Below, piece after piece: positions 1 through 64,000 of a stretch of DNA of 64,000 nucleotides. Both the position numbers and the translations under genes were made by a program. The DNA comes from Bacteroides fragilis (GTDB lineage: Bacteria; Bacteroidota; Bacteroidia; Bacteroidales; DTGW01). The stretch covers positions 66,349 to 130,348 of the forward strand of contig CAMDBI010000004.1 in NCBI GenBank assembly GCA_945889005.1, in the 5' to 3' direction. The stretch's first letter is position 1; the number at the start of each line of letters is the position of its first letter. The notes under the pieces are model-generated. The model saw only the letters and a program-made list of their open reading frames with translations. It was not told the DNA's origin and made no database searches.

Positions 1-2112
1 CGTTATGCAATCAATCTCAACGAAAGAGCTCGCTTGGGTAAACTCGATCCGGTTATTGGTCGCGACGAAGAAATTCGAAGGGTTTTGCAAATACTCTCTC
101 GACGAACCAAAAACAATCCAATACTTATTGGCGAACCAGGGGTTGGCAAAACTGCTATTGCCGAAGGTATTGCTCATCGAATTGTGAGTGGCGATGTGCC
201 CGAAAATTTAATGGAAAAAAAAGTGTTTTCGCTCGATATCGGAGCGCTTATTGCCGGTGCAAAATATAAAGGTGAGTTTGAAGAACGATTGAAAGCTGTT
301 GTAAATGAGGTTATTGCATCCAATGGTGAGCTTGTGCTGTTTATTGACGAAATACACACGCTTGTCGGAGCCGGTAAAAGTGAAGGAGCAATGGATGCAG
401 CCAATATATTGAAACCTGCTCTTGCTCGAGGCGATTTAAGAGCAGTTGGTGCAACAACTTTAGACGAATATCAAAAATATTTTGAGAAAGACAAAGCGCT
501 CGAACGTCGTTTTCAGACTGTAATGGTCGACGAACCCGACAAAATCGATGCTGTTTCGATTCTTCGAGGATTAAAGGAACGATACGAAAGCCATCATGGC
601 GTTCGTATTAAAGATGAGGCAATTATAGCAGCAGTTGAACTGTCGCAACGATACATCTCCGATCGGTTTTTGCCCGATAAGGCAATCGACTTGATCGACG
701 AAGCTGCTTCTAAGCTTCGTCTCGAGATCAATTCGGTTCCCCAAGAAATAGACGAAATTGAACGTCGAATCAAACAACTTGAAATCGAACGCGAAGCTAT
801 TAAACGCGAGAACGATGTTGATAAACTTCTATCGATTGCTTCAGAATTTGCAAATCTGGGAGAAGAAAGAAAGAAGTTGCGCGCAAAATGGCAGTCGGAA
901 AAGGAAATAGTCGATCAAATTCAGCGTAACAAAAAATTGATTGAAGAATATAAATTAGAAGCCGACAAAGCTGATAGACAAGGCGACTATGGAAGAGTTG
1001 CCGAGTTACGTTATGGGCGTATTAAAGAGTCGGAACATGAAATTGAAAATCTAAAATCCCGATTGTCGCAGTTGCAGGTCGATTCGGCTCTTATAAAAGA
1101 GGAGATAGATGCCGAAGACATTGCACATATTGTGTCGCGTTGGACCGGAGTGCCTGTTGCCCGTATGCTTCAAAGCGAAAAAGAAAAACTATTATATTTG
1201 GAAGATGAGCTTCATAAACGAGTAGTCGGACAACACGAAGCAATAGAAGCTGTTGCAGATGCTGTGCGACGCAGTAGAGCAGGCTTGCAGGATATGCGTA
1301 AACCAATAGGGTCATTTATTTTCCTTGGTACAACCGGTGTAGGTAAAACCGAACTTGCCAAAGCGCTTGCCGAGTTTCTGTTTGACGATGAGAATATGCT
1401 TACTCGTATCGATATGTCCGAATTTCAGGAACGACATTCGGTTTCGCGCCTTATTGGTGCTCCTCCGGGCTATGTTGGCTACGACGAAGGCGGGCAACTT
1501 ACCGAAGCTGTGCGACGTAAACCTTATTCGGTTATTTTGCTCGACGAAATTGAAAAAGCGCATCCCGATGTGTTCAATATTCTGTTGCAAGTGCTCGACG
1601 ATGGCCGATTGACCGACAACAAAGGTCGGGTGGCAAATTTCAAGAATACCATTATTATTATGACCTCTAATATTGGTTCTCATATTATTCAAGAAAACTT
1701 GGCTGGAATCAATGTTCAGAATCGGGAGCAAAAACTCGAGCGTACACGTCTGGATGTTATGCAATTGCTCAAAGCAACCATTCGTCCCGAGTTTCTCAAT
1801 CGAATAGATGAAATCATCATGTTCTCTCCATTGTCTGAAAATGAAATTAAGGAAGTTGTCCAATTGCAGTTCAATGCTATTAATGCTTTGATTTTCAACT
1901 CCGATTTGCATTTAGAACTTACCCCAAATGCACTGGAGTGGCTTTCTAAGGCCGGTTTCGATTCGCAATATGGCGCTCGACCAGTTAAACGTGTGTTGCA
2001 AAAACACTTAATAAATGAACTTTCTAAAAAACTTCTGTCGGATGAGTTTTCTAAATCCGATAAAATAATTGTCGATAGCTTTGGCGAGGGTTTGGTTTTT
2101 TATAAAAAATAA
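1..2112 (+). CDS. clpB: ClpB-type AAA+ disaggregase, 5'-truncated by the window edge (frame 1 is open from nt 1; the listed ORF 34..2112 only starts at the first in-frame Met)
   Basis: Two AAA+ modules: [10 protein letters not shown] + LFIDEIHT (NBD1) and [15 protein letters not shown] + LLDEIEKAH (NBD2). A long charged coiled-coil M-domain lies between them. nt 1-33 translate to [11 protein letters not shown], continuing the same frame. Confidence 0.95.
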
Positions 2113-2150
2113 TGAGTTAATGATTTAATATGCAAAGTTGTGTGAAATTG
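2111..2150. repeat. Stop-codon-proximal AT-rich array of degenerate 8-nt units
   Basis: Starts inside the clpB stop codon: AATGAGTT AATGATTT AATATGCA AAGTTGTG TGAAATTG. Same unit family as the arrays at 8975, 15428, 19410, 21800, 23187 and 59625. Confidence 0.5.
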
Positions 2151-2371
2151 GGATTCAGTATCAGATACGAGTTTTCGTTAAATAAATGCTAAATAAGTAA
2201 CCCCGTTAATTTGCAAGCCCCACGAGCCTTCGCTCAAGTCAGAAGCTTCAAAATGTGCAGCAATTATTCAATTCTAAAGTGCTATATATCAACTTTTAAT
2301 GTAATGTTTAACAAATTTAAAATGCTTTAAACGAATTGAATTGATTAAATTTGTTAATTGGATTACTTTAA

Positions 2372-2379
2372 TATCTTTG
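2372..2379 (+). promoter_or_regulatory. Candidate Bacteroidota -7 promoter box (TAnnTTTG)
   Basis: TATCTTTG lies 19 nt upstream of the ATG at 2398. Motif match only. Confidence 0.35.
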
Positions 2380-2397
2380 CATAAAATAATATAATAA

Positions 2398-3276
2398 ATG
2401 GCTTTAACTAATGATAATAAGATACTTGATAAATATCGAAGTTATTCATCGATATTTTCAAGTACTTCTTTTGTTAGATTATTAGATTATGATGATTATT
2501 CCTTTATAAATGCAAAAATTGAACGATACGATTTATCGAGAATTGGAGTAGATATAAATACTTATTATGATTACATAAAATATGTTTATTTTCAATTAAA
2601 GAAGGAATACCTAAACGAGTATATTTATAAAAATACATTTATTAATAGCTTATTGATTGATAAATACGGTATTAAAGATACAGTTGCTATTAATGAATTT
2701 AGAGTAGGCAACTCAATTGCTGATATTGTAATGTTCAATGGAACGAGTAAAGCATTTGAAATTAAAACTGAATTGGATTCAAATAAGAGATTAAGTTCTC
2801 AATTGTCTGATTATTCTAAAATATTCAAAGAATGCTATATTATAACTCATGAATCTTTAACCGAAAAGTATTTAAAAGAAGTTAATCATGTAGGAATAAT
2901 AGAACTTAACGAAACGCCTAATTCGGTAGTAATGCGGGAAGTTCGTAAAGCAAAAGAAAACACAACCATTGACTACAAAACATTAATACGTTCATTAAGA
3001 ACAGCAGAATATAAAAATATAATTGAACGATATTATGGAGTACTTCCAAAAATGAATAGTTTTAATATGTTTGAGATATGTAAAGAAATGATGAAACACA
3101 TTCCATCTGAATCATTACATCAACTTTTCATAGATGAATTAAAGAAGAGAAAATCAAACACATTCATTATAAAAAAGTTTCAAGAAGAATTGAGACAGCT
3201 TTTTTTTGCAATGAATTTAAATGAAAAATCATTTAATGAAATTAACTACAAAATAAACAAACCCATTAATCTATAA
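2398..3276 (+). CDS. PD-(D/E)xK (restriction-endonuclease-like) fold protein, resembling the 'sce7726 family' as I remember it
   Basis: Motif E..(INEFRV)..D(IADIV)..x12..E-I-K (AFEIKTELD) at about nt 2692-2766, preceded by NEYIYKN. First gene of a tight 3-gene operon. Very AT-rich. Confidence 0.5.
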   Translation: MALTNDNKILDKYRSYSSIFSSTSFVRLLDYDDYSFINAKIERYDLSRIGVDINTYYDYIKYVYFQLKKEYLNEYIYKNTFINSLLIDKYGIKDTVAINEFRVGNSIADIVMFNGTSKAFEIKTELDSNKRLSSQLSDYSKIFKECYIITHESLTEKYLKEVNHVGIIELNETPNSVVMREVRKAKENTTIDYKTLIRSLRTAEYKNIIERYYGVLPKMNSFNMFEICKEMMKHIPSESLHQLFIDELKKRKSNTFIIKKFQEELRQLFFAMNLNEKSFNEINYKINKPINL

Positions 3277-3281
3277 TTGCC

Positions 3282-4217
3282 ATGTATTTCCCATACTTGC
3301 GAGGACGTCAGTTCGAACTTATTGCTTTACGTGAATATGCTTTACAGCGAGGAGATAATAATAACATAATTCCAATTATAGAACCTGTTAAGAGTACTTT
3401 CAATAGCATGAAACTAGCATTACCAAAGCTAATTGATGGTAATGTAAAATTTGCTTTAATTCTTAATCCACAAGACGGAGATTTTAAAAAAACAAATGAA
3501 AAGAAAGACATTGTTGATGAGCTAAAAGATGAATTAAAAGATTTGTCAAAGTGGATTCCTGCTTATCGTTTAAATAATAATTATAAAGAAGTTATTTCTC
3601 AAGTAGAAAAATATTCATATGAAAATGTAATGTTAATTTGTACTGAGAGTACCAATACTGACGATATAGACTTTACATCTTTATCTTCGATGGGAAATGT
3701 AAAATATTTTGTTTCAAAAGAGAATCGTACTTTAAAAAGAAAAATTAGAGGAAAGAACTTTATTTTATTAAACGATAATTTTAAAGCTCAAAAAAGGAAT
3801 AGTGATTATTTAGCAATGCCAGAGAGTAAATTTTCAGAAGAACATTTATTTTTTCGTGAAGATGGATATAAAGGATTCTCAGATTATACAACATTGGTGA
3901 GCGATTTTATTGAAGGTGGTGCTGCTCCATACGCTGTTGCTATACACCTTACTTACAAGAAGGAAAACGAGGAAATATGGATTAGGCATTTTGCTTCAAA
4001 TTCAAATGACGACAAATCAAATATACAAGGTAAATTTGCAGAAGCAGCCGAAAAAGCTGTAAAATTTCTTGATTCAAAGAGTATTCATACAATTGCCTCT
4101 GAAGAATTAAGAAGCTATTTCAATAATGGAGATTATCCAGGTTTAGGAATGGTTAAAAAGATTTCAATAAAAAATCATTTCGAGTTAATGAATGATTCAT
4201 TAAAAATTATTGGATAA
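3282..4217 (+). CDS. sce7725-like / phage 'Beta protein'-like family protein (function unknown)
   Basis: The N-terminus MYFPYLRGRQFELIALRE matches the Y-x-P-x-L-[KR]-G-[KR]-x-x-E-L-x-A-L start I associate with that family. Starts 5 nt after the upstream stop. The family call is from memory and untested. Confidence 0.4.
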   Translation: MYFPYLRGRQFELIALREYALQRGDNNNIIPIIEPVKSTFNSMKLALPKLIDGNVKFALILNPQDGDFKKTNEKKDIVDELKDELKDLSKWIPAYRLNNNYKEVISQVEKYSYENVMLICTESTNTDDIDFTSLSSMGNVKYFVSKENRTLKRKIRGKNFILLNDNFKAQKRNSDYLAMPESKFSEEHLFFREDGYKGFSDYTTLVSDFIEGGAAPYAVAIHLTYKKENEEIWIRHFASNSNDDKSNIQGKFAEAAEKAVKFLDSKSIHTIASEELRSYFNNGDYPGLGMVKKISIKNHFELMNDSLKIIG

Positions 4218-4219
4218 TT

Positions 4220-5239
4220 ATGAAAGTATGTGTTCACTGTTTTAATGATATAGAACTAAAGCAATTTATCAAAGTTAATTCAATCGAAAAGGGCAAATGT
4301 GATTATTGCTCAAATAGTTTTGATACTGAGTTATTAGATATAGAAGAATTATTAGATTTCTTTGCAGAATTTATTGGAATATTTAAATCTGACTCTCAAG
4401 GTAAATCATTAATTGAGCTAATACAATCTGATTGGAATCTTTTTTCAGATACAATTGTATGTAATGGTATGCTTGAAGAAATTCTATTTTTTATCGATTC
4501 TACATTAAGTCCTGAGGATAGAGTCAATTATATAGATGATATTTTAGAATCTACATCACACTGGGAAAAGCTAAAAGAAGATATTAAATGGGATAAACGC
4601 TTTTTAACTAATACTGATATCCTTGAAGATTTGGGTTGGGTGAGATTTTTTCAACAGACAGTTCAATGGCCCAATGCAGAATTTTTATTCAGAGCAAGAT
4701 TACACTATAGTGGAAATCAAAAAGAATTTATGATTGAGGATATGGGTTTTCCTGACAAAAGATTAGTCCCTGCTGGTCGTGCAAATCCTCAAGGAATACC
4801 ATATTTATATCTATCTAAGAGTGTTGAAACAGTTTTGTATGAAGTTCGTTCAACTTTCCTAGATGAAGTTAGTGTCGGAAAATTTCATGTTAAAGATGAT
4901 TTGAAAATAGTTTTGGTTGATTTTACTGAAAAAGCAAGTGCGTTTTCAAAAGTTGATGAAATAATAGAATTTACAAAATCAATGCTATTAAAAAGATATA
5001 TCAGTGCTGATTTATCAAAACCAATTCGCCGTTATGATTCAGAGATAGAATATATTCCTACTCAATTTATTTGTGAGTATATTAGATATATTTCAAATGC
5101 AGATGGAATCTTATTTAATAGTTCTTTACATAATGGGGGCAAAAATATTGTCCTTTTTAATCAAGACAAAGTTGATTGTGTAAAAGTTGATTTGTATAGA
5201 GTTTCTCAGGTTAATATTCTTGCTGACCCAATAAAATAA
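4220..5239 (+). CDS. RES-domain protein (putative NAD+-targeting toxin/effector) with an N-terminal 4-Cys zinc-ribbon-like module
   Basis: RES signature GRANPQGIPYLYLSKSVETVLYEV (R...Y..S....E) plus downstream DGILFNSSLHNGGKNIVLF. N-terminal CVHC-x22-CDYC. Starts 2 nt after the upstream stop. Confidence 0.65.
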   Translation: MKVCVHCFNDIELKQFIKVNSIEKGKCDYCSNSFDTELLDIEELLDFFAEFIGIFKSDSQGKSLIELIQSDWNLFSDTIVCNGMLEEILFFIDSTLSPEDRVNYIDDILESTSHWEKLKEDIKWDKRFLTNTDILEDLGWVRFFQQTVQWPNAEFLFRARLHYSGNQKEFMIEDMGFPDKRLVPAGRANPQGIPYLYLSKSVETVLYEVRSTFLDEVSVGKFHVKDDLKIVLVDFTEKASAFSKVDEIIEFTKSMLLKRYISADLSKPIRRYDSEIEYIPTQFICEYIRYISNADGILFNSSLHNGGKNIVLFNQDKVDCVKVDLYRVSQVNILADPIK

Positions 5240-5463
5240 TGCAAGGGGTACTTTATACTTACTTATTTTAGTTTTTGACAACGTGTCATAGTTAATAGCT
5301 GGTTTTTCGGTTTATTCAACTTCTCGTCTCGCTGGTTGTTTTCCTCGTAGGATAGTGTAGATCTTCCGAAGTCCGCTAAATATCATACCTGCAAACGATA
5401 TAAGTAATAAATATTTTTTTATTTGTAATTAGGGACTTCGATATTCAGGTTCATTTTTTATTG

Positions 5464-5471
5464 TACCTTTG
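5464..5471 (+). promoter_or_regulatory. Candidate -7 promoter box (TAnnTTTG)
   Basis: TACCTTTG lies 23 nt upstream of the TTG start at 5494. Confidence 0.3.
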
Positions 5472-5493
5472 GACTTTTTAAAAATATAATACT

Positions 5494-6717
5494 TTGAATT
5501 TTAACGATTTTAATTTAACACCAACCTTATTGGAAGGTTTGGATTCTATGGGATTTAAAAGTCCTACTCCAATTCAGGAACAGGCTATTCCAATTATCAT
5601 GCAAGGCAAAGACCTGATTGCATGTGCACAGACTGGTACTGGCAAAACAGGAGCATATCTTTTGCCTGTTATTCATAGGCTTACAGAAGATCATGTTGGT
5701 CATAATTCCTTCAAATGCCTTATAATTGTTCCAACCCGAGAGCTTGCAATGCAAATCGACCAGCAGGTCGAAGGCTTTGCATATTTTTGCCCTATTAGTT
5801 CGGCTTCGGTTTATGGAGGAGGAGAGGGGCAGCTGTGGGATATGCAAAGAAATGCTCTTAAGGAAGGCGCCGAGATTGTTATTGCTACTCCCGGTCGCAT
5901 GATTTCGCACCTCAATATGGGTTATGTAAAAACTTCGGAAGTCGACTGTTTAATACTCGACGAAGCAGATCGTATGCTCGATATGGGTTTTTACGACGAT
6001 ATTGTTAAAATTATTGACCAAATCCCTAAGAAGCGACAAACCTTATTGTTTTCGGCTACTATGCCAGACAAAATAAGGCAACTGACTCGTAAAATATTGG
6101 TCGATCCGGCGCAAATAAACTTAGCTGTTTCAAAACCTGCCGAAAACCTCTTGCAATCTGTGTGTTTTGTCGAAGATCAAAAGAAAAGTGAAATGATTCT
6201 TGAATTATTTAAGGGTGTCGACATTCACAATGCATTGGTTTTTTCGTCAAAAAAAAGTAATGTAAGTCTCATTGCACGCGAACTCCGTAAGCTTGGACTC
6301 TCTGTTGCTACCATTCATTCCGATATGGAACAGCGCGAACGCGAACAAAGTTTGCTCGATTTCCGAAACAACAAAGCGCAGGTTATGGTCGGAACCGATG
6401 TAATATCTAGGGGCATCGATATTGTGGGTATTTCTATGGTTGTAAATTACGATGTGCCGGGCGATGTCGAAGATTATATTCATCGAATTGGACGAACAGC
6501 TCGTGCCGACAACAAAGGCGAAGCAGTAACTTTTGTAAACCGAAACGATCGTTATCGTTTACGAAAAATCGAACAATTTTTGGGTTACCAAATAAAAAAA
6601 CGCGATATACCCGAACATCTTTTGTCGAAAGAAATTGAGCCGGATATGCCTCACAAGCAACGCCCACATCCTAATAAGTTCAGAAAGTTTGCTAAAAAAA
6701 GATCGGAAAATACATAA
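5494..6717 (+). CDS. DEAD-box ATP-dependent RNA helicase (TTG start as listed)
   Basis: Q-motif (FKSPTPIQEQAIP), motif I AQTGTGKT, motif II DEAD (LILDEADRMLD), SAT, HRIGRTAR. Basic C-terminal tail. Confidence 0.92.
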   Translation: MNFNDFNLTPTLLEGLDSMGFKSPTPIQEQAIPIIMQGKDLIACAQTGTGKTGAYLLPVIHRLTEDHVGHNSFKCLIIVPTRELAMQIDQQVEGFAYFCPISSASVYGGGEGQLWDMQRNALKEGAEIVIATPGRMISHLNMGYVKTSEVDCLILDEADRMLDMGFYDDIVKIIDQIPKKRQTLLFSATMPDKIRQLTRKILVDPAQINLAVSKPAENLLQSVCFVEDQKKSEMILELFKGVDIHNALVFSSKKSNVSLIARELRKLGLSVATIHSDMEQREREQSLLDFRNNKAQVMVGTDVISRGIDIVGISMVVNYDVPGDVEDYIHRIGRTARADNKGEAVTFVNRNDRYRLRKIEQFLGYQIKKRDIPEHLLSKEIEPDMPHKQRPHPNKFRKFAKKRSENT

Positions 6718-6722
6718 AAAAA

Positions 6723-6741
6723 GGGAGGTACGTAACCTCCC
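6723..6741 (+). terminator. Hairpin downstream of the helicase gene
   Basis: GGGAGGT-acgta-ACCTCCC begins 6 nt after the stop. The trailing T-run is weak. Confidence 0.45.
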
Positions 6742-7010
6742 TTAAATACAAATCTTCCTAACTAAACTAACTAACTATTAACTATAAATAAGAGAAAAAC
6801 TTTTTTGTATTATTAAAATTGTAGTACAAAGATACGTTGAGCTTCTGCTTTTTGCAAATAAATTGACTCTTAATCTGTCAGTTAAATAAATGATATTTAT
6901 CATATTATATTGACTCAAAATTTAATATAAGCACGAAGATATGAATATTTATGCTTCATAGCTTTGGTAATTTATTAGTGTAATTCGTGTTAGCAATTCT
7001 CTAAAAACAA

Positions 7011-7018
7011 TAACTTTG
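7011..7018 (+). promoter_or_regulatory. Candidate -7 promoter box (TAnnTTTG)
   Basis: TAACTTTG lies 77 nt upstream of the gpmI ATG. Confidence 0.3.
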
Positions 7019-7094
7019 CAATTTTGTTAATAATTGCAGCTGAGTCGCTTTGATGTTGATTTATAGTGTTATAATAATTTAAGATATAATAAAA

Positions 7095-8663
7095 ATGGTA
7101 AAGAAAAAAGTTTTATTGATGATTCTCGATGGATGGGGAATCGGCGACAAGTCTAAATCGGATGTCATTTATTCAACTCCAACCCCCAATATCGACGCGC
7201 TTACAGAAAGTAATCCTCACTCGCAGCTTTTAACTTCTGGCGAGAGCGTGGGTTTACCCGATGGGCAGATGGGTAATTCCGAAGTGGGCCACCTCAATAT
7301 TGGTGCCGGACGTATCGTATATCAGGATTTGGTGAAAATCAACATTGCTTGTCGCGACAACAGTATTCTCCAAAACGAAGAAGTAGTTAAAGCCTATACT
7401 TATGCCAAGCAAAACGGCAAACAAGTTCATTTGCTTGGGCTTGTATCGGACGGTGGTGTTCACAGTTCGCTCGATCATTTGTTCAAGCTTACCGATATAT
7501 CTAAAGAATATGGTATTTCAAATACCTTTGTTCATTGCTTTATGGATGGTCGCGATACCGACCCCAAGAGCGGGAAAGGTTTTGTTGAGGCTCTCGAAAA
7601 TCATTTGAAAAAATCGACAGGAACAATAGCATCTGTTATTGGCCGTTTCTATGCCATGGATCGCGACAAACGTTGGGAACGTGTAAAAATTGCTTACGAC
7701 CTAATGATTGAAGGCAAAGGAACTCCTGCAACAAATGTTGTTTCGGCTATTCAAGCCTCGTACGATGCTAACCTAACCGACGAGTTCATTAAACCTATCG
7801 TTAAGGTCGATGCTGCCGGAAAACCTGTTGGTACTATTCAAGAAGGCGATGTTGTGATTTTCTTCAACTTTCGCAACGACCGTGCCAAAGAACTTTCAAT
7901 AGTTCTAACACAAAACGAATTGTTAGAAAAAGCTCGTCAGGCAACCGATATGTCGCCCGAGGCTAAAGATGCAATCAATGCCATGAAAACATTGCCATTG
8001 TACTATTGCACCATTACTCCTTACGACGATAAGTTCAAGGGTTTACATATATTATTCGACAAAGACAATGTAACCGAAACATTGGGCGAAGTGTTGTCGA
8101 ACGCTGGTTTAAAACAATTGCGTATTGCCGAAACCGAAAAATATGCCCACGTAACTTTTTTCTTTTCGGGTGGTCGCGAACAGGAATTCCCATTAGAAAA
8201 ACGTATATTGATTCCTTCTCCAAAAGTAGCAACCTACGATATGCAACCCGAAATGAGCGCACCTGCGGTTGCCGAGGCGGTTGTAAATGAAATTAATGGT
8301 AAAACAGTCGATTTCATTGCCCTTAACTTTGCCAATGGCGATATGGTAGGTCATACCGGCATATACGAAGCCATCGAAAAAGCTGTTAAAACAGTCGACG
8401 ATTGTGTGGGTAAGGTTGTTGCTGCTGCTAAAGCCAACGATTATGCAGTAATAATCATTGCCGATCATGGCAATGCCGACTTTGCCGTAAACAACGATGG
8501 TTCTGCAAATACAGCACACTCGACCAATCCTGTTCCATGTGTACTTATCAATAGCGACTACAAAGTCATAAAAAATGGTGTTTTGGCAGATGTGGCTCCA
8601 ACTATTTTAACTATCATGGGCGTTCCTGTTCCTAAAGCTATGACTGGAACAGTGCTTGTTTAG
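7095..8663 (+). CDS. gpmI: 2,3-bisphosphoglycerate-independent phosphoglycerate mutase
   Basis: [24 protein letters not shown] (catalytic Ser region), ADHGNAD. 522 aa, typical iPGM length. Confidence 0.95.
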
Positions 8664-8694
8664 TTCTAAGTTAAATAATTACTACAATAGTTTG

Positions 8695-8906
8695 GTTAAG
8701 TTTTGGCTAAAACCTAATATATAGCATATTTCATGAGGCTGACTTAAAAGACAAGAATAAAAATTAAACGCAAAGACACAAAGGCGCAAAGTAGTATAGA
8801 TCAACATACTTTTTATTTGCGTCTTTGCGACTTCGCGTTTAAAATAAACTTTTGAGACAGCCTCATGAATATAAAGCAACTTTGGGCTTTAGCCCAAAAG
8901 TTTAAC
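8695..8906. repeat. About 210-bp imperfect palindrome (CAAAG-rich arms) between the convergent gpmI and mdh genes
   Basis: Inner arms: TCATGAGGCTG (8731-8741) / CAGCCTCATGA (8858-8868), enclosing ACGCAAAGACACAAAGGCGCAAAG vs TTTGCGTCTTTGCGACTTCGCGT. Outer arms: GGTTAAGTTTTGGCTAAAAC vs GGGCTTTAGCCCAAAAGTTTAAC. The ORF 8682..8879 lies entirely inside it. Confidence 0.7.
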
Positions 8907-8935
8907 TGAGTATTTTTCCTAAAAATATTAATCAT

Positions 8936-8970
8936 AAAAAAAGGCATTCCCAAATCGAGAACGCCTTTTT
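8936..8970 (-). terminator. Rho-independent terminator for mdh (usable in both directions)
   Basis: On the minus strand: AAGGCGUUC-loop-GAAUGCCUU (one G-U pair) followed by a T-run. About 45 nt downstream of the mdh stop. Confidence 0.6.
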
Positions 8971-8974
8971 ATTT

Positions 8975-9010
8975 CATTTTCAAATTTCCACATTGGAAAT
9001 TCTCACATTG
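8975..9010. repeat. Stop-codon-proximal AT-rich 8-nt unit array
   Basis: CATTTTCA AATTTCCA CATTGGAA ATTCTCAC, abutting the mdh stop codon (9013-9015, minus strand). Confidence 0.5.
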
Positions 9011-9012
9011 AA

Positions 9013-9951
9013 TTAAATTACTTTCATTTCGCTCAATACGCTGTTCATGCTGCGTACGGCTTCTGCGCTTTTGTTGAATGTTGCTTGTTCGTCGGCATTG
9101 AGCTTGTAATCAATTATTTTTTCCCATCCGTTTTTGCCAATAACTACAGGTACACCAAGGCAAATGTCTTTTTGACCATATTCGCCATCGAGAGCTACAC
9201 AGCAAGGGAATACTTTCTTTTGGTCGCGCACAATAGACTCAACCAAAGCAGCTCCGGCTGCACCAGGTGCATACCAAGCAGAAGTACCTAATAATTTTGT
9301 AAGAGTAGCTCCTCCAACCATAGTGTCGGCTGCTACTTTGTTTACTGCTTCAGTATCTAACAATGAACTTACAGGTATGCCATTGTAGTTTGCAAAGCGA
9401 GTTAAAGGTATCATGGTTGTATCGCCATGTCCACCAATTACCGTGCCTTCGATATCGCTGGCTGGAGCATTCAAAGCAAGGCTCAAATAGCATTTGAAAC
9501 GTGAGCTATCTAAGATTCCACCCATACCAATTACTTTGTTTTTTGCCATTCCAGTTGCTTTCAATGTAAGGTAAGTCATAGTATCCATAGGGTTACTAAT
9601 AACTACGATAATTGCATTTGGAGAATATTTTAGGATGTTTGCTGCAACTTCTTTTACAATGTTGGCATTGGTTCCGATAAGTTCCTCGCGAGTCATACCT
9701 GGTTTACGAGGAATACCCGAAGTAACTACTACTACATCTGAATTGGCTGTTGCAGCATAGTCGTTAGTAACACCTTTAACACGTGTGTCGAATTCCAAAA
9801 GCGTTGCTGTTTGCATAATGTCCAATGCTTTTCCTTCGGCAAAACCTTCTTTAATATCGAGCAATATTAATTCGCTTGCCAATTCTTTTTGAGCCATTAC
9901 GTTGGCACATGTTGCACCTACATTGCCGGCACCTACTACTGTAATCTTCAT
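9013..9951 (-). CDS. mdh: Malate dehydrogenase (LDH-like family)
   Basis: MKITVVGAGNVGATCA Rossmann start, IGGHGD active-site region, 312 aa. Confidence 0.92.
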   Translation of the reverse strand: MKITVVGAGNVGATCANVMAQKELASELILLDIKEGFAEGKALDIMQTATLLEFDTRVKGVTNDYAATANSDVVVVTSGIPRKPGMTREELIGTNANIVKEVAANILKYSPNAIIVVISNPMDTMTYLTLKATGMAKNKVIGMGGILDSSRFKCYLSLALNAPASDIEGTVIGGHGDTTMIPLTRFANYNGIPVSSLLDTEAVNKVAADTMVGGATLTKLLGTSAWYAPGAAGAALVESIVRDQKKVFPCCVALDGEYGQKDICLGVPVVIGKNGWEKIIDYKLNADEQATFNKSAEAVRSMNSVLSEMKVI

Positions 9952-10173
9952 ATTTTCTGATATTTAAGTTTAAAAAATTACTGTTAAAAAATTCACACAA
10001 GTATACTAAATTTTATTCATGTTTCTATATGATAAGGGGGCTGTTTTTTTGTAAATTTGAACAAACTTTATTTTATTAATGCATAAAGAACAAAGGCGAA
10101 ATGTTTAGGTAAATGCATTAAGACAAATATTAAATTGCTTATAAGCAATACTATATATGTTTTTTAATTTTAC

Positions 10174-10268
10174 AAACCTCCCAACCCTCCTTCAAAAGGA
10201 GGGCTAACTGAGTAGTGGTTTTCATATGCACTACTCTGTTATTGCCCCTTTTCAAGGGGTTGGGGGTT
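10174..10268. repeat. GC-rich nested-hairpin intergenic element, copy 1
   Basis: Three internal stem-loops: CCCTCCTT/AAGGAGGG (10185-10203), GAGTAGTG/CACTACTC (10210-10236), CCCCTT/AAGGGG (10245-10259). The ends are roughly complementary (AACCTCCCAACC / GGTTGGGGGTT). The reverse complement matches the element at 59714-59796. Confidence 0.75.
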
Positions 10269-10321
10269 GTTTTATTTACTAAATTTTATTGCGTTTGATC
10301 TGATTATTTAACAATTTTTCA

Positions 10322-11005
10322 ATGTCAACTAAAGTTAAGGAAAATATTTCGAAAATAAAAAACGACTTGCCATTGTCGGTCAATCTTATTGCTGTTAGTA
10401 AGACACATACTATCGAACTTATCAATGAGGCTTATGCAGCCGGTCAGCGATTGTTTGCCGAGAACAAAGTGCAAGAGCTTGTTGCCAAATGGGAACAATT
10501 GCCTAAGGATATTGAATGGCACTATATTGGGCATTTACAGACCAATAAGGTAAAGTATTTAGCACCATTTGTTTCGTTGATTCATGGGGTCGATAGTTTA
10601 AACCTTCTACAGGCAATAAACAAAGAAGCTGTTAAAAATAACAGAGTCATAAAATGCCTTGTCCAGATTCATATAGCGCAAGAGCAAACTAAATTTGGTA
10701 TGAATTACGACGAAGCAACTCTTTTTTTTAAACAAAAGGAATACGATCAACTAAAAAATGTTGAAATATCGGGTTTAATGGGAATGGCTACTTTTACCGA
10801 CAATACAGCTCAAATTGAAAAAGAATTTGCAGACTTATCTGCATTTTTTACAGAAGTAAAGCGTAATTATTTCAACGAAAACCCTAACTTTAAGGAACTA
10901 TCTATGGGTATGTCCGACGATTATATGCTGGCTATTAAACATGGCTCTACAATGATTCGTGTCGGAAGTGCCATATTTGGCGATAGACATTATCAAACAC
11001 TTTAA
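10322..11005 (+). CDS. YggS-family pyridoxal-phosphate homeostasis protein
   Basis: LIAVSKTH (PLP lysine), HYIGHLQTNKVK, GLMGMAT, ELSMGMSDDY, IRVGSAIFG. 227 aa. Confidence 0.9.
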   Translation: MSTKVKENISKIKNDLPLSVNLIAVSKTHTIELINEAYAAGQRLFAENKVQELVAKWEQLPKDIEWHYIGHLQTNKVKYLAPFVSLIHGVDSLNLLQAINKEAVKNNRVIKCLVQIHIAQEQTKFGMNYDEATLFFKQKEYDQLKNVEISGLMGMATFTDNTAQIEKEFADLSAFFTEVKRNYFNENPNFKELSMGMSDDYMLAIKHGSTMIRVGSAIFGDRHYQTL

Positions 11006-11016
11006 ACAATATATCA

Positions 11017-12003
11017 ATGGCCGATTTAAGAACCCAATATTTAGGACTAGAACTTCGTAATCCTCTAATTGTTAGTAGTTCGGGTTTGACAGACAGTGTG
11101 GTAAAGATCAAAAGACTCGAGGAGCATGGCGCTGGGGCAGTGGTTGTAAAATCTATTTTCGAAGAGCAAATTCAACGCGAAGGATATAAAACTATAATTG
11201 AACAAAAAGGCGTAAGTTGTCCCGATAGCGATTTCTATTTAAAATTTATTTCTCAAAGCGATGCTATCGACAATCATTTGCGATTAATTGCCGAAGCCAA
11301 AAAAGAAACAACAATTCCAATAATTGCCAGTATCAATTGTATTTCTATCGACGAATGGGTCAATTATGCACGTAAAATCGAAAGTGCCGGTGCCGATGCC
11401 TTGGAAATTAATGTGTTCTTTTTTCCCAACGACAAGGATTTTCGCTCCGAAGATTACGAAAGAATATATTCCGATTTGGTATTGAAGCTTCAAGCATTGG
11501 TCAAAATACCTATTTCGGTCAAAATTGCTCCCAATTTCACGAATTTACTGCACATGGTCGACCAAATTTTTTACAGGGGAGCAAAAGGTGTAGTGCTTTT
11601 CAACAAGTTTTTTGAACCCGATATCGATATTGAAACAATGGAATTTAAGCCCGCTCATCTTTTTAGTCTGGCTACCGATATATATCGCACCATTCGATGG
11701 ACAGGTATTATTAGCAGTCAGGTTGAAGGTATCGATATTGCCGCTTCTACGGGAGTGCACGATGGGCAAGGAGCCGTGAAACTATTGCTTGCCGGAGCTA
11801 AATCGGTAATGACATGTTCGTCGCTGTATATGAACGGTTCGCACTATATCAAAACCATGCTGAATGAGATAGAAGAGTGGATGGACAGAAAGGGTTATAA
11901 AACCATCGATGAATTTAGAGGCAAAATGAGTTATAAAAACTTTAAAGATCCTAAGATTTACGAAAGAACGCAGTTTATTAAATATTTTGCAGGGATACAG
12001 TAA
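11017..12003 (+). CDS. Dihydroorotate dehydrogenase-like (class 1 DHOD/DHPD-type TIM-barrel flavoprotein) protein
   Basis: YLGLELRNPLIVSSSGLT start, GAGAVVVKSIFEEQ, ADALEINV. Family level only; the substrate is not inferable. Confidence 0.7.
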   Translation: MADLRTQYLGLELRNPLIVSSSGLTDSVVKIKRLEEHGAGAVVVKSIFEEQIQREGYKTIIEQKGVSCPDSDFYLKFISQSDAIDNHLRLIAEAKKETTIPIIASINCISIDEWVNYARKIESAGADALEINVFFFPNDKDFRSEDYERIYSDLVLKLQALVKIPISVKIAPNFTNLLHMVDQIFYRGAKGVVLFNKFFEPDIDIETMEFKPAHLFSLATDIYRTIRWTGIISSQVEGIDIAASTGVHDGQGAVKLLLAGAKSVMTCSSLYMNGSHYIKTMLNEIEEWMDRKGYKTIDEFRGKMSYKNFKDPKIYERTQFIKYFAGIQ

Positions 12004-12011
12004 ATATATTT

Positions 12012-12413
12012 ATGATGAATAATGACATACGTTGGAAACAGCGTTTTAAAAATTTTGAGAATTCGTTGAATTTTATAGAACAAGCACAAGATATAGAAAA
12101 TCCATCTATTATCGAAAAAGCTGGATTGATTCAGTTTTTTGAAATAAGTTTTGAGCTTTCATGGAATTTACTTAAAGATTACTTAGAAGAAAAAGGTTAT
12201 ATTGATATAAAATTCCCGAGAGATACGATTAAAAAAGCCTTTGAAACCGAATTGATTCATGATGGAGCGCTTTGGTTAGAGGCATTAAAAAACAGAAATC
12301 TTACTTCACATACTTACGACGAGGAGCTTGCCAATGCAATGGTAGCAGTTATAAGTCAAAAATATTATCCGATGCTTAAGCAACTGTACCTTAAACTTAA
12401 ACCTGAAATATAA
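12012..12413 (+). CDS. HEPN-domain protein, HI0074-type nucleotidyltransferase substrate-binding protein (toxin of a HEPN-MNT pair)
   Basis: RWKQRFKNFENSL start and R-x4-H motif (RNLTSH). Its stop overlaps the next start by 1 nt (TAATG). Confidence 0.85.
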   Translation: MMNNDIRWKQRFKNFENSLNFIEQAQDIENPSIIEKAGLIQFFEISFELSWNLLKDYLEEKGYIDIKFPRDTIKKAFETELIHDGALWLEALKNRNLTSHTYDEELANAMVAVISQKYYPMLKQLYLKLKPEI

Positions 12414-12718
12414 TGTTTGGGCTTAAAGATTCTGATTTAGAAGAAATAAAAAAAATTATTTCCGATTTTAAAGAAGTAGAGGTCGCGTATATGTTTGGAA
12501 GTAGGGCGAAAGGCAATTATAGGCATGGAAGCGATGTCGATATAGCTCTTAAAGGAAAGGACCTTACATTTTCGATTGTTTCGTCAATTGCAGGAATACT
12601 GAACGAAGATACTTTGATGCCCTATAAATTCGATGTATTGAACTACTATAGCATTTCAAATAAGGAATTGGTAGAACATATCGATAGGGTTGGGGTGGTT
12701 TTTTGGGAGAATTTGTAA
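12413..12718 (+). CDS. Minimal nucleotidyltransferase (MNT, HI0073-like antitoxin)
   Basis: FGSRAKGNYRHGSDVDIAL (G-S ... D-x-D pol-beta NTase motif). 101 aa. Coupled to the HEPN gene. Confidence 0.85.
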   Translation: MFGLKDSDLEEIKKIISDFKEVEVAYMFGSRAKGNYRHGSDVDIALKGKDLTFSIVSSIAGILNEDTLMPYKFDVLNYYSISNKELVEHIDRVGVVFWENL

Positions 12719-12842
12719 TTTAACAATTGCGCATCTTTGAAATTTTTTTTACAGTATACTCTCTTAGACTGTTGTATCCAATGTATCACTTGGTTTTTTG
12801 TAAGTTTACATGGATTTCTTAATTTTGAATAAAATTTAAAAT

Positions 12843-13142
12843 ATGTACTTGGATAATTATTTAAACAATTTAAAAGGTCTTTGTCAGCAAAACAACGTGA
12901 AATCATTATTTGTATTCGGATCTGTTTTGACAGATAGATTTAATGATAATAGTGATATCGATTTAGTTGTTGATATTGATTCAAGTGATCCAATAGATTA
13001 TGCCGACAATTATTTTAACTTGAAGTTTGCTCTTCAAGATTTATTTAAAAGACAAATCGATTTGTTGGAGAACAAGGCGATAAAGAATCCATATATTCGT
13101 CATAATATTGATAAATCTAAATATTTGATATATGCCAAATGA
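12843..13142 (+). CDS. Second minimal nucleotidyltransferase (orphan MNT, no adjacent HEPN/DUF86 gene)
   Basis: FGSVLTDRFNDNSDIDLVV motif. 99 aa. Followed directly by a strong terminator. Confidence 0.75.
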   Translation: MYLDNYLNNLKGLCQQNNVKSLFVFGSVLTDRFNDNSDIDLVVDIDSSDPIDYADNYFNLKFALQDLFKRQIDLLENKAIKNPYIRHNIDKSKYLIYAK

Positions 13143-13153
13143 TAAATAAAAAA

Positions 13154-13181
13154 AGCCGATTGAATGTCAATCGGCTTTTTT
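13154..13181. terminator. Bidirectional rho-independent terminator
   Basis: AGCCGATTG-aatgt-CAATCGGCT flanked by an A-run and a T-run, between convergent genes. Confidence 0.8.
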
Positions 13182-13199
13182 ATTTATAATGATAAAATA

Positions 13200-13715
13200 T
13201 TATTTTTTGTCGGTTTTGAGGTCAACACCGTCAGCTTTAATTTTTACGTTTTGAGTTTCGCCAAGGTTAAACATTAAGAAATACTTTTTAACCGAAGTAC
13301 GTTCAATACGTACGTTAGTGAAATAGTCAACATCAGGGTATTTTTCCATTAGAGTGTATAATGAAAAATCTGCACCTGCATCTCTTAAAGGTACTATTTC
13401 AAATAATTGCCATTTTCCATTAACTTTACGAGGGTTAAATTTAATAGTTTGCCAACTCTCTCTACCAATTGCATTTGTCCATTTGCCAATTTTGTAATTT
13501 GAAGCATATGGTTCTTTTAAAGTGCCTTTAGCATCACGTTCAACAGTAGCTTCTGCGGTAAGATTGTTCAATAAAACGAAATCTTTACGATTTAATGAGT
13601 CGAACTCAATATCCATTTGACGGATATTTTTTGAAGTTGATGTAATCTTGCACGAGCTCAGTGCCAGTAAACATACTCCAATCAATATTATTATTCTGTT
13701 ATTTAAAATTCTCAT
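13200..13715 (-). CDS. Hypothetical lipoprotein (paralogue of 13765..14187)
   Basis: Lipobox LALSSC. Shares the NLTAEATVE, YPDVDYFTNVRIE and GVDLKTDKK motifs with its neighbour. Confidence 0.7.
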   Translation of the reverse strand: MRILNNRIIILIGVCLLALSSCKITSTSKNIRQMDIEFDSLNRKDFVLLNNLTAEATVERDAKGTLKEPYASNYKIGKWTNAIGRESWQTIKFNPRKVNGKWQLFEIVPLRDAGADFSLYTLMEKYPDVDYFTNVRIERTSVKKYFLMFNLGETQNVKIKADGVDLKTDKK

Positions 13716-13764
13716 ACATTCAAAATTTTTGTATTTATATTCTTAAAATAAATTATTACTAATA

Positions 13765-14187
13765 TTATTTATCTGTTTTCAAGACAATACCTTTAGCAAC
13801 CACTTTTGTTTTAAATTTCTTTACAAAAGGCTTTTGAGTGTAAGTTTTGTAATAACGAATGTTTGTTAAATAATCGACATCTGGGTTTTGTTCGATTAAA
13901 TTGTAAATCGCAAGTTTTTCATCTAAACCAGCACCATAAGCTTGTCCAGCTGAATAAATCTTACCAGTTTTAATGTTTTTCTTGTCAGCACCTCTCATGA
14001 TGAAACCTAAATACACACGTACTTCAGCTTCGGCCGAAAGATCATCGGTAAGAACATAGTCAGCTCTGGTAACTTTTAAAGGAGGAAGTTCTACTGATTC
14101 TTTTCCTGCTTCACTAATAGTTAAACATGAAGAGGCAAGTAAGCCTACAGCAGCAATAGCAATAACGTTTAAAAATAATTTTCTCAT
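13765..14187 (-). CDS. Hypothetical lipoprotein (paralogue of 13200..13715)
   Basis: Lipobox LLASSC. DLSAEAEVRV, NPDVDYLTNIRYY, GIVLKTDK. Confidence 0.7.
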   Translation of the reverse strand: MRKLFLNVIAIAAVGLLASSCLTISEAGKESVELPPLKVTRADYVLTDDLSAEAEVRVYLGFIMRGADKKNIKTGKIYSAGQAYGAGLDEKLAIYNLIEQNPDVDYLTNIRYYKTYTQKPFVKKFKTKVVAKGIVLKTDK

Positions 14188-14330
14188 AATTGAAAAAAAT
14201 TAGGGTTAATAATGATTATTAAATTTTATAAAACAAATATAGTTAAATTTCTTTAGATGCAAAATTTTAAAAAAAAAGATATAAATAAATTTTATCTAAT
14301 AATTGATTCAATTATTAGATAAAGTTAAAT

Positions 14331-15179
14331 CTATTTCTCTTGTTTGTCGCAATCGCATTCGTCAAAACTCTTGTCGTATTGGATCATAGCTTCTTCGCTC
14401 ATACCAATGCTCGAGAAACCGCCATCGTGCATGAGGTTTTGCATGGTTACTTTGCGCGAAAGGTCTGAGAACAAGGTGATTGTATAGTCGGCACATTCGG
14501 CAGCCGATGCATTGCCAAGTGGCGACATGCGTTCAGAGAAGTCGAGCAAACGGTCGAAACCTTTAATACCACTACCGGCAGTGGTTTTGGTTGGCGATTG
14601 CGATATGCTGTTGATTCTAATTTTCTTTTCGCGACCATAAATATATCCAAAACTACGAACGATAGACTCTAAGGCTGCTTTGGCATCGGCCATGTCGTTG
14701 TATCCAAACAAGGTGCGGGTTGAGGCTATATACGACAATGCAACAACAGAACCCCATTCGTTGATGGCATCGTATTTGCGGCACAATTGAAGGATTTTAT
14801 GTAGCGACAATGCCGACACGTCGAGTGTTTTAAGGTAATTGTCATAGTTTATTTCGTCGTATGGAATGTTTTTACGTACATTGGGCGACATGCCTATAGA
14901 GTGGAGTACAAAATCGATTTTACCACCCATTTTCTCCATGGTGCATTTTATAAGCATTTCGAGGTCGTCGAGGTTGGTAGCATCGGCATATATTACTTCT
15001 GTGTTACACATTTTGGCAAGGCGTTCGACATCGCCCAAACGTGAAGCAACAGGCGCATTCGATAAAATAAACTCAGCACCTTCTTCGTGGGCGCGAACGG
15101 CAGTTTGCCAAGCTATTGAGGACTCGTTGAGCGCTCCAAATATCAAACCTTTTTTTCCTTTTAATAAATTGTAAGACAT
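14331..15179 (-). CDS. fabI: Enoyl-[acyl-carrier-protein] reductase (NADH), FabI type
   Basis: LLKGKKGLIFGALNESSIAWQ start, SDR fold, YIAS...MADAKAALE (Y-x6-K-type catalytic region). 282 aa. Confidence 0.9.
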   Translation of the reverse strand: MSYNLLKGKKGLIFGALNESSIAWQTAVRAHEEGAEFILSNAPVASRLGDVERLAKMCNTEVIYADATNLDDLEMLIKCTMEKMGGKIDFVLHSIGMSPNVRKNIPYDEINYDNYLKTLDVSALSLHKILQLCRKYDAINEWGSVVALSYIASTRTLFGYNDMADAKAALESIVRSFGYIYGREKKIRINSISQSPTKTTAGSGIKGFDRLLDFSERMSPLGNASAAECADYTITLFSDLSRKVTMQNLMHDGGFSSIGMSEEAMIQYDKSFDECDCDKQEK

Positions 15180-15256
15180 CTTTTTCTAATTATGATTAAT
15201 AAAATATGTATTTTCTGAATTATTAGTTATTAATGTTAAATAAGAGTTAAAAATTG

Positions 15257-15379
15257 TAACCACAAAGGCAATAAAGTTAATCACAAAGTCACACAATGGC
15301 ATATTAATTAAATTTCATCAATTGCATATAGATCATTTTCTTAGTGATACTTTGTATAATCCTTATTTGCCTTAGTGGT
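15257..15379. repeat. About 120-bp imperfect palindrome with CAAAG-containing arms
   Basis: Left arm AACCACAAAGGCAATAAAGTTAATCACAAAGTCAC. The reverse complement of the right arm reads AACCACTAAGGCAAATAAGGATTATACAAAGTATCAC. Located between the recN 3' end and the fabI 5' end. Confidence 0.6.
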
Positions 15380-15427
15380 TTAAAAAGACCCAACCCATAA
15401 TTGGCTTTATTAAAATGTTTACAGTGG

Positions 15428-15467
15428 CATTTGCAAATTCTCACATTTGCATATTTGCATATTAACA
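15428..15467. repeat. Stop-codon-proximal AT-rich 8-nt unit array
   Basis: CATTTGCA AATTCTCA CATTTGCA TATTTGCA TATTAACA, abutting the recN stop (15470-15472, minus strand). Confidence 0.65.
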
Positions 15468-15469
15468 TT

Positions 15470-17122
15470 TCAATTTTTCAATAGTTCCATGGCATTTGAA
15501 ACAGCTGCCTGGGTAATTTGTTCACCACTGAGCATTTTTGCAAGTTCGTTTACGCGTTCTTCGTTAGTAAGTAGTTTTATTTGGGTGTTAGTTGTCGATG
15601 CTGTCTCTGTTTTGAATACTTTGAAATGACAATCGCCTTTGGCTGCAACCTGAGGCAAATGGGTGATGCTAATAACCTGAAGGTTTGCAGACATTTGCTT
15701 CATAATGCCGCCCATTTTCCCGGCTATATCGCCCGAAACGCCTGTGTCTATTTCGTCCAAAATTATTGTCGGAAGGGCTGTCGACGATGCTATAACCGAT
15801 TTAATGGCGAGCATCACTCTCGATATTTCGCCTCCCGAAGCTACTTTGGCAATATCTTGTGCTGCAACTTGTTTGTTGGCTGTAAACAACAAAGATATTT
15901 TGTCGCATCCAGTTGTTGTAAATTCTGTTGTGTTTTCGATACTTATTGCAAATGTTCCGTTGGGCATACCAAGCTGATGGATAATTTCATTGATTTGTTT
16001 TTCGGTACTAGGCACAATCTTTAGCCTCGATTGGTGCAGTTCATTTGAAAGTATCAATAAGTTCTGCTTTTCGTTCGATATTGCTTTGGAAAGCTCTTGT
16101 ATTTGCTCGTCGTACGAGGCTATATCGTTCAGTCGAAGCGACAATGAATCTTTGAGAGCAACGAGTTCATTAGCGTCTTTTGCTTTGTGCTTTTGACAAA
16201 GAGTATATATGGTGTCGAGTCGTGTTTTTAGTTCGAGCAATCGTTCGGGTTTGTGTTCTATTTTTTCGAAATGAAGTTCTAATTCCGAGGAAATGTCTTT
16301 TAATTCAATATAAATACTTTCGACTCGGTTATGTATGCTTTCCGATTTGTGAAAGAGATTTTTAAGTTTTAGGAGTGTAGTAATAAGTTCTTTGCTTTTG
16401 ACAAGTATTCCTTGATCGGTCGATAAGTAATCGGTCGAAAGTCCCAACAGATTTTTTATTTCTTCGGAGTGTGATAGTGTTTCGAATTCTTCTTCCAATT
16501 GCGATTGTTCGTCGGTTTTGAGCTTTACTTTATCTAATTCGTCGAATTGAAATTGCATGAAATCTCTTTCGTTGTTAGCCAAACGGGCTTTTTCTTTGAG
16601 TTCGTCGAGGTCGGTCGATAGTTTCTTGAATTTCTTGAGCGATTCTTTATATTTTGAAAGTATGTCTTGGTTTTTAGCCAAGGAGTCGACAAATTTGAAT
16701 TGAAATAAAATGTCGCCCAAGTATAAGTTTTGGTGTTGCGAATGTATATCGATAAGTTTGTCGCCAAGCTCCTTCAGCAACGAGGCGTTTACAGGAGTGT
16801 CGTTGATAAAAGCCCGGCTACGGCTGTTGTCTGTTATTTCGCGGCGAACAATAAGCAAATCGGCATATTCCAATTCGTTATCGTCGAAAAAACGATTGAG
16901 CTTATATTCTTTGATAGAAAATTCGGCTTCGACCACGCATTTCTTGTCTTTGTTGAGTTGAACCGACGAATCGGCACGTTGCCCAAGTAGTAGCGACATT
17001 GCTCCAAGCAAAATTGATTTGCCCGCACCGGTTTCGCCGGTAATAATACTAAAACCTTTGTCGAGGCTCATGTCGAGCTGGTCAATGAGGGCATAGTTTT
17101 GTATCGATAATTTTACGAGCAT
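15470..17122 (-). CDS. recN: DNA repair protein RecN
   Basis: SIQNYALID...ITGETGAGKSILLGA Walker A, long coiled-coil middle, C-terminal SGGEISRVMLAIK signature and ILDEIDTGVSG Walker B. 550 aa. Confidence 0.95.
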   Translation of the reverse strand: MLVKLSIQNYALIDQLDMSLDKGFSIITGETGAGKSILLGAMSLLLGQRADSSVQLNKDKKCVVEAEFSIKEYKLNRFFDDNELEYADLLIVRREITDNSRSRAFINDTPVNASLLKELGDKLIDIHSQHQNLYLGDILFQFKFVDSLAKNQDILSKYKESLKKFKKLSTDLDELKEKARLANNERDFMQFQFDELDKVKLKTDEQSQLEEEFETLSHSEEIKNLLGLSTDYLSTDQGILVKSKELITTLLKLKNLFHKSESIHNRVESIYIELKDISSELELHFEKIEHKPERLLELKTRLDTIYTLCQKHKAKDANELVALKDSLSLRLNDIASYDEQIQELSKAISNEKQNLLILSNELHQSRLKIVPSTEKQINEIIHQLGMPNGTFAISIENTTEFTTTGCDKISLLFTANKQVAAQDIAKVASGGEISRVMLAIKSVIASSTALPTIILDEIDTGVSGDIAGKMGGIMKQMSANLQVISITHLPQVAAKGDCHFKVFKTETASTTNTQIKLLTNEERVNELAKMLSGEQITQAAVSNAMELLKN

Positions 17123-17193
17123 GCATCAATTATTTGCGCACGAAATTATGAATTTTAATGAAAATAGAAAAACAAAGATACTAACATAGTGTG

Positions 17194-18096
17194 TTAGCCC
17201 TTTATTTTCTGATATTTGGATGCATTTGCACCATCTATTTGTTGCAGGATGTTGTAGACCCGGTTCTTTTCGTCGCTCAAGCCTTCGGATAAAATATTTA
17301 CTATTTCGTCGGCTTTGCTATCGAGCAATAGTTGAAGGGGGAGCATGTATGGGTCGGGTTTATCGTCGTAAACTTTTTTCAATAAAACATAACTTTCTAC
17401 AATTGTGGCTCGGGCTTCGGCCGCTTTGTTGTCCATTAAATCGAGACCCAAACGGTGAAATTTGTAGTTGAATTCGCGCAAAGGGGCATAGCGTTTGTCG
17501 AGCAGGTTTTTGACCAACCAATAGCGGTTGCGGTTGTTTTTGCCATCGAATGCTTTCCAACCTTTGTCGTTCGACGATTGTGCATTATTGACAATTTTTT
17601 CGGCTTTTTGAAAATACTCTGTGCCACCTTCTTGTGCAAACGAATCGTAATCGAGACCTATAATAATATATACATAATATGCTAAAACGGCTACCAAGTT
17701 TGACTTATGCGAGGTCTCGACAAACTCTAGTGGCTCAAATTCGACATAGCGAAACGAAAAATTTTCGTCTTTGTAGTTAAATAATGTGGTGTTATAAGAT
17801 GAATTGAAAACCGGTCGGCGCGATTGAATTTGTAGGGAGCCCTTAAAATCGTCGGCCCCAGCCTGATCTGTAATGTTGATAAGTATATTGCATTCGATGA
17901 GTTCGTTTACCGAATATGCATGGTTAGTCCATGCGCGGTTGTTCATAAATTCGAAAAGAGCTGTTTGAAGCGTCTGAAAAACCTTCTTGTTGGTACCTTG
18001 TATTTGAGAGGTGTTTACGCTAATGTTGCATTTCAACTCTTGCGAAAAAACTTGTGCCGATATAACTAATAGAAAGCTTAAAAGTATTTTTTTCAT
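17194..18096 (-). CDS. DUF4835-family periplasmic/outer-membrane-associated protein (labelled PorD-like in some annotations, from memory)
   Basis: Signal peptide LLVISAQVFSQ. Motifs QSRRPVFNSSYNT, YYVYIIIGLDYDSF, GWKAF...NRYWL, YKFHRLGLD. Sits in the recN-DUF4835-coaBC synteny typical of Bacteroidota. Confidence 0.6.
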   Translation of the reverse strand: MKKILLSFLLVISAQVFSQELKCNISVNTSQIQGTNKKVFQTLQTALFEFMNNRAWTNHAYSVNELIECNILINITDQAGADDFKGSLQIQSRRPVFNSSYNTTLFNYKDENFSFRYVEFEPLEFVETSHKSNLVAVLAYYVYIIIGLDYDSFAQEGGTEYFQKAEKIVNNAQSSNDKGWKAFDGKNNRNRYWLVKNLLDKRYAPLREFNYKFHRLGLDLMDNKAAEARATIVESYVLLKKVYDDKPDPYMLPLQLLLDSKADEIVNILSEGLSDEKNRVYNILQQIDGANASKYQKIKG

Positions 18097-18197
18097 TTTG
18101 GGTATATTTTTAAAACTAAAGTATATGGCTTAATTTATTAGACCTATTGACTATTAATTTGTTGATTCCTATTGAATTTGTCTCAAATCTAATATCT

Positions 18198-19400
18198 TTA
18201 TTCTTGCATTATATATATGGTATAGAAGTCCACAATATCTTTTGCAACCTCTTGTTTCGATTTTAAGGAAAAATGTTGTACTGGTTTTTGGGTTGAAATA
18301 ATTGAAATTTTGTTGGTGTCGACATTGAAACCGGCCCCCTCGTCGGACAATGAGTTGAGAATAATAAAATCGAGATTTTTTGATTTTAATTTTGCCGAAG
18401 CGTTTTCTATTTCATGGTCGGTTTCGAGTGCGAAGCCGGCTAAAATCTGGTTTTTCTTTTTCATTGAACCCAATTGAGCAGCTATGTCTTTGTTGGCAGT
18501 CAATTCGATGGTCATTGCATCGGTTTTGCGTTTTATTTTTGTATTGCTGATATTTTTGGGTTTGAAATCTGCCACAGCAGCACACATAATGGCAGCATTG
18601 CACGATGGGAATAATTTTAAAGCTGCATCGTACATTTGATCGGCCGATGTTACTTTTACTATTTCGATATTTGGGTGCGACACTGAAATTTTTACTGGGC
18701 CACTTACGAGTTTTATTTTTGCGCCACGGTCGGCGAGTTCAGTGGCAATGGCATAACCCATTTTACCCGACGATTGGTTTCCAATAAAACGAACTGGGTC
18801 AATAAATTCGTAGGTTGGTCCGGCGGTTAATAGTATTGTTTTACCCGTCAGACTTTTTTTTTTATTGAATAGGCTGTCGACTGCTTCGTATATTTTTTCG
18901 GGTTCTTCCATTCGCCCTTTGCCATCGAGTCCACTGGCTAGTTCGCCGCTTGCAGGTTCAATGATATGGTTGCCAATCGAACGAAGGGTTTCAATGTTTT
19001 TTTGAGTTGCCGGGTGTTGGTACATGTCTAAATCCATTGCCGGAGCAACCATTACAGGGCATCGAGCCGATAAGTATGAGGTAAGCAGCAGGTTGTCGGC
19101 TACTCCATTGGCCATTTTAGCAATAGTATTTGCAGTAGCAGGTGCAATAATATACAAATCGGCCCACAGTCCCAGATCTACGTGGCTGTTCCAATCGCCG
19201 TTTTCGGGATTGAAAAAATCGACCAAAATGGGGCTTTTCGAAAGAGTTGCCATGGTCAAAGGGGTAATAAATTCTTTTGCAAGAGGAGTCATTATTACCT
19301 TTACTTCAGCACCGTTTTTTACAAACAAACGGGTAAGTGCAGCTGCTTTGTATGCGGCTATACTACCGGTGATGCCCAAAAGAATTTTCTTCCCTTTCAT
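18198..19400 (-). CDS. coaBC: Bifunctional phosphopantothenoylcysteine decarboxylase / phosphopantothenate-cysteine ligase. Start moved to the Met at 19400; the listed ORF start 19526 runs through a repeat and overlaps rpoZ.
   Basis: MKGKKILLGITGSIAAYKA flavoprotein start, PAMDLDM, LTAGPTYEFIDPVRFIGNQSSGKMG CoaB motif. 400 aa from 19400. Confidence 0.92.
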   Translation of the reverse strand: MKGKKILLGITGSIAAYKAAALTRLFVKNGAEVKVIMTPLAKEFITPLTMATLSKSPILVDFFNPENGDWNSHVDLGLWADLYIIAPATANTIAKMANGVADNLLLTSYLSARCPVMVAPAMDLDMYQHPATQKNIETLRSIGNHIIEPASGELASGLDGKGRMEEPEKIYEAVDSLFNKKKSLTGKTILLTAGPTYEFIDPVRFIGNQSSGKMGYAIATELADRGAKIKLVSGPVKISVSHPNIEIVKVTSADQMYDAALKLFPSCNAAIMCAAVADFKPKNISNTKIKRKTDAMTIELTANKDIAAQLGSMKKKNQILAGFALETDHEIENASAKLKSKNLDFIILNSLSDEGAGFNVDTNKISIISTQKPVQHFSLKSKQEVAKDIVDFYTIYIMQE

Positions 19401-19409
19401 TAAATATTT

Positions 19410-19478
19410 AATGTGCAAGTGTGCAAATATGAAAATGTGAAAATTTGCATATTTGCACATTTGCATATTTGCACATTT
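19410..19478. repeat. Longest AT-rich 8-nt unit array (about 8.5 phased units), itself palindromic
   Basis: AATGTGCA AGTGTGCA AATATGAA AATGTGAA AATTTGCA TATTTGCA CATTTGCA TATTTGCA CATTT. Fills the gap between the rpoZ stop (19484) and the coaBC start (19400). Confidence 0.75.
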
Positions 19479-19483
19479 ATTTA

Positions 19484-19801
19484 TTATTTCTTGTGATGGT
19501 GAAAATGTACTTTGCCTTCTTCCCATTCCTGCAAAGCAATGAGTGTAGACTTTGGAAGTCTTTCGAAAAAACGTGAAATTTCAATTTGTTCACGGTTTTC
19601 AAATACTTCTTCAAGATTATCGGTGTAATTGGCAAATTCTTCGAGTTTACGGTTCAGTTCTTGCTTCATTTCGGTAGCAATCTGGTTAGATCGACGCGAA
19701 ATAATAGATACTGCTTCGTAAATATTACCCGTAGATTCTTCAATTTTGTCGCAATCGCGTGTAATGGTTGTGACTGGAGCTTTCGATTTTTTGTAATCCA
19801 T
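19484..19801 (-). CDS. rpoZ: DNA-directed RNA polymerase subunit omega
   Basis: MDYKKSKAP...NIYEAVSIISRRSNQI...ENREQIEISRFFE, typical of Bacteroidota omega. bamD-rpoZ-coaBC synteny. Confidence 0.85.
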   Translation of the reverse strand: MDYKKSKAPVTTITRDCDKIEESTGNIYEAVSIISRRSNQIATEMKQELNRKLEEFANYTDNLEEVFENREQIEISRFFERLPKSTLIALQEWEEGKVHFHHHKK

Positions 19802-19823
19802 GTTATAATTATCTGTTTATTAT

Positions 19824-20627
19824 TTACAAACCTAAGAATTCTTTTGAGTTGGAATATATTTTATTGGCTTTTTCTGTATACTTACTTTCGGGAAATTCGC
19901 TCTGAAACGAATAATACTCGTCCATGGTTGTTTGATAACGCTCCTTTTGTTTGTTTACAACACTTTTTTGAGCGAAAAAATAATTTGATTGAAGTATCAT
20001 AAACATTATTTCTTCGCGATATTTAGTGTCGGGGTAATTGGCTATACAATTGCGCAATGCTATTACCGAAGCTTTGTAATAAATTGGGTTGTGCTCGCCC
20101 AAATTGAAATATAGCTTCGCGTTGGCATATTGTTTTTCAATCAATTTGTTTTGCAATTCGAGTATAAGTCTTTTGCAGTCTGCTACATATTTGCTTTCGG
20201 GATATTTGTACATAAAATATTTGAATGCATCTATACCTGCAACAGTGCTCTCTTGGTCAAGTGAAGGACGAGGAGATATTAAGTAAAAACAATAACCATA
20301 TAGGTATTCGCTTTCTTCAACAAAAATGCTACGTTGATAGGTTTTGCTAAGATCTTTGAACGATTCGCCTGCGGTAATGTAGTCGCCCTGTTTGTAGAAG
20401 CTCATTGCCAAATACCAGGCAACAGAATCGCTCTTGTTGCTTCCCCTAAATGCAAAAGCTATTTGTTCGAAGAGGGTCGATGCTTTAATATAATCCTCGT
20501 TGTTGTATAATTCAATAGCTTTTCTATACTTTAACTCAGAGTCGGTACTTTTGAGGAGTTTTTCGTACTTGCTACACGAAACGAGAAGTATGGTGCTGAA
20601 TATTAAAAATTTATATATCGATTTCAT
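19824..20627 (-). CDS. bamD: Outer membrane protein assembly factor BamD (TPR lipoprotein)
   Basis: Lipobox LLVSCSK. TPR-like repeats with YPESKY / YPDTKY / FPESKY motifs. 267 aa. Confidence 0.88.
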   Translation of the reverse strand: MKSIYKFLIFSTILLVSCSKYEKLLKSTDSELKYRKAIELYNNEDYIKASTLFEQIAFAFRGSNKSDSVAWYLAMSFYKQGDYITAGESFKDLSKTYQRSIFVEESEYLYGYCFYLISPRPSLDQESTVAGIDAFKYFMYKYPESKYVADCKRLILELQNKLIEKQYANAKLYFNLGEHNPIYYKASVIALRNCIANYPDTKYREEIMFMILQSNYFFAQKSVVNKQKERYQTTMDEYYSFQSEFPESKYTEKANKIYSNSKEFLGL

Positions 20628-20826
20628 CTTTTAAAATATCATGCAAAAGTAATTGTTATTAACAAACCTGACAAATAAAAATTTAAGTAATTGTATCTTT
20701 AAACGAATGTATATAAAAAAAAGTATATTTTTATTTAATAATTGCAATTATAGTTACAAATATGAACAATGCGATAAAATATAGGTTCGTATACATACAT
20801 TTTAATTAATTTTAACAACAGAAGCA

Positions 20827-21801
20827 ATGAATCCATTGATGTATAACGTAGTTGTAAAATCGGCCAAAAGGAGGTTGCGAAAACGAAAGTTGCAGGTAAG
20901 TAACTACGATTTGGCAAAGGAACTTTATAAGATTAGAGTTGCTTGGAAGTATTTATTAAAAGATACATTGTTGATTAGTGCCGGAATTTTATCGGCTGGT
21001 TTTGGCTTGAAAAGTTTTTTGTTACCCAATGGTTTTATCGATGGTGGTATTACTGGTATTTCGTTGATGGTATCTATGTTAGGCGAATGGTCGTTGTCAT
21101 TAATCTTGGTATTGATCAACGTTCCGTTCATTTTTTTGGCATATACCAAAATCAATAAATCGTATGCATACCGAAGTATTCTGTCTGTTGCAGGCTTGGC
21201 TTTGTGTGTGGCTCTGGTCGATTATCCTATTGTTACCAACGATAAGTTGTTGGTGGCTGTTTTTGGCGGAATATTTCTGGGACTGGGTATTGGATTGACC
21301 ATTAGAGGTGGTGCTGTGCTCGATGGTACCGAATTGTTGGCAATTTATCTGAGTGGTAAAATTAGTTTCTCTATTGGCGACATTATTTTGTTTTTCAATT
21401 TTATCATTTTCGCGGTTGCGTCGTGGTTGTTGTCGTTCGAAATAGCCATGTATTCAATACTTATATATTTCTCGGCATCGAAAATGGTCGATTTCATTCT
21501 CGAAGGACTCGAAGAGTTTATTGGGGTTTTTATAGTGTCGAATCATCATGCCGAAATAAGACAGTTGATTATTAAAGAATTGGGTCATGGGGTTACCATT
21601 TTTAATGGAAAAAAGGGCTTTGGCACGCATGGCGAAACGGTAGGTCGCGATATTTTGTATGTGGTTATGTCGAGGCTCGAAATTAGAAAGCTCAGCATTG
21701 AACTCGAAAAAATTGACCCCAATGCTTTTGTAATAATGAATAAAATAAAAGATGTAAAGGGTGGAATGTTTAAAAGGCATTTTGGAAAGAAAGGAAGTTA
21801 A
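20827..21801 (+). CDS. YitT-family membrane protein (with C-terminal DUF2179-like domain)
   Basis: FLLPNGFIDGGITGISL motif, 5-6 hydrophobic helices, C-terminal soluble domain (GVTIFNGKKGFG...IMNKIKDVKGG). Confidence 0.85.
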   Translation: MNPLMYNVVVKSAKRRLRKRKLQVSNYDLAKELYKIRVAWKYLLKDTLLISAGILSAGFGLKSFLLPNGFIDGGITGISLMVSMLGEWSLSLILVLINVPFIFLAYTKINKSYAYRSILSVAGLALCVALVDYPIVTNDKLLVAVFGGIFLGLGIGLTIRGGAVLDGTELLAIYLSGKISFSIGDIILFFNFIIFAVASWLLSFEIAMYSILIYFSASKMVDFILEGLEEFIGVFIVSNHHAEIRQLIIKELGHGVTIFNGKKGFGTHGETVGRDILYVVMSRLEIRKLSIELEKIDPNAFVIMNKIKDVKGGMFKRHFGKKGS

Positions 21802-21835
21802 TGTGGAAATGTGAAAATTTGCAAATGTGAATATT
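21800..21835. repeat. Stop-codon-proximal AT-rich 8-nt unit array
   Basis: AATGTGGA AATGTGAA AATTTGCA AATGTGAA TATT, starting within the stop codon of the YitT-family gene. Confidence 0.65.
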
Positions 21836-21895
21836 AAGTAATGAGGCGTATTTATAAATTGCGAATTTTTTTTTTGTCATTTCTCAAAAAACACT

Positions 21896-21903
21896 TACGT
21901 TTG
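21896..21903 (+). promoter_or_regulatory. Candidate -7 promoter box (TAnnTTTG)
   Basis: TACGTTTG lies 35 nt upstream of the GTG start at 21938. Confidence 0.3.
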
Positions 21904-21937
21904 CTCTTTCTTTTTTATAAACAAAAATTCAAAAACT

Positions 21938-23179
21938 GTGGATATCTTTAATAAAATACAAAGAAGTAAAGGCCCGTTGGGTCAATATCAGAAAGAAGCA
22001 CATGGATATTTTACATTTCCTAAATTGGAAGGTGAAATTGGTCCCCGAATGAAGTTTCGTGGCAAAGAAATGCTCAATTGGAGTTTAAACAACTACTTGG
22101 GATTGGCAAATCATCCCGAAGTACGCAAGGCCGATGCTGAAGCTGCAAAAGAATGGGGTTTAGGCTCACCCATGGGCGCTCGTATGATGTCGGGTCAAAC
22201 AGTGAAACATGAAGAATTAGAAGAGAAATTGGCCAAATTTGTTGGTAAACAAGATGCTTTTTTGTTGAATTTTGGTTACCAAGGTATGGTTTCGCTTATC
22301 GATACATTGCTCGATCGTAAAGATGTTGTTGTGTACGACTCTGAGGCTCATGCATGTATTATAGATGGTTTGCGTTTACATATTGGAAAGCGTTTTGTAT
22401 ACCCGCACAACAATATGGACAATTTAGAAAAAGAACTTCAACGTGCTACTAAACTTGCAGCCGAAACCGGTGGTGGGATTTTGCTTATTACCGAAGGTGT
22501 ATACGGTATGTCGGGCGATTTGGGTAAGTTGAAAGAAATTGTAGCTTTAAAACAAAAATACAATTTCCGCATTATGATAGACGATGCACATGGATTTGGA
22601 ACTATGGGTCCAACAGGTGCAGGTGCTCACGAGCACTTTGATGTTGTTGACGGAGTCGATATTTACTTTGCTACATTTGCTAAAGCAATGGCAGGAATTG
22701 GTGCTTTTGTTGCTGCCAGCGAGGAAGTTGTTGACTATCTAAGATATAATATGCGTTCGCAGATATTTGCAAAATCGTTGCCTATGGCTATGACCATTGG
22801 TTCGCTCAAGCGTTTGGAGCTTATTCAAACACAGCCACAGTTGCGCGAGAAACTTTGGAGTATTGTAAATGCTGTTCAAACAGGTTTTAAAGCTGCAGGA
22901 TTGAATATAGGTAATACCAATTCGCCTGTAACACCAGTTTATTTGAATGGAACAGTTCCTGAAGCCACTAATATAGTAATGGATTTGCGCGAAAACTATG
23001 GAATATTCTGTTCAATGGTTACTTACCCTGTAGTGCCTAAGGGTGTAATTATTCTTCGAATCATTCCTACAGCAGTTCATACCCTCGACGATGTTACTTT
23101 TACGATGAAAGCATTTGTTGAAGTTGCCGAAAAACTCAAAGCTGGCAAGTATTTTGCCGAGAAAATTGCCGCTGTGTAA
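21938..23179 (+). CDS. Alpha-oxoamine synthase family PLP-dependent acyltransferase (KBL / BioF / serine palmitoyltransferase-like), GTG start
   Basis: NNYLGLANHPEV, IDDAHGFG, ATFAKAMAG (PLP lysine). 413 aa. Which family member it is cannot be decided from sequence by eye. Confidence 0.85.
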   Translation: MDIFNKIQRSKGPLGQYQKEAHGYFTFPKLEGEIGPRMKFRGKEMLNWSLNNYLGLANHPEVRKADAEAAKEWGLGSPMGARMMSGQTVKHEELEEKLAKFVGKQDAFLLNFGYQGMVSLIDTLLDRKDVVVYDSEAHACIIDGLRLHIGKRFVYPHNNMDNLEKELQRATKLAAETGGGILLITEGVYGMSGDLGKLKEIVALKQKYNFRIMIDDAHGFGTMGPTGAGAHEHFDVVDGVDIYFATFAKAMAGIGAFVAASEEVVDYLRYNMRSQIFAKSLPMAMTIGSLKRLELIQTQPQLREKLWSIVNAVQTGFKAAGLNIGNTNSPVTPVYLNGTVPEATNIVMDLRENYGIFCSMVTYPVVPKGVIILRIIPTAVHTLDDVTFTMKAFVEVAEKLKAGKYFAEKIAAV

Positions 23180-23186
23180 TTTAATT

Positions 23187-23226
23187 AATGTGCAAATTTC
23201 GAATTTGAAAATTTGAAAATGAAATA
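23187..23226. repeat. Stop-codon-proximal AT-rich 8-nt unit array
   Basis: AATGTGCA AATTTCGA ATTTGAAA ATTTGAAA ATGAAAT, beginning 8 nt after the stop. Confidence 0.6.
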
Positions 23227-23227
23227 T

Positions 23228-23266
23228 AACCCAAGCTAGTCTCGATGATACTAGCTTGGGTTTTTT
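23228..23266 (+). terminator. Rho-independent terminator (first of two in tandem)
   Basis: 13-bp stem AACCCAAGCTAGT / ACTAGCTTGGGTT followed by a T6 run. Confidence 0.8.
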
Positions 23267-23282
23267 AATGTATTAAACAAAA

Positions 23283-23318
23283 AAAGGACTGTCTCGATCG
23301 AGTACAGTCCTTTTTTTT
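23283..23318 (+). terminator. Rho-independent terminator (second of two in tandem)
   Basis: AAAGGACTGT...ACAGTCCTTT with internal palindrome CTCGATCGAG, followed by a T8 run. Confidence 0.75.
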
Positions 23319-23644
23319 GCTAATTTTATATAGATATCACCTTTCTGACTTTCTATTCTGTAAATATCAAATTCGTATTATAAAACTTTATAATGTGTTA
23401 AAGTGTAATTGATGAACGGTAAATGTGTATAATTGTGTAAGTTGTAATAGAGTTGTTAAGTATCAGATAGACAGTTGTTAATGCTTAGTTGTGTGTTATT
23501 TATGAAATGTCAATATGAAACAAAAAGGCGGGTAAAAGTGTTAAAATAATATATATATCACCTTATAAATTAATGAATGGAATAAAAAAATGCATAAAAG
23601 TTAAAAAATAGTATTAAAAAGTTTGTGATATTAAAAATTTATAA

Positions 23645-23652
23645 TATTTTTG
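23645..23652 (+). promoter_or_regulatory. Candidate -7 promoter box (TAnnTTTG)
   Basis: TATTTTTG lies 47 nt upstream of the ATG at 23699. Confidence 0.3.
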
Positions 23653-23698
23653 TACCAGATAAAATCAAATTAATATTTACCACAAAAAGAAAAGAGTT

Positions 23699-24379
23699 AT
23701 GAAAACAATGAGTAAATTAATGTTAGTTGGGGCGGTAGCAGTGAGTATGCTATTTAGCGGTTCGGTATCGGCACAAAGCGATTCGACAGACAAAGTTCAA
23801 GTTGTAACAGGAGTTGACTTGTACAGTAATTATGTATGGCGTGGTTCAATTCAATCAATGGGACCAAACTTACAGCCAAGTATCAAAATGGTTGCAGGGG
23901 GATTAACAATTGGCGTTTGGGGATCAACAAGTGTAGTTGAGAATTTTATTGAAGCAGATCCTTATGTATCTTACAGTTTTCCTTTTGGATTGAGTTTAGG
24001 TGTTACTAGTTATTTTTATCCGTCAAAAGGAGGTTCTTTTTTCTCAGATTCTGCTCATGCACCTGAAATTAACTTGGGTTTTACAAAGGGTGCATTTAGC
24101 TTAAGTGCAAACTATATTTTGACAGAATCTTCTGTTCCTGCATCTGCTGGCGGTGATATGTATTTTCAAGCAGGTTATACATTCTCAAAATTTAGTGCAT
24201 TTGTTGGTGGAGGAAATGGATGGCACACTAGTGATGGCGAATTTATGATATGTAATGTTGGTATTGGATCGTCAAAAACAATCGAAATTACTGATAAATT
24301 CTCTATACCTGTAACTGGTCAAATTGTAATTAATCCTGAAAAAGAACAAATGTTTTTGGTAGTAGGTCTTACATTTTAA
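23699..24379 (+). CDS. Small outer-membrane beta-barrel protein, TorF/Gcw_chp-like putative porin. First gene of the porin-glnK-amtB unit.
   Basis: Signal peptide ending SVSAQ. GVDLYSNYVWRGSIQS...LQPSI motif. Alternating amphipathic strands. C-terminal ...VVGLTF with terminal Phe. Confidence 0.6.
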   Translation: MKTMSKLMLVGAVAVSMLFSGSVSAQSDSTDKVQVVTGVDLYSNYVWRGSIQSMGPNLQPSIKMVAGGLTIGVWGSTSVVENFIEADPYVSYSFPFGLSLGVTSYFYPSKGGSFFSDSAHAPEINLGFTKGAFSLSANYILTESSVPASAGGDMYFQAGYTFSKFSAFVGGGNGWHTSDGEFMICNVGIGSSKTIEITDKFSIPVTGQIVINPEKEQMFLVVGLTF

Positions 24380-24407
24380 ATAAGTTAGTAATAAGAGTTA
24401 GTGAAAG

Positions 24408-24437
24408 AAAAGTCCTGCTCGAAAGGGCAGGACTTTT
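24408..24437 (+). terminator. Strong hairpin between the porin gene and glnK (terminator or attenuator)
   Basis: 11-bp stem AAAAGTCCTGC / GCAGGACTTTT, with only a short T-run. Confidence 0.5.
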
Positions 24438-24465
24438 AAAAGTAAAATCATTAAAAAATAAAAAA

Positions 24466-24813
24466 ATGAAAAGAATTGATGCAATCATCAGAAAAACCAA
24501 ATTTGAAGAAGTAAAGAAAGCGCTTCACGAAGCCGATATCGATTTCTTCTCTTACTGGGATGTACGCGGGGTTGGAACCTCACGTCAAGGACAGGTTGTT
24601 CGTGGAGTTGTGGTCGACACAAGCTCTATCGACCGTATTTACTTCACTTTCGTATTGCGCGATATTAATCTGCAAAAAGCTATAAATGCCATTCAGAAAG
24701 CTGCCCGTACTGGCGAAGTAGGCGATGGAAAGATTTTTGTTTCGACCATCGAAGAGTCGATCAGAATTAGAACCGGTGAAGCTGGCGACGAATCGTTGTA
24801 CATTAAAGATTAA
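24466..24813 (+). CDS. glnK: P-II family nitrogen regulatory protein (amtB-linked)
   Basis: MKRIDAIIRKTKFEEVKKAL start and C-terminal GDGKIFVSTIEESIRIRTGE. The T-loop is divergent (no canonical Tyr51 context). 115 aa. Confidence 0.85.
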   Translation: MKRIDAIIRKTKFEEVKKALHEADIDFFSYWDVRGVGTSRQGQVVRGVVVDTSSIDRIYFTFVLRDINLQKAINAIQKAARTGEVGDGKIFVSTIEESIRIRTGEAGDESLYIKD

Positions 24814-24829
24814 TTATAAACAGACAACA

Positions 24830-24895
24830 GATTATTAGATATTAGAATTGTAGAAAATGATTGTCTAATGGTCTTATTATCTAATATCTAAAATC
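24830..24895 (+). promoter_or_regulatory. 16-bp inverted repeat in the glnK-amtB spacer
   Basis: GATTATTAGATATTAG (24830-24845) vs CTAATATCTAAAATC (24881-24895), 15/16 complementary. A competing AGACAA (24822-24827) / TTGTCT (24861-24866) pairing is possible. Confidence 0.45.
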
Positions 24896-24911
24896 TTAAA
24901 AAATATAAAAT

Positions 24912-26309
24912 ATGAAAACAAGTAAAATAGGAAAATATGCATTGACAGCTGCAGGTCTGGTAAGCGGTTTCGCTTTATTCGGACAAGATTCTACAGCTGT
25001 AGCCGACACAGCAATGGCTGTAGTCGATAGTACAGCGGCAGTAGCTGCTGAAGTTGTTGAACCCATTATTAGTTTTGGCAATACTGCTTGGATGATTGTT
25101 GCAACGGCATTGGTTATGCTCATGACCATTCCCGGTTTGGCCTTATTCTATGGCGGTTTGGTTCGCCAAAAGAACGTACTGAACATTTTAATGCAGTGCT
25201 TTATTCTTACTGCTGTAATATCTATCGAATGGGTTGCTTTTGGTTATAGTCTCGCTTTTAGTCCAGGCAATGGTTTTGTCGGTGGTTTTGATTGGGCTTT
25301 TTTAAGTGGAATTAACGTATTGGATGTTAGTCCGTTCTATATCTCTCAAGAGCACGATCGTATCCCTCACTTATTGTTCATTTTGTTTCAAATGATGTTT
25401 GCCGTAATTACTCCAGCACTTATTATTGGAGCATTTGCTGAACGTATCAAATTTGGTGGCTTTGTTGTATTCTCTTTGCTTTGGGCAATATTTATATACA
25501 ACCCTATTTGTCACTGGGTTTGGAGTCCCGATGGTTGGTTGTTCCAAATGGGAGCATTAGACTTTGCAGGTGGTACCGTAGTACACATCAACGCTGGTAT
25601 TGCTGCTCTTGTTACAGCACTTATGATTGGCAAACGTAAATATTACAAAGGACATCCTTTTCAACCTCACAACGTACCCATGGTTGTAATGGGAGCTGCA
25701 TTACTATGGTTTGGATGGTTTGGTTTCAACGCAGGTAGTGGTTTAGCTGCCGACGGTTTGGCTGCAAGTGCATTTATGGCTACACATATTGCAACTGCTG
25801 CTGCTGCTGTAGCTTGGGCTTTGCTCGATTGGATTATTAACAAGAAGCCTACCGTTGTTGGTATAGCAACAGGTGCTGTAGCTGGTTTGGTTGCCATTAC
25901 GCCTGCGGCAGGTTTTGTAGATATATATGGTGCATTAGCAATTGGTGCTTTGGTTTCTGTTTTCGCTTTCATTATGGTTGGTATTGTGAAACCTAAACTT
26001 GGATACGACGATTCGCTCGATGCTTTTGGTGTACACGGTATTGGTGGTATCTGGGGCGCTTTAGCAACAGGCTTGTTTGCAAGTCCTGCTATTCAAAGTG
26101 CATATAGTGGCGCTTTTTATGGAAATCCTGCTCAGTTCAAAATACAGTTGATTGCAACAGTTGCTACTATCGCATATACAGCAGTTGGAACTTTTATTCT
26201 CTTCAAACTTACCGACCTGGTATTTGGTGTAAAAGCTACTGAAGAAGAAGAAACTACAGGTCTTGACCTTACACAACATAACGAAATAGCTTATACTGAG
26301 GCAGAATAA
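24912..26309 (+). CDS. amtB: Ammonium transporter
   Basis: DFAGGTVVHINAG and AFGVHGIGGIWG (twin-His pore motifs), about 11 TM helices, N-terminal signal-like extension. Confidence 0.93.
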   Translation: MKTSKIGKYALTAAGLVSGFALFGQDSTAVADTAMAVVDSTAAVAAEVVEPIISFGNTAWMIVATALVMLMTIPGLALFYGGLVRQKNVLNILMQCFILTAVISIEWVAFGYSLAFSPGNGFVGGFDWAFLSGINVLDVSPFYISQEHDRIPHLLFILFQMMFAVITPALIIGAFAERIKFGGFVVFSLLWAIFIYNPICHWVWSPDGWLFQMGALDFAGGTVVHINAGIAALVTALMIGKRKYYKGHPFQPHNVPMVVMGAALLWFGWFGFNAGSGLAADGLAASAFMATHIATAAAAVAWALLDWIINKKPTVVGIATGAVAGLVAITPAAGFVDIYGALAIGALVSVFAFIMVGIVKPKLGYDDSLDAFGVHGIGGIWGALATGLFASPAIQSAYSGAFYGNPAQFKIQLIATVATIAYTAVGTFILFKLTDLVFGVKATEEEETTGLDLTQHNEIAYTEAE

Positions 26310-26347
26310 TAACCCGCTCTAACTCGATTTAGTTATTTTTTCAGATG

Positions 26348-26381
26348 AAGCCGCCCGAGAAATCAGGCGGCTTTTTTTTTT
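26348..26381 (+). terminator. Strong rho-independent terminator after amtB
   Basis: GCCGCC..GA-loop-TC..GGCGGC followed by T10. Confidence 0.85.
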
Positions 26382-26516
26382 GTGTAAATTATTATGTAAT
26401 TTTAAACGGTATTTGGTACAATGGTTAGATAGTGAAAAATAATCTAAAAAAACGCGTGTACTTGAAACAAACTAAAGATTGTTTCGTAAACATTTTTTAC
26501 CGGTAAATTCTATTAT

Positions 26517-29500
26517 ATGTGCAAAAAAAAACAAATGAACTCGGTTTTTGAAGACTTAACAACCTATTTGAATAACAAATTAGTTATCCATTTAGTATTG
26601 TTTTTTTTATTATTTAATATTTCAATTTCTTTTGATATACTCAATGCCCAAACTACCTTTACATGGAATGGTGGAACTGGCAATTGGAATACTGCCGGAA
26701 ACTGGTCTAAATCGGGAGGAACCAGTACTTCGACCTGGCCGGGTCAAAATGTTAACCAGAATGATATCGTTATTGTCAATTCTACAGGAACAGTCACTAT
26801 TAACGTTGCTTTTAACAGTAATAGTGTTCAGGATGTAAGTATCAACACAGGAACAGTTACCGGAAACAATGTTACCTGCCTTATCAATGGAAACCTCTCT
26901 GTGGCATCTGGTGCTACTTTTAATATAAACCAAACTGCATTAACTGTTTCGGGCGCCACAAGCATATCAGGAAACCTGACCGATGGAAACAATACAGGTA
27001 CTAACACTTTTGCCGGTCTGGTCACTATCAATTCAGGTGGAAATCTTTCAACTGCAACCAACTCTGTTTATAACTTCAACGGAGGAGTAACCAATAACGG
27101 AACTTTCAACCAGACCGGAACAGGGAATATAACGCTAGTAGTCGGCACAACATTTACAAACAATGCTACAGCAACAATTTCGGGAAGTCTCAATTTTGGA
27201 AACTCAGCATCTACTTTTGTCAATGGCAACGGGGCTTCATTAGCATATTTCAATACCAACCGGTTGATGAACACCAATGGTACTCTTACAGCTACTGCCA
27301 GCAACAATACCATTACTTATAGCCGCAACGGTGCTCAGGATATAATAAATACCGATTATTTCAACCTTGTCCTGGCTGGAAACAATACAAAAACCATTGT
27401 GGGAACAACTACGGTTGACGGTACACTTACTTTTGGCGGCACTGCAACCTTGGCTGTTGGAGCTAACACGATGACAGCAGATGCTGTTGTCAGAAACAAT
27501 GCCATCACGATTACAATATCTACTGGTATATTCACGGTCAATAACGATTTAACCCTCAATGTAGCTGACCCTATCACATTCTCGGGTGCGGGTACTCTCA
27601 ACGTCACTGGTAACCTTACTTGTGGAACACTTACAGGAAATACAGGCACAATCAACATTGGAGGTGACTTTAGTCCAAATGCTTATATCATCAATACTTC
27701 TACAGTAAATGCCAATGGAACCACCATCCAAACACTGGGGCCTGTAAGTTATTACAACCTCCAGATCAATGGCGGAGGAACAAAAGCTTTATCGGGAAAT
27801 ACTACTTTTTCCAACAGCCTGACTCTCAATTCGGGGTTTTTACAATTGGGCAACTACAACCTTACCATCCCCAATAATCTTTCTATTTCCGGAACGATTG
27901 GTTCAGGAGCTTTTATTGAAACCAACGGCACAGGGGTTTTGATCAAACAAGGTACTTCAATCCCTCAATTTGCAATGATCTATCCGGTAGGATCAGGAGG
28001 GTCATACACTCCGGTGCAAATTAGTAGTTTTTCGGCAACAGGTATCATAAGTCCAGCAACTATATCTGTGCGTTCGTCAAACTCTCCGGCTGCCGGAATC
28101 TCAGGTACTCAGCCATTGAACCGGCATTGGGTTACCTCATCTACAAACTTTACCGGAAGTGTCCTGGCAAACATCCGTTTTACCTATGCCTTGTCAGATG
28201 TCCCGGTTGGTAAGGATGCCAACGATTACGAAATCTTGTACAACCCTTCAGGCTCCTGGATAATCCCACTAGGATCGAGCCCCATTGGATACAACCCGAT
28301 TTACTCTTCTGCATCCAACACACTCAATGCAACTTGGTCGGCAACTATTTCCGAAAAAAAAACATTTTACTCGCTCATTTCTGGCGATTGGGACAACAGT
28401 GCGACATGGACATTGGATCCGTCGGGGACTCAGCCCAACAACCCATCGAACCTCACACCAACTACTTCTCCAAATGCCGCTTTCGACGAGGTGGTAATCC
28501 TTTCGGGACGAACAGTTACAGTTAACTCCAATTCAAAAAGCAACGCCAAGCTAACCGTATTGGGTATTCTAAACCTGGGTACAAGCAGTGGGCATAGCTT
28601 TACCTCCATACTGGGGAGCGGTAAAATCCGCTTGGCCGGTGATCAGTTTCCTGCAGGTGATGCTTCCGATTTCGTTTCAGCCGGACAAGGCGAAGGTACT
28701 GTGGAATACTATGGAAACACTTTTAACCTTTCAACTGCACGGACATTCTATAACCTGGATATTGCAATGACTGCAGGTAATTCTGTGTTTCTTTTGTCTA
28801 ATTATACCATTAATGGCAATTTAAATGTCAATTCTGGCACTTTGTCATTAAATAACTCGGTTGCAACTAATGCGCTCACTATTAATATTCTGGGCAATGT
28901 TTCTGTTGGTGCTTCCGGGATCATTCGAACGGGTTCAGCCACTGCACGACATCAGCTAAACCTGTATGGCAATTTTACCAACAACGGCGATGTGCAGTTT
29001 ACCAACCGGGTTGCGGCAAATTATACTGCTGAAGCAACAGATGGGATTGTAGATGTCAATTTCCTAAGCAGCACCAAAGACCAAAGCGTATTGTGCAACG
29101 GACCAAGCAATTTCTATCGGATCGAAATCGATAAAGGTACCGACGACACCTATGTATTGAACCTGGATGCAAACCAGCTTTCTTACTTCAATCTTTTTGG
29201 ATTTGCCAATGAAAACCATGGAAGCATATCAGCTTCGCAACTTACCAACAATCTCAATGCGCTTGGTTTAATTAAAGGGACTGTTCGTATAGGCAATAAT
29301 ATTAACATTCCTCAGCTAAATAATAGTGGAAATTATAACATTTCTGAATCTGCCATGCTTTGGGTAGATGGTGGTACTGTAACCAAAGCAGCCGGTGTAG
29401 CTATTGTGAATTATGGAAAAATAAAAGTTTCTGCGGGAATATTAAACTCACTGGTTTCTAGTGGAATTACCTTGCGTGAAAAAGGTTTTGTATATATTCA

Positions 29501-32500
29501 AGGTGGAACTACTAATATCAACCAGTTGAGAACTTCTGTGATTTCCGGAACCCACATTGGAGGGTATATCCAAACCGATGGTACAATGAATATATTAGGA
29601 GGTTTAACAGATACTGATTATTATACATTTTGTTTGACATACAACAATACCGTATTCAATATGTCAGGTGGTACATTAAAAGTACTTACATCAAACGGAA
29701 GAGGAAGTGTTTTTATTAATTCTGCTCCGGAGAATATCAATGTTACTGGTGGGCATGTAATTGTAGAGGCCAATACAAACCAAAACCCGATTATCACCTC
29801 TACAGCTCCATTTTGGAATCTTAGCTTTAAAAACTCTTCTGGAACTTCTCGCAACTTTGTTCTTCAAGACGGTACATTAGTTGGTGCTACAGATGAAAAT
29901 CTAGCTGCACAACCTTTAAAAGTGTTAAACGATTTTCGGATTTGGGGTACTGAATCAGGTGGTGTCGGATACTCCGCTATTAATTTCAGACCTGTAACCA
30001 GCACTACCAATGTGAACGATGTTTATATAGGAGGTTCATTTTACATTGAAAATGGGGCCTCTTACAGTTCAGTATTTGGAGGAACTTCTCCTTATAATAG
30101 TCTTGCCAATCAGCCGACTCATAAAAATACCACTCATTTTTACTCTACAACGGCTTCTTCAGGTTTGGATACCTTTTATTATGGCAATTCCACTGGAACT
30201 TTAGAGTTGGGAAATATTGAAGTAAACCGCAGTCACGGATCCGAAGTTCGTTTGGTGTCTGCGGCAGCTAGGGCGCTCGAGTCGGTAATGGTAGATGTTA
30301 ATGGCAATATTTCGGTTTTTTCCGGAACATTGAATCAGCACTTGTTTTCGCTGCGAACTTGGGGAAGCATTACTAACAACGATCGGCTTGGCACTTGGTA
30401 CCCGGGAACCACTCCCAACAGGGCTCAAATTCAATTTGCCGATAATCCTGCATTTACACTCAATACAACAACAGGTGCAATTATGGGCAATGTCCAGTTC
30501 AATGTTACTCCACCTTCTCTGGTAACCCTTACAAGCGATATTGTAATTGAACGTGTGGAATATGTCAAGGGTTTGATCTACCTCAAAAAATACAACCTGA
30601 AAATAGATGAACTTTGGAATATGGATGCTGGTTTGTTCGAAAATGCTACCGCTAATAGTATTATGAAAGTTACCAACAATGGCCTGGACCCTGGTTGCAA
30701 TTCTATGATATTTACCAATGGTAAGGCTAGCGACAAAGGTTTGACTTTGAAAATTTCAGGCAACACAACTGTCGAAGGCTTTTCTAGCATTCTGAACAAT
30801 ACTAGTCCCATCTCGTTCCCTATAGGTTTTACTACCGATGGTGGTGCTACCCTATATTTCCGACCTGCCCAAATGAAAGTCAAAGACTTTTCAGACGATG
30901 GCTATGTTACCATTCGTCCGGTATCTGGTGTACTTACTCTCACCGATATAACAGGGGGAGAATTGTTACAACACTATTACCGGGTAAGCCATGCCGGGTT
31001 TTCAACTCTTCCCAATGTAGCTTACCGTTTTTATTACCGCAACCAGAATATCTCCGATGTGGTTGACAAAATCAACCCGGCCACTCAGGAAATCAATTAC
31101 GTTCCCGGCAAAGTGCTTGATCAGTTGCCCTATACCCGAAGCTACGAAACCCACACCGACGATATTATCAAAACTTCCGATACCCGACTGATTGTTTTCA
31201 ATGGAACCAGTTCCGGAGGGGAATTCGATCAGGACGATTTTGTCGGTTTTCTTGTCGAAAACGCCAATTACACCGCCGGACAAATCAACCGCTTTGCTGG
31301 TTCACCACAGATTTTTTACTCCAGAAGAACAGGAGGCGCAATGGCCTGGAACGATGGAAACAACTGGTCATTGGTCGGTTACGATGGTGCTGCTGCCGGA
31401 GATTATCCTCAAGCCGGTGATGTGGCTCGTATAAAAGGATCTGCTATTGCCAACTCGGGTGGTCGCCACTGGTACGATTTGAATGGAACATTTGATATCA
31501 ATACGGCAGAAATATTTTTCGATATTGTCTCTGATCTTACCCCTGCACCCTGGGGACCCAGAATACAGGTAGACGTAGACAGAACAATCAACTCTACAGT
31601 AATCAGAGGGCGTGGAACTCTTTACCTGAGAGTCGATGCCACCAATCAGGCAATGGTCAATGCCGATATCGGGGATTTTGCCAATACGACCGGTTCGGTG
31701 ATTAATTATGTACAGTCTCAAGGCAACAATTCAACCGTGACCATTCCTTCAAACCTTAGTGAATACCCGCGTCTCGATTTTGAAGGAGAAAGCGGCACTG
31801 GGCGTAGGATCCGGATTGCCCACCCGGCTACTGTAAATTATCAATTGGCAGTTGGACAGAATGCAATTTTGGTGGTGGACAACAATGTATCGGTTAAAGG
31901 CAATATTCAGGCCCGAGATAACTTAGATAATGCAAGTATTGAGTTTGGTCAGTCGGGAAGTTGGACGCTTGAAACGATGGGTAATTTAAATTTAGGACCT
32001 TCTGGGGGTACTTATCAATTCGATTTTTCTGTTCAAAATTCAACTCCATCGACTCTGACTCATACTCTGAAAGTTCATGGAAACGTCAACAGGAATGTAA
32101 CTGGTATGTTCGACCTGTACAATGGAACCGGTACTGCAAACAATGCTATTCTCGAACTGTCTGGTACCTCCGATGCTTCGTACAATTACTTTGCAGGCAC
32201 CAACCCCGATCTGTACCGCATCGTGATGAACAAAGGAACCGACAAATCCAATACCTTTACTTTCAACAACCCCTTTACGCTCAATGGCTCGACCAATGCA
32301 ACCCCAAAAGCCATCGAACTTAGAAATGGGACCTTAGTTATGAACCATGCATCCATCAGTTTTAACCTCACTACCGGTGGGGCTGCATTTGAAATTCCTC
32401 AGGAATCGGGGCTTGAAATGAAACTGGGTGCTGCCTTTGCCAATGGCAATTCAGGTATTTTACTCGATGGTTTACTGAAATTGTCGGGTGGTTCTCTAGA

Positions 32501-35500
32501 CATGAGCGACATTGGTACCGGAGGAGACAATTTTATTGAATATTCTGCTTCCGGATTTGCTACTATAGAAGTCAGTAACGGAACTCTTACCGTTGGTAGT
32601 CAGGTTCGCAGAAACATAAACTCCAATATCGGTATACTGAAGTACATACAAAGCGGTGGGTCGGTAATTGTTGGTCGCAATCAGGCATCTATTGCCAACA
32701 GGGGTGTGTTTGAGATTCTTAATAGTGGGAGTAAATTTATTATGACCGGGGGCGACCTATACATTGCTCGTGCCCAGACAGCTCCCACTCTTTCTGCTTT
32801 TTATTTCAATCCGGAAGACATTACCATTACCAGTTCGGCAAATATACATATTGGACATAGCTCCACACCGGCTTCACAGATCATTGGCATCTATGCTGCT
32901 GCCAATATCCCCAAACTGAGGGTCAACAATACTTCCGGCAACAACCCAATAGCTAAACTCGAGATTGTTCCTGCTACCATTACTCAACTCTTCGAAATCG
33001 ATGCCAATGCCACGTTCAATGCCAATGGGCTAGACCTACATCTCGAAGGAAACATGAATGTCCTCGGAAATTTTCAACACAACAACAACAACACTTATTT
33101 CGATGGGTCGTCCGATCAGACTATTACAGGGAATGGCTCTTTCAATTTTTACAACCTAACCAAAACTACCGGGAATAACCTGATCCTGAATCCTGTAAAT
33201 ACCAACCTATCTATTGGCAACAAACTCTCGCTTCAAGCCGGAACATTCACTGACAATGGCAATACTATAACTGTTTTGGGCGACTGCGAAAACGATGCAA
33301 CCCATATCTACGGCGGATCAGGCGATGGAATTTATATGAACGGTACTCAAAATCAAAACATTACCGGCAACGGCACATTCGGAAAAATCACCATCAACAA
33401 CCTGAACGGAATCAACGTTCCTGTCGGGAATCAGATCTCGATTGCCAATTCTTTAAAAATGATGTCGGGGGTCATATATATTAACAAAAATCTTTTGAGC
33501 CTATTGGTTGATGCAACCATTGAGCAAGCATCTCCTTTCACCGGTTACAACATGATTGAAACCAATATTTCCTTTACCGACAATGGGGTGAAAAAGGTCT
33601 TTCCATCTGGTAGTACCCCAAATTTCATCTTCCCAATCGGTAGTGGCGGAAAATACACTCCGGTAACCTTCAACATCACTGCTAATGGCAATAGTACAGG
33701 TTCTGTTACCGTGAAACCTGCCAACGAAATGCATCCGGGTATCGTGGAAGATACCGAAACTTCGACCCAGATCGTTGACAAGGACAATGCCTTGCAATAC
33801 TATTGGACATTAAAGCCATCCGGCATCAATGCAATGGATGCGACTGTTAAAATGCAGTACGCGAGTGAAGATTTAAAAACAACCGCCCCATACACCAGTG
33901 CCGATTACATCAATGCCATGCTCCGCAACGATGGAAACGGCAACTGGAACAAGTTCAACGATTTTGCAGCATTTGACGAAACCAACCGGGAACTCAATTA
34001 TAGTTTTACCGGTGCAACAGACAACGATCTATATGCCGATTACACGGCAGGAGCGGTAGATATTGCTCTAAATGGTGCAATACCCGACAATGTGATTGCC
34101 TACACCGCCAATTCTTCTGGCAATTGGTCAACTGCTGCTACTTGGACACCAAACATCATCAACGGGCCACGTGGAGCGATTGCTCGAATTCCCGCTCCAC
34201 TTTCAATAGATATCACCACAAATGCACAGGCTGTTTACCTGACCGAAATCAATGGCACACTCAACATAGGCACTACTCACAGTCACCGACTTGGAATTGT
34301 AGAAGGTAACGGACGGCTGCACCTCGAAGCAGGGGAACTGCCCGCTGGAGTCTATGATCAATTCTTCTCTGGATCAGGTGGTACAGTGGAGTTTAGCGGA
34401 AGTAACTCCTACGATGTATTGGGAAATACCCTTGCAGTGAACCATCTTACTTTTACAGGTTCGGGCGAAAAACGACTGCCCAATAACAAACTCGACATAC
34501 TGGGCAATTTGCTTATCGATGGTGCCGGACTTTCTTTGAACAATTACCACAACCAAAAAATTGAAATCAAAGGAAATTTCCAACGTACATCTGCTACGTT
34601 TAATGCCGGAACAGGGTCTAATGCAACTGTAATTTTTTCAGGAACTCTTGCTCAACAAATACAAGGTGCTATGACTGCTTCCAATGCTTTTAATAATCTT
34701 GAAGTTAAAAACAACAATGGTATCTCAACCAATGCTGACGTTGAGATCAAAGGTCAGTTAAAACTCACTTCGGGCTTGATTAACACTGGTTCCAATAATT
34801 TTACAATAAAGCAGGGTGCATCAGTTAGTCCTGCCAATGGATTGGCAACTTCATTTGTAAATGGCACTCTTACCAAAGAAATGCTCAATGGACAAAGCTT
34901 TAGTTTTCCGGTGGGTAATAATGCATCTAACTTAGGAACCATCGGCTTGCTCAATGTTAACGGGCCTTCGGGATTACAAAATTGGCGAACTACCTATACG
35001 TATGCCAATCCAAATACTATTGGTAATACCGACGATTTTCTGGCACCTGTCAATTCTGTAAGTGAAACAGAATACTGGAGGGTGCAAGCCCCAACAGGAG
35101 GAGGCTCTAAAATAAGCATCCGTCTCGATGGTTCCAGCGATATAGCCAATGCCCATGCTTCAGATCTTTATAACCTTAGGGTGGTTGGTTGGGATCCGGT
35201 GGATGCCCGCTGGGAAGTTGTGGGATCTTCAGCTACTGTTTCAGGAACAAATCTTTTCGGGACAGTCTCTACTTCCGGTTTTGTCAATTATGGCACATAC
35301 AGCTATTTCACCCTAGCATCGGTAACCCCGGTTGTGTCAGGAACCGCTAGTATTACCAGTAGCAATATATCAATATGTAACGGACAGAGTACCAGTATTG
35401 TGGTTTCCCTTACAGGCACTTCGCCTTGGACCATTACCTACACTGCAAATGGCAATCCAATTAGTTCGCCTGTAATAAATTCTAGTCCCTACACATTTGC

Positions 35501-37289
35501 TGTTTCACCTACTACAACTACCACATATACTCTTACTGCAGTTACAGCAGGCGGAATTGCTGGAAGCGTGATTGCGCCATTATCTCAGATAGTTACAGTA
35601 AACCCGATTCCTGTAGTTTCTCTTTCTAGCAGCGATGCCGACAATACCTTCTGTTTAGGCACCAACATCACATTTACAGCCACAGCAGGGCTTTCGAATT
35701 ATCAGTTTCGGGTCAATGGCAGTATTGTTTATACAAGTGCATCACGGACTTACTCTACCAATTCACTTATTAACGGACAATCGGTAGATGTTGTAGCGAC
35801 TCATACTGGTGGGTGTTCCAACATTAGTAACGCAATTGCCAATACTGTAATATCTGTTCCGGCTGCACCTATTTCAATTTCGGGTTCTCCGGCTGTGTGT
35901 AGCAGTACCCTTAATGTACCATATAACATTGTTGCTATACCAGGTGCTTCCAGTTACATTTGGACTGTTCCATCTGGAGCTTCTATAGACGCTCCCGTTA
36001 ACACGGCTGCAATTACTGTCGATTTTGGAACCAACAGCGGCAATATTACTGCTAGAGGTTCCAATACCTGTGGCAATGGTCCAGTTGCCACTCTGGCAGT
36101 TATAGTCTCTGCTGCTTCTCCGGTTGATGAAACAGTAGCTGCGATCGGTGGATCTGCCAGTATTTGTGAAGCAACGGTCAATAGTATTTATACAGTTTCT
36201 GCAGTTACCAATGCTACTGCCTATATTTGGAAATATAGCGGAACTGGTGCATCTCAGTATGGTTCAGGTACAGTAATAGATAATGGCTCAGGTGTTTCTA
36301 TTGGCAGCCCGGGAACTATTGCGATCGACTTTGCCGCAGGTGCTACAAGTGGTACATTGTCTGTTACTGGAACAAACGGATGTAGTACCCAATCTACTCC
36401 TGCTACTTATGCAATAAGCATCAACCCTAAACCAACTGCAACAATTAACCCGGCAACTCCTTCGACCTGCGAAAATATTACAATTGTCGTAAACGGGGTA
36501 CCTGCCGGAGGAAGCGGAACATATACCACACACTTGTGGACAGGCACTGGTGTTGCTTACCTCAACAATGTTAATGCCCAGAGTCCCGATTTCAATAGCA
36601 GTACACCTAATAATTACACCATTACATATACTGTTACCGACAACAACGGCTGTGTCGGTTCAGCCAATGCAACCGCTACAGTATATGCTGCGCCGATGGC
36701 CGACGCTGGTTCCGACTTGGCATCGTGCAATGGATCTGCAAATATAGGTATGGGTGGGGCATCTGCCACAGGATCATATAGTTTAGCTGTTTGGACAAGT
36801 GGAACAGGTTCCTGGTCGCAAAACCCAAGCCCTGAGAACGCTTTGTATACTCCAACTGGGCAAATAGGCTCAACCATAGCGACCCTGACACTGACCGGCA
36901 CCAATGGTTGCCCCAATGCCACCGATACACGAACCATCAATTGGGGTATAGTGCCTTCAATCTCTCTAACTCAATCAAATCCTGAGATTTGTACTGGTAC
37001 TCTTAGTGCAGGATTTACATATTCTGGCACGTCAGGTAATCCCGACCAATACAGTATCGACTATAGTGCAACTGCCGAAGCTCAGACATTTATCGATGTT
37101 AGCAACCAGATTTTGAATCCTGGCTCAATCAATGCAATAGTACCAGGAACTGCTGCTGCAGGAACATATATTGCTGATCTTACCTTGCGTTATGCTCCTG
37201 CAGGTTGTGTGAGTGTTAACTACCCAGTTAATATCGTGATTAAACAAGCTCCGGTTACCGGACCATTGTATCGAAAACCAAATAATTAA
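26517..37289 (+). CDS. Giant secreted surface protein A (3590 aa), with beta-helix-like repeat modules and C-terminal Ig-like repeats. No recognisable T9SS CTD. Ends in the PVTGPLYRKPNN tail.
   Basis: Signal-like LVIHLVLFFLLFNISISFDILNAQ. Four super-modules each open with G-[DN]-W-x(3-7)-W: TWNGGTGNWNTAGNWS, SGDWDNSATWT, AMAWNDGNNWS, SGNWSTAATWT. Asn/Thr/Gly/Ser-rich repeats. About 650 aa of Cys-containing Ig-like repeats (ICNGQS..GTSPWTITYT..TYTLTAV). An alternative start at 26535 is possible. Confidence 0.85.
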   Translation: MCKKKQMNSVFEDLTTYLNNKLVIHLVLFFLLFNISISFDILNAQTTFTWNGGTGNWNTAGNWSKSGGTSTSTWPGQNVNQNDIVIVNSTGTVTINVAFNSNSVQDVSINTGTVTGNNVTCLINGNLSVASGATFNINQTALTVSGATSISGNLTDGNNTGTNTFAGLVTINSGGNLSTATNSVYNFNGGVTNNGTFNQTGTGNITLVVGTTFTNNATATISGSLNFGNSASTFVNGNGASLAYFNTNRLMNTNGTLTATASNNTITYSRNGAQDIINTDYFNLVLAGNNTKTIVGTTTVDGTLTFGGTATLAVGANTMTADAVVRNNAITITISTGIFTVNNDLTLNVADPITFSGAGTLNVTGNLTCGTLTGNTGTINIGGDFSPNAYIINTSTVNANGTTIQTLGPVSYYNLQINGGGTKALSGNTTFSNSLTLNSGFLQLGNYNLTIPNNLSISGTIGSGAFIETNGTGVLIKQGTSIPQFAMIYPVGSGGSYTPVQISSFSATGIISPATISVRSSNSPAAGISGTQPLNRHWVTSSTNFTGSVLANIRFTYALSDVPVGKDANDYEILYNPSGSWIIPLGSSPIGYNPIYSSASNTLNATWSATISEKKTFYSLISGDWDNSATWTLDPSGTQPNNPSNLTPTTSPNAAFDEVVILSGRTVTVNSNSKSNAKLTVLGILNLGTSSGHSFTSILGSGKIRLAGDQFPAGDASDFVSAGQGEGTVEYYGNTFNLSTARTFYNLDIAMTAGNSVFLLSNYTINGNLNVNSGTLSLNNSVATNALTINILGNVSVGASGIIRTGSATARHQLNLYGNFTNNGDVQFTNRVAANYTAEATDGIVDVNFLSSTKDQSVLCNGPSNFYRIEIDKGTDDTYVLNLDANQLSYFNLFGFANENHGSISASQLTNNLNALGLIKGTVRIGNNINIPQLNNSGNYNISESAMLWVDGGTVTKAAGVAIVNYGKIKVSAGILNSLVSSGITLREKGFVYIQGGTTNINQLRTSVISGTHIGGYIQTDGTMNILGGLTDTDYYTFCLTYNNTVFNMSGGTLKVLTSNGRGSVFINSAPENINVTGGHVIVEANTNQNPIITSTAPFWNLSFKNSSGTSRNFVLQDGTLVGATDENLAAQPLKVLNDFRIWGTESGGVGYSAINFRPVTSTTNVNDVYIGGSFYIENGASYSSVFGGTSPYNSLANQPTHKNTTHFYSTTASSGLDTFYYGNSTGTLELGNIEVNRSHGSEVRLVSAAARALESVMVDVNGNISVFSGTLNQHLFSLRTWGSITNNDRLGTWYPGTTPNRAQIQFADNPAFTLNTTTGAIMGNVQFNVTPPSLVTLTSDIVIERVEYVKGLIYLKKYNLKIDELWNMDAGLFENATANSIMKVTNNGLDPGCNSMIFTNGKASDKGLTLKISGNTTVEGFSSILNNTSPISFPIGFTTDGGATLYFRPAQMKVKDFSDDGYVTIRPVSGVLTLTDITGGELLQHYYRVSHAGFSTLPNVAYRFYYRNQNISDVVDKINPATQEINYVPGKVLDQLPYTRSYETHTDDIIKTSDTRLIVFNGTSSGGEFDQDDFVGFLVENANYTAGQINRFAGSPQIFYSRRTGGAMAWNDGNNWSLVGYDGAAAGDYPQAGDVARIKGSAIANSGGRHWYDLNGTFDINTAEIFFDIVSDLTPAPWGPRIQVDVDRTINSTVIRGRGTLYLRVDATNQAMVNADIGDFANTTGSVINYVQSQGNNSTVTIPSNLSEYPRLDFEGESGTGRRIRIAHPATVNYQLAVGQNAILVVDNNVSVKGNIQARDNLDNASIEFGQSGSWTLETMGNLNLGPSGGTYQFDFSVQNSTPSTLTHTLKVHGNVNRNVTGMFDLYNGTGTANNAILELSGTSDASYNYFAGTNPDLYRIVMNKGTDKSNTFTFNNPFTLNGSTNATPKAIELRNGTLVMNHASISFNLTTGGAAFEIPQESGLEMKLGAAFANGNSGILLDGLLKLSGGSLDMSDIGTGGDNFIEYSASGFATIEVSNGTLTVGSQVRRNINSNIGILKYIQSGGSVIVGRNQASIANRGVFEILNSGSKFIMTGGDLYIARAQTAPTLSAFYFNPEDITITSSANIHIGHSSTPASQIIGIYAAANIPKLRVNNTSGNNPIAKLEIVPATITQLFEIDANATFNANGLDLHLEGNMNVLGNFQHNNNNTYFDGSSDQTITGNGSFNFYNLTKTTGNNLILNPVNTNLSIGNKLSLQAGTFTDNGNTITVLGDCENDATHIYGGSGDGIYMNGTQNQNITGNGTFGKITINNLNGINVPVGNQISIANSLKMMSGVIYINKNLLSLLVDATIEQASPFTGYNMIETNISFTDNGVKKVFPSGSTPNFIFPIGSGGKYTPVTFNITANGNSTGSVTVKPANEMHPGIVEDTETSTQIVDKDNALQYYWTLKPSGINAMDATVKMQYASEDLKTTAPYTSADYINAMLRNDGNGNWNKFNDFAAFDETNRELNYSFTGATDNDLYADYTAGAVDIALNGAIPDNVIAYTANSSGNWSTAATWTPNIINGPRGAIARIPAPLSIDITTNAQAVYLTEINGTLNIGTTHSHRLGIVEGNGRLHLEAGELPAGVYDQFFSGSGGTVEFSGSNSYDVLGNTLAVNHLTFTGSGEKRLPNNKLDILGNLLIDGAGLSLNNYHNQKIEIKGNFQRTSATFNAGTGSNATVIFSGTLAQQIQGAMTASNAFNNLEVKNNNGISTNADVEIKGQLKLTSGLINTGSNNFTIKQGASVSPANGLATSFVNGTLTKEMLNGQSFSFPVGNNASNLGTIGLLNVNGPSGLQNWRTTYTYANPNTIGNTDDFLAPVNSVSETEYWRVQAPTGGGSKISIRLDGSSDIANAHASDLYNLRVVGWDPVDARWEVVGSSATVSGTNLFGTVSTSGFVNYGTYSYFTLASVTPVVSGTASITSSNISICNGQSTSIVVSLTGTSPWTITYTANGNPISSPVINSSPYTFAVSPTTTTTYTLTAVTAGGIAGSVIAPLSQIVTVNPIPVVSLSSSDADNTFCLGTNITFTATAGLSNYQFRVNGSIVYTSASRTYSTNSLINGQSVDVVATHTGGCSNISNAIANTVISVPAAPISISGSPAVCSSTLNVPYNIVAIPGASSYIWTVPSGASIDAPVNTAAITVDFGTNSGNITARGSNTCGNGPVATLAVIVSAASPVDETVAAIGGSASICEATVNSIYTVSAVTNATAYIWKYSGTGASQYGSGTVIDNGSGVSIGSPGTIAIDFAAGATSGTLSVTGTNGCSTQSTPATYAISINPKPTATINPATPSTCENITIVVNGVPAGGSGTYTTHLWTGTGVAYLNNVNAQSPDFNSSTPNNYTITYTVTDNNGCVGSANATATVYAAPMADAGSDLASCNGSANIGMGGASATGSYSLAVWTSGTGSWSQNPSPENALYTPTGQIGSTIATLTLTGTNGCPNATDTRTINWGIVPSISLTQSNPEICTGTLSAGFTYSGTSGNPDQYSIDYSATAEAQTFIDVSNQILNPGSINAIVPGTAAAGTYIADLTLRYAPAGCVSVNYPVNIVIKQAPVTGPLYRKPNN

Positions 37290-37462
37290 CTTTTGTCAAT
37301 ACTTTATTTATGTTTGTCAAAAATAGTACTCAGATTATAATTATTCAGATATTTTTACATTAGAAATAATTATTTATTCAACTGCAAGCTGAATTTAATA
37401 TTTTTATTGTAAATTTATTTGTAAAAAAAAGAGATAAAAACTTGAAACTTAAAAAAACAAAA

Positions 37463-37470
37463 TATATTTG
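37463..37470 (+). promoter_or_regulatory. Candidate -7 promoter box (TAnnTTTG) upstream of giant gene B
   Basis: TATATTTG. A second match, TATGTTTG, lies at 37309-37316. Confidence 0.3.
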
Positions 37471-37606
37471 TTAGATTTAAATTATTAAACTAAAATTTAT
37501 CAATAATTTATTGAGTTTCAAGAAACTTTATTCTTATTATTTCGTATTATTTTCTTATTGGAAAACAGATGTCAATGTTAAAACTAAAAAAAGTAGGCAA
37601 ATAATC

Positions 37607-40600
37607 ATGGTCAAGCCATTGCTAAAATATACGATACATTCAAACATTATGCTGCCTGATCTGCAAGGACTTAAGCGGCTTTTGTTGTTATTAATTGGGG
37701 TGGTAGTTTTCGTTGGTGGAGTTTTAGGACAAACAGTTGGCGATTACCAGACTAGAGCATCCGGAAACTGGAATGCAAATACAACATGGCAGGTTTATAC
37801 AGCCGGATCATGGGTAAATTGTAATTCCGGAGATTATCCTGGTGTTGCATCAGGGGCAGGTACAGTTAATATATTAAATAATCATACCGTTACTATTACA
37901 TCTAATGTGCCAAATAGCATAGGCGCATTAAGTATAAATGGGGGAGGTAGTGATTCTTATATTCAATTTAATCCCGGTGTATCTTTAACTGTTACAGGTC
38001 AAACATATTTGAATTCAAATAGCAATAATGATGAGAAATCAATAACTGTTGATGCAGGTATATTTAGTACCGGTTCAATATCGTCAAATTCAGATTCAAA
38101 TGGAGATACTAGAGACGCGTATATAAGAATATCTACAGGTACGGTTACTGTTGATGGAAATATAGATTTGAATAGTACAAGTTTGCGTACATATATCCGT
38201 TTTACAGATAATGGAACTTTAAATGTAGGGGGAACTATTACAGGCGGAGGTATTACAAGTACAGTTGGTGGAGGGGCAAATGCACCCACTTCCGGCACCG
38301 TAAATTACAACAATGCAGCTCAAACAGTAGGGACATATACATACAATAATCTTACTCTTTCAGGTTCAGGGCTTAAAACAACTACCGGAGTAACCGTAAA
38401 TGGGATTCTTTCTATGGAAGGAACAGCTACAGCATCCGTTGTTCCTAATTATGGGACAGGTGCTACTCTTCAATATGCCGGTAGTGCATTACAAACAACC
38501 GGGGTTGAATTTCCAACATCCCCATCAGCTATACCTAATCTTACTATCAATAATGCAAATGGCGTTAATTTAAACAGTTCTAAAACTGTTTCTGGATCTT
38601 TGGATCTAAAACAAGGATCTTTGTCAATTGGAGCCAATACATTGACTCTTAGTGGAACTACAACCCGAAATGCTCCCGGAACAGGTACAATCACTGGAAA
38701 TGCATCTGGAAATATTAGTATTGGTGGAACAGGTGCTTTTGGTACTTTATTTTTTACCGGAGGAAGTAATACTATTAACAATTTAACAATAAATAGGACT
38801 GCATCGGGAACAATTACTTTAGGTACCGATCTGTCAGTTGCCGGTACTTTAACTTCTACTGCGGGTACTATAAACACGGCTTACAATATTAATATTAACA
38901 ATACAGATGCGTGTGGTGCAGGAGTTGTCAATGCTACAGCCGGTACAATTACTTATAGCGGCACAACACAAAATATTATTTCTGGTTCCTATTATATACT
39001 TACAAAGAACAATGCGTCAGCAACTGCAAGTTTATGTAGTAACATTAGAATCAATAATATACTTAATGTAGGTGCCGGTATTATTAACTTAGGAACATAT
39101 AATATTACTATTTCTGAAGGAGCTTCTATTACGGGTGCGTTTAGTACTTCAAATATGCTCCAGACCTCAAGTACAGGTATGTTGATCAAAGAAGGTAATG
39201 CTTCGACAGATTTTACTATGGTTTATCCAGTTGGAACAGTCTCGAACTATACTCCAATGACCATAAGCTCTTTAACCGCAACTGTTGCGGGAACAGGTTC
39301 TGTTTCTGTTCGTGCGGTTGCGGCGGTTGCTCCCGGTCCTCCGGCAGCCAATAGTACCGATTTGCAAAAATATTGGTCAGTTACATCAAACAATCTTTCG
39401 GCAATAAATGCCAATGTAAATTTCGTATATAACAACCCCGGTGAGGTTGGAAGCGGGGGTAATCAGACAATTTATATACCTTATTTATATTCGGGAGCTG
39501 CTTGGAGTATGCCTGCCGGTTCGAGTGCTGCCGGAGTAAATCCATTTTCAGTTACTGGAACAAGTGTATTGACAGGAGTTTGGACAGCTCGCGAAAAACC
39601 CAATATTGTTACTTATTACAGTTATCAGTCGGGTAGTTGGCACAATCCTACAACATGGACTACAGACCCTTCGGGTACACTGTCGGTTAATTCGGCTGTA
39701 CCCGATGCAGACGACAAGGTGGTTGTTCTCAATGGCCGCTTGATTTATACCAATTCAAATGGTATAACAATTGGGTCGACTCAAATTAACGATGGGGGTT
39801 CATTGGATTTAAAAGCTACGATTAATCATAATTTGGGCGATGTTCGAGGTAAAGGTATTTTGCGTTTGCAATCCAATACATTCCCGGCGGGTACATTTAC
39901 CGAATTCGAATCGACTGCCGGGGGTACTGTTGAGTATTACAATAATGCCGATTTCAACATTACGCACGCAAACTACAACAATGTAATCTTCAATATGTCT
40001 GCTTCAAATATTGTTGCATATATTTTAAGCAATATTACTATTAACGGAAACCTTACCATTACAAGAGGTACATTGAATATCAATAACAATTCGGCAACAA
40101 CACGACTTGATGTAACTGTAACCGGAAATGTAACTGTAGCTACCAATGGAAATATAAGAACAGGTACAGGAAGTACAGGAGCTGTTTCGGCTACTTCTGC
40201 ACACCGTTTTATTATTAAAGGAAATTTTACAAACAATGGAACGGCTTACTTTACAAATTTAACTGCTGCTGATTATATTAACTATCAAAACAACCGAGTC
40301 GAAGTAGTTTTTAATAATCCTTATGCTGACCAGAATGTAGTAATAAACGGAGTAACCCGTTTTTACAGAATTGAAATTGATAAAGGTATTGATCAAACTT
40401 ATGTGTTGAATATTGATGCAACGGCAGCCAATTTATTTTATTTGTGGGGTGTAAACAATCGAATGGGCGTTACTCCTTCACCTGATGCTCCCAATATCAG
40501 ACAGGACAATGCATTAGGACTACAGGCCGGAACAGTTCGGTTAGGAAGTAATATTACTCTTCCTTCATTAGCTGAAGAAAATGTTTCCGACGACGATTTA

Positions 40601-43600
40601 AACTATCATGTCGATGAAGATGCCTGTTTATGGATTGATGGAGCAACTGTTACACATACAACAAGTTTCAATGGAGGAAGCTCAAATTCGTTTGTGCTAT
40701 ATGGCAAGTTAAGAATATCAAATCCTGTAAGTTCATTTAATATTAATACTTTACATGGTATTGTGATGCGTGCCAATGCTGCTATTCATATTGAAAACGG
40801 TTCATTATCTGTACCTTGTATAAGAACATCGACAGTTTCCGGAGCTCATAGGGGGTCGTTCAATATGTCCGGAGGAACGTTGACAATCACCGGTAATTTA
40901 AGTGGTAGTGACAGTCATGCAAGTTTCTCATTTACATATCCTCAAATGAGTTTCAGAATGTCGGGAGGGTCGATGGTTATCAATCAGGCCGGTGATGGAG
41001 GAAACGGCTTGGAGAAAAGTTTGGTAATTGGTTCATTAGCAGAGAACAATGAAGTTACCGGTGGAACAATTCGTATCATAGCAGCCAATAGAAATGCAAA
41101 TTTTACAAGCACTGCCCCATTTTGGAATTTGCAAGTAGATGCTGCCAATACAACATATACTTCTCAAATTGTTGATTTTAACGGATCCTCAAGTGCATCG
41201 TCTGTTTTAGCTCAACCATTGATAGTTAAAAACGATTTTACCTTACAAAATTTTGCAGTATTTAATTCCGGTAATCAGAATGTATCTATAGGGCACGATT
41301 TTACAATGAGTGCAAGTTCTGAGTATAACTGCGGCACCAATACCACTACTTTTAATGGCACGGGTGGACAACGTTTTACCAATGCCGGTTCTATTCAAAC
41401 CGGAACAGGTTTAAATAATCTCGCGTTTTCAAACTCGTCAAATACCGATATAATTTCAGCAAATATAGTCGTTAGAGGAAACCTTACTATCGATAACAAT
41501 TGTTATGTAAATGATGTTGGCCGTACAATCTCGGTTACCGGCAATATTACTAATTTGGGTATACATACCAGTCAGGCAGGTGGTGGGATTGAACTTAATG
41601 CAACAACCGATCAAACAATCGGAGGAAATGGAAATGGTTCGTTTGGAACATTGGTTATCAGTAAATCATCCGGAACATGCTCATTTTTAGCCAATCAGTC
41701 TATTTCCGGTAACTTGCGTTTGGCAACAGGTATACTTGATATAGGTATACATAAGCTTACTTTAGCAGCAACATCAAATATATACGATGCTCTTTCGCCT
41801 GCTACCACGGCAATATTTTCAGCTACCAAAATGATTCGTACGGCTGGTAACTTTAGCGATGGCGGTATTAATAAGTCTTACAATGCGACCGGCAGTTTCG
41901 TGTACCCGGTTGGTACTGCAACAGATTATACACCTGCCACTATTACATTTAACACAGCTCCGGTTACATGGGGAAGTGTTACCATAAAACCGGTAACACG
42001 CGATGTACCCTTTGTAACATCAACCACAACATCGTTGAACTATTATTGGGATGTTTCGAGTAACGGAATAACCGGCATTGCTGCAAACGGAGTAAGTCAT
42101 TCATACAAATTTGTCGATGCCGATGTAAGGGAAGCCGTTGCTGGCGATATAAACAGTTATGTTCCGGGGGCATACAGACCCAATAGCTGGAGCTTTATTC
42201 CCGACCCTGCAGAAGTTACTCCTGCACCCGGCAATTTAATCCGATTTAACAATATTAATTATATCGATGGTAGTTTTACTGCCGGACGCACCGATGCTTT
42301 TCAAAGTACGGTAGTGTATTATAGCCGCCAAACAGGCGATTGGGATCAAACATCGACTTGGTCGACCGATAGTGTTGGAGGGCCTATTGCAGGTACTTTA
42401 CCTCAATCGAATACTCCGGTTGTTATTGGGAAAGCTGCTATGAGCCACACAATTACTATGCCTGTCGGGTTCAACAATGTTACTATTGGAAGCTTGCAAA
42501 TAAATGAAAATTCAATTCTCGATATTGCAAGCACTACAGGTCATAACTTTGGTGCAGTACCTTATGGTCAAGTTATTGGTACGGGTACATTACGTATTTC
42601 ATCGGTGGCGAGTTCTGTTGTATTTCCTGATGGCGATTTTGGAAAATTCCTCAATACAGGTGGTGGTACTGTTGAATATTACACAAATGGTACAAATTTT
42701 ACTTTGCCGGATTCTAATTTTTATTATAATAACTTAATACTTAATCCGGCAAACGGGCAGACAATTACAATGCCCAATACCGATTTGCGAATATTCAGAA
42801 CACTAACAAAAACAGGTGCCGGAACATGTAATTTGAACTCTGTAGCAGTCAGAGCATTACAAATAGATACCAATCTGTTAGTTACAACTGGTACATTAAT
42901 GTTTATGAATAATACCTTTGCTCAAACAATTAATGTAAATGGCAACATTGAAGTGAGTAACGGTGCTGTTTTCGATGTAAACAATATTACCAATGCGACC
43001 AATATCATTAACTTAAGCGGCAATTTGGTAAATAATGGTACATTCAGAATGTACAACGGCAATAGTGCCAGGGTTTGTAATGTCAATTTTATTGGCAATG
43101 TCGATAAACAAATAAGTGGGAGTGGAGCTACTACGCAATTTAACATTTTAACAGTAAACAAAGGGGAGTCGCGCAATACAATTTTAGATGTAACTGCATC
43201 GAACCTTGCATTAAATACAACATTAGCAACAGCACTTATATTGAACAATGGAACATTCCGATTGTCGAGTCCGACTGTTTCGTTAACATTGGCAAATTCG
43301 GGTTCATTCAGAGTTCCAAACACGGGATGCCTTTCGGCAAATGGCGGAACTATTAATATTGGGGGGGCGGCAGCTACCAATGCTACCGATTTGTATCTCG
43401 ATGGTCGATTAGAAGTATATGCAGGAACTGTAAATATAGGAACCTTAGGCAACAATTTGAATAACGATATTGAATACTCGTCGGCTGGTAGTCCTGAATT
43501 GGTTGTTTCGGGTACAGGTATCCTTTTTGTTAATGGGCAAATACGTAGGCCTTTAACTATTACAACAGGTTCGTTGCGATATACACAAGGAGGCTCATCG

Positions 43601-46600
43601 GTGGTAACAGTCGATGGTCGAAACTTTGCAAATACGCGTGCAATGTTAGAAATACTCAACAGTGGTAGTTCTTTCACGATGTCAGGCGGTACGCTCAATA
43701 TTTCAAGAAACTTCAACAATACGCTTTATCCCGAATTATATCTTTCGCCTGAAACATATTCTGTATCGGGTGGTACAGTTCGTATAGGGTCGTCTAATGC
43801 TGGTAATAATACACAATTTAATATACTTTCGTCGGCACCACTTTACAATTTTACAGTAGATGCAACAACCACAAACAAAAATGTAAATCTGAAAATATAC
43901 CCACTTACTGTATTAAACAATTTTATTATAGAAGGCAATTCTGTGTTTAAGGCAAATGGCTTGGATGTCAATATTGCAGGGTCATTAACAAATAACAATA
44001 CCGACAACTCTACAGGAATCAATAATGGCGGTTATCAATCGGGTTCACTTTCTCAAAACACAACATTTAACGGAAGCGTTGCTCAATCAATTTCAGGCGT
44101 TACAAACAATGTTACCAATTTTGCTAATCTTATCAATGCATCTACCGGAAGTGTATCTTTAAATACAAACACTGCACTGAGAGTTAATAACAATTTAACA
44201 CTCAATAGTGGTAGTCTTTCGGATGGTGGAAATAACATAACAGTTGTTGGCGATATTGTAAACAGAGCAACACACAGTAGTTTATCGAGTAGTGGTGGTA
44301 TAGTAATGGCCGGTGCTATACGTCAATCAATATCGGGTAGCGGGCATGGAACTTTTGGCAATTTAGAATTGAATAATATTCTGAATGTCGATTTAAAAGA
44401 CAACATGAGTATCGATGGCGTGTTGCGTTTTACTGCAGGTTCGCTATATATCGACGATTACAGATTGACATTAGGGGTAAATTCTTCAATTGCTGGAACC
44501 ACCGACGATACAAAAATGATTATTGTCAATGGTGTTATTTCTGATGCCGGTGTTAGAAAGGTTTTCCCTTTAAACAATAGTTTCTTTATATACCCGATTG
44601 GAGTTGCCGGAAAATATACCCCTGTAACCTATCGATTCCTCTCTAATACAAATAACAATGCATACATCGATGTAAGACCGGTAAATCTGGCCAATCCGGC
44701 CAATAATAATGCTGTTGGCGACGAGTTGAATTACTATTGGTATGTTACTTCCTCCGGTTTTGCAGGTGCTTATTCGTTGAACCATACATACAAATATCTA
44801 AATGCAGATGTTAGTGGCACTGAAAGTGAATATTTAGCCGGCCGATATGTTTCAGGGGCTTGGGCTCCAGTAGGTGGAATATCGGGCGCTGTCGACGCAA
44901 CTGCAGATTCCATTCATTTGGCTTCAGTCAATTATATCGATGGTGAATATACTGCTGGTGCAACCGGAAATTTTTATGTTAAACCGACTTTGTACAGTAT
45001 GGTTGCATCTGGTAACTGGTTTGACGGAACCAAATGGTCAACTACCGGACATACAGGCCCAACTTGTAATTGTGTGCCCGATGGTAATCCGGTTATTATT
45101 CAAGCTGGCCACAGTGTTACTTTGAACAACAACAGTGCTTCTGCTTATTCGGTCGAGCTAAACGGTTTACTCAATATTGGTCAAACGGTGTTTCACAGTT
45201 TGGGGCATGTTACCGGTGGAGGCAAAATGGATCTGACCTCGACCGCTGAAGGTGTATATGTATTCCCTGGTGGTGAATTCTTTGGTTTTATGGCAAACTC
45301 AACAAGTACTTTGGAGTTTTCGGGAAACAACGCTGCTTCATTACCACTAAAACCTGGTAATTATTATAAACCTTATCAGAATGTTATATTAAGTGGAACT
45401 GGCTCCAAACAAATAAGTGCAGAAAATTTAAAAATTCTTGGCGATTTAACTATAAATGATGGAACAACATTAGATAATTCGTTATTCAATAAAGATATTT
45501 CAATATCAGGCGATTGGAACGACTTAAATTCAGGTGTTTCAGGTGGTTTTATTTCCGGTACGGGAAGTGTGAGTTTTGATGGTTCTGATAATCAGTTAAT
45601 TAATATAAGTAATCCGACAACTGAAGAAAAATTTTATAATTTACAAATCAACAATACAGGTTCTACTGGAGTTACGATTAGCGGGGGAGGAGATATAGGA
45701 GTTGCCGGAATACTCTATTTAACAGATGGAAACCTTATTACTACAACAAATAATATTTTAAATATTTCGTCTACTGGCAATAACACTATTGTAGGGGGCG
45801 GTAATTCGTCGTTTGTCGATGGCCCGATGCAGAAAAATATGATTGCCGGCTCTTCTTTCAATTTCCCGATTGGCGATGGATTGGTCTATGGCAATGCTGT
45901 CATTTCCAATGTGTCAGTATCGGGATATTATTTATTTGAATATATCAACCACAATCCGGGCAACGATACTTACAATCCTTCAACAAAGACAGCACCAATC
46001 GACGTGGTGAGCAATGTAGAATATTGGCACTTGTTGGGTCCTGGGAGTGCAGCCGGCGATGTAACTCTTCGATGGAACAGCGCAAGTGGCATAATACCTT
46101 CGAATGTAGCCGGTAGAACCAAATTAAGAGTAGTAGAATGGAACAGCTCGTGGGAAAACAGGGGGGCTACCATAAACGATGGTGGCACAAGTTCGGGAAC
46201 TATTCGTACAAACATAAGTCCTATTCCGACTTTGGCCGGTGACCATTATTTTACTATTGGCCTCGAAAGTTTACCAACAGCTACTATTACAAGTGGCAAT
46301 GCAAGTATATGCGACGATGGTTCTTCGACCAATATCTCTATAGCTTTGACCGGTACAGCTCCCTGGACAATTAAGTACAGAATAAACGGTGCCAACGAAA
46401 CTACAAGCCCTCCAATAGGCTCGTCGCCTTATCTGTTGGCTATTTCAAACGCTATACCTGCTTTAAGCACAGGCGGTCCTGGTTCATATATTTTTAATGT
46501 GTCGTATGTTTCAGATGCTACCGGAAGTTCAGGTATTCAAAATTTTGTAACTACAGCAACTATTACACTGAACGAATCGCCCAATCCGGTTATTGCTGGT

Positions 46601-47398
46601 AATGCTACTGTAGCAATAGGCGAAACAGTAACGTATTCAACTGCCGATGTTGTAGGTCATACCTACGTTTGGACTGTAAGCAATGGTTCAATTGTCGGAG
46701 TCAATACCAATAGTGCTGTCTCAGTTCAATGGGCAGCATCAGCCGGTTCGGGTTGGGTAAGGGTAAAGGAAACAGTTACAGTTGGAGCTTGTAGTGATTC
46801 AACTTCAAATTATGCCGTTACCATTACCGATATACCTAATCCGGTTGTTAGCGGTACTACTCATGCTTGTGCTAGTCCTTTAACAACATACACATATAGT
46901 ACTCCAAGTGTTGGTACTCATACATATTTATGGACTTTGCCATTAGGTGGAGGAACTATTTCAGGAAGCAGTACAAATAATACTGTAAATGTTATCTGGA
47001 ATACTGTTGGTCCACGTTCGGTAAGCGTTGCTGAAACAGGTTCTTCAACTGTCAATAATACTTTGCCTGTTACAGTCAATGACATACCAGCTATCGGAAA
47101 CACAGTTACAGACCCTACAATTTGTGACGGTCAAACAGCAATTATTGTTGTTCAAGGTGCTGCTGCTGGTATTACATATCAATTGCGACTCAATACCGAC
47201 GATTCTAACCAAGGAGTAGCAGTAAGTAGTGGCTTAGGGGGCGATGTTAACATCTCTATAAGTCCTTTAATAAATACGACTTATAATGTGTATGTAACAA
47301 ATGAGTTTTCTTGTAATGCTGAGCTTACCGATTTGTCGATTGTTACTGTTAATAAAACACCTGTTACAGGACCTATGTATCGTCAACCAAACCAATAA
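37607..47398 (+). CDS. Giant secreted surface protein B (about 3263 aa from the ATG at 37607), a collinear paralogue of protein A. No recognisable T9SS CTD. Ends in the PVTGPMYRQPNQ tail.
   Basis: The listed ORF starts at TTG 37511. ATG 37607 (or 37649, MLPDLQGLKRLLLLLIGVVVFVGGVLGQ) gives a normal signal peptide. Module openers: SGNWNANTTWQ, SGSWHNPTTWT, TGDWDQTSTWS, SGNWFDGTKWS. Motifs shared with A: FYRIEIDKG..TYVLN.DA, APFWNL, (F/V)YP(V/I)G...YTP.T. The exact start is uncertain. Confidence 0.85.
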   Translation: MVKPLLKYTIHSNIMLPDLQGLKRLLLLLIGVVVFVGGVLGQTVGDYQTRASGNWNANTTWQVYTAGSWVNCNSGDYPGVASGAGTVNILNNHTVTITSNVPNSIGALSINGGGSDSYIQFNPGVSLTVTGQTYLNSNSNNDEKSITVDAGIFSTGSISSNSDSNGDTRDAYIRISTGTVTVDGNIDLNSTSLRTYIRFTDNGTLNVGGTITGGGITSTVGGGANAPTSGTVNYNNAAQTVGTYTYNNLTLSGSGLKTTTGVTVNGILSMEGTATASVVPNYGTGATLQYAGSALQTTGVEFPTSPSAIPNLTINNANGVNLNSSKTVSGSLDLKQGSLSIGANTLTLSGTTTRNAPGTGTITGNASGNISIGGTGAFGTLFFTGGSNTINNLTINRTASGTITLGTDLSVAGTLTSTAGTINTAYNININNTDACGAGVVNATAGTITYSGTTQNIISGSYYILTKNNASATASLCSNIRINNILNVGAGIINLGTYNITISEGASITGAFSTSNMLQTSSTGMLIKEGNASTDFTMVYPVGTVSNYTPMTISSLTATVAGTGSVSVRAVAAVAPGPPAANSTDLQKYWSVTSNNLSAINANVNFVYNNPGEVGSGGNQTIYIPYLYSGAAWSMPAGSSAAGVNPFSVTGTSVLTGVWTAREKPNIVTYYSYQSGSWHNPTTWTTDPSGTLSVNSAVPDADDKVVVLNGRLIYTNSNGITIGSTQINDGGSLDLKATINHNLGDVRGKGILRLQSNTFPAGTFTEFESTAGGTVEYYNNADFNITHANYNNVIFNMSASNIVAYILSNITINGNLTITRGTLNINNNSATTRLDVTVTGNVTVATNGNIRTGTGSTGAVSATSAHRFIIKGNFTNNGTAYFTNLTAADYINYQNNRVEVVFNNPYADQNVVINGVTRFYRIEIDKGIDQTYVLNIDATAANLFYLWGVNNRMGVTPSPDAPNIRQDNALGLQAGTVRLGSNITLPSLAEENVSDDDLNYHVDEDACLWIDGATVTHTTSFNGGSSNSFVLYGKLRISNPVSSFNINTLHGIVMRANAAIHIENGSLSVPCIRTSTVSGAHRGSFNMSGGTLTITGNLSGSDSHASFSFTYPQMSFRMSGGSMVINQAGDGGNGLEKSLVIGSLAENNEVTGGTIRIIAANRNANFTSTAPFWNLQVDAANTTYTSQIVDFNGSSSASSVLAQPLIVKNDFTLQNFAVFNSGNQNVSIGHDFTMSASSEYNCGTNTTTFNGTGGQRFTNAGSIQTGTGLNNLAFSNSSNTDIISANIVVRGNLTIDNNCYVNDVGRTISVTGNITNLGIHTSQAGGGIELNATTDQTIGGNGNGSFGTLVISKSSGTCSFLANQSISGNLRLATGILDIGIHKLTLAATSNIYDALSPATTAIFSATKMIRTAGNFSDGGINKSYNATGSFVYPVGTATDYTPATITFNTAPVTWGSVTIKPVTRDVPFVTSTTTSLNYYWDVSSNGITGIAANGVSHSYKFVDADVREAVAGDINSYVPGAYRPNSWSFIPDPAEVTPAPGNLIRFNNINYIDGSFTAGRTDAFQSTVVYYSRQTGDWDQTSTWSTDSVGGPIAGTLPQSNTPVVIGKAAMSHTITMPVGFNNVTIGSLQINENSILDIASTTGHNFGAVPYGQVIGTGTLRISSVASSVVFPDGDFGKFLNTGGGTVEYYTNGTNFTLPDSNFYYNNLILNPANGQTITMPNTDLRIFRTLTKTGAGTCNLNSVAVRALQIDTNLLVTTGTLMFMNNTFAQTINVNGNIEVSNGAVFDVNNITNATNIINLSGNLVNNGTFRMYNGNSARVCNVNFIGNVDKQISGSGATTQFNILTVNKGESRNTILDVTASNLALNTTLATALILNNGTFRLSSPTVSLTLANSGSFRVPNTGCLSANGGTINIGGAAATNATDLYLDGRLEVYAGTVNIGTLGNNLNNDIEYSSAGSPELVVSGTGILFVNGQIRRPLTITTGSLRYTQGGSSVVTVDGRNFANTRAMLEILNSGSSFTMSGGTLNISRNFNNTLYPELYLSPETYSVSGGTVRIGSSNAGNNTQFNILSSAPLYNFTVDATTTNKNVNLKIYPLTVLNNFIIEGNSVFKANGLDVNIAGSLTNNNTDNSTGINNGGYQSGSLSQNTTFNGSVAQSISGVTNNVTNFANLINASTGSVSLNTNTALRVNNNLTLNSGSLSDGGNNITVVGDIVNRATHSSLSSSGGIVMAGAIRQSISGSGHGTFGNLELNNILNVDLKDNMSIDGVLRFTAGSLYIDDYRLTLGVNSSIAGTTDDTKMIIVNGVISDAGVRKVFPLNNSFFIYPIGVAGKYTPVTYRFLSNTNNNAYIDVRPVNLANPANNNAVGDELNYYWYVTSSGFAGAYSLNHTYKYLNADVSGTESEYLAGRYVSGAWAPVGGISGAVDATADSIHLASVNYIDGEYTAGATGNFYVKPTLYSMVASGNWFDGTKWSTTGHTGPTCNCVPDGNPVIIQAGHSVTLNNNSASAYSVELNGLLNIGQTVFHSLGHVTGGGKMDLTSTAEGVYVFPGGEFFGFMANSTSTLEFSGNNAASLPLKPGNYYKPYQNVILSGTGSKQISAENLKILGDLTINDGTTLDNSLFNKDISISGDWNDLNSGVSGGFISGTGSVSFDGSDNQLINISNPTTEEKFYNLQINNTGSTGVTISGGGDIGVAGILYLTDGNLITTTNNILNISSTGNNTIVGGGNSSFVDGPMQKNMIAGSSFNFPIGDGLVYGNAVISNVSVSGYYLFEYINHNPGNDTYNPSTKTAPIDVVSNVEYWHLLGPGSAAGDVTLRWNSASGIIPSNVAGRTKLRVVEWNSSWENRGATINDGGTSSGTIRTNISPIPTLAGDHYFTIGLESLPTATITSGNASICDDGSSTNISIALTGTAPWTIKYRINGANETTSPPIGSSPYLLAISNAIPALSTGGPGSYIFNVSYVSDATGSSGIQNFVTTATITLNESPNPVIAGNATVAIGETVTYSTADVVGHTYVWTVSNGSIVGVNTNSAVSVQWAASAGSGWVRVKETVTVGACSDSTSNYAVTITDIPNPVVSGTTHACASPLTTYTYSTPSVGTHTYLWTLPLGGGTISGSSTNNTVNVIWNTVGPRSVSVAETGSSTVNNTLPVTVNDIPAIGNTVTDPTICDGQTAIIVVQGAAAGITYQLRLNTDDSNQGVAVSSGLGGDVNISISPLINTTYNVYVTNEFSCNAELTDLSIVTVNKTPVTGPMYRQPNQ

Positions 47399-47642
47399 TT
47401 GAATGTTAATAAATACTTTTGCTTAAATGATAAATATCGAAGTACAATTGTGTATGTGTAAAGTAAATAAAATTAAATTTACCGAGAAAAATTCAATAAA
47501 ATGAAATATATTTAATAGTACAATTTGACCAATGGTCAATTTCTGTTGATGGATGATTATTTTTTATTCAAATAAAATGTAACATTTGTCAATAATAATA
47601 GTAAAATATGAAGATAAAAATATAGTTATCTAACTTAATTAA

Positions 47643-48464
47643 ATGAAAAAACAATCTAAATTATTGAATATGAAAAAGTTTAGCAAATTATTAACAATCG
47701 TTGCCCTCGTGGCAATGGGAATGACCCAGGCTTGGGGTCAAGAAGTGGCAATGCCTGCAAATTTTCAACAGCATGGTAATACAAGTGCTGGAATTCCATC
47801 AGTTCCTGCTTCTCTCGAACTTACCGACTCTGTTACAATTAACTCTTCGCTTCAATATTGGGTACAACCTGATGCTGCAGTTCTTACCGATCCAAGTACT
47901 TTTACTTGGGGTACCACAATTGCTTTAGCATCTCAAACTGCAGGGGGTACATCAAACTTAGCAACTTTCAATTTTACAGCAGAAGGTACAGGTAATATTA
48001 CAGTTCGAGAAGATTCACCTGCTCCTAATTCTTGCACAGGCTCTACTACTACTATTCCTGTAAGAGTTATTGCTGCTCCAGATGTTACAGCCGCGACATT
48101 TTCATCCTTAGCATGTCCAGCAGGAACTGATGGTACATACACATTAGCCGGACCAACAGCAACCTTAACAATTGCATGCTCTGTTTTAGGTAATAAAGGT
48201 GTTTCTTTGCACTATTCACTTTCTGGTCCTACAGGGTTTACAACTGTTGGTTCAACATTAGCAACTTTAGGTAATGGTAATACGATTGATTTGTCAGGCA
48301 TAAACTTAACACATTCAGGTACATATACATTAACAATTATTGATATTACTGACCGTATTGCCACAAAATCGGGATTACTAACAATAGCTGATGGTACAAC
48401 TGCAACATTTGTTGTAAACAGAGTTCCTGTTACTGGTCCAGTATATCACTTACCAAATAATTAA
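47643..48464 (+). CDS. Small secreted paralogue 1 (273 aa), ending in PVTGPVYHLPNN
   Basis: Signal peptide LLTIVALVAMGMTQAWGQ. Motifs LQYWVQPDA, STFTWGT, ITVREDSPAPNSCTGSTTTIPVRVIAAP, TYTLTIIDITDRIATKS. The tail matches both giants. Confidence 0.8.
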   Translation: MKKQSKLLNMKKFSKLLTIVALVAMGMTQAWGQEVAMPANFQQHGNTSAGIPSVPASLELTDSVTINSSLQYWVQPDAAVLTDPSTFTWGTTIALASQTAGGTSNLATFNFTAEGTGNITVREDSPAPNSCTGSTTTIPVRVIAAPDVTAATFSSLACPAGTDGTYTLAGPTATLTIACSVLGNKGVSLHYSLSGPTGFTTVGSTLATLGNGNTIDLSGINLTHSGTYTLTIIDITDRIATKSGLLTIADGTTATFVVNRVPVTGPVYHLPNN

Positions 48465-48516
48465 GAATAAAATTACTATAAATGTCATTTAGTATAAACA
48501 ATTAAATTATAATGTC

Positions 48517-49398
48517 ATGAAAACAATTAAAAGAATTTTAATCGTAGCTGCTATCGCAGCTTTAACTGGCAATTTGTTTGCTCAGAATTCTGTTGCAGCC
48601 TTGCCTGCTTTGCCAGCAATTCCTGCAGATCTAACATCAACCGCAGGTGATATTGTAACTCAAAACTCTGTTATGTACTATTTAGTTACACCAGACCCAA
48701 TTATTGATGCCTCTCCATTTTACAATAATTCTGTTTTTAACTGGACTGTTACACAAGGTACTATACTTGGAACAACTGCTGCTGCTGCTCCTCTTGCAGC
48801 GTATAAAAATGAAAATCAAATTAGTATCGATTATGATGCTGTTGCTGTAGGTTCTTATGCTAATAACATTAGTGTTATCGAAAGGTCTGTGCCTACTTTT
48901 AGTGCAGGTGCAGGCTGTGATGGTAGTACCGAATATCGTAATGTGCAAGTTGTCGCAAGACCTTTATCTCCTTCTATAGCAGTTGCTGATGAAAATCAAG
49001 GTGATTGTGGTTCTTCAGGTTCATTTACGATTCCTTATGGTTTGCCTGCCGAAGTTTCTGGAAATTATCCTTTGTACGTTGAATTTATTATTTCCGCATT
49101 TGATGTTGATAATAACGCAATAGGTACTCCTCAGACACGAATTTATTCATTAGCTACACCTACTACTGCTTTCACTTTGCTTGATGCAGATTTAGATTTA
49201 GCCGATCCTGCCGATGCAAATGCTACTCCTGATGGTGTAAAGTATACAATTGATTTAACAAATGTATGGGATCAATATTCGGTTCGCGCTTCTAACCGAA
49301 CAGATGCCGATGTTGTTACTTTAGCTAGTGCAAATGATGTAAATATCTACATTCTACCTACTCCTACAACAGGTACTATCAATCATGTTGCTCCTTAA
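48517..49398 (+). CDS. Small secreted paralogue 2 (293 aa), with degenerate tail PTPTTGTINHVAP
   Basis: Signal peptide AALTGNLFAQ. Motifs MYYLVTPDP, SVFNWTV, ISVIERSVPTFSAGAGCDGS..VQVVARP, KYTIDLTNVWDQYSVRAS. Confidence 0.75.
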   Translation: MKTIKRILIVAAIAALTGNLFAQNSVAALPALPAIPADLTSTAGDIVTQNSVMYYLVTPDPIIDASPFYNNSVFNWTVTQGTILGTTAAAAPLAAYKNENQISIDYDAVAVGSYANNISVIERSVPTFSAGAGCDGSTEYRNVQVVARPLSPSIAVADENQGDCGSSGSFTIPYGLPAEVSGNYPLYVEFIISAFDVDNNAIGTPQTRIYSLATPTTAFTLLDADLDLADPADANATPDGVKYTIDLTNVWDQYSVRASNRTDADVVTLASANDVNIYILPTPTTGTINHVAP

Positions 49399-49447
49399 TA
49401 CATGAAAATTATTGTTAATTAGAAAATAATTAATTGATTTATACTAA

Positions 49448-50257
49448 ATGACATTATTCCGTAACATATTGCTCCTTTTCTGTGTAATGGCTCTGCTTAG
49501 CAGCAGGGTACATGCACAGGTTTGGGTGCTTTCAACAAAACTGGGTCATGAGATTGACTCGGTAACTGTGGGAAGTCGTGCGGGGTATGCCATTACGTAT
49601 GATCCAGTTTTAAGAAAAATAGCTTTTCTCAATCCATCTGTATTCGATTGGAAGTTTAAAAATATAACTAATATTTTGCCTCTTACTGGCAGTACAAGTC
49701 CTCTTTCTGCTGTCGATGCTTTTGGTTTTTATACCGATACGGCTATAAGTGTTATCATGCCTTCGATTGTTGGTGTAGAAACTCTTACTGTTCACGAGAA
49801 AAGCATGCCCAAGATAGGGACAGGTTGCTCAGACCCAAATGGTCAAAAATTACCAATACGAATACTACCTCGCCCCAAGATTGAACTTGTCAATACTACT
49901 AATATCCCAAGTTCAACAGGCTCAATAGATATACCCGTTAAACTCAATGGCTATGGGCCATGGTTGGTTACTGTTGAAATAAAATATAACGACAATACTA
50001 CACAAACAATTGAAGTTGAAGTTGGAAAATACGGAGATAATCCCGGAGCTTCAACGCCATTGGAGCTTATAATGAAGGTTTTACCTTCGCAACCCGACAA
50101 TATAAATACTATTACAATTTTAAATGTTGGTGATCGCATTAGTGCAAAATCGCTCGATCAGGATCTGGTCAAATCGCAAGCCAATGAATTGCCAACAAAT
50201 AGGTTCTTTGTTAAAAAAGCACCAAAACCCAAAACTTATCACATTAAAAACAAGTAA
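49448..50257 (+). CDS. Small secreted paralogue 3 (269 aa), with degenerate tail FFVKKAPKPKTYHIKNK
   Basis: Signal peptide MALLSSRVHAQ. Motifs GYAITYDP, SVFDWKF, LTVHEKSMPKIGTGCSDPNGQKLPIRILPRP, GYGPWLVTVEI, ITILNVGDRISAKS. Confidence 0.75.
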   Translation: MTLFRNILLLFCVMALLSSRVHAQVWVLSTKLGHEIDSVTVGSRAGYAITYDPVLRKIAFLNPSVFDWKFKNITNILPLTGSTSPLSAVDAFGFYTDTAISVIMPSIVGVETLTVHEKSMPKIGTGCSDPNGQKLPIRILPRPKIELVNTTNIPSSTGSIDIPVKLNGYGPWLVTVEIKYNDNTTQTIEVEVGKYGDNPGASTPLELIMKVLPSQPDNINTITILNVGDRISAKSLDQDLVKSQANELPTNRFFVKKAPKPKTYHIKNK

Positions 50258-50277
50258 AAACAAAAGATTCATAAAAA

Positions 50278-51276
50278 ATGATCTTTAAAAAGAACATATT
50301 ACTTTTTTTAATAACAATTGTGGCTGTTACGAATCTGTATGCCCAGAAATGGGACAATTACCAAAAGATCGATAGTCTGCCCAATGGCATTGTTTTTACG
50401 GGCGATACCAATAATTTTGCCGACTACCAAACTATAGGCTCTGTTGCACTTTACTATGCTATGCCCGACCAATCAATTAAAAACGATATTGGAAAAGATT
50501 TGCGAAACTCACTCTTTCAATGGGCAATATTAAAGGACACTACAAGCAATCAAAACCTTTCGAAAAAAGGAATACATAAAAAATACAATGAAGATGCGGG
50601 TTTAGTTCCGTTGACCAAAGATAGTGCCTTTTATACAAAGGGCTTAAAATATTATACCGACAATTTAGTGGCTGTAAACTGGATCGATACTGGTTTGAAT
50701 TATGTAGGCGTTGCCGAACAGTATTTGCCATACTATGGCAATGTAGTTGAACCTACGATCGATCAGTATACTTTTACAAATGTATATGTATTGCCGGTTC
50801 CAAGTTATTCGTTTCCAGATACCAATTCGGTTACGATCTGTAATCCCGAGTCGGACTCAATGTCATTTAAGTTTCCCTTAAACTTATGGGGAATTGGCGA
50901 TTTCAATGTAAAGATTAAAGTCGATTTTTATAGACAGAAACTAACAGGAGGAGTTGTAACAGATACAATTTCTTTCGATCGGTTTGTAATTTCAAAAATA
51001 GAATTTAATGATCATCTTTGGGATTATCAAAAAGCCTTGAATCAATATGATATTATGCAGCGAAAAGAAGTTGAAATAATGTTATATAAAAAATTTGGTT
51101 GGGGGCGCTACGAAATTAGTATAACAAATGTGAGCGACCAAGTTTCGAGAAAATCGTTGGTCGATATTAATAGCAAGAGACATTCGTTTGATGCAATGGG
51201 AAAGTATTATATATATGTAATGCCAACCACAGCTGAACCAAAAATTATACATTTGCGAGATTTAAATAAAAAATAA
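50278..51276 (+). CDS. Small secreted paralogue 4 (332 aa), with degenerate tail YIYVMPTTAEPKIIHLRDLNKK
   Basis: Signal peptide VAVTNLYAQ. Motifs LYYAMPDQ, SLFQWAI, VGVAEQYLP...VYVLPVP, YEISITNVSDQVSRKS. Confidence 0.7.
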   Translation: MIFKKNILLFLITIVAVTNLYAQKWDNYQKIDSLPNGIVFTGDTNNFADYQTIGSVALYYAMPDQSIKNDIGKDLRNSLFQWAILKDTTSNQNLSKKGIHKKYNEDAGLVPLTKDSAFYTKGLKYYTDNLVAVNWIDTGLNYVGVAEQYLPYYGNVVEPTIDQYTFTNVYVLPVPSYSFPDTNSVTICNPESDSMSFKFPLNLWGIGDFNVKIKVDFYRQKLTGGVVTDTISFDRFVISKIEFNDHLWDYQKALNQYDIMQRKEVEIMLYKKFGWGRYEISITNVSDQVSRKSLVDINSKRHSFDAMGKYYIYVMPTTAEPKIIHLRDLNKK

Positions 51277-51312
51277 ATCGAATATTTTACATAGAAAATA
51301 AATATTAGAATC

Positions 51313-52374
51313 GTGAGATTGAGTTTATTCATATTGAAATTAGTACTTATAGTTGTTATGACAGCTAATAGTGTATTTGTTTTTTCGATCAAATACAGGG
51401 TTTGTCATGGCTCACTCGAACGCTATTCGTCAGTAGGTTTACAAGGCTCAACTTATTCTTGGAAAATTGAGAATCTTAAAGGCGAGTCATTTACTTCGGC
51501 TATTAAGGTTTATTACCGAAATGGCGATTCGATCGATATTCGATGGAATGTTCCGATCGATACATTTGTGTTGAAAGTTCAAGAAATTACCCAATATAAT
51601 TGTAATAGTGTATATGTTGGCGATACTATAGTAATTGCAGGCGACTATTTTGATTTTCCGAAAGACAGTATTTATATTTGTGAAAATTCAACAGGCACTA
51701 TTACGGCACCAGGCAACTTTAATGAATACATTTGGAGCACTACCGAAATTAGCAAGTCTATTCAAGTGTCTAAGGCTCAAAAATATACAGTTCAAGCCAA
51801 TTCGAGCGATGGTTGTTTACTTAAAGATAGTATTTGGGTAAAAGTTAGGAAAAATCCAATACTAGATATTGGCCCTAAAAAGCTAAGATTGTGTGGTGAA
51901 TATAATAATAGAATAATACTGTCAGTACCCGAAAAGTTTAATAATATTACTTGGAGTACAGGCGATACAACCAGAACATTGGCGATAAATTTAAACTTTG
52001 AGCCATTTAAAAATATAACTGTAAAGGCATCTGACACATCGGGTTGCTTCGGAAGCGATACCATTCAATTGAATAAATGTGATCCAAATTTATTTGCCGA
52101 GAAAATACCTACTGCATTTACACCCAATGGCGATGGTCAAAACGATGTGTGGGATATTCCAAATATTGTCGATTTCGATATAAACAACAAGTGTATAGTT
52201 GAGATTTATGATAGATGGGGGCGTATGGTGTTTAAATCGGATAGAGGTTACCCAAAACCATGGACAGGTCGAACAGCAGATGGTAGAAAACTTCCCGTTG
52301 ATGCTTATTACTTTATAATCGACTTTAAAGATGGTAGCGATCCTTTGACCGGTTCAGTTACATTGCTAAGGTAG
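51313..52374 (+). CDS. T9SS type B sorting-domain (gliding-motility-associated C-terminal domain) protein, 353 aa, GTG start
   Basis: C-terminal AFTPNGDGQNDVWDIPNI...VEIYDRWGRMVFKS...PWTGRTADGRKLPVDAYYFIIDF...GSVTLLR. The N-terminal half carries three Cys-bracketed Y-x-W Ig-like modules. Confidence 0.9.
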   Translation: MRLSLFILKLVLIVVMTANSVFVFSIKYRVCHGSLERYSSVGLQGSTYSWKIENLKGESFTSAIKVYYRNGDSIDIRWNVPIDTFVLKVQEITQYNCNSVYVGDTIVIAGDYFDFPKDSIYICENSTGTITAPGNFNEYIWSTTEISKSIQVSKAQKYTVQANSSDGCLLKDSIWVKVRKNPILDIGPKKLRLCGEYNNRIILSVPEKFNNITWSTGDTTRTLAINLNFEPFKNITVKASDTSGCFGSDTIQLNKCDPNLFAEKIPTAFTPNGDGQNDVWDIPNIVDFDINNKCIVEIYDRWGRMVFKSDRGYPKPWTGRTADGRKLPVDAYYFIIDFKDGSDPLTGSVTLLR

Positions 52375-52497
52375 TATTTTTGTTTGTCTTGATATTTAGT
52401 CGATTAATCAAAATTGTCGGATAGTTGATGTAAATCACCATTGTTTTTAGAACAAAGTTATATACCTTGCGTAGAATTTAGCAAGAATGCAAATATC

Positions 52498-53490
52498 ATG
52501 AAAAGGAAAATTACATATCTGTTTTTGTTAGCCATGATTTCGACAGTAGTTTCTGCTTCGGGGCCGATGTACAGTCAGTATATGTTCAATCGTTTTTTGA
52601 TTAACCCAGCCGATGCAGGAAGCGAAGGTTATACATCTATCAATGTTACTGCTCGCGAACAGTGGATTGGAATTCCCAATTCTCCCAAGACGCATCTAAT
52701 AAGCTTTCAAACCCGATTGCTACGCAATAGTTTTGTTTCAAAATCTTCGTCGTTGCGAAAGAAATTTGCACGTCGCTCAAGAAACGGAAAAGTTGGGGTC
52801 GGAGCATTTTTGTATAACGATATGAATGGGCCTGTTAGTCGAAATGGTTTACAGTTGACATATGCATACCATATAACAATGGCTCAGAATCTATTGTCGT
52901 TTGGTTTAACTACCAAAGGTTATCAATATTCGATAGATCGTTCGAAATTGAAAACAGCACAAGCGAATGATGATTTTATAAATACAACAGATTTTTCGAA
53001 CTTTGTACCCGATGCAAATTTTGGTGCACAATATATCAATCCTTTTTACCATGTTGGTTTTTCAATTAACGATTTGTTTCAGTCGAGTTTTAAATTTGGA
53101 GAAGGAACTATGCCCGACGCACAAACACGTCGTTTATATAACTTAACAGGTAGTTATAAATTTGAAATCAATAGATTTTATATGTTAGAACCCGATGCTT
53201 TGATTAAACTATCAGAAAATGGTGCTTTTCAGCTCGATTTAAGTGGGAAAGTATATTATAAAGAAGATTATTGGGGTGGTATGTCGTACAGAACCGGTAC
53301 ATTTAGTAATTCAGAAGCTGGTGCTTTGATTATTTTTGGTGGTGTACGTGTCGATAAGTTTTATTTTGGCTATGCTTTTGACTATACGCTAAGCAATATA
53401 ATGACTCATACATTAGGTTCGCACGAGTTTATGTTGTCTGTTAAATTTGGCGACAATGCCCGCCGTTATCGCTGGTTAAATCGTTATTAG
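52498..53490 (+). CDS. PorP/SprF-family type IX secretion system membrane protein. Start moved to ATG 52498; the listed TTG 52441 adds a non-signal extension.
   Basis: MKRKITYLFLLAMISTVVSAS signal, then SQYMFNRFLINPADAGSEG, the family-typical opening. Sits immediately downstream of a type B CTD gene, as for sprB-sprF. Confidence 0.88.
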   Translation: MKRKITYLFLLAMISTVVSASGPMYSQYMFNRFLINPADAGSEGYTSINVTAREQWIGIPNSPKTHLISFQTRLLRNSFVSKSSSLRKKFARRSRNGKVGVGAFLYNDMNGPVSRNGLQLTYAYHITMAQNLLSFGLTTKGYQYSIDRSKLKTAQANDDFINTTDFSNFVPDANFGAQYINPFYHVGFSINDLFQSSFKFGEGTMPDAQTRRLYNLTGSYKFEINRFYMLEPDALIKLSENGAFQLDLSGKVYYKEDYWGGMSYRTGTFSNSEAGALIIFGGVRVDKFYFGYAFDYTLSNIMTHTLGSHEFMLSVKFGDNARRYRWLNRY

Positions 53491-53530
53491 AATTTGGAGC
53501 TTTTTTTATAAACTAAATAACTATAATTTA

Positions 53531-53563
53531 AAAAGCCTTGCAATTTTTTTTGCAAGGCTTTTT
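53531..53563. terminator. Bidirectional rho-independent terminator closing the surface-protein cluster
   Basis: 12-bp stem AAAAGCCTTGCA / TGCAAGGCTTTT with a T-rich loop. A/T runs on both sides. Confidence 0.8.
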
Positions 53564-53588
53564 AATGAAATATTATGGTTTGTTAAAA

Positions 53589-53969
53589 TTAATCAACAAT
53601 TTCGATCATTTTAAATGGCACATGAATAATAGATTCATAATCTTCGCCTGCTTCGAGCATATCTTCATCGTCTTCTTCGTAGTACCAGTTAATGATTACT
53701 TCGTTTTTGGCTTTGTAAATAGCTTCTAATTTCTTAAAAACATCGAGAATACACTTTGAAGAGCTCGTATTAAAATATTCGAGTTGAATATTTACTTTGG
53801 TTAATGAAGCCGGACCTTTGCTGTATTCTTCGAGCCAATCGACTAAAGGCTTGTAAAATTCAATTGAGTTTTCGGGTATCGAACGACCTTTGATCTCAAC
53901 ACTGCCTTGTGAAGCATCAAACTTTACCGTAGGAGTCTTTGGGGTACCTTCTATTGTTAAAGTTTCCAT
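53589..53969 (-). CDS. DUF1987 / SiaC-like partner-switch phosphoprotein
   Basis: TPKTPTVKFD...IKGRSIPENSIEFYKPLVDWLEEY...LEYFNTSSSKCILDVF...INWYYEEDDEDMLEAG. 126 aa. Confidence 0.8.
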   Translation of the reverse strand: METLTIEGTPKTPTVKFDASQGSVEIKGRSIPENSIEFYKPLVDWLEEYSKGPASLTKVNIQLEYFNTSSSKCILDVFKKLEAIYKAKNEVIINWYYEEDDEDMLEAGEDYESIIHVPFKMIEIVD

Positions 53970-53998
53970 AATTTATTATTTATCGTATTTTGTTTTTT

Positions 53999-54547
53999 TT
54001 AATTTATCTGTACTGTAAAGTTATAAAAAAATATATCGTTATTATAACTGATAAAATTATAATTTAATTTATTCCCCGTTTTACGAGCAATGTCAATCAA
54101 TCCTAAACCTCCACCACCTTTGGCAGATAGCTTTTGGTGATTGAGAATAAATTTGTACATATCTTTTAGTTCATCTTCAGAAAGAGAATTGATTTTGTCA
54201 ATTTTTTCTTTCAAAAGCTTAATTTTTGTTGACGGTACAAAGTTTCCAGTTGTAATTATAATGCTTTCGTTAATCTTCTTTACAGAAATAATTGCAAATT
54301 TTATTTGGAAAGTATTTATTATTTCGTCGGGAAGTTCATCTACATGGTGATATAGGTTTTGAAGGCTTTCAACAAGAACGTTATAGACTTTTTTAATGGT
54401 CTTAGGATCTGCATTGTTGCTTTCAAGGTTTTTTTCAACACCTTCCAATATCTGGTTGATTACCTCTGCGGTAATACTCCCCTTGAAAGAATAAATTGAT
54501 TCTCCCTCAGTTATTTGTTTGTAATAGTCTTCTACGTTAAAGCTCAT
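53999..54547 (-). CDS. SiaB-like GHKL-type serine/threonine protein kinase (anti-sigma-factor-kinase fold)
   Basis: 182 aa. C-terminal G-rich ATP-lid AKGGGGLGLIDIARKTGN. Directly upstream of and co-oriented with a DUF1987 gene. Family call from memory. Confidence 0.65.
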   Translation of the reverse strand: MSFNVEDYYKQITEGESIYSFKGSITAEVINQILEGVEKNLESNNADPKTIKKVYNVLVESLQNLYHHVDELPDEIINTFQIKFAIISVKKINESIIITTGNFVPSTKIKLLKEKIDKINSLSEDELKDMYKFILNHQKLSAKGGGGLGLIDIARKTGNKLNYNFISYNNDIFFYNFTVQIN

Positions 54548-54683
54548 AAAGGACTGGCATTTTTAGGGTCAAGCTCCTGTTTTATATTTAACAAATATAT
54601 AAAATATTTCCAACTAACAAATAATAATAAGTTCTATATCACATTTTTTTATAAAAATAATTGATATAAAAATTATGCTAGCA

Positions 54684-55853
54684 TTACTCTGTTCTGTCCG
54701 ACAGCTTTTTAACTTTTAATGGGCCTGAAAATAATTCGTATTTCATGAAGTAACATTCAAGTGGGCCATTGTATAATTTTATTTTTTTCTTGTATTGTAA
54801 GCCAATGTTTTTGAGACCATCGATATTTGACGACATTACCCATGCCGAAAAGCCTGTGAAATTTCTTTTAAAGGTGGTACCCATATTGGAGTATATAGTT
54901 CTCAATGTGTCGGGTCTCATACGTTCGCCATAAGGTGGGTTCATAATAATAGTTCCTCCATGTGGGAAACGATTCTCGAGATCTTCGAAGTTTGAAACTG
55001 TTGTTCTGATATATTTTCCTAATGATGCACTTTGTATGTTTTTCTGAGCTATTGAAATAGCTCTCGACGACATATCTGATGCTACTATAATTGCCTTTTT
55101 GTCGTCGTCTTCGGGTTCTTCAGAAGCAATTTCTTCGAACAAATCGGGATCATAATCCTTCCATTTTTCAAAAGCAAAGCTTTTGCGGTATAAACCTGGG
55201 GGTATTTTATTGGCTATAAGTGCTGCTTCAATCGGTATGGTTCCCGACCCGCACATAGGATCAATCAAAGGTGTTTTTCCATTCCAGCCCGAAAGTAAAA
55301 CCAATCCGGCTGCCAACACTTCGTTGAGTGGCGCTATATCTGCTGCCACCCTGTATCCGCGTTTATATAAAGGTTCTCCCGAACTATTTAGTGAAATAGT
55401 TACTAGATCGTTAGATATGTGCAGGTTAATCAGTATGTTAGGGTCTTCGGTGTCGACATCGGGACGAGTGCCATACTTTTTCATCATTTGATCGACTATT
55501 GCATCTTTTAACTTGAGCGAAGCATATTGCGAATGCTTGAAAAAGTTTGAATGAACCGACGATTCGATGGCAAAAGTAAAGCCTTTTCGAAGATACATAT
55601 CCCAGTTGACGTATTGGGCAAATTTATACAATTCATCATCGTTTCGGGCATTGTATGTACATACTGGCTTTAGTATGCTTATAGCAGTGCGTAAATGATA
55701 ATTGGCTCGGTACATAAGTTCGTCGTTTCCTCTAAACAATACCGCTCTGTTCTTGATCAGAATGTCTTCTGCTCCAAGTTGTTTTAGTTCATCTGCTAAT
55801 ACTTCTTCTAATCCGAAAAATGTTTTAGCTGTAAAATCAAATTTTTCTTGCAT
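54684..55853 (-). CDS. THUMP-domain class I SAM-dependent RNA methyltransferase (RlmL/YpsC-like)
   Basis: N-terminal THUMP-like region. DPMCGSGTIPIEAA (SAM motif I) and NPPYGER (motif IV). Confidence 0.88.
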   Translation of the reverse strand: MQEKFDFTAKTFFGLEEVLADELKQLGAEDILIKNRAVLFRGNDELMYRANYHLRTAISILKPVCTYNARNDDELYKFAQYVNWDMYLRKGFTFAIESSVHSNFFKHSQYASLKLKDAIVDQMMKKYGTRPDVDTEDPNILINLHISNDLVTISLNSSGEPLYKRGYRVAADIAPLNEVLAAGLVLLSGWNGKTPLIDPMCGSGTIPIEAALIANKIPPGLYRKSFAFEKWKDYDPDLFEEIASEEPEDDDKKAIIVASDMSSRAISIAQKNIQSASLGKYIRTTVSNFEDLENRFPHGGTIIMNPPYGERMRPDTLRTIYSNMGTTFKRNFTGFSAWVMSSNIDGLKNIGLQYKKKIKLYNGPLECYFMKYELFSGPLKVKKLSDRTE

Positions 55854-55862
55854 TTGAATAAA

Positions 55863-57461
55863 TCAAAGTTGACCTAATTTTAAATTATTTTTATAAACAT
55901 CCCAATTTTCCATGATATCGAATGCTTTTCGATAGATAGGATCGTTGGTGTTGAAGATTTGATAAAATTCTGTACTGGTCCAGATATCTCTGGCAATATT
56001 GGCTTTTATCAATTGGGAGATCGATTTTTTTGAATTTTCAACTTCTGGCTGTTTAATTTTAATACTGTCGTTGGTCGAAAATTCAACAAATTGAGAGAAT
56101 ATTTTTTCATCTACCTCAAAATTTTCGGCAAAGGTATTGAAATTTGGATATCTTGTATTTATTTCTTTACGATTTTCGTCGACATATCTTAAAACAAATC
56201 GGTTTAGTGTTCCTTTTCTAATAACATCTCTATAAAAAGCTGGATATGAGTTTGTGTCAATTGGTATGAAAATATCGGGCATAATGCCTCCTCCGCCATA
56301 TATTATTCTTTTATTGTTTAGGGTGTATGTTTTTAGGGAGTCGGGAAAGTGTATGCTATCTTTATTTGTTAGTTCTCCACTATTGTAGCGGTTTATAAGG
56401 TCTTTGTCGTAATCTTCGTCTCCGGGCTTATAGGCTTTTTGTATACATCTGCCACTGGGTGTATAATATCGAGCCACTGTGAGTCGAAGCATCGATCCAT
56501 CGTTTAGGGGGAAAGGTCGTTGAACCAAACCTTTTCCGAATGAACGGCGACCAACTATAATACCTCGATCCCAATCTTGGATAGCTCCCGATAATATTTC
56601 GCTTGCCGATGCCGATCCTTCATCGATCATTATGACTACGTTCCCATTTTCGTACATTCCTTTTTCGGTCGACTTGTATTCGTTCCGAAGGCTGTGTGTG
56701 CCCTGAGTGTATACTATGAGTTTGTTTTTGTTGAGAAAATGATCGACAAGGTTCACTGCTTCTTCCAAATAGCCGCCTCCATTGTCGGTAAGATCGAGTA
56801 TTAGTCCCGATAGGGGACCAGTTGCTGTAAGTTTCTTTATTGCTTCTTCAAACTCTTTGGTAGTAGTCGATGCAAAGCGTGCAAGTTTAATGTAGCCTGT
56901 ATTGTTGACTCTGTACGATGCATCGATGCTATAAATAGGAATTTTATCGCGTATCAATGGGAAGTCTATGAGTTCCTTTTCGCCACGACGCTTAATACTT
57001 ACTGTAACGCTTGTGCCTTTTTTGCCCCGCAAATATGAAAACACATCTTTGTTTGTGATGCCTATACCTGCAACATTTTTTCCATTCACTTTAATAATGC
57101 GGTCACCGGCTATTATTCCTGCTTTTTCCGATGGACCGCCTATAATTGGACTTATAACATATATGGTATCGTTAAAAATGTTAAAAGAAACGCCGATGCC
57201 TTCAAAGTTTCCTTGTAAGGGTTCGTTCATGTCTTTTACTTCTTTGGGAGTAAGGTACGACGAATGTGGGTCGAGTTGTTTGATAAGCTCAATAATGGCA
57301 TTTTCGACAAGCTTATCTTCATTTACGGTATCTACATAGAAATTTGAGATGATGTCGAAAGATCGCCAAAGCTTAATGGTTTGATTGTTTATTGTTTGTG
57401 CGAATAAATAGCTATTTGCTAATAGGATTATTAACAAAACTCCAAATGTTTTTTTTTTCAT
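55863..57461 (-). CDS. S41-family carboxy-terminal processing peptidase
   Basis: Signal peptide. PDZ segment GIIAGDRIIKVNGKNV. Catalytic region DEGSASASEILSGAIQDWDRGIIVGRRSFGKGLVQ. Confidence 0.9.
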   Translation of the reverse strand: MKKKTFGVLLIILLANSYLFAQTINNQTIKLWRSFDIISNFYVDTVNEDKLVENAIIELIKQLDPHSSYLTPKEVKDMNEPLQGNFEGIGVSFNIFNDTIYVISPIIGGPSEKAGIIAGDRIIKVNGKNVAGIGITNKDVFSYLRGKKGTSVTVSIKRRGEKELIDFPLIRDKIPIYSIDASYRVNNTGYIKLARFASTTTKEFEEAIKKLTATGPLSGLILDLTDNGGGYLEEAVNLVDHFLNKNKLIVYTQGTHSLRNEYKSTEKGMYENGNVVIMIDEGSASASEILSGAIQDWDRGIIVGRRSFGKGLVQRPFPLNDGSMLRLTVARYYTPSGRCIQKAYKPGDEDYDKDLINRYNSGELTNKDSIHFPDSLKTYTLNNKRIIYGGGGIMPDIFIPIDTNSYPAFYRDVIRKGTLNRFVLRYVDENRKEINTRYPNFNTFAENFEVDEKIFSQFVEFSTNDSIKIKQPEVENSKKSISQLIKANIARDIWTSTEFYQIFNTNDPIYRKAFDIMENWDVYKNNLKLGQL

Positions 57462-57513
57462 TTTTCAAAAATGCGTATTTCGATTATTGCAAAAAAAAGT
57501 TAATGCGCAATAA

Positions 57514-57909
57514 TTATTCAATTTCTAAAACTTTAACAGGTATTTTTGAGATATCGCCCAATTCTTTGCCGGCTTCAGCCATTTGGGGATCTTCTCCATC
57601 GTAGTACCAATTGAGGTTTACTGAATGTCCTTTTTGATTAATATCTGAGAAAATGTGGAATATATCGACCAACAACCGTAGTGATGATGAGTTGTAATAA
57701 ATCATTTTAAAGAAAACATTTAATTCGGTATCGCCGGGAGGATTGTTGAGTAACTCTATTTTATATTGGTTGAGCCAGTACAATACAGGTTCATAAAATT
57801 CTGTTGCGTTTTCGGGTAATGAAAAACCATAGAACTCAAACACCTTATTTACCGGGTCTAACACTATGCCAGGTGTGAATTTGGTTGATTCAATGCGAAG
57901 GTATTTCAT
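57514..57909 (-). CDS. Second DUF1987 / SiaC-like protein (orphan)
   Basis: TPGIVLDP...FYGFSLPENATEFYEPVLYWLNQY...MIYYNSSSLRLLVDIF...NLNWYYDGEDPQMAEAG. Paralogue of 53589..53969. Confidence 0.75.
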   Translation of the reverse strand: MKYLRIESTKFTPGIVLDPVNKVFEFYGFSLPENATEFYEPVLYWLNQYKIELLNNPPGDTELNVFFKMIYYNSSSLRLLVDIFHIFSDINQKGHSVNLNWYYDGEDPQMAEAGKELGDISKIPVKVLEIE

Positions 57910-58051
57910 CAGTTATTGATTTTAAATGTTTTGTATATAATAAAAATACACAGAATTATTGAATATTATGTAATAAATTATTGGTAATTTTTTTTCAATG
58001 TTACGAAAATTTCTCAATTTAAAAAAACAATAAATTCTTAAAAAGAAAGCT

Positions 58052-59587
58052 CTATTCCCATTCAATAGTTGCCGGAGGCTTAGAGCTAATGTCGTACACA
58101 ACCCTATTTACTCCTTTTACTTTATTTATTATTTCGTTAGACATTTTACTTAAAAATTCATAAGGTAGATGTACCCAATCGGCGGTCATGCCATCGGTCG
58201 AAGATACTGCCCTCAGCGCAACTACATTTTCATAAGTACGTTCGTCGCCCATTACGCCTACCGATTGAACCGGTAACAGAATTGCTCCTGCCTGCCATAC
58301 TTTATCGTAAAGTTCGAATTCTTTAAGTCCTTCGATAAAAATATAATCAACATCTTGTAAAATATCTACTTTTTGATGGGTAACTTCTCCCAGAATGCGA
58401 ATGCCCAATCCGGGGCCCGGAAAAGGATGGCGGCCCAGTAGGGTTTCGGGTAGGTGCAATGCTCGACCTACTCTGCGTACTTCGTCTTTGAACAAAAGCC
58501 TGAGAGGCTCAACTACCTTTAGTTTCATGGTTTCGGGTAGCCCTCCTACATTGTGGTGCGATTTGATGGTTGCCGACGGTCCATTGACCGATACCGACTC
58601 GATTACATCGGGGTAAATAGTTCCCTGTGCCAGCCATTTAACGTCGGTAATTTGCTGTGCTTCAATGTCAAAGACTTCAATAAAACAGCGCCCGATTATT
58701 TTCCGTTTTTGCTCAGGGTCTGTGATTCCAATGAGTTCGCCCAAAAAACGAGGACCCGAATTGACGCCCTTAACATTTAAACCCAGATTTTTGTATGAAG
58801 CCAATACTGTTTCAAATTCATTTTTTCGGAGTAGGCCATTGTCGACAAAGATACAATGCAGGTTTGCACCAATTGCTTTGTGCAAGAGCATGGCAGCTAC
58901 CGACGAGTCGACTCCGCCCGATAAGCCGAGTACAACTTTGTCGTTTCCTAGTTTTTGTTTAAGTTCGGCAACAGTTGTTTCGATAAACGAATCGGGGGTC
59001 CACGATTGAGAGCAGCCACATATATCGCAAACGAAGTTTTTCAATATTTGTGCGCCTTCAGTCGAATGATATACTTCGGGGTGAAATTGAATGCCCCATG
59101 TTTGTTCGTTTTCAACTTGATATGCTGCAACATGAACATCTGCGGTACTGCCTATGATACTGAAGTTTTGAGGAATCTTGGTAATGGTGTCGCCATGCGA
59201 CATCCATACTTGGGTATTGGGCGATATATAACGAAACAATGAGTTTTCGGCGTTAAACGATTGTAAATTGGCTCGTCCGTATTCTCGGTGTTTAGAGGCT
59301 TGTACATCGCCACCCGATATTTTTGCCAAATATTGAGCACCATAGCAAACTCCTAACAATGGAAAGTGCCCTCTGATATGGTCTAAGGCAGGTGCTGGAG
59401 ACTCGGGTTCGCGAACAGAGAAAGGACTGCCCGAGAGAATTACTCCTTTTACCGATTTGTCGGGGGTGGGATAATGGTTGTATGGGTATATTTCGCAGTA
59501 AACATTGAGTTCGCGTACCCGGCGTGCTATAAGTTGTGTATATTGTGAGCCAAAATCGAGAATGAGTATCTTTTCCTGTACTTCCAT
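58052..59587 (-). CDS. guaA: GMP synthase (glutamine-hydrolysing)
   Basis: GATase start [29 protein letters not shown]-loop [11 protein letters not shown]-terminal ...KPPATIEWE. Confidence 0.96.
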
Positions 59588-59624
59588 GTTTGAATTTTAT
59601 TGAACCGCAAAATTAATAAAAAAC

Positions 59625-59694
59625 AATTTGAAAATGGGTAAATGATTAAATGAGTAAATGTGAAAATTTGCAAATGAGTAAATTTGAAAATATT
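59625..59694. repeat. AT-rich 8-nt unit array (about 8.75 phased units)
   Basis: AATTTGAA AATGGGTA AATGATTA AATGAGTA AATGTGAA AATTTGCA AATGAGTA AATTTGAA AATATT. Located between the guaA start and the helicase 3' end. Confidence 0.7.
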
Positions 59695-59713
59695 GCCTCA
59701 GTAATATTTATTT

Positions 59714-59796
59714 AAAACCCCAACCCCTTAAGAAGGGGCAATAACAGTTCGGTGAAGAAGTAGCCCCTCCTTCTTAAGGAGGGGTAGGGGAGGTTT
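59714..59796. repeat. GC-rich nested-hairpin intergenic element, copy 2 (inverted relative to copy 1)
   Basis: AAAACCCCAACCCCTTAAGAAGGGGCAATAACAG...TAGCCCCTCCTTCTTAAGGAGGGGTAGGGGAGGTTT. Its reverse complement aligns with 10174-10268 end to end except for the central segment. The ORF 59712..59981 is an artefact of it. Confidence 0.75.
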
Positions 59797-59833
59797 AAAA
59801 CCATAAATATAAGACATCGAATTTTTATTGTTA

Positions 59834-61255
59834 TTATTGCTCTTTCAAAAATTCTTGTTTGAAATTGATTAAAAACAAGCGTTCGGTTGCTCGTGTAAAA
59901 GCAGTATAGAACCACCGCAGGTATTCGATGTTGAGCATTTCGTCGGTAAACCAACCTTGATCGATAAACACATTTTGCCATTGTCCGCCTTGCGCTTTGT
60001 GGCAGGTTACAGCATAAGCAAACTTTATTTGTAGGGCATTGAAAAATTCGTTTTCTCGCACCTTTTGAATTAATTGTTTTTTTGAAGTAATTTCGGGATA
60101 GTCCTCGGCTACAAGATTGAAAAGTTCGCGGTTTTTTTCGTAAGGAAGGGCGGGGGCTTCGGTTGTAAGCGTATCGAGCATCACTATTGTGTCAAATGCG
60201 GGTATTTCGTAGTCGAACAATTGGATGCTTACCTCTGCAAAACGATAACCATAGCGTTCGTGATATTTTTTTATTTTCTTGATTTGAGCAATGTCGCCAT
60301 TGGCAATAAAATCGCGATTTTTGTTTTGTTGAAGCCAGAAATAATTGTTTTTGACAATCATAATTAAATCGCCGGTTGCAATCTCGCTGTCGCGAAAAAG
60401 GATTTGACTTCTGATGCCTTGGTTAAAGGCATTGGCTCGTTTGTTGCTTCGGCAAATAACTATGCTGTTCTCGATGCCGTGTTTGTCGTACATTTCGGTG
60501 AGCGAGGGGATGAGATCGGCCCCACCAATGGCATTGATGTCCGAATATTCTTTGCATACAATTTGAGGATACGAAGGAATTCCCTTTGCAATTAATTCGC
60601 GTAAGGCTGTGGCATTGAAAAGTATTCCCGATTGGGCGGTTTGTCGTACTACTTCTGTAAGTTCGATCTGGTCGACCGTGTAGCCTTCGCCGGTATAGAA
60701 ATACTGGTCAAGAGCCGGACTAACCGACAGACCAACAGGAGGCAATTGAGCTGTGTCGCCAATGATAAGCAGTTTGCACTGCAATTCGTTGTGTACGTAT
60801 AATAATAGATCGGACAATAGTTTTCCAGATCCAAAAATAGAGGAATCGTCGCCCTGTGCGGCAATCATAGAAGCTTCATCGACAATGAAAAGAGTAGAAG
60901 ATGCTAGGTTTCTGTTTAATACAAAGCGTCCAAAACCATCGGTCGACGAACGTTGGATATATATATGCTTATGTATGGTGTAGGCGTTTGTTCCGGCATA
61001 GTTTCCAATAACCTTTGCAGCTCGACCAGTAGGTGCCAGCAATTCGACCTTCATTTCGAATTGAGCAAGGGCTTTGACCATAGCTGCTACAACAGTTGTT
61101 TTTCCTGTTCCGGCGTAGCCTTTAATCATAAACACTTTTCGCCTATTGGGTTCCACAATAAACTCGCTTACCCGATCGATCAATTGTTGTTGTTCGTTGG
61201 TGGGTTGGTGTGTAAAATGTGTTAGAATACAGGTTGCAAGGTGTTTGCTTAACAT
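59834..61255 (-). CDS. RecD/Dda/Pif1-like superfamily 1 DNA helicase
   Basis: Walker A GYAGTGKTT, Walker B LFIVDEASM, GDTAQLPPV, C-terminal AYAVTCHKAQGGQW. 473 aa. Confidence 0.85.
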   Translation of the reverse strand: MLSKHLATCILTHFTHQPTNEQQQLIDRVSEFIVEPNRRKVFMIKGYAGTGKTTVVAAMVKALAQFEMKVELLAPTGRAAKVIGNYAGTNAYTIHKHIYIQRSSTDGFGRFVLNRNLASSTLFIVDEASMIAAQGDDSSIFGSGKLLSDLLLYVHNELQCKLLIIGDTAQLPPVGLSVSPALDQYFYTGEGYTVDQIELTEVVRQTAQSGILFNATALRELIAKGIPSYPQIVCKEYSDINAIGGADLIPSLTEMYDKHGIENSIVICRSNKRANAFNQGIRSQILFRDSEIATGDLIMIVKNNYFWLQQNKNRDFIANGDIAQIKKIKKYHERYGYRFAEVSIQLFDYEIPAFDTIVMLDTLTTEAPALPYEKNRELFNLVAEDYPEITSKKQLIQKVRENEFFNALQIKFAYAVTCHKAQGGQWQNVFIDQGWFTDEMLNIEYLRWFYTAFTRATERLFLINFKQEFLKEQ

Positions 61256-61350
61256 AGCAATTGAATAATGATGTGCAAATTTACTTAATACACATTAGTT
61301 ACATATCGATACGATATAAATATTTCATATATTTGCCATAAAAACAAAAA

Positions 61351-62262
61351 ATGAGAATTGCAAATCCGATATACGATGTAGTTTTCAAGTACTTGATGGA
61401 CGACAATAAGATTGCTAAACTAATGATTTCAAAAATCATTGGCGAAGAAATTGAATCATTGGATTTTCAACCGAAAGAAAATATTGCAAAAATTTCACGC
61501 TCAGGTGCTGAAGAAGAAAAGCCCCAAGCTTCTTTTACAGTTTATAGATTGGACTTTGCCGCAAGGATTAAAATGCCAGATGGAGAATTTAAACAAGTAT
61601 TAATTGAAATACAAAAGGCTAAATTACCAACCGATATTATGCGATTTCGCAAATATATTGGACAGCAGTATTTTACCAATAAAAATGCAATTGATAAGGA
61701 AATAAATGGGGAATTACGTAAAACAGCTCTTCCTATTGTTTCAATATATTTTCTGGGCCACCCGTTAGATTTTGAGACTGCTCCGGTTATAAAGGTCAAT
61801 CGTAATTATATCGATTTGGCAACAGGTGAGCAGTTAAAAAACAAAGAGGAATTTATAGAAAGCCTAACACATGATAGCTACATCATTCAAATACCCGAAT
61901 TGAAAGGAAAGCGACGTACAGACTTAGAAAAGTTATTAAGTGTTTTTGACCAAAGTCAAAAAGAGAGCGACCATATTTTAAATATCAGTGAGATTGACTT
62001 CCCAGAGGAGTATCGCGATATTATTAGAAAGTTGCAAAGTGCCATCATTGATGAGGATATTCAGAACACAATGGATGTAGAGGATGAAATATTATCGGTA
62101 CTTGAGCTTAAAGAGCGCCGAATTGAGGATATGAAAGAATCTATTTCTAAAATGGATAAAGAACTTAGTGAAAAGGAAAATCTATTAAGCGAAAAAGATA
62201 ATCTATTAAACGAAAAAGATAGAAAAATTGAAGAATTATTGAAACGATTAGAGAATAAATAA
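61351..62262 (+). CDS. PD-(D/E)xK nuclease family protein of the Rpn / 'PDDEXK_2 transposase-like' type, with a C-terminal coiled coil
   Basis: N-terminal IANPIYDVVFKYLM..NKIAKLMISKIIGEEI. D...E-I-Q-K core (YRLDFAARI...VLIEIQKAKL). Heptad-repeat tail encoded by 21-bp tandem repeats. Confidence 0.65.
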   Translation: MRIANPIYDVVFKYLMDDNKIAKLMISKIIGEEIESLDFQPKENIAKISRSGAEEEKPQASFTVYRLDFAARIKMPDGEFKQVLIEIQKAKLPTDIMRFRKYIGQQYFTNKNAIDKEINGELRKTALPIVSIYFLGHPLDFETAPVIKVNRNYIDLATGEQLKNKEEFIESLTHDSYIIQIPELKGKRRTDLEKLLSVFDQSQKESDHILNISEIDFPEEYRDIIRKLQSAIIDEDIQNTMDVEDEILSVLELKERRIEDMKESISKMDKELSEKENLLSEKDNLLNEKDRKIEELLKRLENK

Positions 62263-62348
62263 CGTATAGCCCCTTCCTGGGCTCAAAACCCTGGAGGGCT
62301 GATAAAAATTATTAACTTATTATATAGTCTACCGTTATTTTAAATCAA

Positions 62349-63101
62349 ATGCGAAGTAATAAGGATAGTTTTATCCTTACTGTTCGTATGGCAGATACTG
62401 TTCAATTAATTCCTAAGGATTCTCTTATCTATGTTGTAAAGGATCTTTATGCTCAGATGACTGATACTACAGCTTATTGGCAGAATCAAACGAAGAGTAG
62501 TTTAAAATCTTCAAGTGAAGTATCTATGGGTTCGTCAGCTTATGTGGTCAGAAAAACTTATGAATACATTGTCCCCAAACAGACCGTGGTTCAGGTTGAT
62601 TCGGTTTTTGTTACTGATTCTACGGCTCTCAAGTCTAGTTCATCAGCTCTCAAATCTAGTGTAAGTACTAGTTTGGGATGGAGTAGTAGTGCTCTGAATA
62701 TTCAGACCAAGACTTTGGCTGGGAAAACTGCCGTGACGACCCAGACTTTTACCAAGCAGGTTGTTGTGGAGAATAAACAGGTGATTGTTCAAAAGCCTAT
62801 TGTTCCGCCTGCGGTTGAGCCACCTGTAGTTACAGTTCCTGGAGATACTACTTCTGTAGTGACTCCTCCTGTGCTTGGCTCTGTGGAACTCTCTGAATGT
62901 GATCTTGCTTTGATCTATTATTCTCAAGGTACGATTTATTGTAAGGGGTATTCTGGTCCTTATGAGCTCTACTCTTTGTTGGGTAGACCAGTTATGATTG
63001 GTAAGCTCATCAAGGGACAGAATATTTCTGTTCCTTCTGTTCCGAAGGGAGTATATTTGCTTCGTTTGGAAGGATTTGCGAAAAAAATTCTTATCCCCTA
63101 A
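62349..63101 (+). CDS. Protein with a T9SS type A C-terminal sorting domain (Por_Secre_tail-like) but no visible signal peptide; possibly 5'-truncated
   Basis: C-terminal YELYSLLGRPVMIGKLIKGQNISVPSVPKGVYLLRLEGFAKKILIP. Ser-rich low-complexity middle (ALKSSSSALKSSVS). The N-terminus MRSNKDSFILTVRMADTV has no hydrophobic h-region. Confidence 0.5.
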   Translation: MRSNKDSFILTVRMADTVQLIPKDSLIYVVKDLYAQMTDTTAYWQNQTKSSLKSSSEVSMGSSAYVVRKTYEYIVPKQTVVQVDSVFVTDSTALKSSSSALKSSVSTSLGWSSSALNIQTKTLAGKTAVTTQTFTKQVVVENKQVIVQKPIVPPAVEPPVVTVPGDTTSVVTPPVLGSVELSECDLALIYYSQGTIYCKGYSGPYELYSLLGRPVMIGKLIKGQNISVPSVPKGVYLLRLEGFAKKILIP

Positions 63102-63145
63102 TGTGATCTCACAAGTCTTTAGGAATTACTAAGAATTTATTATAA

Positions 63146-63180
63146 AAAAAGAGTCTAGGTTTTTTGCCTAGACTCTTTTT
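63146..63180. terminator. Bidirectional rho-independent terminator
   Basis: 12-bp stem AAAGAGTCTAGG / CCTAGACTCTTT with flanking A and T runs. Confidence 0.75.
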
Positions 63181-63194
63181 GCGATTATAAAAAA

Positions 63195-63222
63195 CCCCTT
63201 GCAAAATATATTTTGCAAGGGG
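63195..63222. terminator. Second palindromic hairpin between convergent genes
   Basis: CCCCTTGCAAAAT-at-ATTTTGCAAGGGG, a near-perfect palindrome. Confidence 0.55.
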
Positions 63223-63242
63223 TAAAAATAATTTGAGGTGAT

Positions 63243-63548
63243 TTATTGATGAGGGAGATATTGGAGGGGATACGTGTCTTTGTAGAGCGTATCGTTCCTC
63301 ACAATACACAATCCTTTCCATGGCTCTTGATTTGCTGCCGTGGAGATTATCCCCTGGATTGTACTATGTTGTTTGAGATCACTAGGACTCAGAATCTCTG
63401 GGCGGTTGAGATATGCATCAATGCCAGTTGTTTCTGTTTCTTTGAAAGAAGCATATATTTGTCCATGGTACCACTGTGTGGCTTTTGTTGTATTTCCCAG
63501 TGCAAGATAGCGCTGAGCTTGTACAAAGCAAACAAAGGACCATGACAT
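63243..63548 (-). CDS. Hypothetical small protein, or a remnant of a larger gene
   Basis: 101-aa ORF ending just before the two terminators. The frame stays open upstream to 63617 without another start codon, and a mirror ORF exists on the plus strand. Weak call. Confidence 0.25.
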   Translation of the reverse strand: MSWSFVCFVQAQRYLALGNTTKATQWYHGQIYASFKETETTGIDAYLNRPEILSPSDLKQHSTIQGIISTAANQEPWKGLCIVRNDTLYKDTYPLQYLPHQ

Positions 63549-63697
63549 GATATAGACATTTCTGTCTTGCTCAGCAAAATGTTCTGCGAGAGAGGCAAAG
63601 TTGCCTATTTTGTTTATTTATTCAAAGCTTTTTTATTGCTCCTGCAAACTTGTTTTTTTTTTATACATTTGTCGACATTGAATAAAGGAAAAAGAAA

Positions 63698-64000
63698 GTG
63701 AATATTTGCTCATTACAAGATGCTTCGTTTGATTTTGGTGTAAACCGTGAATTGTCACTTTTTGTGATGTTTAGGTCGAGTGGCTTTGTTTTTGCAGTTT
63801 TTGAACCTCAAACTTCAAAATATTATTGTTTGTTTGAAGAAAAAATGGATGAGTCGGTAGATTTTTGTGATTTTTTTCTGAATCATTGCAATGAGAATAG
63901 GTGGCTTTCTTTGGAGTTTAAGCAAAGCTTTTTTGTTTATGAAACACCCAATTTCATTATACATCCCGAAAAGCTACTTTCGTATACAAATGAACAGGCT
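63698..64000 (+). CDS. Hypothetical protein, 3'-truncated by the window end (GTG 63698 or ATG 63764 start)
   Basis: The frame is open from 63686 to the window end: NICSLQDASFDFGVNRELSLFVMFRSSGFVFAVFEPQTSKYYCLFEE... It is not in the ORF track because it has no stop. No family recognised with confidence. Confidence 0.4.
   Translation, partial: MNICSLQDASFDFGVNRELSLFVMFRSSGFVFAVFEPQTSKYYCLFEEKMDESVDFCDFFLNHCNENRWLSLEFKQSFFVYETPNFIIHPEKLLSYTNEQA

Follow-up and report, generated by a model that had tools for sequence, protein, structure and literature searches.

A conserved three-gene cassette in Bacteroides fragilis, related to P4 cII, P4 Beta and aRES, as a candidate anti-phage system

Layout and composition of the cassette

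The DNA analysed here, referred to as the window, is a stretch of 64,000 nt from Bacteroides fragilis. Three genes, hereafter the trio, lie between the end of a ClpB-type gene at 2112 and the start of a DEAD-box helicase gene at 5494. All three are on the + strand and are separated by 5 nt (gene 1 to gene 2) and 2 nt (gene 2 to gene 3). These positions and gaps match exactly those given in an earlier note on this DNA. The features are as follows.

2113–2397, + strand: upstream non-coding spacer, 285 nt, holding a −7 box and an inverted repeat
2398–3276, + strand: gene 1, sce7726 / Phage_P4_cII family, 292 aa
2695–2766, + strand: putative catalytic core of gene 1 (E100, D109, E121, K123)
3282–4217, + strand: gene 2, sce7725 family, 311 aa
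4220–5239, + strand: gene 3, Zn-ribbon + HEPN/RES-NTD1 + RES, 339 aa
4229–4309, + strand: CxxC...CxxC Zn-ribbon of gene 3 (C4, C7, C27, C30)
4769–5182, + strand: RES domain of gene 3 (residues 184–321, Pfam envelope)
5240–5493, + strand: downstream non-coding spacer, 254 nt, preceding the DEAD-box helicase gene

The earlier note had also described an island richer in AT than the flanking clpB and helicase genes, spacers of about 250–280 bp on both sides, and a TAnnTTTG box just upstream. Measurement agreed with each of these. The GC content of 2113–5493 was 0.281 (28.1%) compared with a window mean of 0.378 (37.8%; sd 0.033), the lowest among 607 equally long sliding windows. The Bacteroidota-type −7 box TAnnTTTG, here TATCTTTG, is located at 2372–2379, 18 nt upstream of the gene 1 ATG, and a perfect 13-nt inverted repeat (2308–2320 / 2345–2357) lies in the same spacer. 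The upstream spacer (2113–2397) was not conserved in other trio loci and contained no Rfam family at threshold. A simple scan of the downstream spacer (5240–5493) found no + strand terminator-like site.

Families of the three proteins

The domain calls of the earlier note were confirmed for all three proteins by HMM searches. Gene 1 matched the NCBIfam model sce7726_fam (NF033832) over residues 72–252 with 188.7 bits (E 9.2e-56), above the curated cutoff of 70 bits, and P4 cII itself scored 151.4 bits against the same model and cutoff. Gene 1 also matched phrog_984 (1.9e-28), carried a precomputed match to PF26915 (Phage_P4_cII), and could be aligned directly with P4 cII (28% identity, E 4e-14). 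On these matches gene 1 and P4 cII are assigned to one family, sce7726 / PF26915. The earlier note had called gene 1 PD-(D/E)xK nuclease-like. The motif is real, but the label was too modest, as gene 1 is the sce7726 partner itself.

The gene 1 protein consists of a helical N-terminal extension of ~70 aa, a PD-(D/E)xK nuclease-like core, and a helical C-terminal region. E100, D109, E121 and K123 were invariant in an alignment of 27 homologues (60–81% identity), so the E..D..ExK core noticed earlier stands, and this region aligns with the P4 cII motif ADLAIANGSLQAFEIK. No Pfam nuclease model matched. The AF2 model (pLDDT 78.7) gave weak Foldseek matches (best E 8e-3) to 3dnx (prob 1.0), a cap-snatching endonuclease and Cas4 SSO0001.

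Gene 2, which begins with MYFPYLRGRQFELIALRE, had been placed in the sce7725 / Beta-protein family. It is a full-length sce7725 protein, with residues 2–306 covering positions 1–311 of the 312 in NCBIfam sce7725_fam (NF033831) at 308.7 bits (E 5.7e-92), above the curated cutoff of 60 bits. It also matched phrog_34524 (8e-51). The relation to Beta is more distant. Pfam Beta_protein (PF14350) matched only the N-terminal 110 residues with 15.1 bits (E 0.016), below the gathering threshold of 27 bits, and pairwise BLASTP against P4 Beta was not significant. When the sce7725 and Beta profiles were compared using hhalign, they aligned over 204 columns (93.3%, E 2.6e-7). On this comparison gene 2 is classified as a remote homologue of P4 Beta. 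Since the link holds at the profile-profile level only and the Pfam score is below threshold, sce7725 is regarded as a related family and gene 2 not as a Beta_protein member.

The AF2 model of gene 2 (pLDDT 76.6) has alternating strands and helices (β/α) and appears TIM-barrel-like; its Foldseek matches were all weak (best E 6e-3) and nearly all to TIM barrels. Every fold match of genes 1 and 2 was above E 1e-3. Residues Y2, P4, R7, E34, D165, D201, H222, H236, K251, K292, K293 and H299 are invariant across the sce7725 family, and the model places R7, E34, D165, D201, H222, H236 and K251 at predicted strand ends.

The RES signature and Zn-ribbon that the earlier note saw in gene 3 were both borne out. 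Pfam RES (PF08808) matched with 61.2 bits (E 1.5e-16; cutoff 23.2 bits), and residues G186-R187-x-N189, Y197, E208, R210 and S301 were invariant across trio and standalone proteins. The four Zn-ribbon cysteines were invariant in 26 trio homologues and are also found in standalone plasmid NTD1-RES proteins. The match to HEPN_RES_NTD1 (PF18870) using hmmscan was weak (E 0.0079), although several close homologues have a recorded PF18870 match. Using hhalign, the family profile of gene 3 was aligned to the validated aRES of E. coli UC5 across both domains (96.1%, E 3e-9, 295 columns, residues 3–317 against 7–356), and BLASTP of the RES part gave 29% identity (E 4e-10). The UC5 sequence opens with the same CxxC...CxxC motif. 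By profile comparison, gene 3 is thus identified as a full-length homologue of aRES, an experimentally validated anti-phage NAD+ phosphorylase. Searched by sequence with the same profile, solved RES toxin structures gave no match at E ≤ 1.

Conservation and genomic context

Co-localisation of the three families in other genomes had been set beforehand as a test that could refute the earlier note, and the families proved to co-localise overwhelmingly. The intact trio, in the same order, was present in 66/80 species-representative loci from at least five phyla. Of the other 14 loci, 9 were cut by contig ends, 3 were decaying, and 2 truly lacked gene 3. In the sampled sce7725 clade, gene 3 follows gene 2 in 69/71 assessable loci (66 intact plus 3 decaying). 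Median intergenic gaps across trio loci were 2 and 3 nt. The three proteins co-diverge: their identities to the window proteins co-vary among trio loci with Spearman rho of 0.90, 0.84 and 0.80. The literature searched contained no description of this three-gene operon.

The same order was found at 31–33% identity on plasmids of Shinella, Rhizobium and Moraxella and on a Ralstonia megaplasmid, on three IMG/VR contigs, in a Salmonella ICE, and in 19/5,426 complete E. coli genomes. Prophage-like contigs are among the carriers of the trio. The neighbours of the trio differed in every other genome from those in this window. They include MmeI-type RM, T5orf172 and a resolvase at one locus, Type I RM, HEPN/MNT and SocA_Panacea at another, and nearby IS21 and IS91 in a further context. 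In E. coli MS 115-1 the trio lies with a KwaB-like protein and Type I RM remnants, and in E. coli 300444 with cyclase-TIR-caspase plus RT/PRTase; the upstream cargo differs between these strains and the downstream flank is common to both. Both E. coli contexts inspected (2, of the 19 genomes) are defence islands. Elsewhere the trio is also wedged between housekeeping genes, and in this window it sits between clpB and the helicase gene, outside any defence island. A clpB-helicase junction was sought in close relatives, and no close relative with such a junction was found. The lowest GC content of the window, the flanks that change from genome to genome, and carriage on plasmids and an ICE support horizontal acquisition of the cassette, as the earlier note had suggested.

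Known relatives and possible function

Gop-β-cII is an anti-phage system of the P4-satellite hotspot that confers protection from lambda and P1 (Rousset et al. 2022, PMC9122126). Its gop gene is toxic without beta, as P4 Beta neutralises Gop (PMC9122126), and phage orf184 triggers the system to cause cell death (10.1101/2023.04.06.535777). The phenotype is validated, the mechanism is not known, and a 2024 survey still lists its genes as 'of unknown function'. The earlier note had linked the cassette to this locus, and the link proved stronger than claimed: P4 cII passes the sce7726 model, gene 1 matches the PADLOC cll model, and sce7725 resembles Beta by profile. Both systems are three-gene modules carried on mobile elements, gene 1 and P4 cII share a family, and gene 2 and Beta share an N-terminal YxPxLRxxxxE motif within about 200 aligned columns. 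Both would also have a toxic third component, demonstrated for P4 Gop and predicted for the RES protein here.

There are also differences. The effectors are unrelated, P4 Gop being a 133-aa protein without a RES domain, and gene 1 has an extra N-terminal ~70 aa relative to P4 cII. P4 and four Beta-cII plasmid loci have gop-beta transcribed toward a convergent cII, whereas here the order is cII-like, beta-like, RES, with all genes co-directional and tightly coupled; the regulatory logic may therefore differ. Gene 2 also misses the thresholds of both Beta_protein and PADLOC beta. PADLOC and DefenseFinder define Gop-β-cII as gop, beta and cII together. With the PADLOC 2023 models, the sole defence library run, cll matched gene 1 of the cassette (7.6e-23), beta reached a sub-threshold 0.013 with gene 2, and the gop model, which gives 4.8e-70 with P4 Gop itself, matched none of the three proteins. 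These models thus recognise only 1/3 genes, and the trio would probably escape a call for which gop, beta and cII are all required.

aRES was described in a January 2026 preprint by Osterman et al. as defending against phages by converting NAD+ to ADPR-1P, with growth arrest, and as depleting NAD+ in vivo (10.64898/2026.01.28.702374). The aRES proteins are reported to work alone and not in operons, and the available text of the preprint says nothing about how infection is sensed. The authors' criterion is a length of 300–600 aa with RES and PF18870 by HHsearch at >80% probability; gene 3 fits in length (339 aa) and RES, and its PF18870 match is weak by hmmscan, HHsearch being their method. Gene 3 appears to have the Zn-ribbon/NTD1 (PF18870) plus RES architecture of aRES, is homologous to the UC5 protein over the full length (96%, E 3e-9) and shares the conserved active-site residues, and the trio RES and aRES proteins are both associated with defence islands. 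At least one trio-carrying strain, Flavobacterium xinjiangense CGMCC 1.2749, is in the published aRES gene list. Unlike the standalone aRES, gene 3 occupies the last place in a strictly conserved three-gene operon, starting 2 nt after gene 2, and is distant in sequence (about 22–29% identity). Trio RES proteins form a short clade of their own at ~340 aa, compared with 385–460 aa for standalone plasmid relatives and >399 aa for aRES sequences, and lack the C-terminal extension (~45–120 aa) of the standalone proteins. The earlier note had called the module uncharacterised. This is true of the trio operon in the literature searched, but the effector half no longer fits the word, since it belongs to the aRES family, which has published anti-phage activity.

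We consider it probable that the three genes of the cassette make up a self-contained anti-phage (abortive-infection) system that moves horizontally, and that this is most likely a variant, as yet unnamed, of phage-defence systems already known. During infection the aRES-type enzyme of gene 3 would be released or activated. It would phosphorolyse NAD+ to nicotinamide and ADPR-1''-phosphate, and growth of the infected cell would stop. Genes 1 and 2, the presumed counterparts of P4 cII and Beta, would form a control module, the small P4 Gop toxin having been exchanged for a RES toxin. The TIM-barrel-like sce7725 protein may hold the RES enzyme inactive or set its activation threshold, a restraint proposed because P4 Beta neutralises the toxic Gop. 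The sce7726 PD-(D/E)xK protein may sense infection by responding to phage DNA or to a protein of the phage, or it may act as a second, nucleolytic effector. We infer that the trio defends against phages, and by analogy we assign the sensor and restraint roles to genes 1 and 2. Since aRES proteins act alone, these partners would not be needed for RES activity as such.

It is unlikely that the trio is a tripartite toxin-antitoxin addiction module, with RES toxin, sce7725 antitoxin and sce7726 regulator, selected for stabilising plasmids, ICEs and islands by post-segregational killing, or for persistence. RES toxins are classic TA toxins in the literature (Xre-RES, MbcTA), Gop/Beta behaves as a TA pair (PMC9122126), and copies of the trio are frequently carried by plasmids, a megaplasmid and an ICE. 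In RES-Xre and MbcTA, as may be the case here, the toxin is a RES NAD+ phosphorylase, and a protein encoded alongside neutralises it. Those systems differ in that they consist of two genes, one for a short RES toxin that lacks NTD1 and one for a small antitoxin, either of the HTH/Xre type or MbcA, and Pfam and NCBIfam searches found no Xre or MbcA-like gene in the trio locus. A 300-aa TIM-barrel-like protein and a 290-aa nuclease-like protein would be atypical antitoxins. Many copies are chromosomal, between housekeeping genes or in defence islands beside RM, TIR and Kiwa-like genes, and for two of the three genes the closest characterised homologues act against phages (aRES, Gop-β-cII). Addiction and phage-defence roles are not mutually exclusive.

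We think it improbable that the trio targets DNA in a restriction-like manner, with the sce7726 nuclease as the real effector and the RES and TIM-barrel proteins modifying or signalling, for example through ADP-ribosylation or an ADPR-derived second messenger, instead of depleting NAD+. Certain enzymes of the RES family reportedly ADP-ribosylate proteins and do not deplete NAD+, and RES products are discussed in the literature as possible signals. The invariant E-D-ExK core, the nuclease-annotated relatives of that core in many phages, and the enzyme-like polar residues at predicted strand ends of the gene 2 model also favour it. Against it, gene 3 keeps the residues common to aRES, an in vivo NAD+ depleter, the trio has no associated DNA-modification gene, and nuclease activity has been demonstrated for no sce7726/cII protein in the literature searched. 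That a standalone aRES gene merely neighbours an independent sce7726/sce7725 gene pair whose function is unrelated is very improbable: aRES proteins are reported to act alone and outside operons, and on plasmids 85 records of full-length gene-3-like RES proteins lack an sce7725 neighbour compared with 15 that have one, but the near-constant gene order, the 2–3 nt gaps or overlaps across phyla, the co-divergence (rho 0.80–0.90) and the separate short RES clade all argue against it.

Within the anti-phage reading, a further proposal is offered tentatively. The sce7726 and sce7725/Beta pair may be an ancient, portable module for sensing infection and exerting control, able to couple to unrelated killers, Gop in P4 and an aRES-type enzyme here. 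Its TIM-barrel protein would be no passive antitoxin but an enzyme or small-molecule-binding switch, passing the nuclease-like sensor's signal on to the NTD1 domain of the effector. This role is suggested because conserved polar residues sit at the predicted strand ends. If true, it would be a new class of three-component defence signalling, and would account for both the Gop-β-cII mechanism and the switching-on of the aRES-type enzyme.

Across at least five phyla the cassette ties Beta/cII relatives to an aRES-type enzyme, joining two anti-phage systems so far known separately. It suggests that Beta plus cII is an effector-independent control module, and that one aRES clade has outsourced its regulation to it. 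Because 19 complete E. coli genomes, among them that of the laboratory-used strain MS 115-1, hold a native trio, the hypothesis can be put to a direct test in a standard host, where NAD+ and ADPR-1P would report easily on how active the Beta/cII module is. The cassette thereby offers a route to the function of the P4 partner proteins.

Layout and composition of the island

The earlier note read 2113-5493 of the window as a candidate defence island with three genes. The three ORFs were recovered at exactly the positions it gave, all on the + strand and separated by 5 and 2 nt. A 133-kb metagenome contig in ENA corresponds to the window.

Genes of the trio (window coordinates)
2398-3276, + strand: gene 1 (sce7726/cII-like), ORF of 292 aa
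3282-4217, + strand: gene 2 (sce7725/β-like), ORF of 311 aa
4220-5239, + strand: gene 3 (RES protein), ORF of 339 aa

The left neighbour is a ClpB-type gene with its stop at 2112, and the right neighbour is a DEAD-box helicase gene starting at 5494. The spacers described on either side are indeed non-coding, with 285 nt upstream and 254 nt downstream. The flanks have a GC content of about 0.42, and inside the island it is 0.24-0.32. The AT richness first judged by eye was borne out, as 2113-5493 has a GC content of 0.281 compared with a window mean of 0.378 (sd 0.033), the minimum among 607 sliding windows of equal length. The reported TAnnTTTG box is a Bacteroidota-type -7 box, TATCTTTG, at 2372-2379, 18 nt 5' of the first ATG. 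Just 5' of this box sits a perfect 13-nt inverted repeat, TTAACAAATTTAA / TTAAATTTGTTAA (2308-2320 and 2345-2357, 24 nt between arms). The repeat could be an operator, and it is not conserved across the other trio loci compared.

Trio loci share no conserved non-coding DNA 5' of gene 1, which left no basis for defining a cassette-end signal. A repeat scan of the island borders gave nothing convincing in the way of flanking direct repeats or att-like sites. What is conserved thus comes down essentially to the three ORFs. An Rfam search of both spacers returned only sub-threshold ncRNA matches (E > 0.6), and a sigma-70 promoter and terminator scan, which is not applicable to Bacteroidota, produced no excess over shuffled expectation. 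Three small genes at window 12015-13142, some 7 kb past the trio on its downstream side, contain NTase_sub_bind (PF08780) and NTP_transf_2/Polbeta domains (precomputed Pfam on 18734-19861 of the corresponding locus; offset to the window 6719). Judged by these domains, they look like HEPN/MNT-type toxin-antitoxin pairs.

Family relationships of the three proteins

Gene 1 scored 188.7 bits against the curated NCBIfam sce7726 cutoff of 70. It was also matched by the 'cll' model of the PADLOC gop_beta_cll system (7.6e-23) and by phrog_984, and in a newer Pfam release it is PF26915, Phage_P4_cII. The cII protein of phage P4 (X51522) likewise exceeds the sce7726 cutoff (151 bits) and is 28% identical to gene 1 (E 4e-14). 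The candidate nuclease core picked out in the earlier note is a PD-(D/E)xK-type motif whose residues E100, D109, E121 and K123 show no variation across 27 homologues. Structural neighbours of the gene 1 AlphaFold model (pLDDT 78.7) were all weak, namely 3dnx (probability 1.0), a cap-snatching endonuclease and Cas4. These predicted similarities are thematically consistent with a nuclease-type motif. Relatives of the core (residues about 100-200) occur in 177 phage records, with a few of the proteins annotated as nuclease or endonuclease, so the sce7726/cII fold is used by phages themselves too. Most of these records come from large lytic phages that infect Bacillus, Staphylococcus and Enterococcus, such as Bacillus phage Deep Blue (KU577463, 52118-52657).

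As had been proposed, gene 2 belongs to the sce7725 family, and the match spans its full length (NCBIfam, 308.7 bits). It was sub-threshold on the Beta models (Pfam Beta_protein, E 0.016; PADLOC beta, 0.013), and pairwise BLASTP against P4 Beta gave no significant match. When a profile built from 25 diverse sce7725 proteins was aligned with one from five Beta proteins, the probability was 93.3% (E 2.6e-7; 204 columns), and because of this match the two families are probably homologous. In the gene 2 model (pLDDT 76.6), β-strands alternate with helices; its Foldseek matches were all weak and nearly all TIM barrels. The polar residues invariant across sce7725 proteins (R7, E34, D165, D201, H222, H236, K251, K292/K293 and H299) are located at or just past predicted strands, which in the model would place them like the active sites of TIM-barrel enzymes. 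Sequence searches of the PDB with the gene 2 and gene 3 profiles found nothing meaningful.

Two orphan sce7725 genes are followed by a GNAT acetyltransferase gene, one on E. faecium plasmid p114-2 (3306-5513) and one in GenBank OR848224 (7416-8937). Both are without sce7726 or RES, and their neighbours are amidase, ABC-transporter and dihydroorotate oxidase genes. As examples of an effector swap these pairs were unconvincing, given the missing sce7726 and the metabolic surroundings; they may reflect a domesticated or metabolic use of a TIM-barrel-like protein. OR848224 is labelled 'Listeria phage LM 4-14-1' (UNVERIFIED_ORG, 10.5 kb). Its ORF list contains no obvious phage gene, and the genes it does carry parallel those of the E. 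faecium plasmid region; the record is probably of bacterial or plasmid origin and misfiled as phage.

The RES domain recognised in gene 3 was verified at 61 bits (cutoff 23), together with a weak HEPN_RES_NTD1 match. The Zn ribbon cysteines C4, C7, C27 and C30, and G186-R187-x-N189, Y197, E208, R210 and S301, do not vary among 26 homologues. The Zn-ribbon cysteines and RES-domain residues are equally invariant in standalone plasmid RES proteins. According to a preprint, antiphage RES-domain (aRES) proteins convert NAD+ to nicotinamide and ADPR-1P, arrest growth, protect against phage and occur in about 4% of genomes (10.64898/2026.01.28.702374). The gene 3 family profile matched the aRES protein of E. 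coli UC5, taken from Table S4 of that preprint, with 96.1% probability (E 3e-9, 295 columns). The alignment covers the Zn ribbon, NTD1 and RES, and the RES part of gene 3 is 29% identical to the UC5 protein.

Standalone relatives of gene 3 with the same domains (385-460 aa) occur on Enterobacter, Bacillus and Rahnella plasmids and carry a C-terminal extension that the trio proteins (roughly 340 aa) lack. Full-length gene-3-like proteins were found in 85 records of the plasmid collection and sce7725 in just 15. Within the NTD1-RES family as a whole, operonic RES proteins are therefore a minority clade. In contrast to the plasmids, RES is nearly always present in the sampled sce7725 clade. The aRES gene list includes Flavobacterium xinjiangense CGMCC 1.2749, the strain of one trio locus, and Rhizobium phaseoli strains. 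For this reason the published family probably already holds operonic members that have gone unremarked. The Methods of the preprint give PF00808 for RES, probably a typographical slip, as the RES domain is PF08808.

Conservation and genomic contexts of the trio

A gene 2 alignment was searched against one genome per species (185,579 species), which generated 80 loci with 36-71% identity. They belong to Bacteroidota, Cloacimonadota, Calditrichaceae, Izemoplasmatales, Bacillota (mostly Lachnospiraceae), a Melainabacteria MAG and Psychrobacter. The loci were classified using HMM searches of every ORF.

Outcome classes of the loci
Intact gene 1 - gene 2 - gene 3, order and strand kept: 66/80
Interrupted by contig ends: 9/80
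Genes frameshifted or truncated: 3/80
Gene 3 truly absent: 2/80

The co-localisation of the three families, which the earlier note named as a check, is thus seen at the 66 intact loci. Intergenic gaps have medians of 2 and 3 nt, and identities to the window copies covary among the three proteins (Spearman rho 0.90, 0.84 and 0.80). At 31-33% identity, trios arranged in this way are carried by plasmids of Shinella, Rhizobium phaseoli and Moraxella osloensis and by a Ralstonia megaplasmid. Further copies lie on three IMG/VR viral or prophage contigs and inside a Salmonella houtenae integrative conjugative element (ICE). A chromosomal trio is present in 19/5,426 (0.35%) complete E. coli genomes. 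A housekeeping or metabolic role was rejected because of this sporadic distribution and the variable flanks.

Flanking genes vary between genomes. In Flavobacterium lacustre they are a resolvase, T5orf172 and an MmeI-type RM system; elsewhere they are Type I RM, HEPN/MNT and SocA_Panacea, or IS21 and IS91. One trio lies between alaS and a peptidase gene, a housekeeping setting like that in the window. The E. coli MS 115-1 trio is flanked by a KwaB-like gene, IS3 and Type I RM remnants. In E. coli 300444, positions 109-6515 of the locus, directly 5' of the trio, hold an adenylate/guanylate cyclase, TIR-domain and caspase-family cluster, a reverse transcriptase and a phosphoribosyltransferase-like gene, and this region is a dense defence island. 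The two strains have the downstream flank in common and carry different upstream cargo at the same site.

An exact-protein look-up of the window's DEAD-box helicase returned the same strain only. The best identity in a helicase-anchored metagenome scan was 73%, in a relative with an unrelated gene upstream; clpB was near the helicase in 1/80 relatives, on the opposite strand.

In a Lachnospiraceae MAG lacking gene 3 (2767-6096 of the locus), genes 1 and 2 are followed, after a gap of about 570 nt, by genes for a DUF6119 protein (548 aa) and an AAA_21/AbiEii-like ATPase (505 aa). These were not taken for a swapped-in effector. They are probably a neighbouring system left after loss of gene 3, and possibly another defence pair.

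Comparison with Gop-β-cII and proposed mechanism

The three-gene Gop-β-cII system of phage P4 guards E. coli against lambda and P1, and Gop is toxic without Beta (PMC9122126). Phage orf184 triggers the system to kill the cell (10.1101/2023.04.06.535777). A 2024 survey still describes its genes as 'of unknown function'. P4 Gop (133 aa) is unrelated to gene 3, and beta and cII are convergent in P4 and four plasmid relatives, whereas the trio genes all lie on one strand. The gene in the gop position upstream of Beta-cII is variable or unidentifiable in this set; the PADLOC gop model matched only P4's own Gop, and the genes in this position beside other Beta-cII pairs had no Pfam, NCBIfam or PADLOC gop match. 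On Sinorhizobium fredii plasmid pSfreNXT3b (1689-3370), ORFs 5' of a Beta-cII pair match fragments of the Hachiman HamB helicase (PADLOC, 1.5e-13), suggesting a decayed Hachiman system.

We consider it fairly probable that the trio is a three-gene abortive-infection system. Its effector would be gene 3, an aRES-type NAD+ phosphorylase, and its control module the cII-like and β-like proteins, with the Gop toxin of the P4 system swapped for RES. Since Beta neutralises Gop, sce7725 may by analogy restrain or gate the RES enzyme. The nuclease-like sce7726 protein could sense infection or supply extra nucleolytic activity. The homologies and linkage of the genes are direct observations; what is known of NAD+ chemistry and anti-phage phenotypes comes solely from homologues, and from it we infer the roles of restraint and sensing.

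A plasmid or ICE addiction module is an unlikely account of the trio, and one compatible with a defence role too. Less likely again is a system centred on the nuclease, with RES serving to signal or modify and NAD+ not being depleted. Two unrelated adjacent systems are the least probable reading and are contradicted by the linkage statistics.

Defence models recovered the proposed island only in part: the 2023 PADLOC set recognised gene 1 and neither gene 2 nor gene 3. PGAP annotates the three genes one by one, and in the literature searched the sce7726 and sce7725 names appear in annotation lists only. A targeted search of an incomplete library, which leaves absence unproven, found no paper describing the sce7726-sce7725-RES operon. 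Each half of the trio is of an already known type of defence system, and the exchange of effectors is a well-known pattern. The trio ties together two systems known separately, aRES and Gop-β-cII. It would give the mechanistically opaque Beta/cII module an assayable output, NAD+/ADPR-1P, and native E. coli copies exist.

What the first reader, a model, noticed from the sequence alone, without database searches (positions are those of the whole stretch)
26517..53490. 27-kb co-directional surface-protein cluster: two giant paralogues, four small paralogues, one type-B-CTD protein and a PorP/SprF protein
Seen: eight same-strand genes fill about 42% of the window. They are bounded by strong terminators at 26348-26381 and 53531-53563. 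All eight products have N-terminal signal-like sequences. Spacing is tight from 47643 onward (20-123 nt). Larger AT-rich gaps containing TAnnTTTG boxes precede the giant B gene and the first small gene. Established: sprB-type operons in gliding Bacteroidota pair a giant adhesin carrying a type B CTD with a cognate PorP/SprF-like protein. Inference: this cluster uses the same secretion/anchoring pair but with a different logic. The CTD sits on a small 353-aa protein, while the giants and their small paralogues carry a different shared C-terminal tail. That suggests a multi-subunit cell-surface filament or adhesin complex that has not been described, to my knowledge.
Basis: partly seen in the sequence, partly recalled or inferred. 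Interest (0 to 1): 0.85.

Follow-up and report, generated by a model that had tools for sequence, protein, structure and literature searches.

The report
Surface protein cassette with new tail
This 27-kb cluster is an expanded copy of a gene cassette conserved in uncultured Bacteroidales, in which an ordinary type IX secretion anchor pair always sits beside secreted proteins that lack any known secretion domain and instead end in a short, almost invariant tail of unknown role.

Summary
Eight co-directional genes lie between two real terminator hairpins: two giants, four small paralogues, a 353-aa type B CTD protein and a PorP/SprF-like barrel. Neither the giants nor the small proteins carry a type A or B CTD, by Pfam, NCBIfam or profile-profile tests with a working positive control.

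They share a C-terminal tail, P-x-T-G-P-x-Y-H/R-x-P-N. It is the most conserved block of the small family. Between small proteins and giants, it is almost all that is shared.

The gene set is co-conserved. In 45 non-redundant loci from Bacteroidales MAGs, the tail-bearing small gene is followed by the small type B CTD gene in 43 of 43 loci and by the PorP-like gene in 37 of 38. A tail-bearing giant lies directly upstream in 13 of 28.

Relatives of the same Ig-like domain outside the cassette end in ordinary type A or B CTDs, so tail and CTD are mutually exclusive.

Best reading: a T9SS-dependent surface adhesin assembly. The CTD protein and PorP-like carrier form the anchor, and the tail couples CTD-less proteins to it. 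This is inference; no interaction, expression or localisation was tested. I found no description in the searched literature. I rate it a new variant of a known kind.

The parts
26348..26381 (+). Intrinsic terminator of the upstream amtB gene; marks the left border of the cluster
   Evidence: GC-rich hairpin followed by T10, read directly
26517..37289 (+). Giant A (3590 aa). Sec signal, then about 2900 aa rich in G/T/S/N with no Pfam match, then about 650 aa of Cys-paired PKD-like Ig domains, then the tail
   Evidence: (PKD_6 79 bits at residues 3115-3195; no CTD). It is 30-36% identical to giant B
37251..37286 (+). Tail of giant A: PVTGPLYRKPNN
37290..37607 (+). AT-rich intergenic region with TAnnTTTG boxes at 37309 and 37463; a possible internal promoter
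   Evidence: The motif is common, so this is weak evidence
37511..47398 (+). Giant B (3295 aa from the TTG; the likely start is ATG 37608 or 37650). It contains a roughly 890-aa super-repeat present three times
47360..47395 (+). Tail of giant B: PVTGPMYRQPNQ
47643..48464 (+). s1 = famA (273 aa), the universal tail-bearing member. Sec signal, two Ig-like beta-sandwich domains (residues 62-143 and 147-258), then a tail with no assigned secondary structure
   Evidence: (AF2 mean pLDDT 86.8)
48426..48461 (+). Tail of s1: PVTGPVYHLPNN. This is the most conserved block of the family
   Evidence: 0.91 column identity against a mean of 0.43
48517..49398 (+). s2 = famB paralogue (293 aa); tail PTPTTGTINHVAP
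49448..50257 (+). s3 = famB paralogue (269 aa); tail PKPKTYHIKNK
50278..51276 (+). s4 = famB paralogue (332 aa); tail PTTAEPKIIHLRDLNKK, the most degenerate of the set
51313..52374 (+). Small type B CTD protein (353 aa). Three small Ig-like domains: the first is homologous to the famA N-domain, and the third is related to the last domain of the giants. The type B CTD covers residues 264-353 (nt 52102-52371)
   Evidence: (AF2 mean pLDDT 90.3)
52441..53490 (+). PorP/SprF-family outer-membrane carrier (likely start ATG 52498). It has an invariant C-tail FGDNARRYRWLNRY and no Cys-x-Cys
53528..53565 (.). Bidirectional terminator hairpin; marks the right border of the cluster
   Evidence: 16-bp stem

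Best explanation
The cluster encodes a type IX secretion (T9SS)-dependent cell-surface adhesin assembly built from one family of Ig-like proteins.

The PorP/SprF-like barrel and the 353-aa type B CTD protein form an ordinary carrier-substrate pair. The CTD protein is exported through the T9SS translocon and stays bound to its carrier as an outer-membrane-anchored stub. This step follows from established knowledge of the two families.

The other six proteins (famA, three famB and two giants) are Sec-exported and are not lipoproteins. They have no known T9SS domain and instead end in a 11-13-residue tail with core P-x-T-G-P-x-Y-H/R-x-P-N. I infer that this tail is the coupling signal. It would dock these proteins onto the stub or carrier module, or onto one another. 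That would let them be carried across the outer membrane with the module, held on it, or both. The G/T/S/N-rich giants would be the distal adhesive parts.

The three-gene core (famA, CTD protein, PorP-like) is the minimal working unit. The giants and famB are optional add-ons.

Shown here: the gene content, the absence of CTDs, the tail and its conservation, the synteny, and the domain homologies.

Inferred: surface location, the coupling, and the export route.
For: Synteny. Of 45 non-redundant famA loci, the small type B CTD gene follows famA or famB in 43 of 43 loci with enough downstream sequence. A PorP-like gene follows in 37 of 38. A tail-bearing giant of 2470 aa or more lies directly upstream in 13 of 28. 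Neighbouring genes differ between loci, and only these three families recur.

Tail. It is the best-conserved 11-column block of famA (0.91 against a mean of 0.43). It is present in 28 of 28 homologues found with the whole protein. It is present in 109 of 121 small hits of an unfiltered profile search, 114 if five near-variants are counted. Between famA and the giants, the profile match covers only the last 27 columns (97%, E 9e-12). The tail therefore behaves as a portable module. Class-specific variants recur across species.

No CTD. Pfam and NCBIfam find none. hhalign against type A and type B CTD profiles gives 0.8% probability or less, while the positive control gives 99.8%.

Mutual exclusion. 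Large relatives with the same domain outside the cassette end in ordinary type A or B CTDs.

The CTD protein is itself a paralogue. Its N-domain matches the famA N-domain (97%), and the giants' last domain matches its third domain (96.5%).

T9SS is present. PorD is encoded in the window (375 bits).

Published work shows that type B substrates stay bound to dedicated PorP-like carriers (PMC9143113, PMC12618676, PMC12635249).

The folds are tandem Ig-like, and the best matches are bacterial adhesins and the Aureispira grappling-hook protein.
Against: There are no expression or localisation data, and every carrier of the cassette is an uncultured MAG.

I know of no precedent for a CTD-less protein riding on a T9SS substrate, and I found none in the literature searched.

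The CTD protein model looks complete, and I could not point to an acceptor site.

The second most conserved famA motif, DRIxxK, is absent from the CTD protein. A famA-famA or famA-PorP contact is therefore just as possible.

Most loci were found with a pattern taken from the tail. The 43/44 figures for famA tails are thus inflated by how the loci were collected. The synteny, the giant and famB tails, and searches are free of that bias.
Confidence: 0.5

Rival explanations
1. The tail, together with the last beta-strand, is a new minimal T9SS sorting signal. The dedicated PorP-like carrier or the translocon reads it directly. The small type B CTD protein is then only a co-cargo or a cap on the carrier, as proposed for PG1035, and not an adaptor.
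For: Tail and CTD are mutually exclusive within one domain family. The tail is a portable module. T9SS signals beyond types A and B already exist, namely type C in ChiA (PMC10202324). The PorP-like protein of the cassette forms its own conserved subgroup with an invariant C-tail.
Against: Known T9SS signals are 7-stranded beta-sandwich domains of about 80-100 aa, not peptides of about 12 residues (PMC10994853). This reading does not explain why a small type B CTD paralogue is present in 43 of 43 loci. The famA-type tail appears confined to this family: the scan gave 79 pattern matches, 46 confirmed relatives, and about 23 expected by chance on my estimate. A general sorting signal would be expected on varied cargo.
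Confidence: 0.2
2. The proteins form a true polymer, a T9SS-dependent pilus. The tail would be a donor strand that inserts into the next subunit. FamA would be the shaft, famB minor subunits, the giants tip adhesins, and the CTD protein the base subunit held by the PorP-like carrier.
For: All subunits are paralogous Ig-like proteins. The anchor paralogue alone lacks the tail. Both faces of the tail's short I-Y-H-I-P-N stretch are conserved, as would be expected for a buried strand. Class-specific tails recur across species, as in ordered pilus assembly. The tail is assigned no secondary structure in the monomer model. Donor-strand filaments built from tandem Ig-like subunits exist elsewhere, for example archaeal threads (PMC9715654) and type V pili.
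Against: There is no evidence for an incomplete fold or an open groove. No chaperone, usher, protease or sortase is conserved in the loci. The proline-rich tail (P-x-T-G-P ... P-N) is an odd candidate for a long beta-strand. No multimer model could be run.
Confidence: 0.15
3. [quoted passage not shown] They would act as accessory factors of the carrier, in the way SprC and SprD accompany SprB and SprF. The tail might bind the carrier's invariant periplasmic C-tail (ARRYRWLNRY).
For: They have Sec signals but no known outer-membrane export signal. The PorP-like C-tail is invariant in 42 of 42 loci and lies outside the family models. The sprCDBF operon is a precedent for accessory genes beside a type B/PorP pair (cited in PMC12635249).
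Against: Proteins of 2500-3600 aa, rich in G/T/S/N and built from Ig repeats, are typical surface adhesins. Relatives of the same domain are T9SS cargo with CTDs. A 3590-aa rod is hard to fit in the periplasm.
Confidence: 0.1
4. There is no functional coupling. Adhesin genes simply lie beside a type B CTD/PorP pair, and the tail is only the structural end of an Ig-like domain.
For: Ig-like adhesin genes are common in Bacteroidota. The Foldseek matches are generic.
Against: Synteny holds in 43 of 43 and 37 of 38 loci across species whose famA proteins share about 26-60% identity and whose flanking genes differ. The tail is far better conserved than the domains and is shared between otherwise unrelated C-terminal domains.
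Confidence: 0.03

Closest known systems
Flavobacterium johnsoniae sprCDBF operon (SprB adhesin with its SprF carrier)
   Same: It has a giant surface protein, accessory genes, a type B CTD substrate and a cognate PorP/SprF-family carrier in one co-directional cluster. The carrier anchors the substrate on the surface (PMC9143113, PMC12635249).
   Different: In sprCDBF the giant itself carries the type B CTD. Here the CTD sits on a 353-aa protein, and the giants end in a 12-residue tail. The giants show no SprB repeats (PF13573). The carrier lacks SprF's Cys-x-Cys C-tail. No similarity to SprC or SprD was detected by the family scans.
Cognate type B CTD/PorP-like shuttle pairs of F. johnsoniae (for example Fjoh_3952/Fjoh_3951) and the P. 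gingivalis PG1035-PorP-PorE complex
   Same: A type B CTD protein is encoded next to, or bound to, a dedicated PorP-like barrel. PG1035 is likewise not a giant adhesin and has been proposed to cap PorP (PMC9143113, PMC12618676).
   Different: Those systems are described as pairs, or as a pair plus PorE. Here a third family with its own conserved C-terminal tail is always present. No PorE-like gene is conserved in the loci.
Type V pili (FimA/Mfa1) of Bacteroidota
   Same: They are multi-subunit surface fibres of Bacteroidales. They are built from paralogous beta-sandwich subunits with shaft, anchor and tip roles, and they are joined by C-terminal strand exchange.
   Different: Type V pilins are lipoproteins processed by a protease. 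None of the cassette proteins has a lipobox, and none matches the fimbrillin families in Pfam. Type V assembly involves no T9SS CTD or PorP pair.
Donor-strand filaments of tandem Ig-like subunits (chaperone-usher pili; archaeal threads, PMC9715654)
   Same: They have small Ig-like subunits with a terminal extension that could complete a neighbouring subunit.
   Different: No chaperone or usher gene is present. Strand donation is not shown here.
Aureispira grappling-hook protein GhpA
   Same: It is the best structural match to the CTD protein model (Foldseek E 1.6e-13). It is a giant Bacteroidota surface protein made of similar small Ig-like domains.
   Different: The similarity is at the level of a generic domain chain (TM 0.34-0.36, 13-16% identity). 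GhpA is a single giant chain, not a cassette of tail-bearing partners.
Type C CTD (F. johnsoniae ChiA)
   Same: It is a precedent that T9SS cargo can use a C-terminal signal that is neither type A nor type B (PMC10202324).
   Different: Type C is a region of about 100 aa. The tail here is about 12 residues, and NCBIfam gave no hit of any kind on these proteins.

Membership tests
T9SS type B CTD substrate (the 353-aa protein) | Full-length match to the type B sorting domain (TIGR04131 / PF13585) at the extreme C-terminus | tested here: met
   TIGR04131 63.1 bits (cut-off 35) covering model positions 2-85 of 85. PF13585 74.3 bits (cut-off 27). Both cover residues 264-353. hhalign against unrelated type B CTDs gives 99.8%.
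T9SS type B CTD substrate (the 353-aa protein) | Cognate PorP/SprF-like carrier gene adjacent | tested here: met
   The carrier gene lies 66 nt downstream in the window. It is adjacent in 37 of 38 related loci.
PorP/SprF carrier family | Match to TIGR03519 / PF11751 above the curated cut-off | tested here: met
   232.4 bits (cut-off 90.55) and 222.4 bits (cut-off 22.3).
SprF proper (gliding-track-coupled carrier) | Cys-x-Cys motif in the periplasmic C-tail, which forms the disulfide link to GldK (PMC12635249) | tested here: not met
   The C-tail is FGDNARRYRWLNRY and has no cysteine. The same is true in 42 of 42 cassette loci.
T9SS cargo with a type A, B or C CTD (giants, famA, famB) | A recognisable CTD at the C-terminus | tested here: not met
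   Pfam and NCBIfam give no hit. hhalign of the C-terminal 125 aa against type A and type B CTD profiles gives probabilities of 0.1-0.8%. Type C coverage rests on NCBIfam holding such a model, which I did not verify.
SprB-type gliding adhesin (giants) | SprB repeats (PF13573) and a type B CTD on the giant itself | tested here: not met
   Pfam hits are PKD_6 above its cut-off in giant A only, plus weak sub-threshold Ig-like hits in both giants. No PF13573 and no CTD were found.
Type V pilin (FimA/Mfa1) | Lipoprotein signal with a lipobox cysteine, and a fimbrillin fold or family match | tested here: not met
   No lipobox in any of the 44 famA, 15 famB or 13 giant sequences with complete N-termini. 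No fimbrillin family in Pfam. No type V pilin among the top 50 Foldseek matches.
Chaperone-usher or sortase pilus | A dedicated chaperone plus usher, or a sortase gene with LPXTG followed by a membrane anchor | tested here: not met
   Only three families recur in the loci. The tail's P-x-T-G is not followed by a hydrophobic segment.
Donor-strand polymer in general | An incomplete Ig fold whose groove is filled by a neighbour's terminal strand | not testable with these tools
   Only monomer models were available and coordinates could not be inspected. No multimer prediction could be run.
Surface-exposed T9SS-dependent protein (giants, famA, famB) | Dependence on T9SS for export, and exposure on intact cells | not testable with these tools
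   This needs genetics or proteomics. The organism does encode T9SS PorD.

The most novel reading that the evidence does not exclude
The tail is a new kind of T9SS-linked sorting and assembly signal. It would let proteins without any CTD be exported and displayed by docking onto a small CTD-bearing adaptor held by its PorP-like carrier. With class-specific tails, the proteins would then be assembled in order into a surface fibre: giant tip adhesins, a famA shaft, famB minor subunits and the CTD protein as base. This would be adaptor-mediated type IX secretion and a T9SS-dependent pilus, neither of which has been described.
Probability: 0.2. Interest if true: 0.85.

Novelty: new variant of a known kind. 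Interest (0 to 1): 0.66.

Why it matters
Current models say that every T9SS cargo carries its own CTD, and that each type B cargo has its own carrier. This cassette is conserved across dozens of species. In it, very large, adhesin-like proteins have dispensed with the CTD. They always travel with a small CTD-bearing paralogue and its carrier.

If the tail couples them to that pair, T9SS can export or display partners by proxy. That would widen the predicted T9SS secretome, because current predictors look only for CTDs. It would also explain how some CTD-less giant proteins of Bacteroidota reach the surface. And it would add a new surface structure to abundant anaerobic Bacteroidales from sediments, springs and digesters.

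The tail is short and nearly invariant, so the idea can be tested directly with reporter fusions in Flavobacterium johnsoniae.

Tried and rejected
(1) Ordinary CTDs hidden in the giants or small proteins. Rejected by Pfam, NCBIfam and hhalign with a positive control.

(2) SprB or SprF orthology. Rejected: there are no SprB repeats and no Cys-x-Cys in the carrier tail.

(3) Type V pilins. Rejected: there is no lipobox and no fimbrillin match.

(4) Sortase-like LPXTG reading of P-x-T-G. Set aside. G is not conserved in famB, T is not conserved in the giants, and no membrane anchor follows.

(5) A search for the tail on other kinds of protein, using a profile of the last 50 residues. It returned only five short fragments from 35 candidates. 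It was uninformative and used the last search of that kind.

It was repeated with 16 closer sequences.

(7) A solved structure for the PorP-like protein: none was found by sequence.

(8) A look for a cultured carrier. Ten cluster look-ups gave only metagenomic 'hypothetical protein' entries.

(9) A search for a fourth conserved partner (protease, PorE-like, chaperone) by clustering all flanking ORFs. None was found. Receiver-domain proteins occur in 16 of the 45 non-redundant loci, which I judge compatible with chance.

(10) The Rhodes 2011 sprCDBF paper could not be read. Statements about SprC and SprD rest on citing papers and on my own knowledge.

(11) A resemblance between the tail and the opening PNP strand of type A CTDs. 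It is not significant (-0.3 bits).
Full report
**What is there**

The region 26517-53490 holds eight co-directional ORFs at the stated coordinates. It lies between a strong terminator after the upstream amtB gene (26348-26381) and a 16-bp bidirectional hairpin (53528-53565).

The last two genes are textbook T9SS parts.
- The 353-aa protein ends in a full-length type B CTD: PF13585 74 bits and TIGR04131 63 bits over residues 264-353.
- The 349-aa protein is a PorP/SprF-family barrel: PF11751 222 bits and TIGR03519 232 bits.

The two giants (3590 and 3295 aa) are 30-36% identical to each other. Each is about 44% G+T+S+N. Giant B holds a roughly 890-aa super-repeat present three times. Paired cysteines, typical of PKD-like Ig domains, occur only in the last ~650 residues. 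Pfam finds PKD_6 and weak Ig-like hits near the C-terminus and nothing else.

The four small proteins are paralogues. BLASTP gives s1-s2 3e-7, s2-s3 3e-7 and s3-s4 2e-4. They fall into two subfamilies that match end to end as profiles (hhalign 99.9%, E 8e-38). I call them famA (s1) and famB (s2-s4).

All eight N-termini look like Sec signal peptides. A regular-expression check found no lipobox in any member of these families.

**The tail**

Giant A, giant B and s1 end in PVTGPLYRKPNN, PVTGPMYRQPNQ and PVTGPVYHLPNN. The famB proteins end in looser versions built around P-I-x-H-I-x-N.

Thirty homologues of s1 were found with the whole protein among 5.8 billion sequences. In the 28 that I aligned, P262, H269 and N272 are invariant. 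The protein stops one residue after N272, or two residues after it in two sequences.

Across 44 distinct famA sequences from related loci, the 11 tail columns average 0.91 identity, against 0.43 for the whole alignment.

The three classes have their own recurring versions:
- famA: P-x-P-V-T-G-P-I/V-Y-H-I/V/L-P-N
- giants: K/R-x-P-E/D-T/P-G-P-A/G/L-Y-H/R-I-P-N
- famB: P-T-P-x-T-x-P-I-x-H-I/L/V-x-N

Zero to five residues follow the final N.

One caveat applies. Most related loci were collected with a DNA pattern derived from the famA tail, so the near-perfect famA counts are partly built in. Four results are free of that bias: the giant and famB tails, the 28 homologues, the unfiltered profile search below, and all synteny results.

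**The tail is not a CTD**

NCBIfam gives no hit on the giants or small proteins at E up to 0.1. Pfam gives no CTD hit at E up to 0.01 for the giants and 0.1 for the small proteins.

Profiles of the last 125 residues of famA and of the giants do not match type A or type B CTD profiles built from unrelated proteins (hhalign probability 0.1-0.8%). The cassette's own CTD matches the type B profile at 99.8%.

Between famA and the giants, the profile match is confined to the last 27 columns, that is the final strand plus the tail (97%, E 9e-12). The tail therefore behaves as a portable module attached to different Ig-like domains.

**Structures**

AlphaFold2 with the family alignment models s1 as a signal helix followed by two Ig-like beta-sandwiches (residues 62-143 and 147-258). 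The tail is assigned no secondary structure but has moderate confidence. Mean pLDDT is 86.8. Foldseek returns only generic tandem-Ig adhesins and S-layer proteins, with TM 0.35 or less.

The CTD protein models as three small Ig-like domains plus the CTD (mean pLDDT 90.3). Its best matches are fragments of the Aureispira grappling-hook protein GhpA (E 1.6e-13).

Profile comparison shows that the CTD protein is itself a relative of the others. Its first domain matches the famA N-domain (97%), and its third domain matches the last domain of the giants (96.5%).

**Conservation elsewhere**

Exact-protein look-ups showed the same order in three other genomes with unrelated neighbours and no giants: famA, famB, small CHU_C protein, PorP.

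A scan of one genome per GTDB species returned 44 loci. Nearly all come from uncultured Bacteroidales or Rikenellaceae MAGs. I called ORFs in these loci and classified them with HMMs built from the window and the first three loci. In 45 non-redundant famA loci:
- The small type B CTD gene follows famA or famB in 43 of 43 loci with at least 1.3 kb downstream.
- A PorP-like gene follows in 37 of 38 loci with at least 3.5 kb downstream.
- FamB is present in 13 loci.
- A giant of 2470 to more than 3270 aa, ending in the tail, lies 88-244 nt upstream of famA in 13 of 28 loci with at least 8 kb upstream.

Clustering all flanking ORFs shows that only three families recur: famA/B, the CTD-protein/giant Ig family, and PorP-like. 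The core unit is therefore famA, the CTD protein and the PorP-like carrier. The window holds an expanded version with two giants and three famB copies.

**Family size and the tail/CTD dichotomy**

A profile search of 1.84 billion cluster representatives found 823 proteins at E up to 1e-3 and 399 at E up to 1e-10.
- Among the best 150, 121 are small proteins. Of these, 109 end in the tail by a strict pattern, and five more carry near variants.
- The 24 large multi-repeat hits match only through the repeated N-domain. Most of those with a complete C-terminus end in plain type A CTDs (for example ...YPNP...KVVVMHGN) or type B CTDs (...GTVTLIR), and none ends in the tail.

Within one domain family, tail and CTD are thus mutually exclusive. 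I take this as the strongest hint that the tail stands in for what a CTD normally does.

The famA-type tail also seems confined to this family. The genome scan matched 79 stretches. Of these, 46 were confirmed relatives, and I estimate about 23 matches by chance.

Every source name is 'hypothetical protein' or, for the CTD protein, 'gliding motility-associated C-terminal domain-containing protein'.

**Context**

The organism has a T9SS. The window encodes PorD (NF052317, 375 bits).

Published work establishes four relevant points.
- T9SS CTDs are 7-stranded beta-sandwich domains.
- Type B substrates leave the translocon bound to dedicated PorP/SprF-like carriers and stay anchored on them (PMC10994853, PMC9143113, PMC12618676, PMC12635249).
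- SprF couples to the gliding track through a Cys-x-Cys motif in its periplasmic C-tail (PMC12635249).
- A type C CTD exists (PMC10202324).

The carrier here has no such cysteines. Instead it has a C-tail, FGDxARRYRWLNR[Y/F], that is invariant in 42 of 42 loci and lies beyond the ends of the family models. It is therefore not an SprF orthologue, and I see no sign that it rides the gliding track in the same way.

Four literature searches found no description of a cassette of this kind or of CTD-less proteins exported with a T9SS substrate.

**How it most likely works**

Established knowledge covers the first step. The small CTD protein is exported by the T9SS and remains bound to its PorP-like carrier as a surface stub.

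My inference, at confidence about 0.5, is that the tail couples the CTD-less proteins to this module or to one another. They would then be taken across the outer membrane with it, held on it, or both. The giants would be the adhesive distal parts.

Rival readings:
- The tail is read directly by the carrier as a new minimal sorting signal (0.2).
- The proteins form a true donor-strand polymer, a T9SS-dependent pilus (0.15).
- They are periplasmic accessory factors (0.1).
- The adjacency is accidental (0.03), which the synteny and tail conservation make very unlikely.

I could not separate the first three. No multimer prediction was available, model coordinates could not be inspected, and all carriers are uncultured.

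**Verdict**

The functional reading (filament or complex) is plausible but untested.

I file this as a new variant of a known kind: type B CTD/PorP-like surface anchoring extended by a third, tail-bearing protein family. Interest is 0.66.

Noticed in passing
window 17194-18096 (-): A T9SS PorD equivalog (NF052317, 375 bits; DUF4835). It lies between a recN-like gene and coaBC, with a bamD-like gene nearby. It shows that the organism has a type IX secretion system.
   Followed up: partly
window 53589-54547 (-) and 57514-57909 (-): A SiaB-family kinase and a SiaC phosphoprotein lie directly downstream of the cluster on the other strand. This is a biofilm-regulation partner-switch module. A second SiaC copy lies 3.5 kb further on. 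A regulatory link to the surface-protein cluster is possible but was not tested.
   Followed up: no
window 52441-53490, last 14 residues; PorP-like ORFs in related loci L002-L049: The PorP-like carrier ends in FGDxARRYRWLNR[Y/F]. This C-tail is invariant in 42 of 42 cassette loci and lies outside the Pfam and TIGR models. By analogy with SprF it should be periplasmic. It has no cysteines, and its partner is unknown.
   Followed up: partly
window 2001-5239: A low-GC block (27% in 2001-4000) holds two ORFs without Pfam hits (2398-3276, 3282-4217), followed by a RES-domain protein (4220-5239). It may be a mobile or toxin-type islet.
   Followed up: no
window 62349-63101 (+): A 250-aa protein gives a weak, sub-threshold type A CTD hit (TIGR04183 21 bits; cut-off 23).
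   Followed up: no
window 37511-47398: Giant B contains a roughly 890-aa super-repeat present three times. The first ~2900 aa of both giants have no Pfam match and may be a beta-solenoid-like region. This was not modelled.
   Followed up: partly
tails of famA/famB, e.g. window 48426-48461 and 49357-49395: The stretch V-N-P-A-P-V-T just before and within the tail loosely resembles the opening V-Y-P-N-P-x-x-x-L strand of type A CTDs. The HMM score is not significant (-0.3 bits).
   Followed up: partly
loci L002, L004, L005 (flanks): Signal-transduction genes often lie beside the cassette: MCP-CheR-CheD-CheB in L004, and response regulators with PAS histidine kinases in L002 and L005. Receiver-domain ORFs occur in 16 of the 45 non-redundant loci. 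I judge this compatible with chance.
   Followed up: partly
loci L037 and L049: Two PorP-like genes lie in tandem after the CTD protein gene. The second copy ends in ERRYRWLERY.
   Followed up: no
window 12012-12413 (+): A nucleotidyltransferase substrate-binding (HEPN-like) protein, typical of a small toxin-antitoxin pair.
   Followed up: no

What the first reader, a model, noticed from the sequence alone, without database searches (positions are those of the whole stretch)
37212..37289. Shared extreme C-terminal tail (beta-strand + P-V-T-G-P-x-Y-[RH]-x-P-N-[NQ]) on both giants and a small protein, with degenerate versions on three more
Seen: protein A ends VNIVIKQAPVTGPLYRKPNN. Protein B ends SIVTVNKTPVTGPMYRQPNQ (about 47339-47398). 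Small paralogue 1 ends TFVVNRVPVTGPVYHLPNN (48405-48464). The next three end NIYILPTPTTGTINHVAP, RFFVKKAPKPKTYHIKNK and YIYVMPTTAEPKIIHLRDLNKK. These keep the pattern of hydrophobic strand, Pro, about 4 residues, aromatic/aliphatic, His/Arg, then a polar end. The three strong copies use different codons (ccggttaccggaccattgtatcga / cctgttacaggacctatgtatcgt / cctgttactggtccagtatatcac). Conservation is therefore at the peptide level and is not due to recent DNA duplication. No hydrophobic helix follows, so this is not an LPXTG/PEP-CTERM-type anchor, and it is far shorter than a T9SS CTD. Inference: it could be a new sorting or assembly signal. Possibilities include a donated strand for fibre polymerisation, or a docking peptide for the type-B-CTD protein, the PorP/SprF protein or a processing enzyme.
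Basis: partly seen in the sequence, partly recalled or inferred. Interest (0 to 1): 0.82.

Follow-up and report, generated by a model that had tools for sequence, protein, structure and literature searches.

The report
Conserved C-terminal tail linked to T9SS
A 12-16-residue peptide (P-x-T-G-P-I-Y-H/R-x-P-N) sits only at the very end of hundreds of otherwise unrelated surface-type proteins from uncultured Bacteroidales. These proteins lack a normal type IX secretion domain and are encoded next to a secreted anchor protein and its outer-membrane carrier, so the peptide is probably an undescribed attachment or sorting signal.

Summary
All six tails are at the stated ORF ends. The strict motif occurs three times in the six-frame translation, each time one residue before a stop.

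An unbiased metagenome scan with no stop codon in the pattern found the motif 0-5 residues before a stop in 122 of 125 matches. All synonymous codons are used at the fixed positions. No internal copy occurs in about 51,000 residues of related giant proteins.

A profile search finds 854 cluster representatives of the small-protein family, and 143 of 150 small members examined carry the tail. The tail follows different terminal domains in giants and small proteins. Related giants carry ordinary type A or B T9SS CTDs at that position.

Small tail proteins are followed by a ~340-aa type-B-CTD protein in 35 of 36 loci with enough downstream DNA, and by both that protein and PorP/SprF in 33 of 36. 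No Pfam or NCBIfam model or searchable paper describes the family or the motif.

Best reading: a short linear docking or assembly signal that couples CTD-less Ig-repeat proteins to a type-B-CTD anchor and PorP/SprF carrier. The mechanism is inferred, not shown. A classical donor strand is disfavoured, and cleavage at an LPETG-like P-x-T-G site remains open.

The parts
26517..37289 (+). Giant A, 3590 aa. It has a Sec signal peptide, repeats largely unannotated by Pfam, PKD_6 near the C-terminus, no T9SS CTD, and ends in the tail.
   Evidence: PKD_6 3.4e-22 at residues 3115-3195. Searches find no CTD model. One search shows it is paralogous to giant B over most of its length (30-36% identity).
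37251..37286 (+). Tail of giant A: P-V-T-G-P-L-Y-R-K-P-N-N. The stop codon is at 37287-37289.
37511..47398 (+). Giant B, ORF of 3295 aa. The likely start is Met at 37649, followed by a signal peptide (MLPDLQGLKRLLLLLIGVVVFVGGVLGQ). It has no CTD and ends in the tail.
47360..47395 (+). Tail of giant B: P-V-T-G-P-M-Y-R-Q-P-N-Q.
   Evidence: In one search, profile positions 262-280 of the small-1 model align to residues 3277-3295 only.
47643..48464 (+). Small tail protein 1, 273 aa. It has a signal peptide and two Ig-like domains. The last strand is residues 248-258 and the tail is 259-273.
   Evidence: (AF2 pLDDT 88.7).
48426..48461 (+). Tail of small 1: P-V-T-G-P-V-Y-H-L-P-N-N.
48517..49398 (+). 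Small tail protein 2, 293 aa, a paralogue of small 1. Its 'small-2 type' tail LPTPTTGTINHVAP is at 49354-49395.
   Evidence: 5.9e-19; the same tail subtype occurs at the same operon position elsewhere.
49448..50257 (+). Small paralogue 3, 269 aa. Its degenerate tail APKPKTYHIKNK is at 50219-50254 and retains Y-H-x-x-N.
   Evidence: 8.5e-16.
50278..51276 (+). Small paralogue 4, 332 aa. Its most degenerate tail MPTTAEPKIIHLRDLNKK is at 51220-51273 and retains His.
   Evidence: 2e-10.
51313..52374 (+). Type-B-CTD protein, 353 aa. It has Ig/PKD-like domains followed by a CHU_C domain (residues 264-353) and has no tail. It is the proposed surface anchor or adaptor.
   Evidence: In one search its N-terminal domain aligns with the N-terminal domain of the small proteins (hhalign probability 58%, E 9.7e-5).
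52441..53490 (+). PorP/SprF-family outer-membrane carrier. It ends in the conserved sequence ...NARRYRWLNRY.

Best explanation
The tail is a strictly C-terminal short linear motif: the last Ig strand, then x-P-x-T-G-P-Φ-Y-[H/R]-Φ-P-N, then 0-5 residues. It marks Sec-exported Ig/PKD-repeat proteins that have no T9SS C-terminal domain.

I propose it is a docking or assembly signal. Through it, these proteins are captured by the partner pair encoded immediately downstream: a ~340-aa type-B-CTD protein and its PorP/SprF outer-membrane carrier. The capture site would be either the N-terminal Ig/PKD-like domains of the CTD protein and of the small proteins, or the carrier itself. The T9SS-delivered anchor would then hold a hetero-oligomeric surface structure: anchor, then small tail protein(s), then optional giant adhesins. 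Capture could happen in the periplasm (co-export) or after export.

**Shown:**
- the motif exists;
- it is exclusively terminal;
- it is under peptide-level selection;
- it sits on different terminal domains;
- relatives carry ordinary CTDs at that position;
- it is tightly linked to the gene pair.

**Inferred:**
- physical binding;
- the identity of the partner;
- surface localisation.
For: - **Terminal exclusivity.** (122 of 125 matches within 0-5 aa of a stop; 0 internal copies in 50,963 aa).
- **Deep conservation with saturated synonymous sites.**. Frequencies: P 82%, T 79%, G 91%, Y 83%, H 84% or R 15%, P 81%. N was the anchor used to align the tails, so its 100% is by construction.
- **The tail is a portable module.** Giants do not match the small-protein profile (E=7) except over the tail, and their last domain is PKD-like. 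Giant A's last 220 aa have almost no homologues in a 5.8-billion-protein collection, while the tail is constant. The domain preceding the tail varies among giants.
- **Relatives carry CTDs.** Giants built from the same repeat domain end in ordinary type A or type B CTDs.
- **Linkage.** The order small-T, (small-t), CHU_C protein, PorP is found in 4 of 4 long contigs. Of 36 small tail proteins with at least 3.5 kb downstream, 35 are followed by CHU_C and 33 by both. No other gene is conserved in the neighbourhood.
- **Donor/acceptor complementarity.**
  - Giants have a tail but no small-type N-terminal domain at their N-terminus.
  - Small proteins have both.
  - The CTD protein has a homologous N-terminal domain but no tail.
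- **Tail subtypes track protein class and operon position across clades.**
  - Small 1: [AT]-P-[VTS]-T-G-P-I-Y-H.
  - Small 2: T-[QSG]-[PKT]-I-[QK]-H-x-x-N.
  - Giants: [IL]-P-E-T-G-P-[QA]-Y-[HR].
- **Established background.** Type B CTD substrates need a cognate, usually adjacent, PorP/SprF carrier, which also anchors them on the surface (PMC12618676, PMC9143113, PMC10994853).
Against: - No binding, localisation or export data exist. All carriers are uncultured MAGs.
- No multimer prediction could be run.
- Co-export of non-CTD partners has no precedent for the T9SS in the literature searched.
- AF2 gives the tail residues 261-270 a pLDDT of ~89 in a monomer. This could mean the tail packs intramolecularly.
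- Some tail-bearing giants are not next to a module (L018, L023, L043, L045).
- The homology between the small-protein and CTD-protein N-terminal domains is only moderately supported (probability 58%).
- The fixed T-G and the LPETG-like form in giants fit a cleavage site as well as a docking site.
Confidence: 0.5

Rival explanations
1. The tail is a processing or transpeptidation signal. P-x-T-G is cut, as in LPXTG, by an unlinked periplasmic or surface enzyme such as a PorU-like T9SS 'sortase' or another peptidase. The new C-terminus is then joined to a partner protein or glycolipid, and P-I-Y-H-I-P-N acts as the recognition and leaving group.
For: - T (79%) and G (91%) are among the most conserved positions.
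- In giants the motif is typically [IL]-P-E-T-G, matching the canonical sortase pentapeptide, as I recall it.
- The tail must be terminal, but 0-5 residues of any kind may follow N. That suits a leaving group.
- Small proteins have an invariant Lys in a D-R-I-x-x-K-S motif that could serve as an acceptor. This last point is speculative.
Against: - No hydrophobic segment or basic tail follows the motif.
- No sortase, peptidase or transpeptidase gene is conserved in over 40 loci. The S41 peptidase in the window is absent from the other loci.
- Residues after T-G are as conserved as T-G itself, unlike LPXTG signals.
- Leu or Ile before the Pro is not conserved in the small proteins.
Confidence: 0.15
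2. The tail is itself a minimal T9SS-related export signal, possibly a remnant or mimic of the first conserved residues of a type B CTD. It would be read directly by the PorP/SprF carrier or the translocon, without the type-B-CTD protein acting as adaptor.
For: - In the wider family the tail reads Y-H-I-P-N-x-[FWY]-x-x*. Type B CTDs in the same modules begin [x]-I-P-[NT]-[AV]-F-T-P-N-G-D-G.
- The tail sits where relatives have a CTD.
- It is linked to PorP/SprF.
Against: - The resemblance covers only about 5 residues. The window's own tails stop before the aromatic residue.
- Published work shows that all five conserved motifs of the SprB type B CTD are needed for secretion, and previous studies suggest up to 235 residues for efficient secretion (PMC12618676).
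- No family member with a full CTD continuing from the tail was seen among 150 representatives.
- This reading does not explain why a separate CTD protein is always encoded alongside.
Confidence: 0.12
3. The tail is a donor strand for fibre polymerisation, as in type V or chaperone-usher pili. It would complete an incomplete Ig fold of the next subunit.
For: - The gene organisation resembles a pilus operon: several paralogous small subunits, large 'tip' proteins and an anchor.
- Tail subtypes are specific to operon position.
Against: - AF2 models both Ig-like domains of small 1 with seven strands, and models the tail as coil.
- Three Pro and one Gly in 11 residues fit poorly with a regular beta-strand.
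- The signal peptides are SPI-type with no lipobox Cys, and there are no FimA/Mfa Pfam hits.
- Foldseek finds only generic tandem Ig proteins.
Confidence: 0.08
4. The tail is a purely intramolecular structural cap of the last domain, with no sorting or assembly role. The linkage to the T9SS genes reflects only shared ancestry of the operon.
For: The tail has high pLDDT (~89) in the monomer model.
Against: - The same tail is on non-homologous terminal domains.
- It is never internal, even though similar domains are repeated many times in giants.
- The tail is conserved much more strongly than the domains it follows.
Confidence: 0.07

Closest known systems
Type B CTD substrate with its cognate PorP/SprF carrier (SprB-SprF of Flavobacterium johnsoniae; PG1035-PorP of Porphyromonas gingivalis)
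   Same: The window has an adjacent type-B-CTD gene and PorP/SprF gene. Giant Ig-repeat proteins are encoded just upstream, as in sprCDBF. The carrier is expected to anchor the CTD protein on the surface (PMC9143113, PMC12618676).
   Different: Here the giant proteins carry no CTD. The CTD sits on a separate ~340-aa protein. The giants and the small paralogues end instead in a 12-16-residue motif. The PorP ends in NARRYRWLNRY, not the Cys-x-Cys C-tail that links SprF to GldK (PMC12635249).
LPXTG sortase signals and sortase-assembled Gram-positive pili
   Same: Both have a P-x-T-G core near the C-terminus. Giants elsewhere often read [IL]-P-E-T-G. Both involve operons of several Ig-fold subunits.
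   Different: No membrane-spanning segment or basic tail follows the motif. No sortase gene is seen in the 19 window ORFs outside the cluster that were scanned with Pfam, or in the annotated gene lists of the four long related contigs. The residues downstream, P-I-Y-H-I-P-N, are strongly conserved. The host is a diderm Bacteroidota organism.
Type V pili (FimA/Mfa) of Bacteroidota
   Same: They belong to the same phylum. They use Ig-like subunits, C-terminal elements mediate subunit-subunit contacts, and they have an anchor subunit.
   Different: Type V pilins are lipoproteins processed at an N-terminal Arg, and they assemble by strand exchange. The proteins here have SPI signal peptides, no lipobox, no FimA/Mfa domains and complete Ig folds.
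Hitchhiker co-export of signal-less partners (for example the Tat pathway)
   Same: It offers a conceptual model in which a protein without the export signal travels bound to a signal-bearing partner through a translocon that accepts folded proteins.
   Different: This has not been described for the T9SS in the literature searched. Nothing here shows co-export.

Membership tests
T9SS type A CTD (Por_Secre_tail PF18962 / TIGR04183) | A C-terminal Ig-like beta-sandwich domain of ~70-100 aa that matches the family models. | tested here: not met
   Searches give no hit at E<=0.1 for the four small proteins or for the last 599 aa of each giant. The conserved element is only 12-16 aa.
T9SS type B CTD (CHU_C PF13585 / TIGR04131) | A C-terminal domain of ~85 aa with the conserved motifs (I-P-N-A-F-T-P-N-G-D-G ... 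V-T-L-I-R). | tested here: not met
   Searches show that only the protein at 51313-52374 has it. Tail proteins share at most I-P-N-x-[FWY] with the first residues of the domain. That is too short to count as membership.
Type B CTD / PorP-SprF cognate gene pair | A type-B-CTD gene lies immediately next to a PorP/SprF-family gene. | tested here: met
   for the window. for related loci (33 of 36).
LPXTG (sortase) sorting signal | An L-P-x-T-G pentapeptide. | tested here: inconclusive
   P-x-T-G is present, with T at 79% and G at 91%. The position before P is A, T, V or K in the window and I or L in many giants elsewhere.
LPXTG (sortase) sorting signal | A hydrophobic membrane-spanning segment and a positively charged tail after the pentapeptide. 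| tested here: not met
   Only 7-12 mostly polar residues follow T-G.
LPXTG (sortase) sorting signal | A sortase encoded in the genome, usually nearby. | not tested
   No sortase domain was found in the 19 window ORFs outside the cluster scanned with Pfam, or in the gene lists of the four long related contigs. Whole genomes were not searched.
PEP-CTERM / exosortase-type signals | A short motif followed by a transmembrane helix and a basic cluster. | tested here: not met
   No hydrophobic stretch follows the motif.
Type V pilins (FimA/Mfa) | A lipoprotein signal peptide with Cys, and FimA/Mfa-type domains. | tested here: not met
   The signal peptides end ...AWGQ...LFAQ...VHAQ and ...LYAQ with no Cys. 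There are no such Pfam hits.
Donor-strand-complemented pilins (chaperone-usher type) | An incomplete Ig fold lacking the final strand, completed by a neighbour's strand. | tested here: inconclusive
   AF2 models two seven-stranded domains and a coil tail.

The most novel reading that the evidence does not exclude
The tail is a new class of T9SS-linked sorting signal. In this reading a ~12-residue C-terminal peptide replaces the ~90-residue CTD. It lets CTD-less proteins, including adhesins of more than 3,000 aa, reach and stay on the cell surface by binding a small dedicated type-B-CTD adaptor protein and its PorP/SprF carrier. This would be adaptor-mediated, 'split-signal' type IX secretion or assembly.
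Probability: 0.35. Interest if true: 0.85.

Novelty: new variant of a known kind. Interest (0 to 1): 0.72.

Why it matters
Current T9SS models hold that every substrate carries its own folded CTD, and that type B substrates pair one-to-one with a PorP/SprF carrier.

This finding shows a widespread family in anaerobic Bacteroidales: 854 representatives of 50%-identity clusters. In it the giant and small Ig-repeat proteins lack a CTD and share a tiny, strictly terminal peptide. A separate small CTD protein and a carrier are always encoded alongside.

If the tail is the link, it would reveal adaptor-mediated cargo recruitment or a T9SS-anchored multi-subunit fibre. It would also give a simple sequence rule for finding such cargo in genomes, and a short portable tag for surface display in Bacteroidota. 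Even if it proves to be a cleavage site, it would point to a sortase-like step with a defined motif in a diderm phylum.

Tried and rejected
- **Profile libraries.** Pfam, NCBIfam and PADLOC scans of the small proteins gave nothing significant.
- **Sequence search of the PDB with the family profile.** Nothing below E 0.4.
- **Foldseek of the AF2 model against the PDB.** Only generic tandem Ig proteins, such as intimin, SiiE, S-layer proteins and GhpA fragments.
- **Literature search for the motif strings.** No relevant paper.
- **Literature search for T9SS piggyback or hitchhiking.** Nothing.
- **Homologue search with the last 220 aa of giant A, intended to build an alignment for a second structure prediction.** It returned one weak hit, so the second AF2 job was not used.
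- **The six non-Bacteroidota hits of the genome scan.** I first suspected a conserved RNA, but Rfam found none. They are the antisense of the Dxs motif LFxELGFRYxGPxDGH, which I recognised from memory, and are off-target.
- **The idea that the tail is a truncated type B CTD.** I looked for family members in which the tail continues into a full CTD and found none among 150 representatives or in the CTD junctions of related giants. It is kept only as a weak lead.
- **The nearby S41 C-terminal processing peptidase as a dedicated tail enzyme.** Rejected because it is absent from the other loci.
- **Multimer prediction, and inspection of model coordinates.** Not possible with the tools available.

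Full report
**1. Observation**

ORF listing and translation confirm a run of eight co-directional genes:
- giant A (26517-37289, 3590 aa);
- giant B (37511-47398, probable start at 37649);
- four small paralogues (47643-48464, 48517-49398, 49448-50257, 50278-51276);
- a type-B-CTD protein (51313-52374; CHU_C 8.5e-21, TIGR04131 1.9e-17);
- a PorP/SprF protein (52441-53490; PF11751 1.1e-65, TIGR03519 7.6e-69).

A six-frame regex scan of the whole window finds P.TGP.[YF][RH].PN three times. Each copy is one residue before a stop, and none lies inside the ~6,900 residues of the giants. The three DNA tails are 69-77% identical, while the preceding 60 nt are 30-40% identical. Recent duplication therefore does not explain the similarity.

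**2. The tail is conserved and strictly terminal**

- Thirty homologues of small 1, all from uncultured Bacteroidales, end in P-x-T-G-P-[IM]-Y-H-x-P-N-x. P262, H269 and N272 are invariant.
- A DNA-pattern scan of one genome per GTDB species for P-x-T-G-P-x-Y-[HRQ]-x-P-N-x-T[AG][AG] gave 49 loci.
  - Forty-three are Bacteroidales or Bacteroidota MAGs. There the motif always ends an ORF of 175 to more than 2,600 aa.
  - The six hits from other phyla are the antisense strand of a conserved dxs motif.
- A second scan, of metagenome contigs, used the motif without any stop codon in the pattern. Of 125 matches, 122 lie 0-5 residues before a stop (77 with four residues after N, 27 with one). The three exceptions are short junk ORFs.
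- Across 151 distinct tails, all synonymous codons are used at every fixed position.
- The fuller consensus is: last strand, N-P-x-P-x-T-G-P-I-Y-H-I-P-N-x-[FWY]-x-x*. The window carries a short version that ends one residue after N.

**3. Size of the family and bias check**

- A profile of the 30 small-1 homologues was searched against 1.84 billion representatives. It found 854 proteins at E<=1e-3 and 413 at E<=1e-10.
- Among the 150 proteins under 480 aa in hand, 143 end in [aromatic]-[HR]-x-x-N plus 0-4 residues.
- Frequencies: P 82%, T 79%, G 91%, P 60%, I 62%, Y 83%, H 84% or R 15%, P 81%.
- Four representatives carry a different ending, SPKPTLKTSAV[RQK].
- Large proteins matched only through many repeats of the N-terminal-type domain. 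Most of those examined end in ordinary type A-like or type B-like CTD sequences, read by eye. Related architectures therefore carry a CTD where these proteins carry the tail.
- No tail-like motif occurs inside 50,963 residues of those large proteins.

**4. The tail is a module, not part of one fold**

- The window's small 2-4 match the small-1 profile end to end or nearly so (5.9e-19, 8.5e-16, 2e-10). The giants do not (E=7). In giant B only the last 19 residues align to the tail positions, and the preceding domain aligns to the N-terminal-type domain.
- The last 220 aa of giant A have essentially no homologues in a 5.8-billion-protein collection.
- Local BLAST shows that the domain preceding the tail differs among giants.
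- AF2 of small 1 (pLDDT 88.7, pTM 0.75) gives two seven-stranded Ig-like domains. The last strand is 248-258 and the tail is coil. pLDDT is ~89 for residues 261-270 and 61 for the last three.
- Foldseek finds only generic tandem Ig proteins. The PDB sequence search finds nothing.

**5. Genomic linkage**

- Four long contigs that carry small-1 homologues all show the order small-T, second small protein (tails such as LPTPNTQPIKHIKNIGW*), CHU_C protein (~335-357 aa), PorP_SprF. The flanks are unrelated housekeeping genes.
- A fifth contig has a 3,197-aa PKD_6 giant ending NPLPVTGPVYREPNY* upstream.
- I built home-made HMMs for the CHU_C protein, its CTD and PorP, and searched all fetched loci.
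  - Of 36 small tail proteins with at least 3.5 kb of downstream DNA, 35 are followed within 4 kb by the CHU_C protein and 33 by both genes.
  - Giants lie upstream of the small genes or, in some cases, elsewhere (L018, L023, L043, L045).
  - No protease, sortase or other gene is conserved in the neighbourhood.
- The N-terminal domain of the small proteins aligns with the N-terminal domain of the CHU_C protein (hhalign probability 58%, E 9.7e-5).
- Tail subtypes follow protein class across clades:
  - small 1: [AT]-P-[VTS]-T-G-P-I-Y-H;
  - small 2: T-[QSG]-[PKT]-I-[QK]-H-x-x-N;
  - giants: [IL]-P-E-T-G-P-[QA]-Y-[HR].

**6. Mechanism**

*Established knowledge.* T9SS substrates need a folded CTD. 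Type B CTD substrates need a cognate PorP/SprF carrier, usually encoded next door, which then anchors them on the surface (PMC12618676, PMC9143113, PMC10994853).

*Best-supported reading.* The tail is a short linear docking or assembly motif that attaches CTD-less proteins to the type-B-CTD protein and PorP/SprF pair. Four points support it.
- The proteins have Sec signal peptides but no CTD.
- The tail sits where relatives have a CTD.
- The only conserved partners are a small CTD protein and its carrier.
- The distribution of features is complementary: giants have a tail only; small proteins have an acceptor-type N-domain plus a tail; the CTD protein has the N-domain, no tail, and a CTD.

Whether capture happens before export (co-export) or after is unknown. 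I put this reading at about 0.5.

*Donor strand.* A true donor strand is disfavoured. The conserved part is rich in Pro and Gly, AF2 models it as coil, and both domains appear complete.

*Cleavage.* A cleavage or transpeptidation site remains a serious rival. T-G is highly conserved and giants often read [IL]-P-E-T-G. Against it, no membrane anchor follows the motif and no enzyme is linked.

*CTD mimic.* A direct mimic or remnant of the start of a type B CTD (I-P-N-x-F) is a weak lead. All five conserved motifs of the SprB type B CTD are required for secretion (PMC12618676).

*Structural cap.* A purely structural cap is unlikely, because the tail is on non-homologous domains and is never internal.

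**7. Comparison and novelty**

- The gene pair is a bona fide type-B-CTD/PorP module (membership met).
- The tail proteins fail the membership tests for type A and type B CTDs, for LPXTG and PEP-CTERM signals (no transmembrane segment), and for type V pilins (no lipobox, no FimA/Mfa domains).
- No Pfam (2025) or NCBIfam (2026) model covers the small proteins.
- The motif strings do not appear in the searchable literature.
- I rate it a new variant of a known kind: a T9SS type B module with a previously undescribed C-terminal peptide signal on its associated proteins. It would be closer to categorically new if adaptor-mediated export is demonstrated.

**8. Limits**

- All evidence is comparative or predicted.
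- All carriers are uncultured.
- No multimer modelling or coordinate inspection was possible.
- The DNA scans were pattern-defined, although the profile search in section 3 was not.
- The linkage statistics use my own HMMs built from five sequences each.

Noticed in passing
window 53452-53487 (C-terminus of PorP/SprF, 52441-53490); also L001, L003, L004 and many of L007-L054: The module's PorP/SprF proteins end in a near-invariant basic and aromatic C-tail, ...FG[DE]NARRYRWLNRY*. It lies outside the TIGR03519 model, which ends at residue 336 of 349. It has no Cys-x-Cys, unlike the SprF C-tail that is disulfide-linked to GldK (PMC12635249). It may be a different periplasmic coupling motif.
   Followed up: partly
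P0126, P0139, P0151, P0165: Four representatives of the small-protein family lack the tail. They end instead in a conserved alternative sequence...VYVTSPKPTLKTSAV[RQK]*. This is possibly a second tail type.
   Followed up: no
window 55863-57461 (-): An S41 C-terminal processing peptidase with a PDZ domain lies 2.4 kb beyond the cluster. It is tempting as a tail-recognising enzyme, but it is not present near the module in the four long related contigs.
   Followed up: partly
window 53589-53969 (-), 53999-54547 (-), 57514-57909 (-): Two SiaC-family phosphoprotein genes and a DUF6272 gene lie directly downstream of the cluster on the opposite strand. They could belong to a partner-switching regulatory module.
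   Followed up: no
L008, L010, L024, L044, L048, L055: The six non-Bacteroidota hits to the DNA pattern are the reverse strand of the conserved Dxs motif LFxELGFRY[VI]GPVDGH, not tails. Rfam found no RNA there.
   Followed up: yes
window 4220-5239 (+), with 2398-4217 (+): A RES-domain protein (1.5e-16) is preceded by two ORFs with no Pfam match. This could be a toxin-antitoxin-like or defence locus.
   Followed up: no
window 23699-26309 (+): A porin-like Gcw_chp protein lies directly upstream of giant A. Between it and giant A lie two ORFs that by eye look like a PII (GlnK)-type protein and an ammonium transporter. These are unrelated housekeeping genes, which marks the 5' boundary of the cluster.
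   Followed up: partly
window 26517-47398: Giants A and B are paralogues (30-36% identity over about 2,800 aligned residues) but diverge over their last ~90-370 residues apart from the shared tail. Giant B has no Pfam hit at all, and giant A has only PKD_6.
   Followed up: partly
window 61854-61868 (+): The sequence ...GIYRKPNT** resembles the end of the tail, but it lies in an 11-codon open stretch. It is a chance match.
   Followed up: yes
alignment A1, small 1 residues 237-242 (window about 48351-48368): A near-invariant T-D-R-I-x-x-K-S motif (D237, R238, I239 and K242 invariant) forms a short helix just before the last strand in all small-family members. It is absent from the giants. Its role relative to the tail is unknown.
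   Followed up: no
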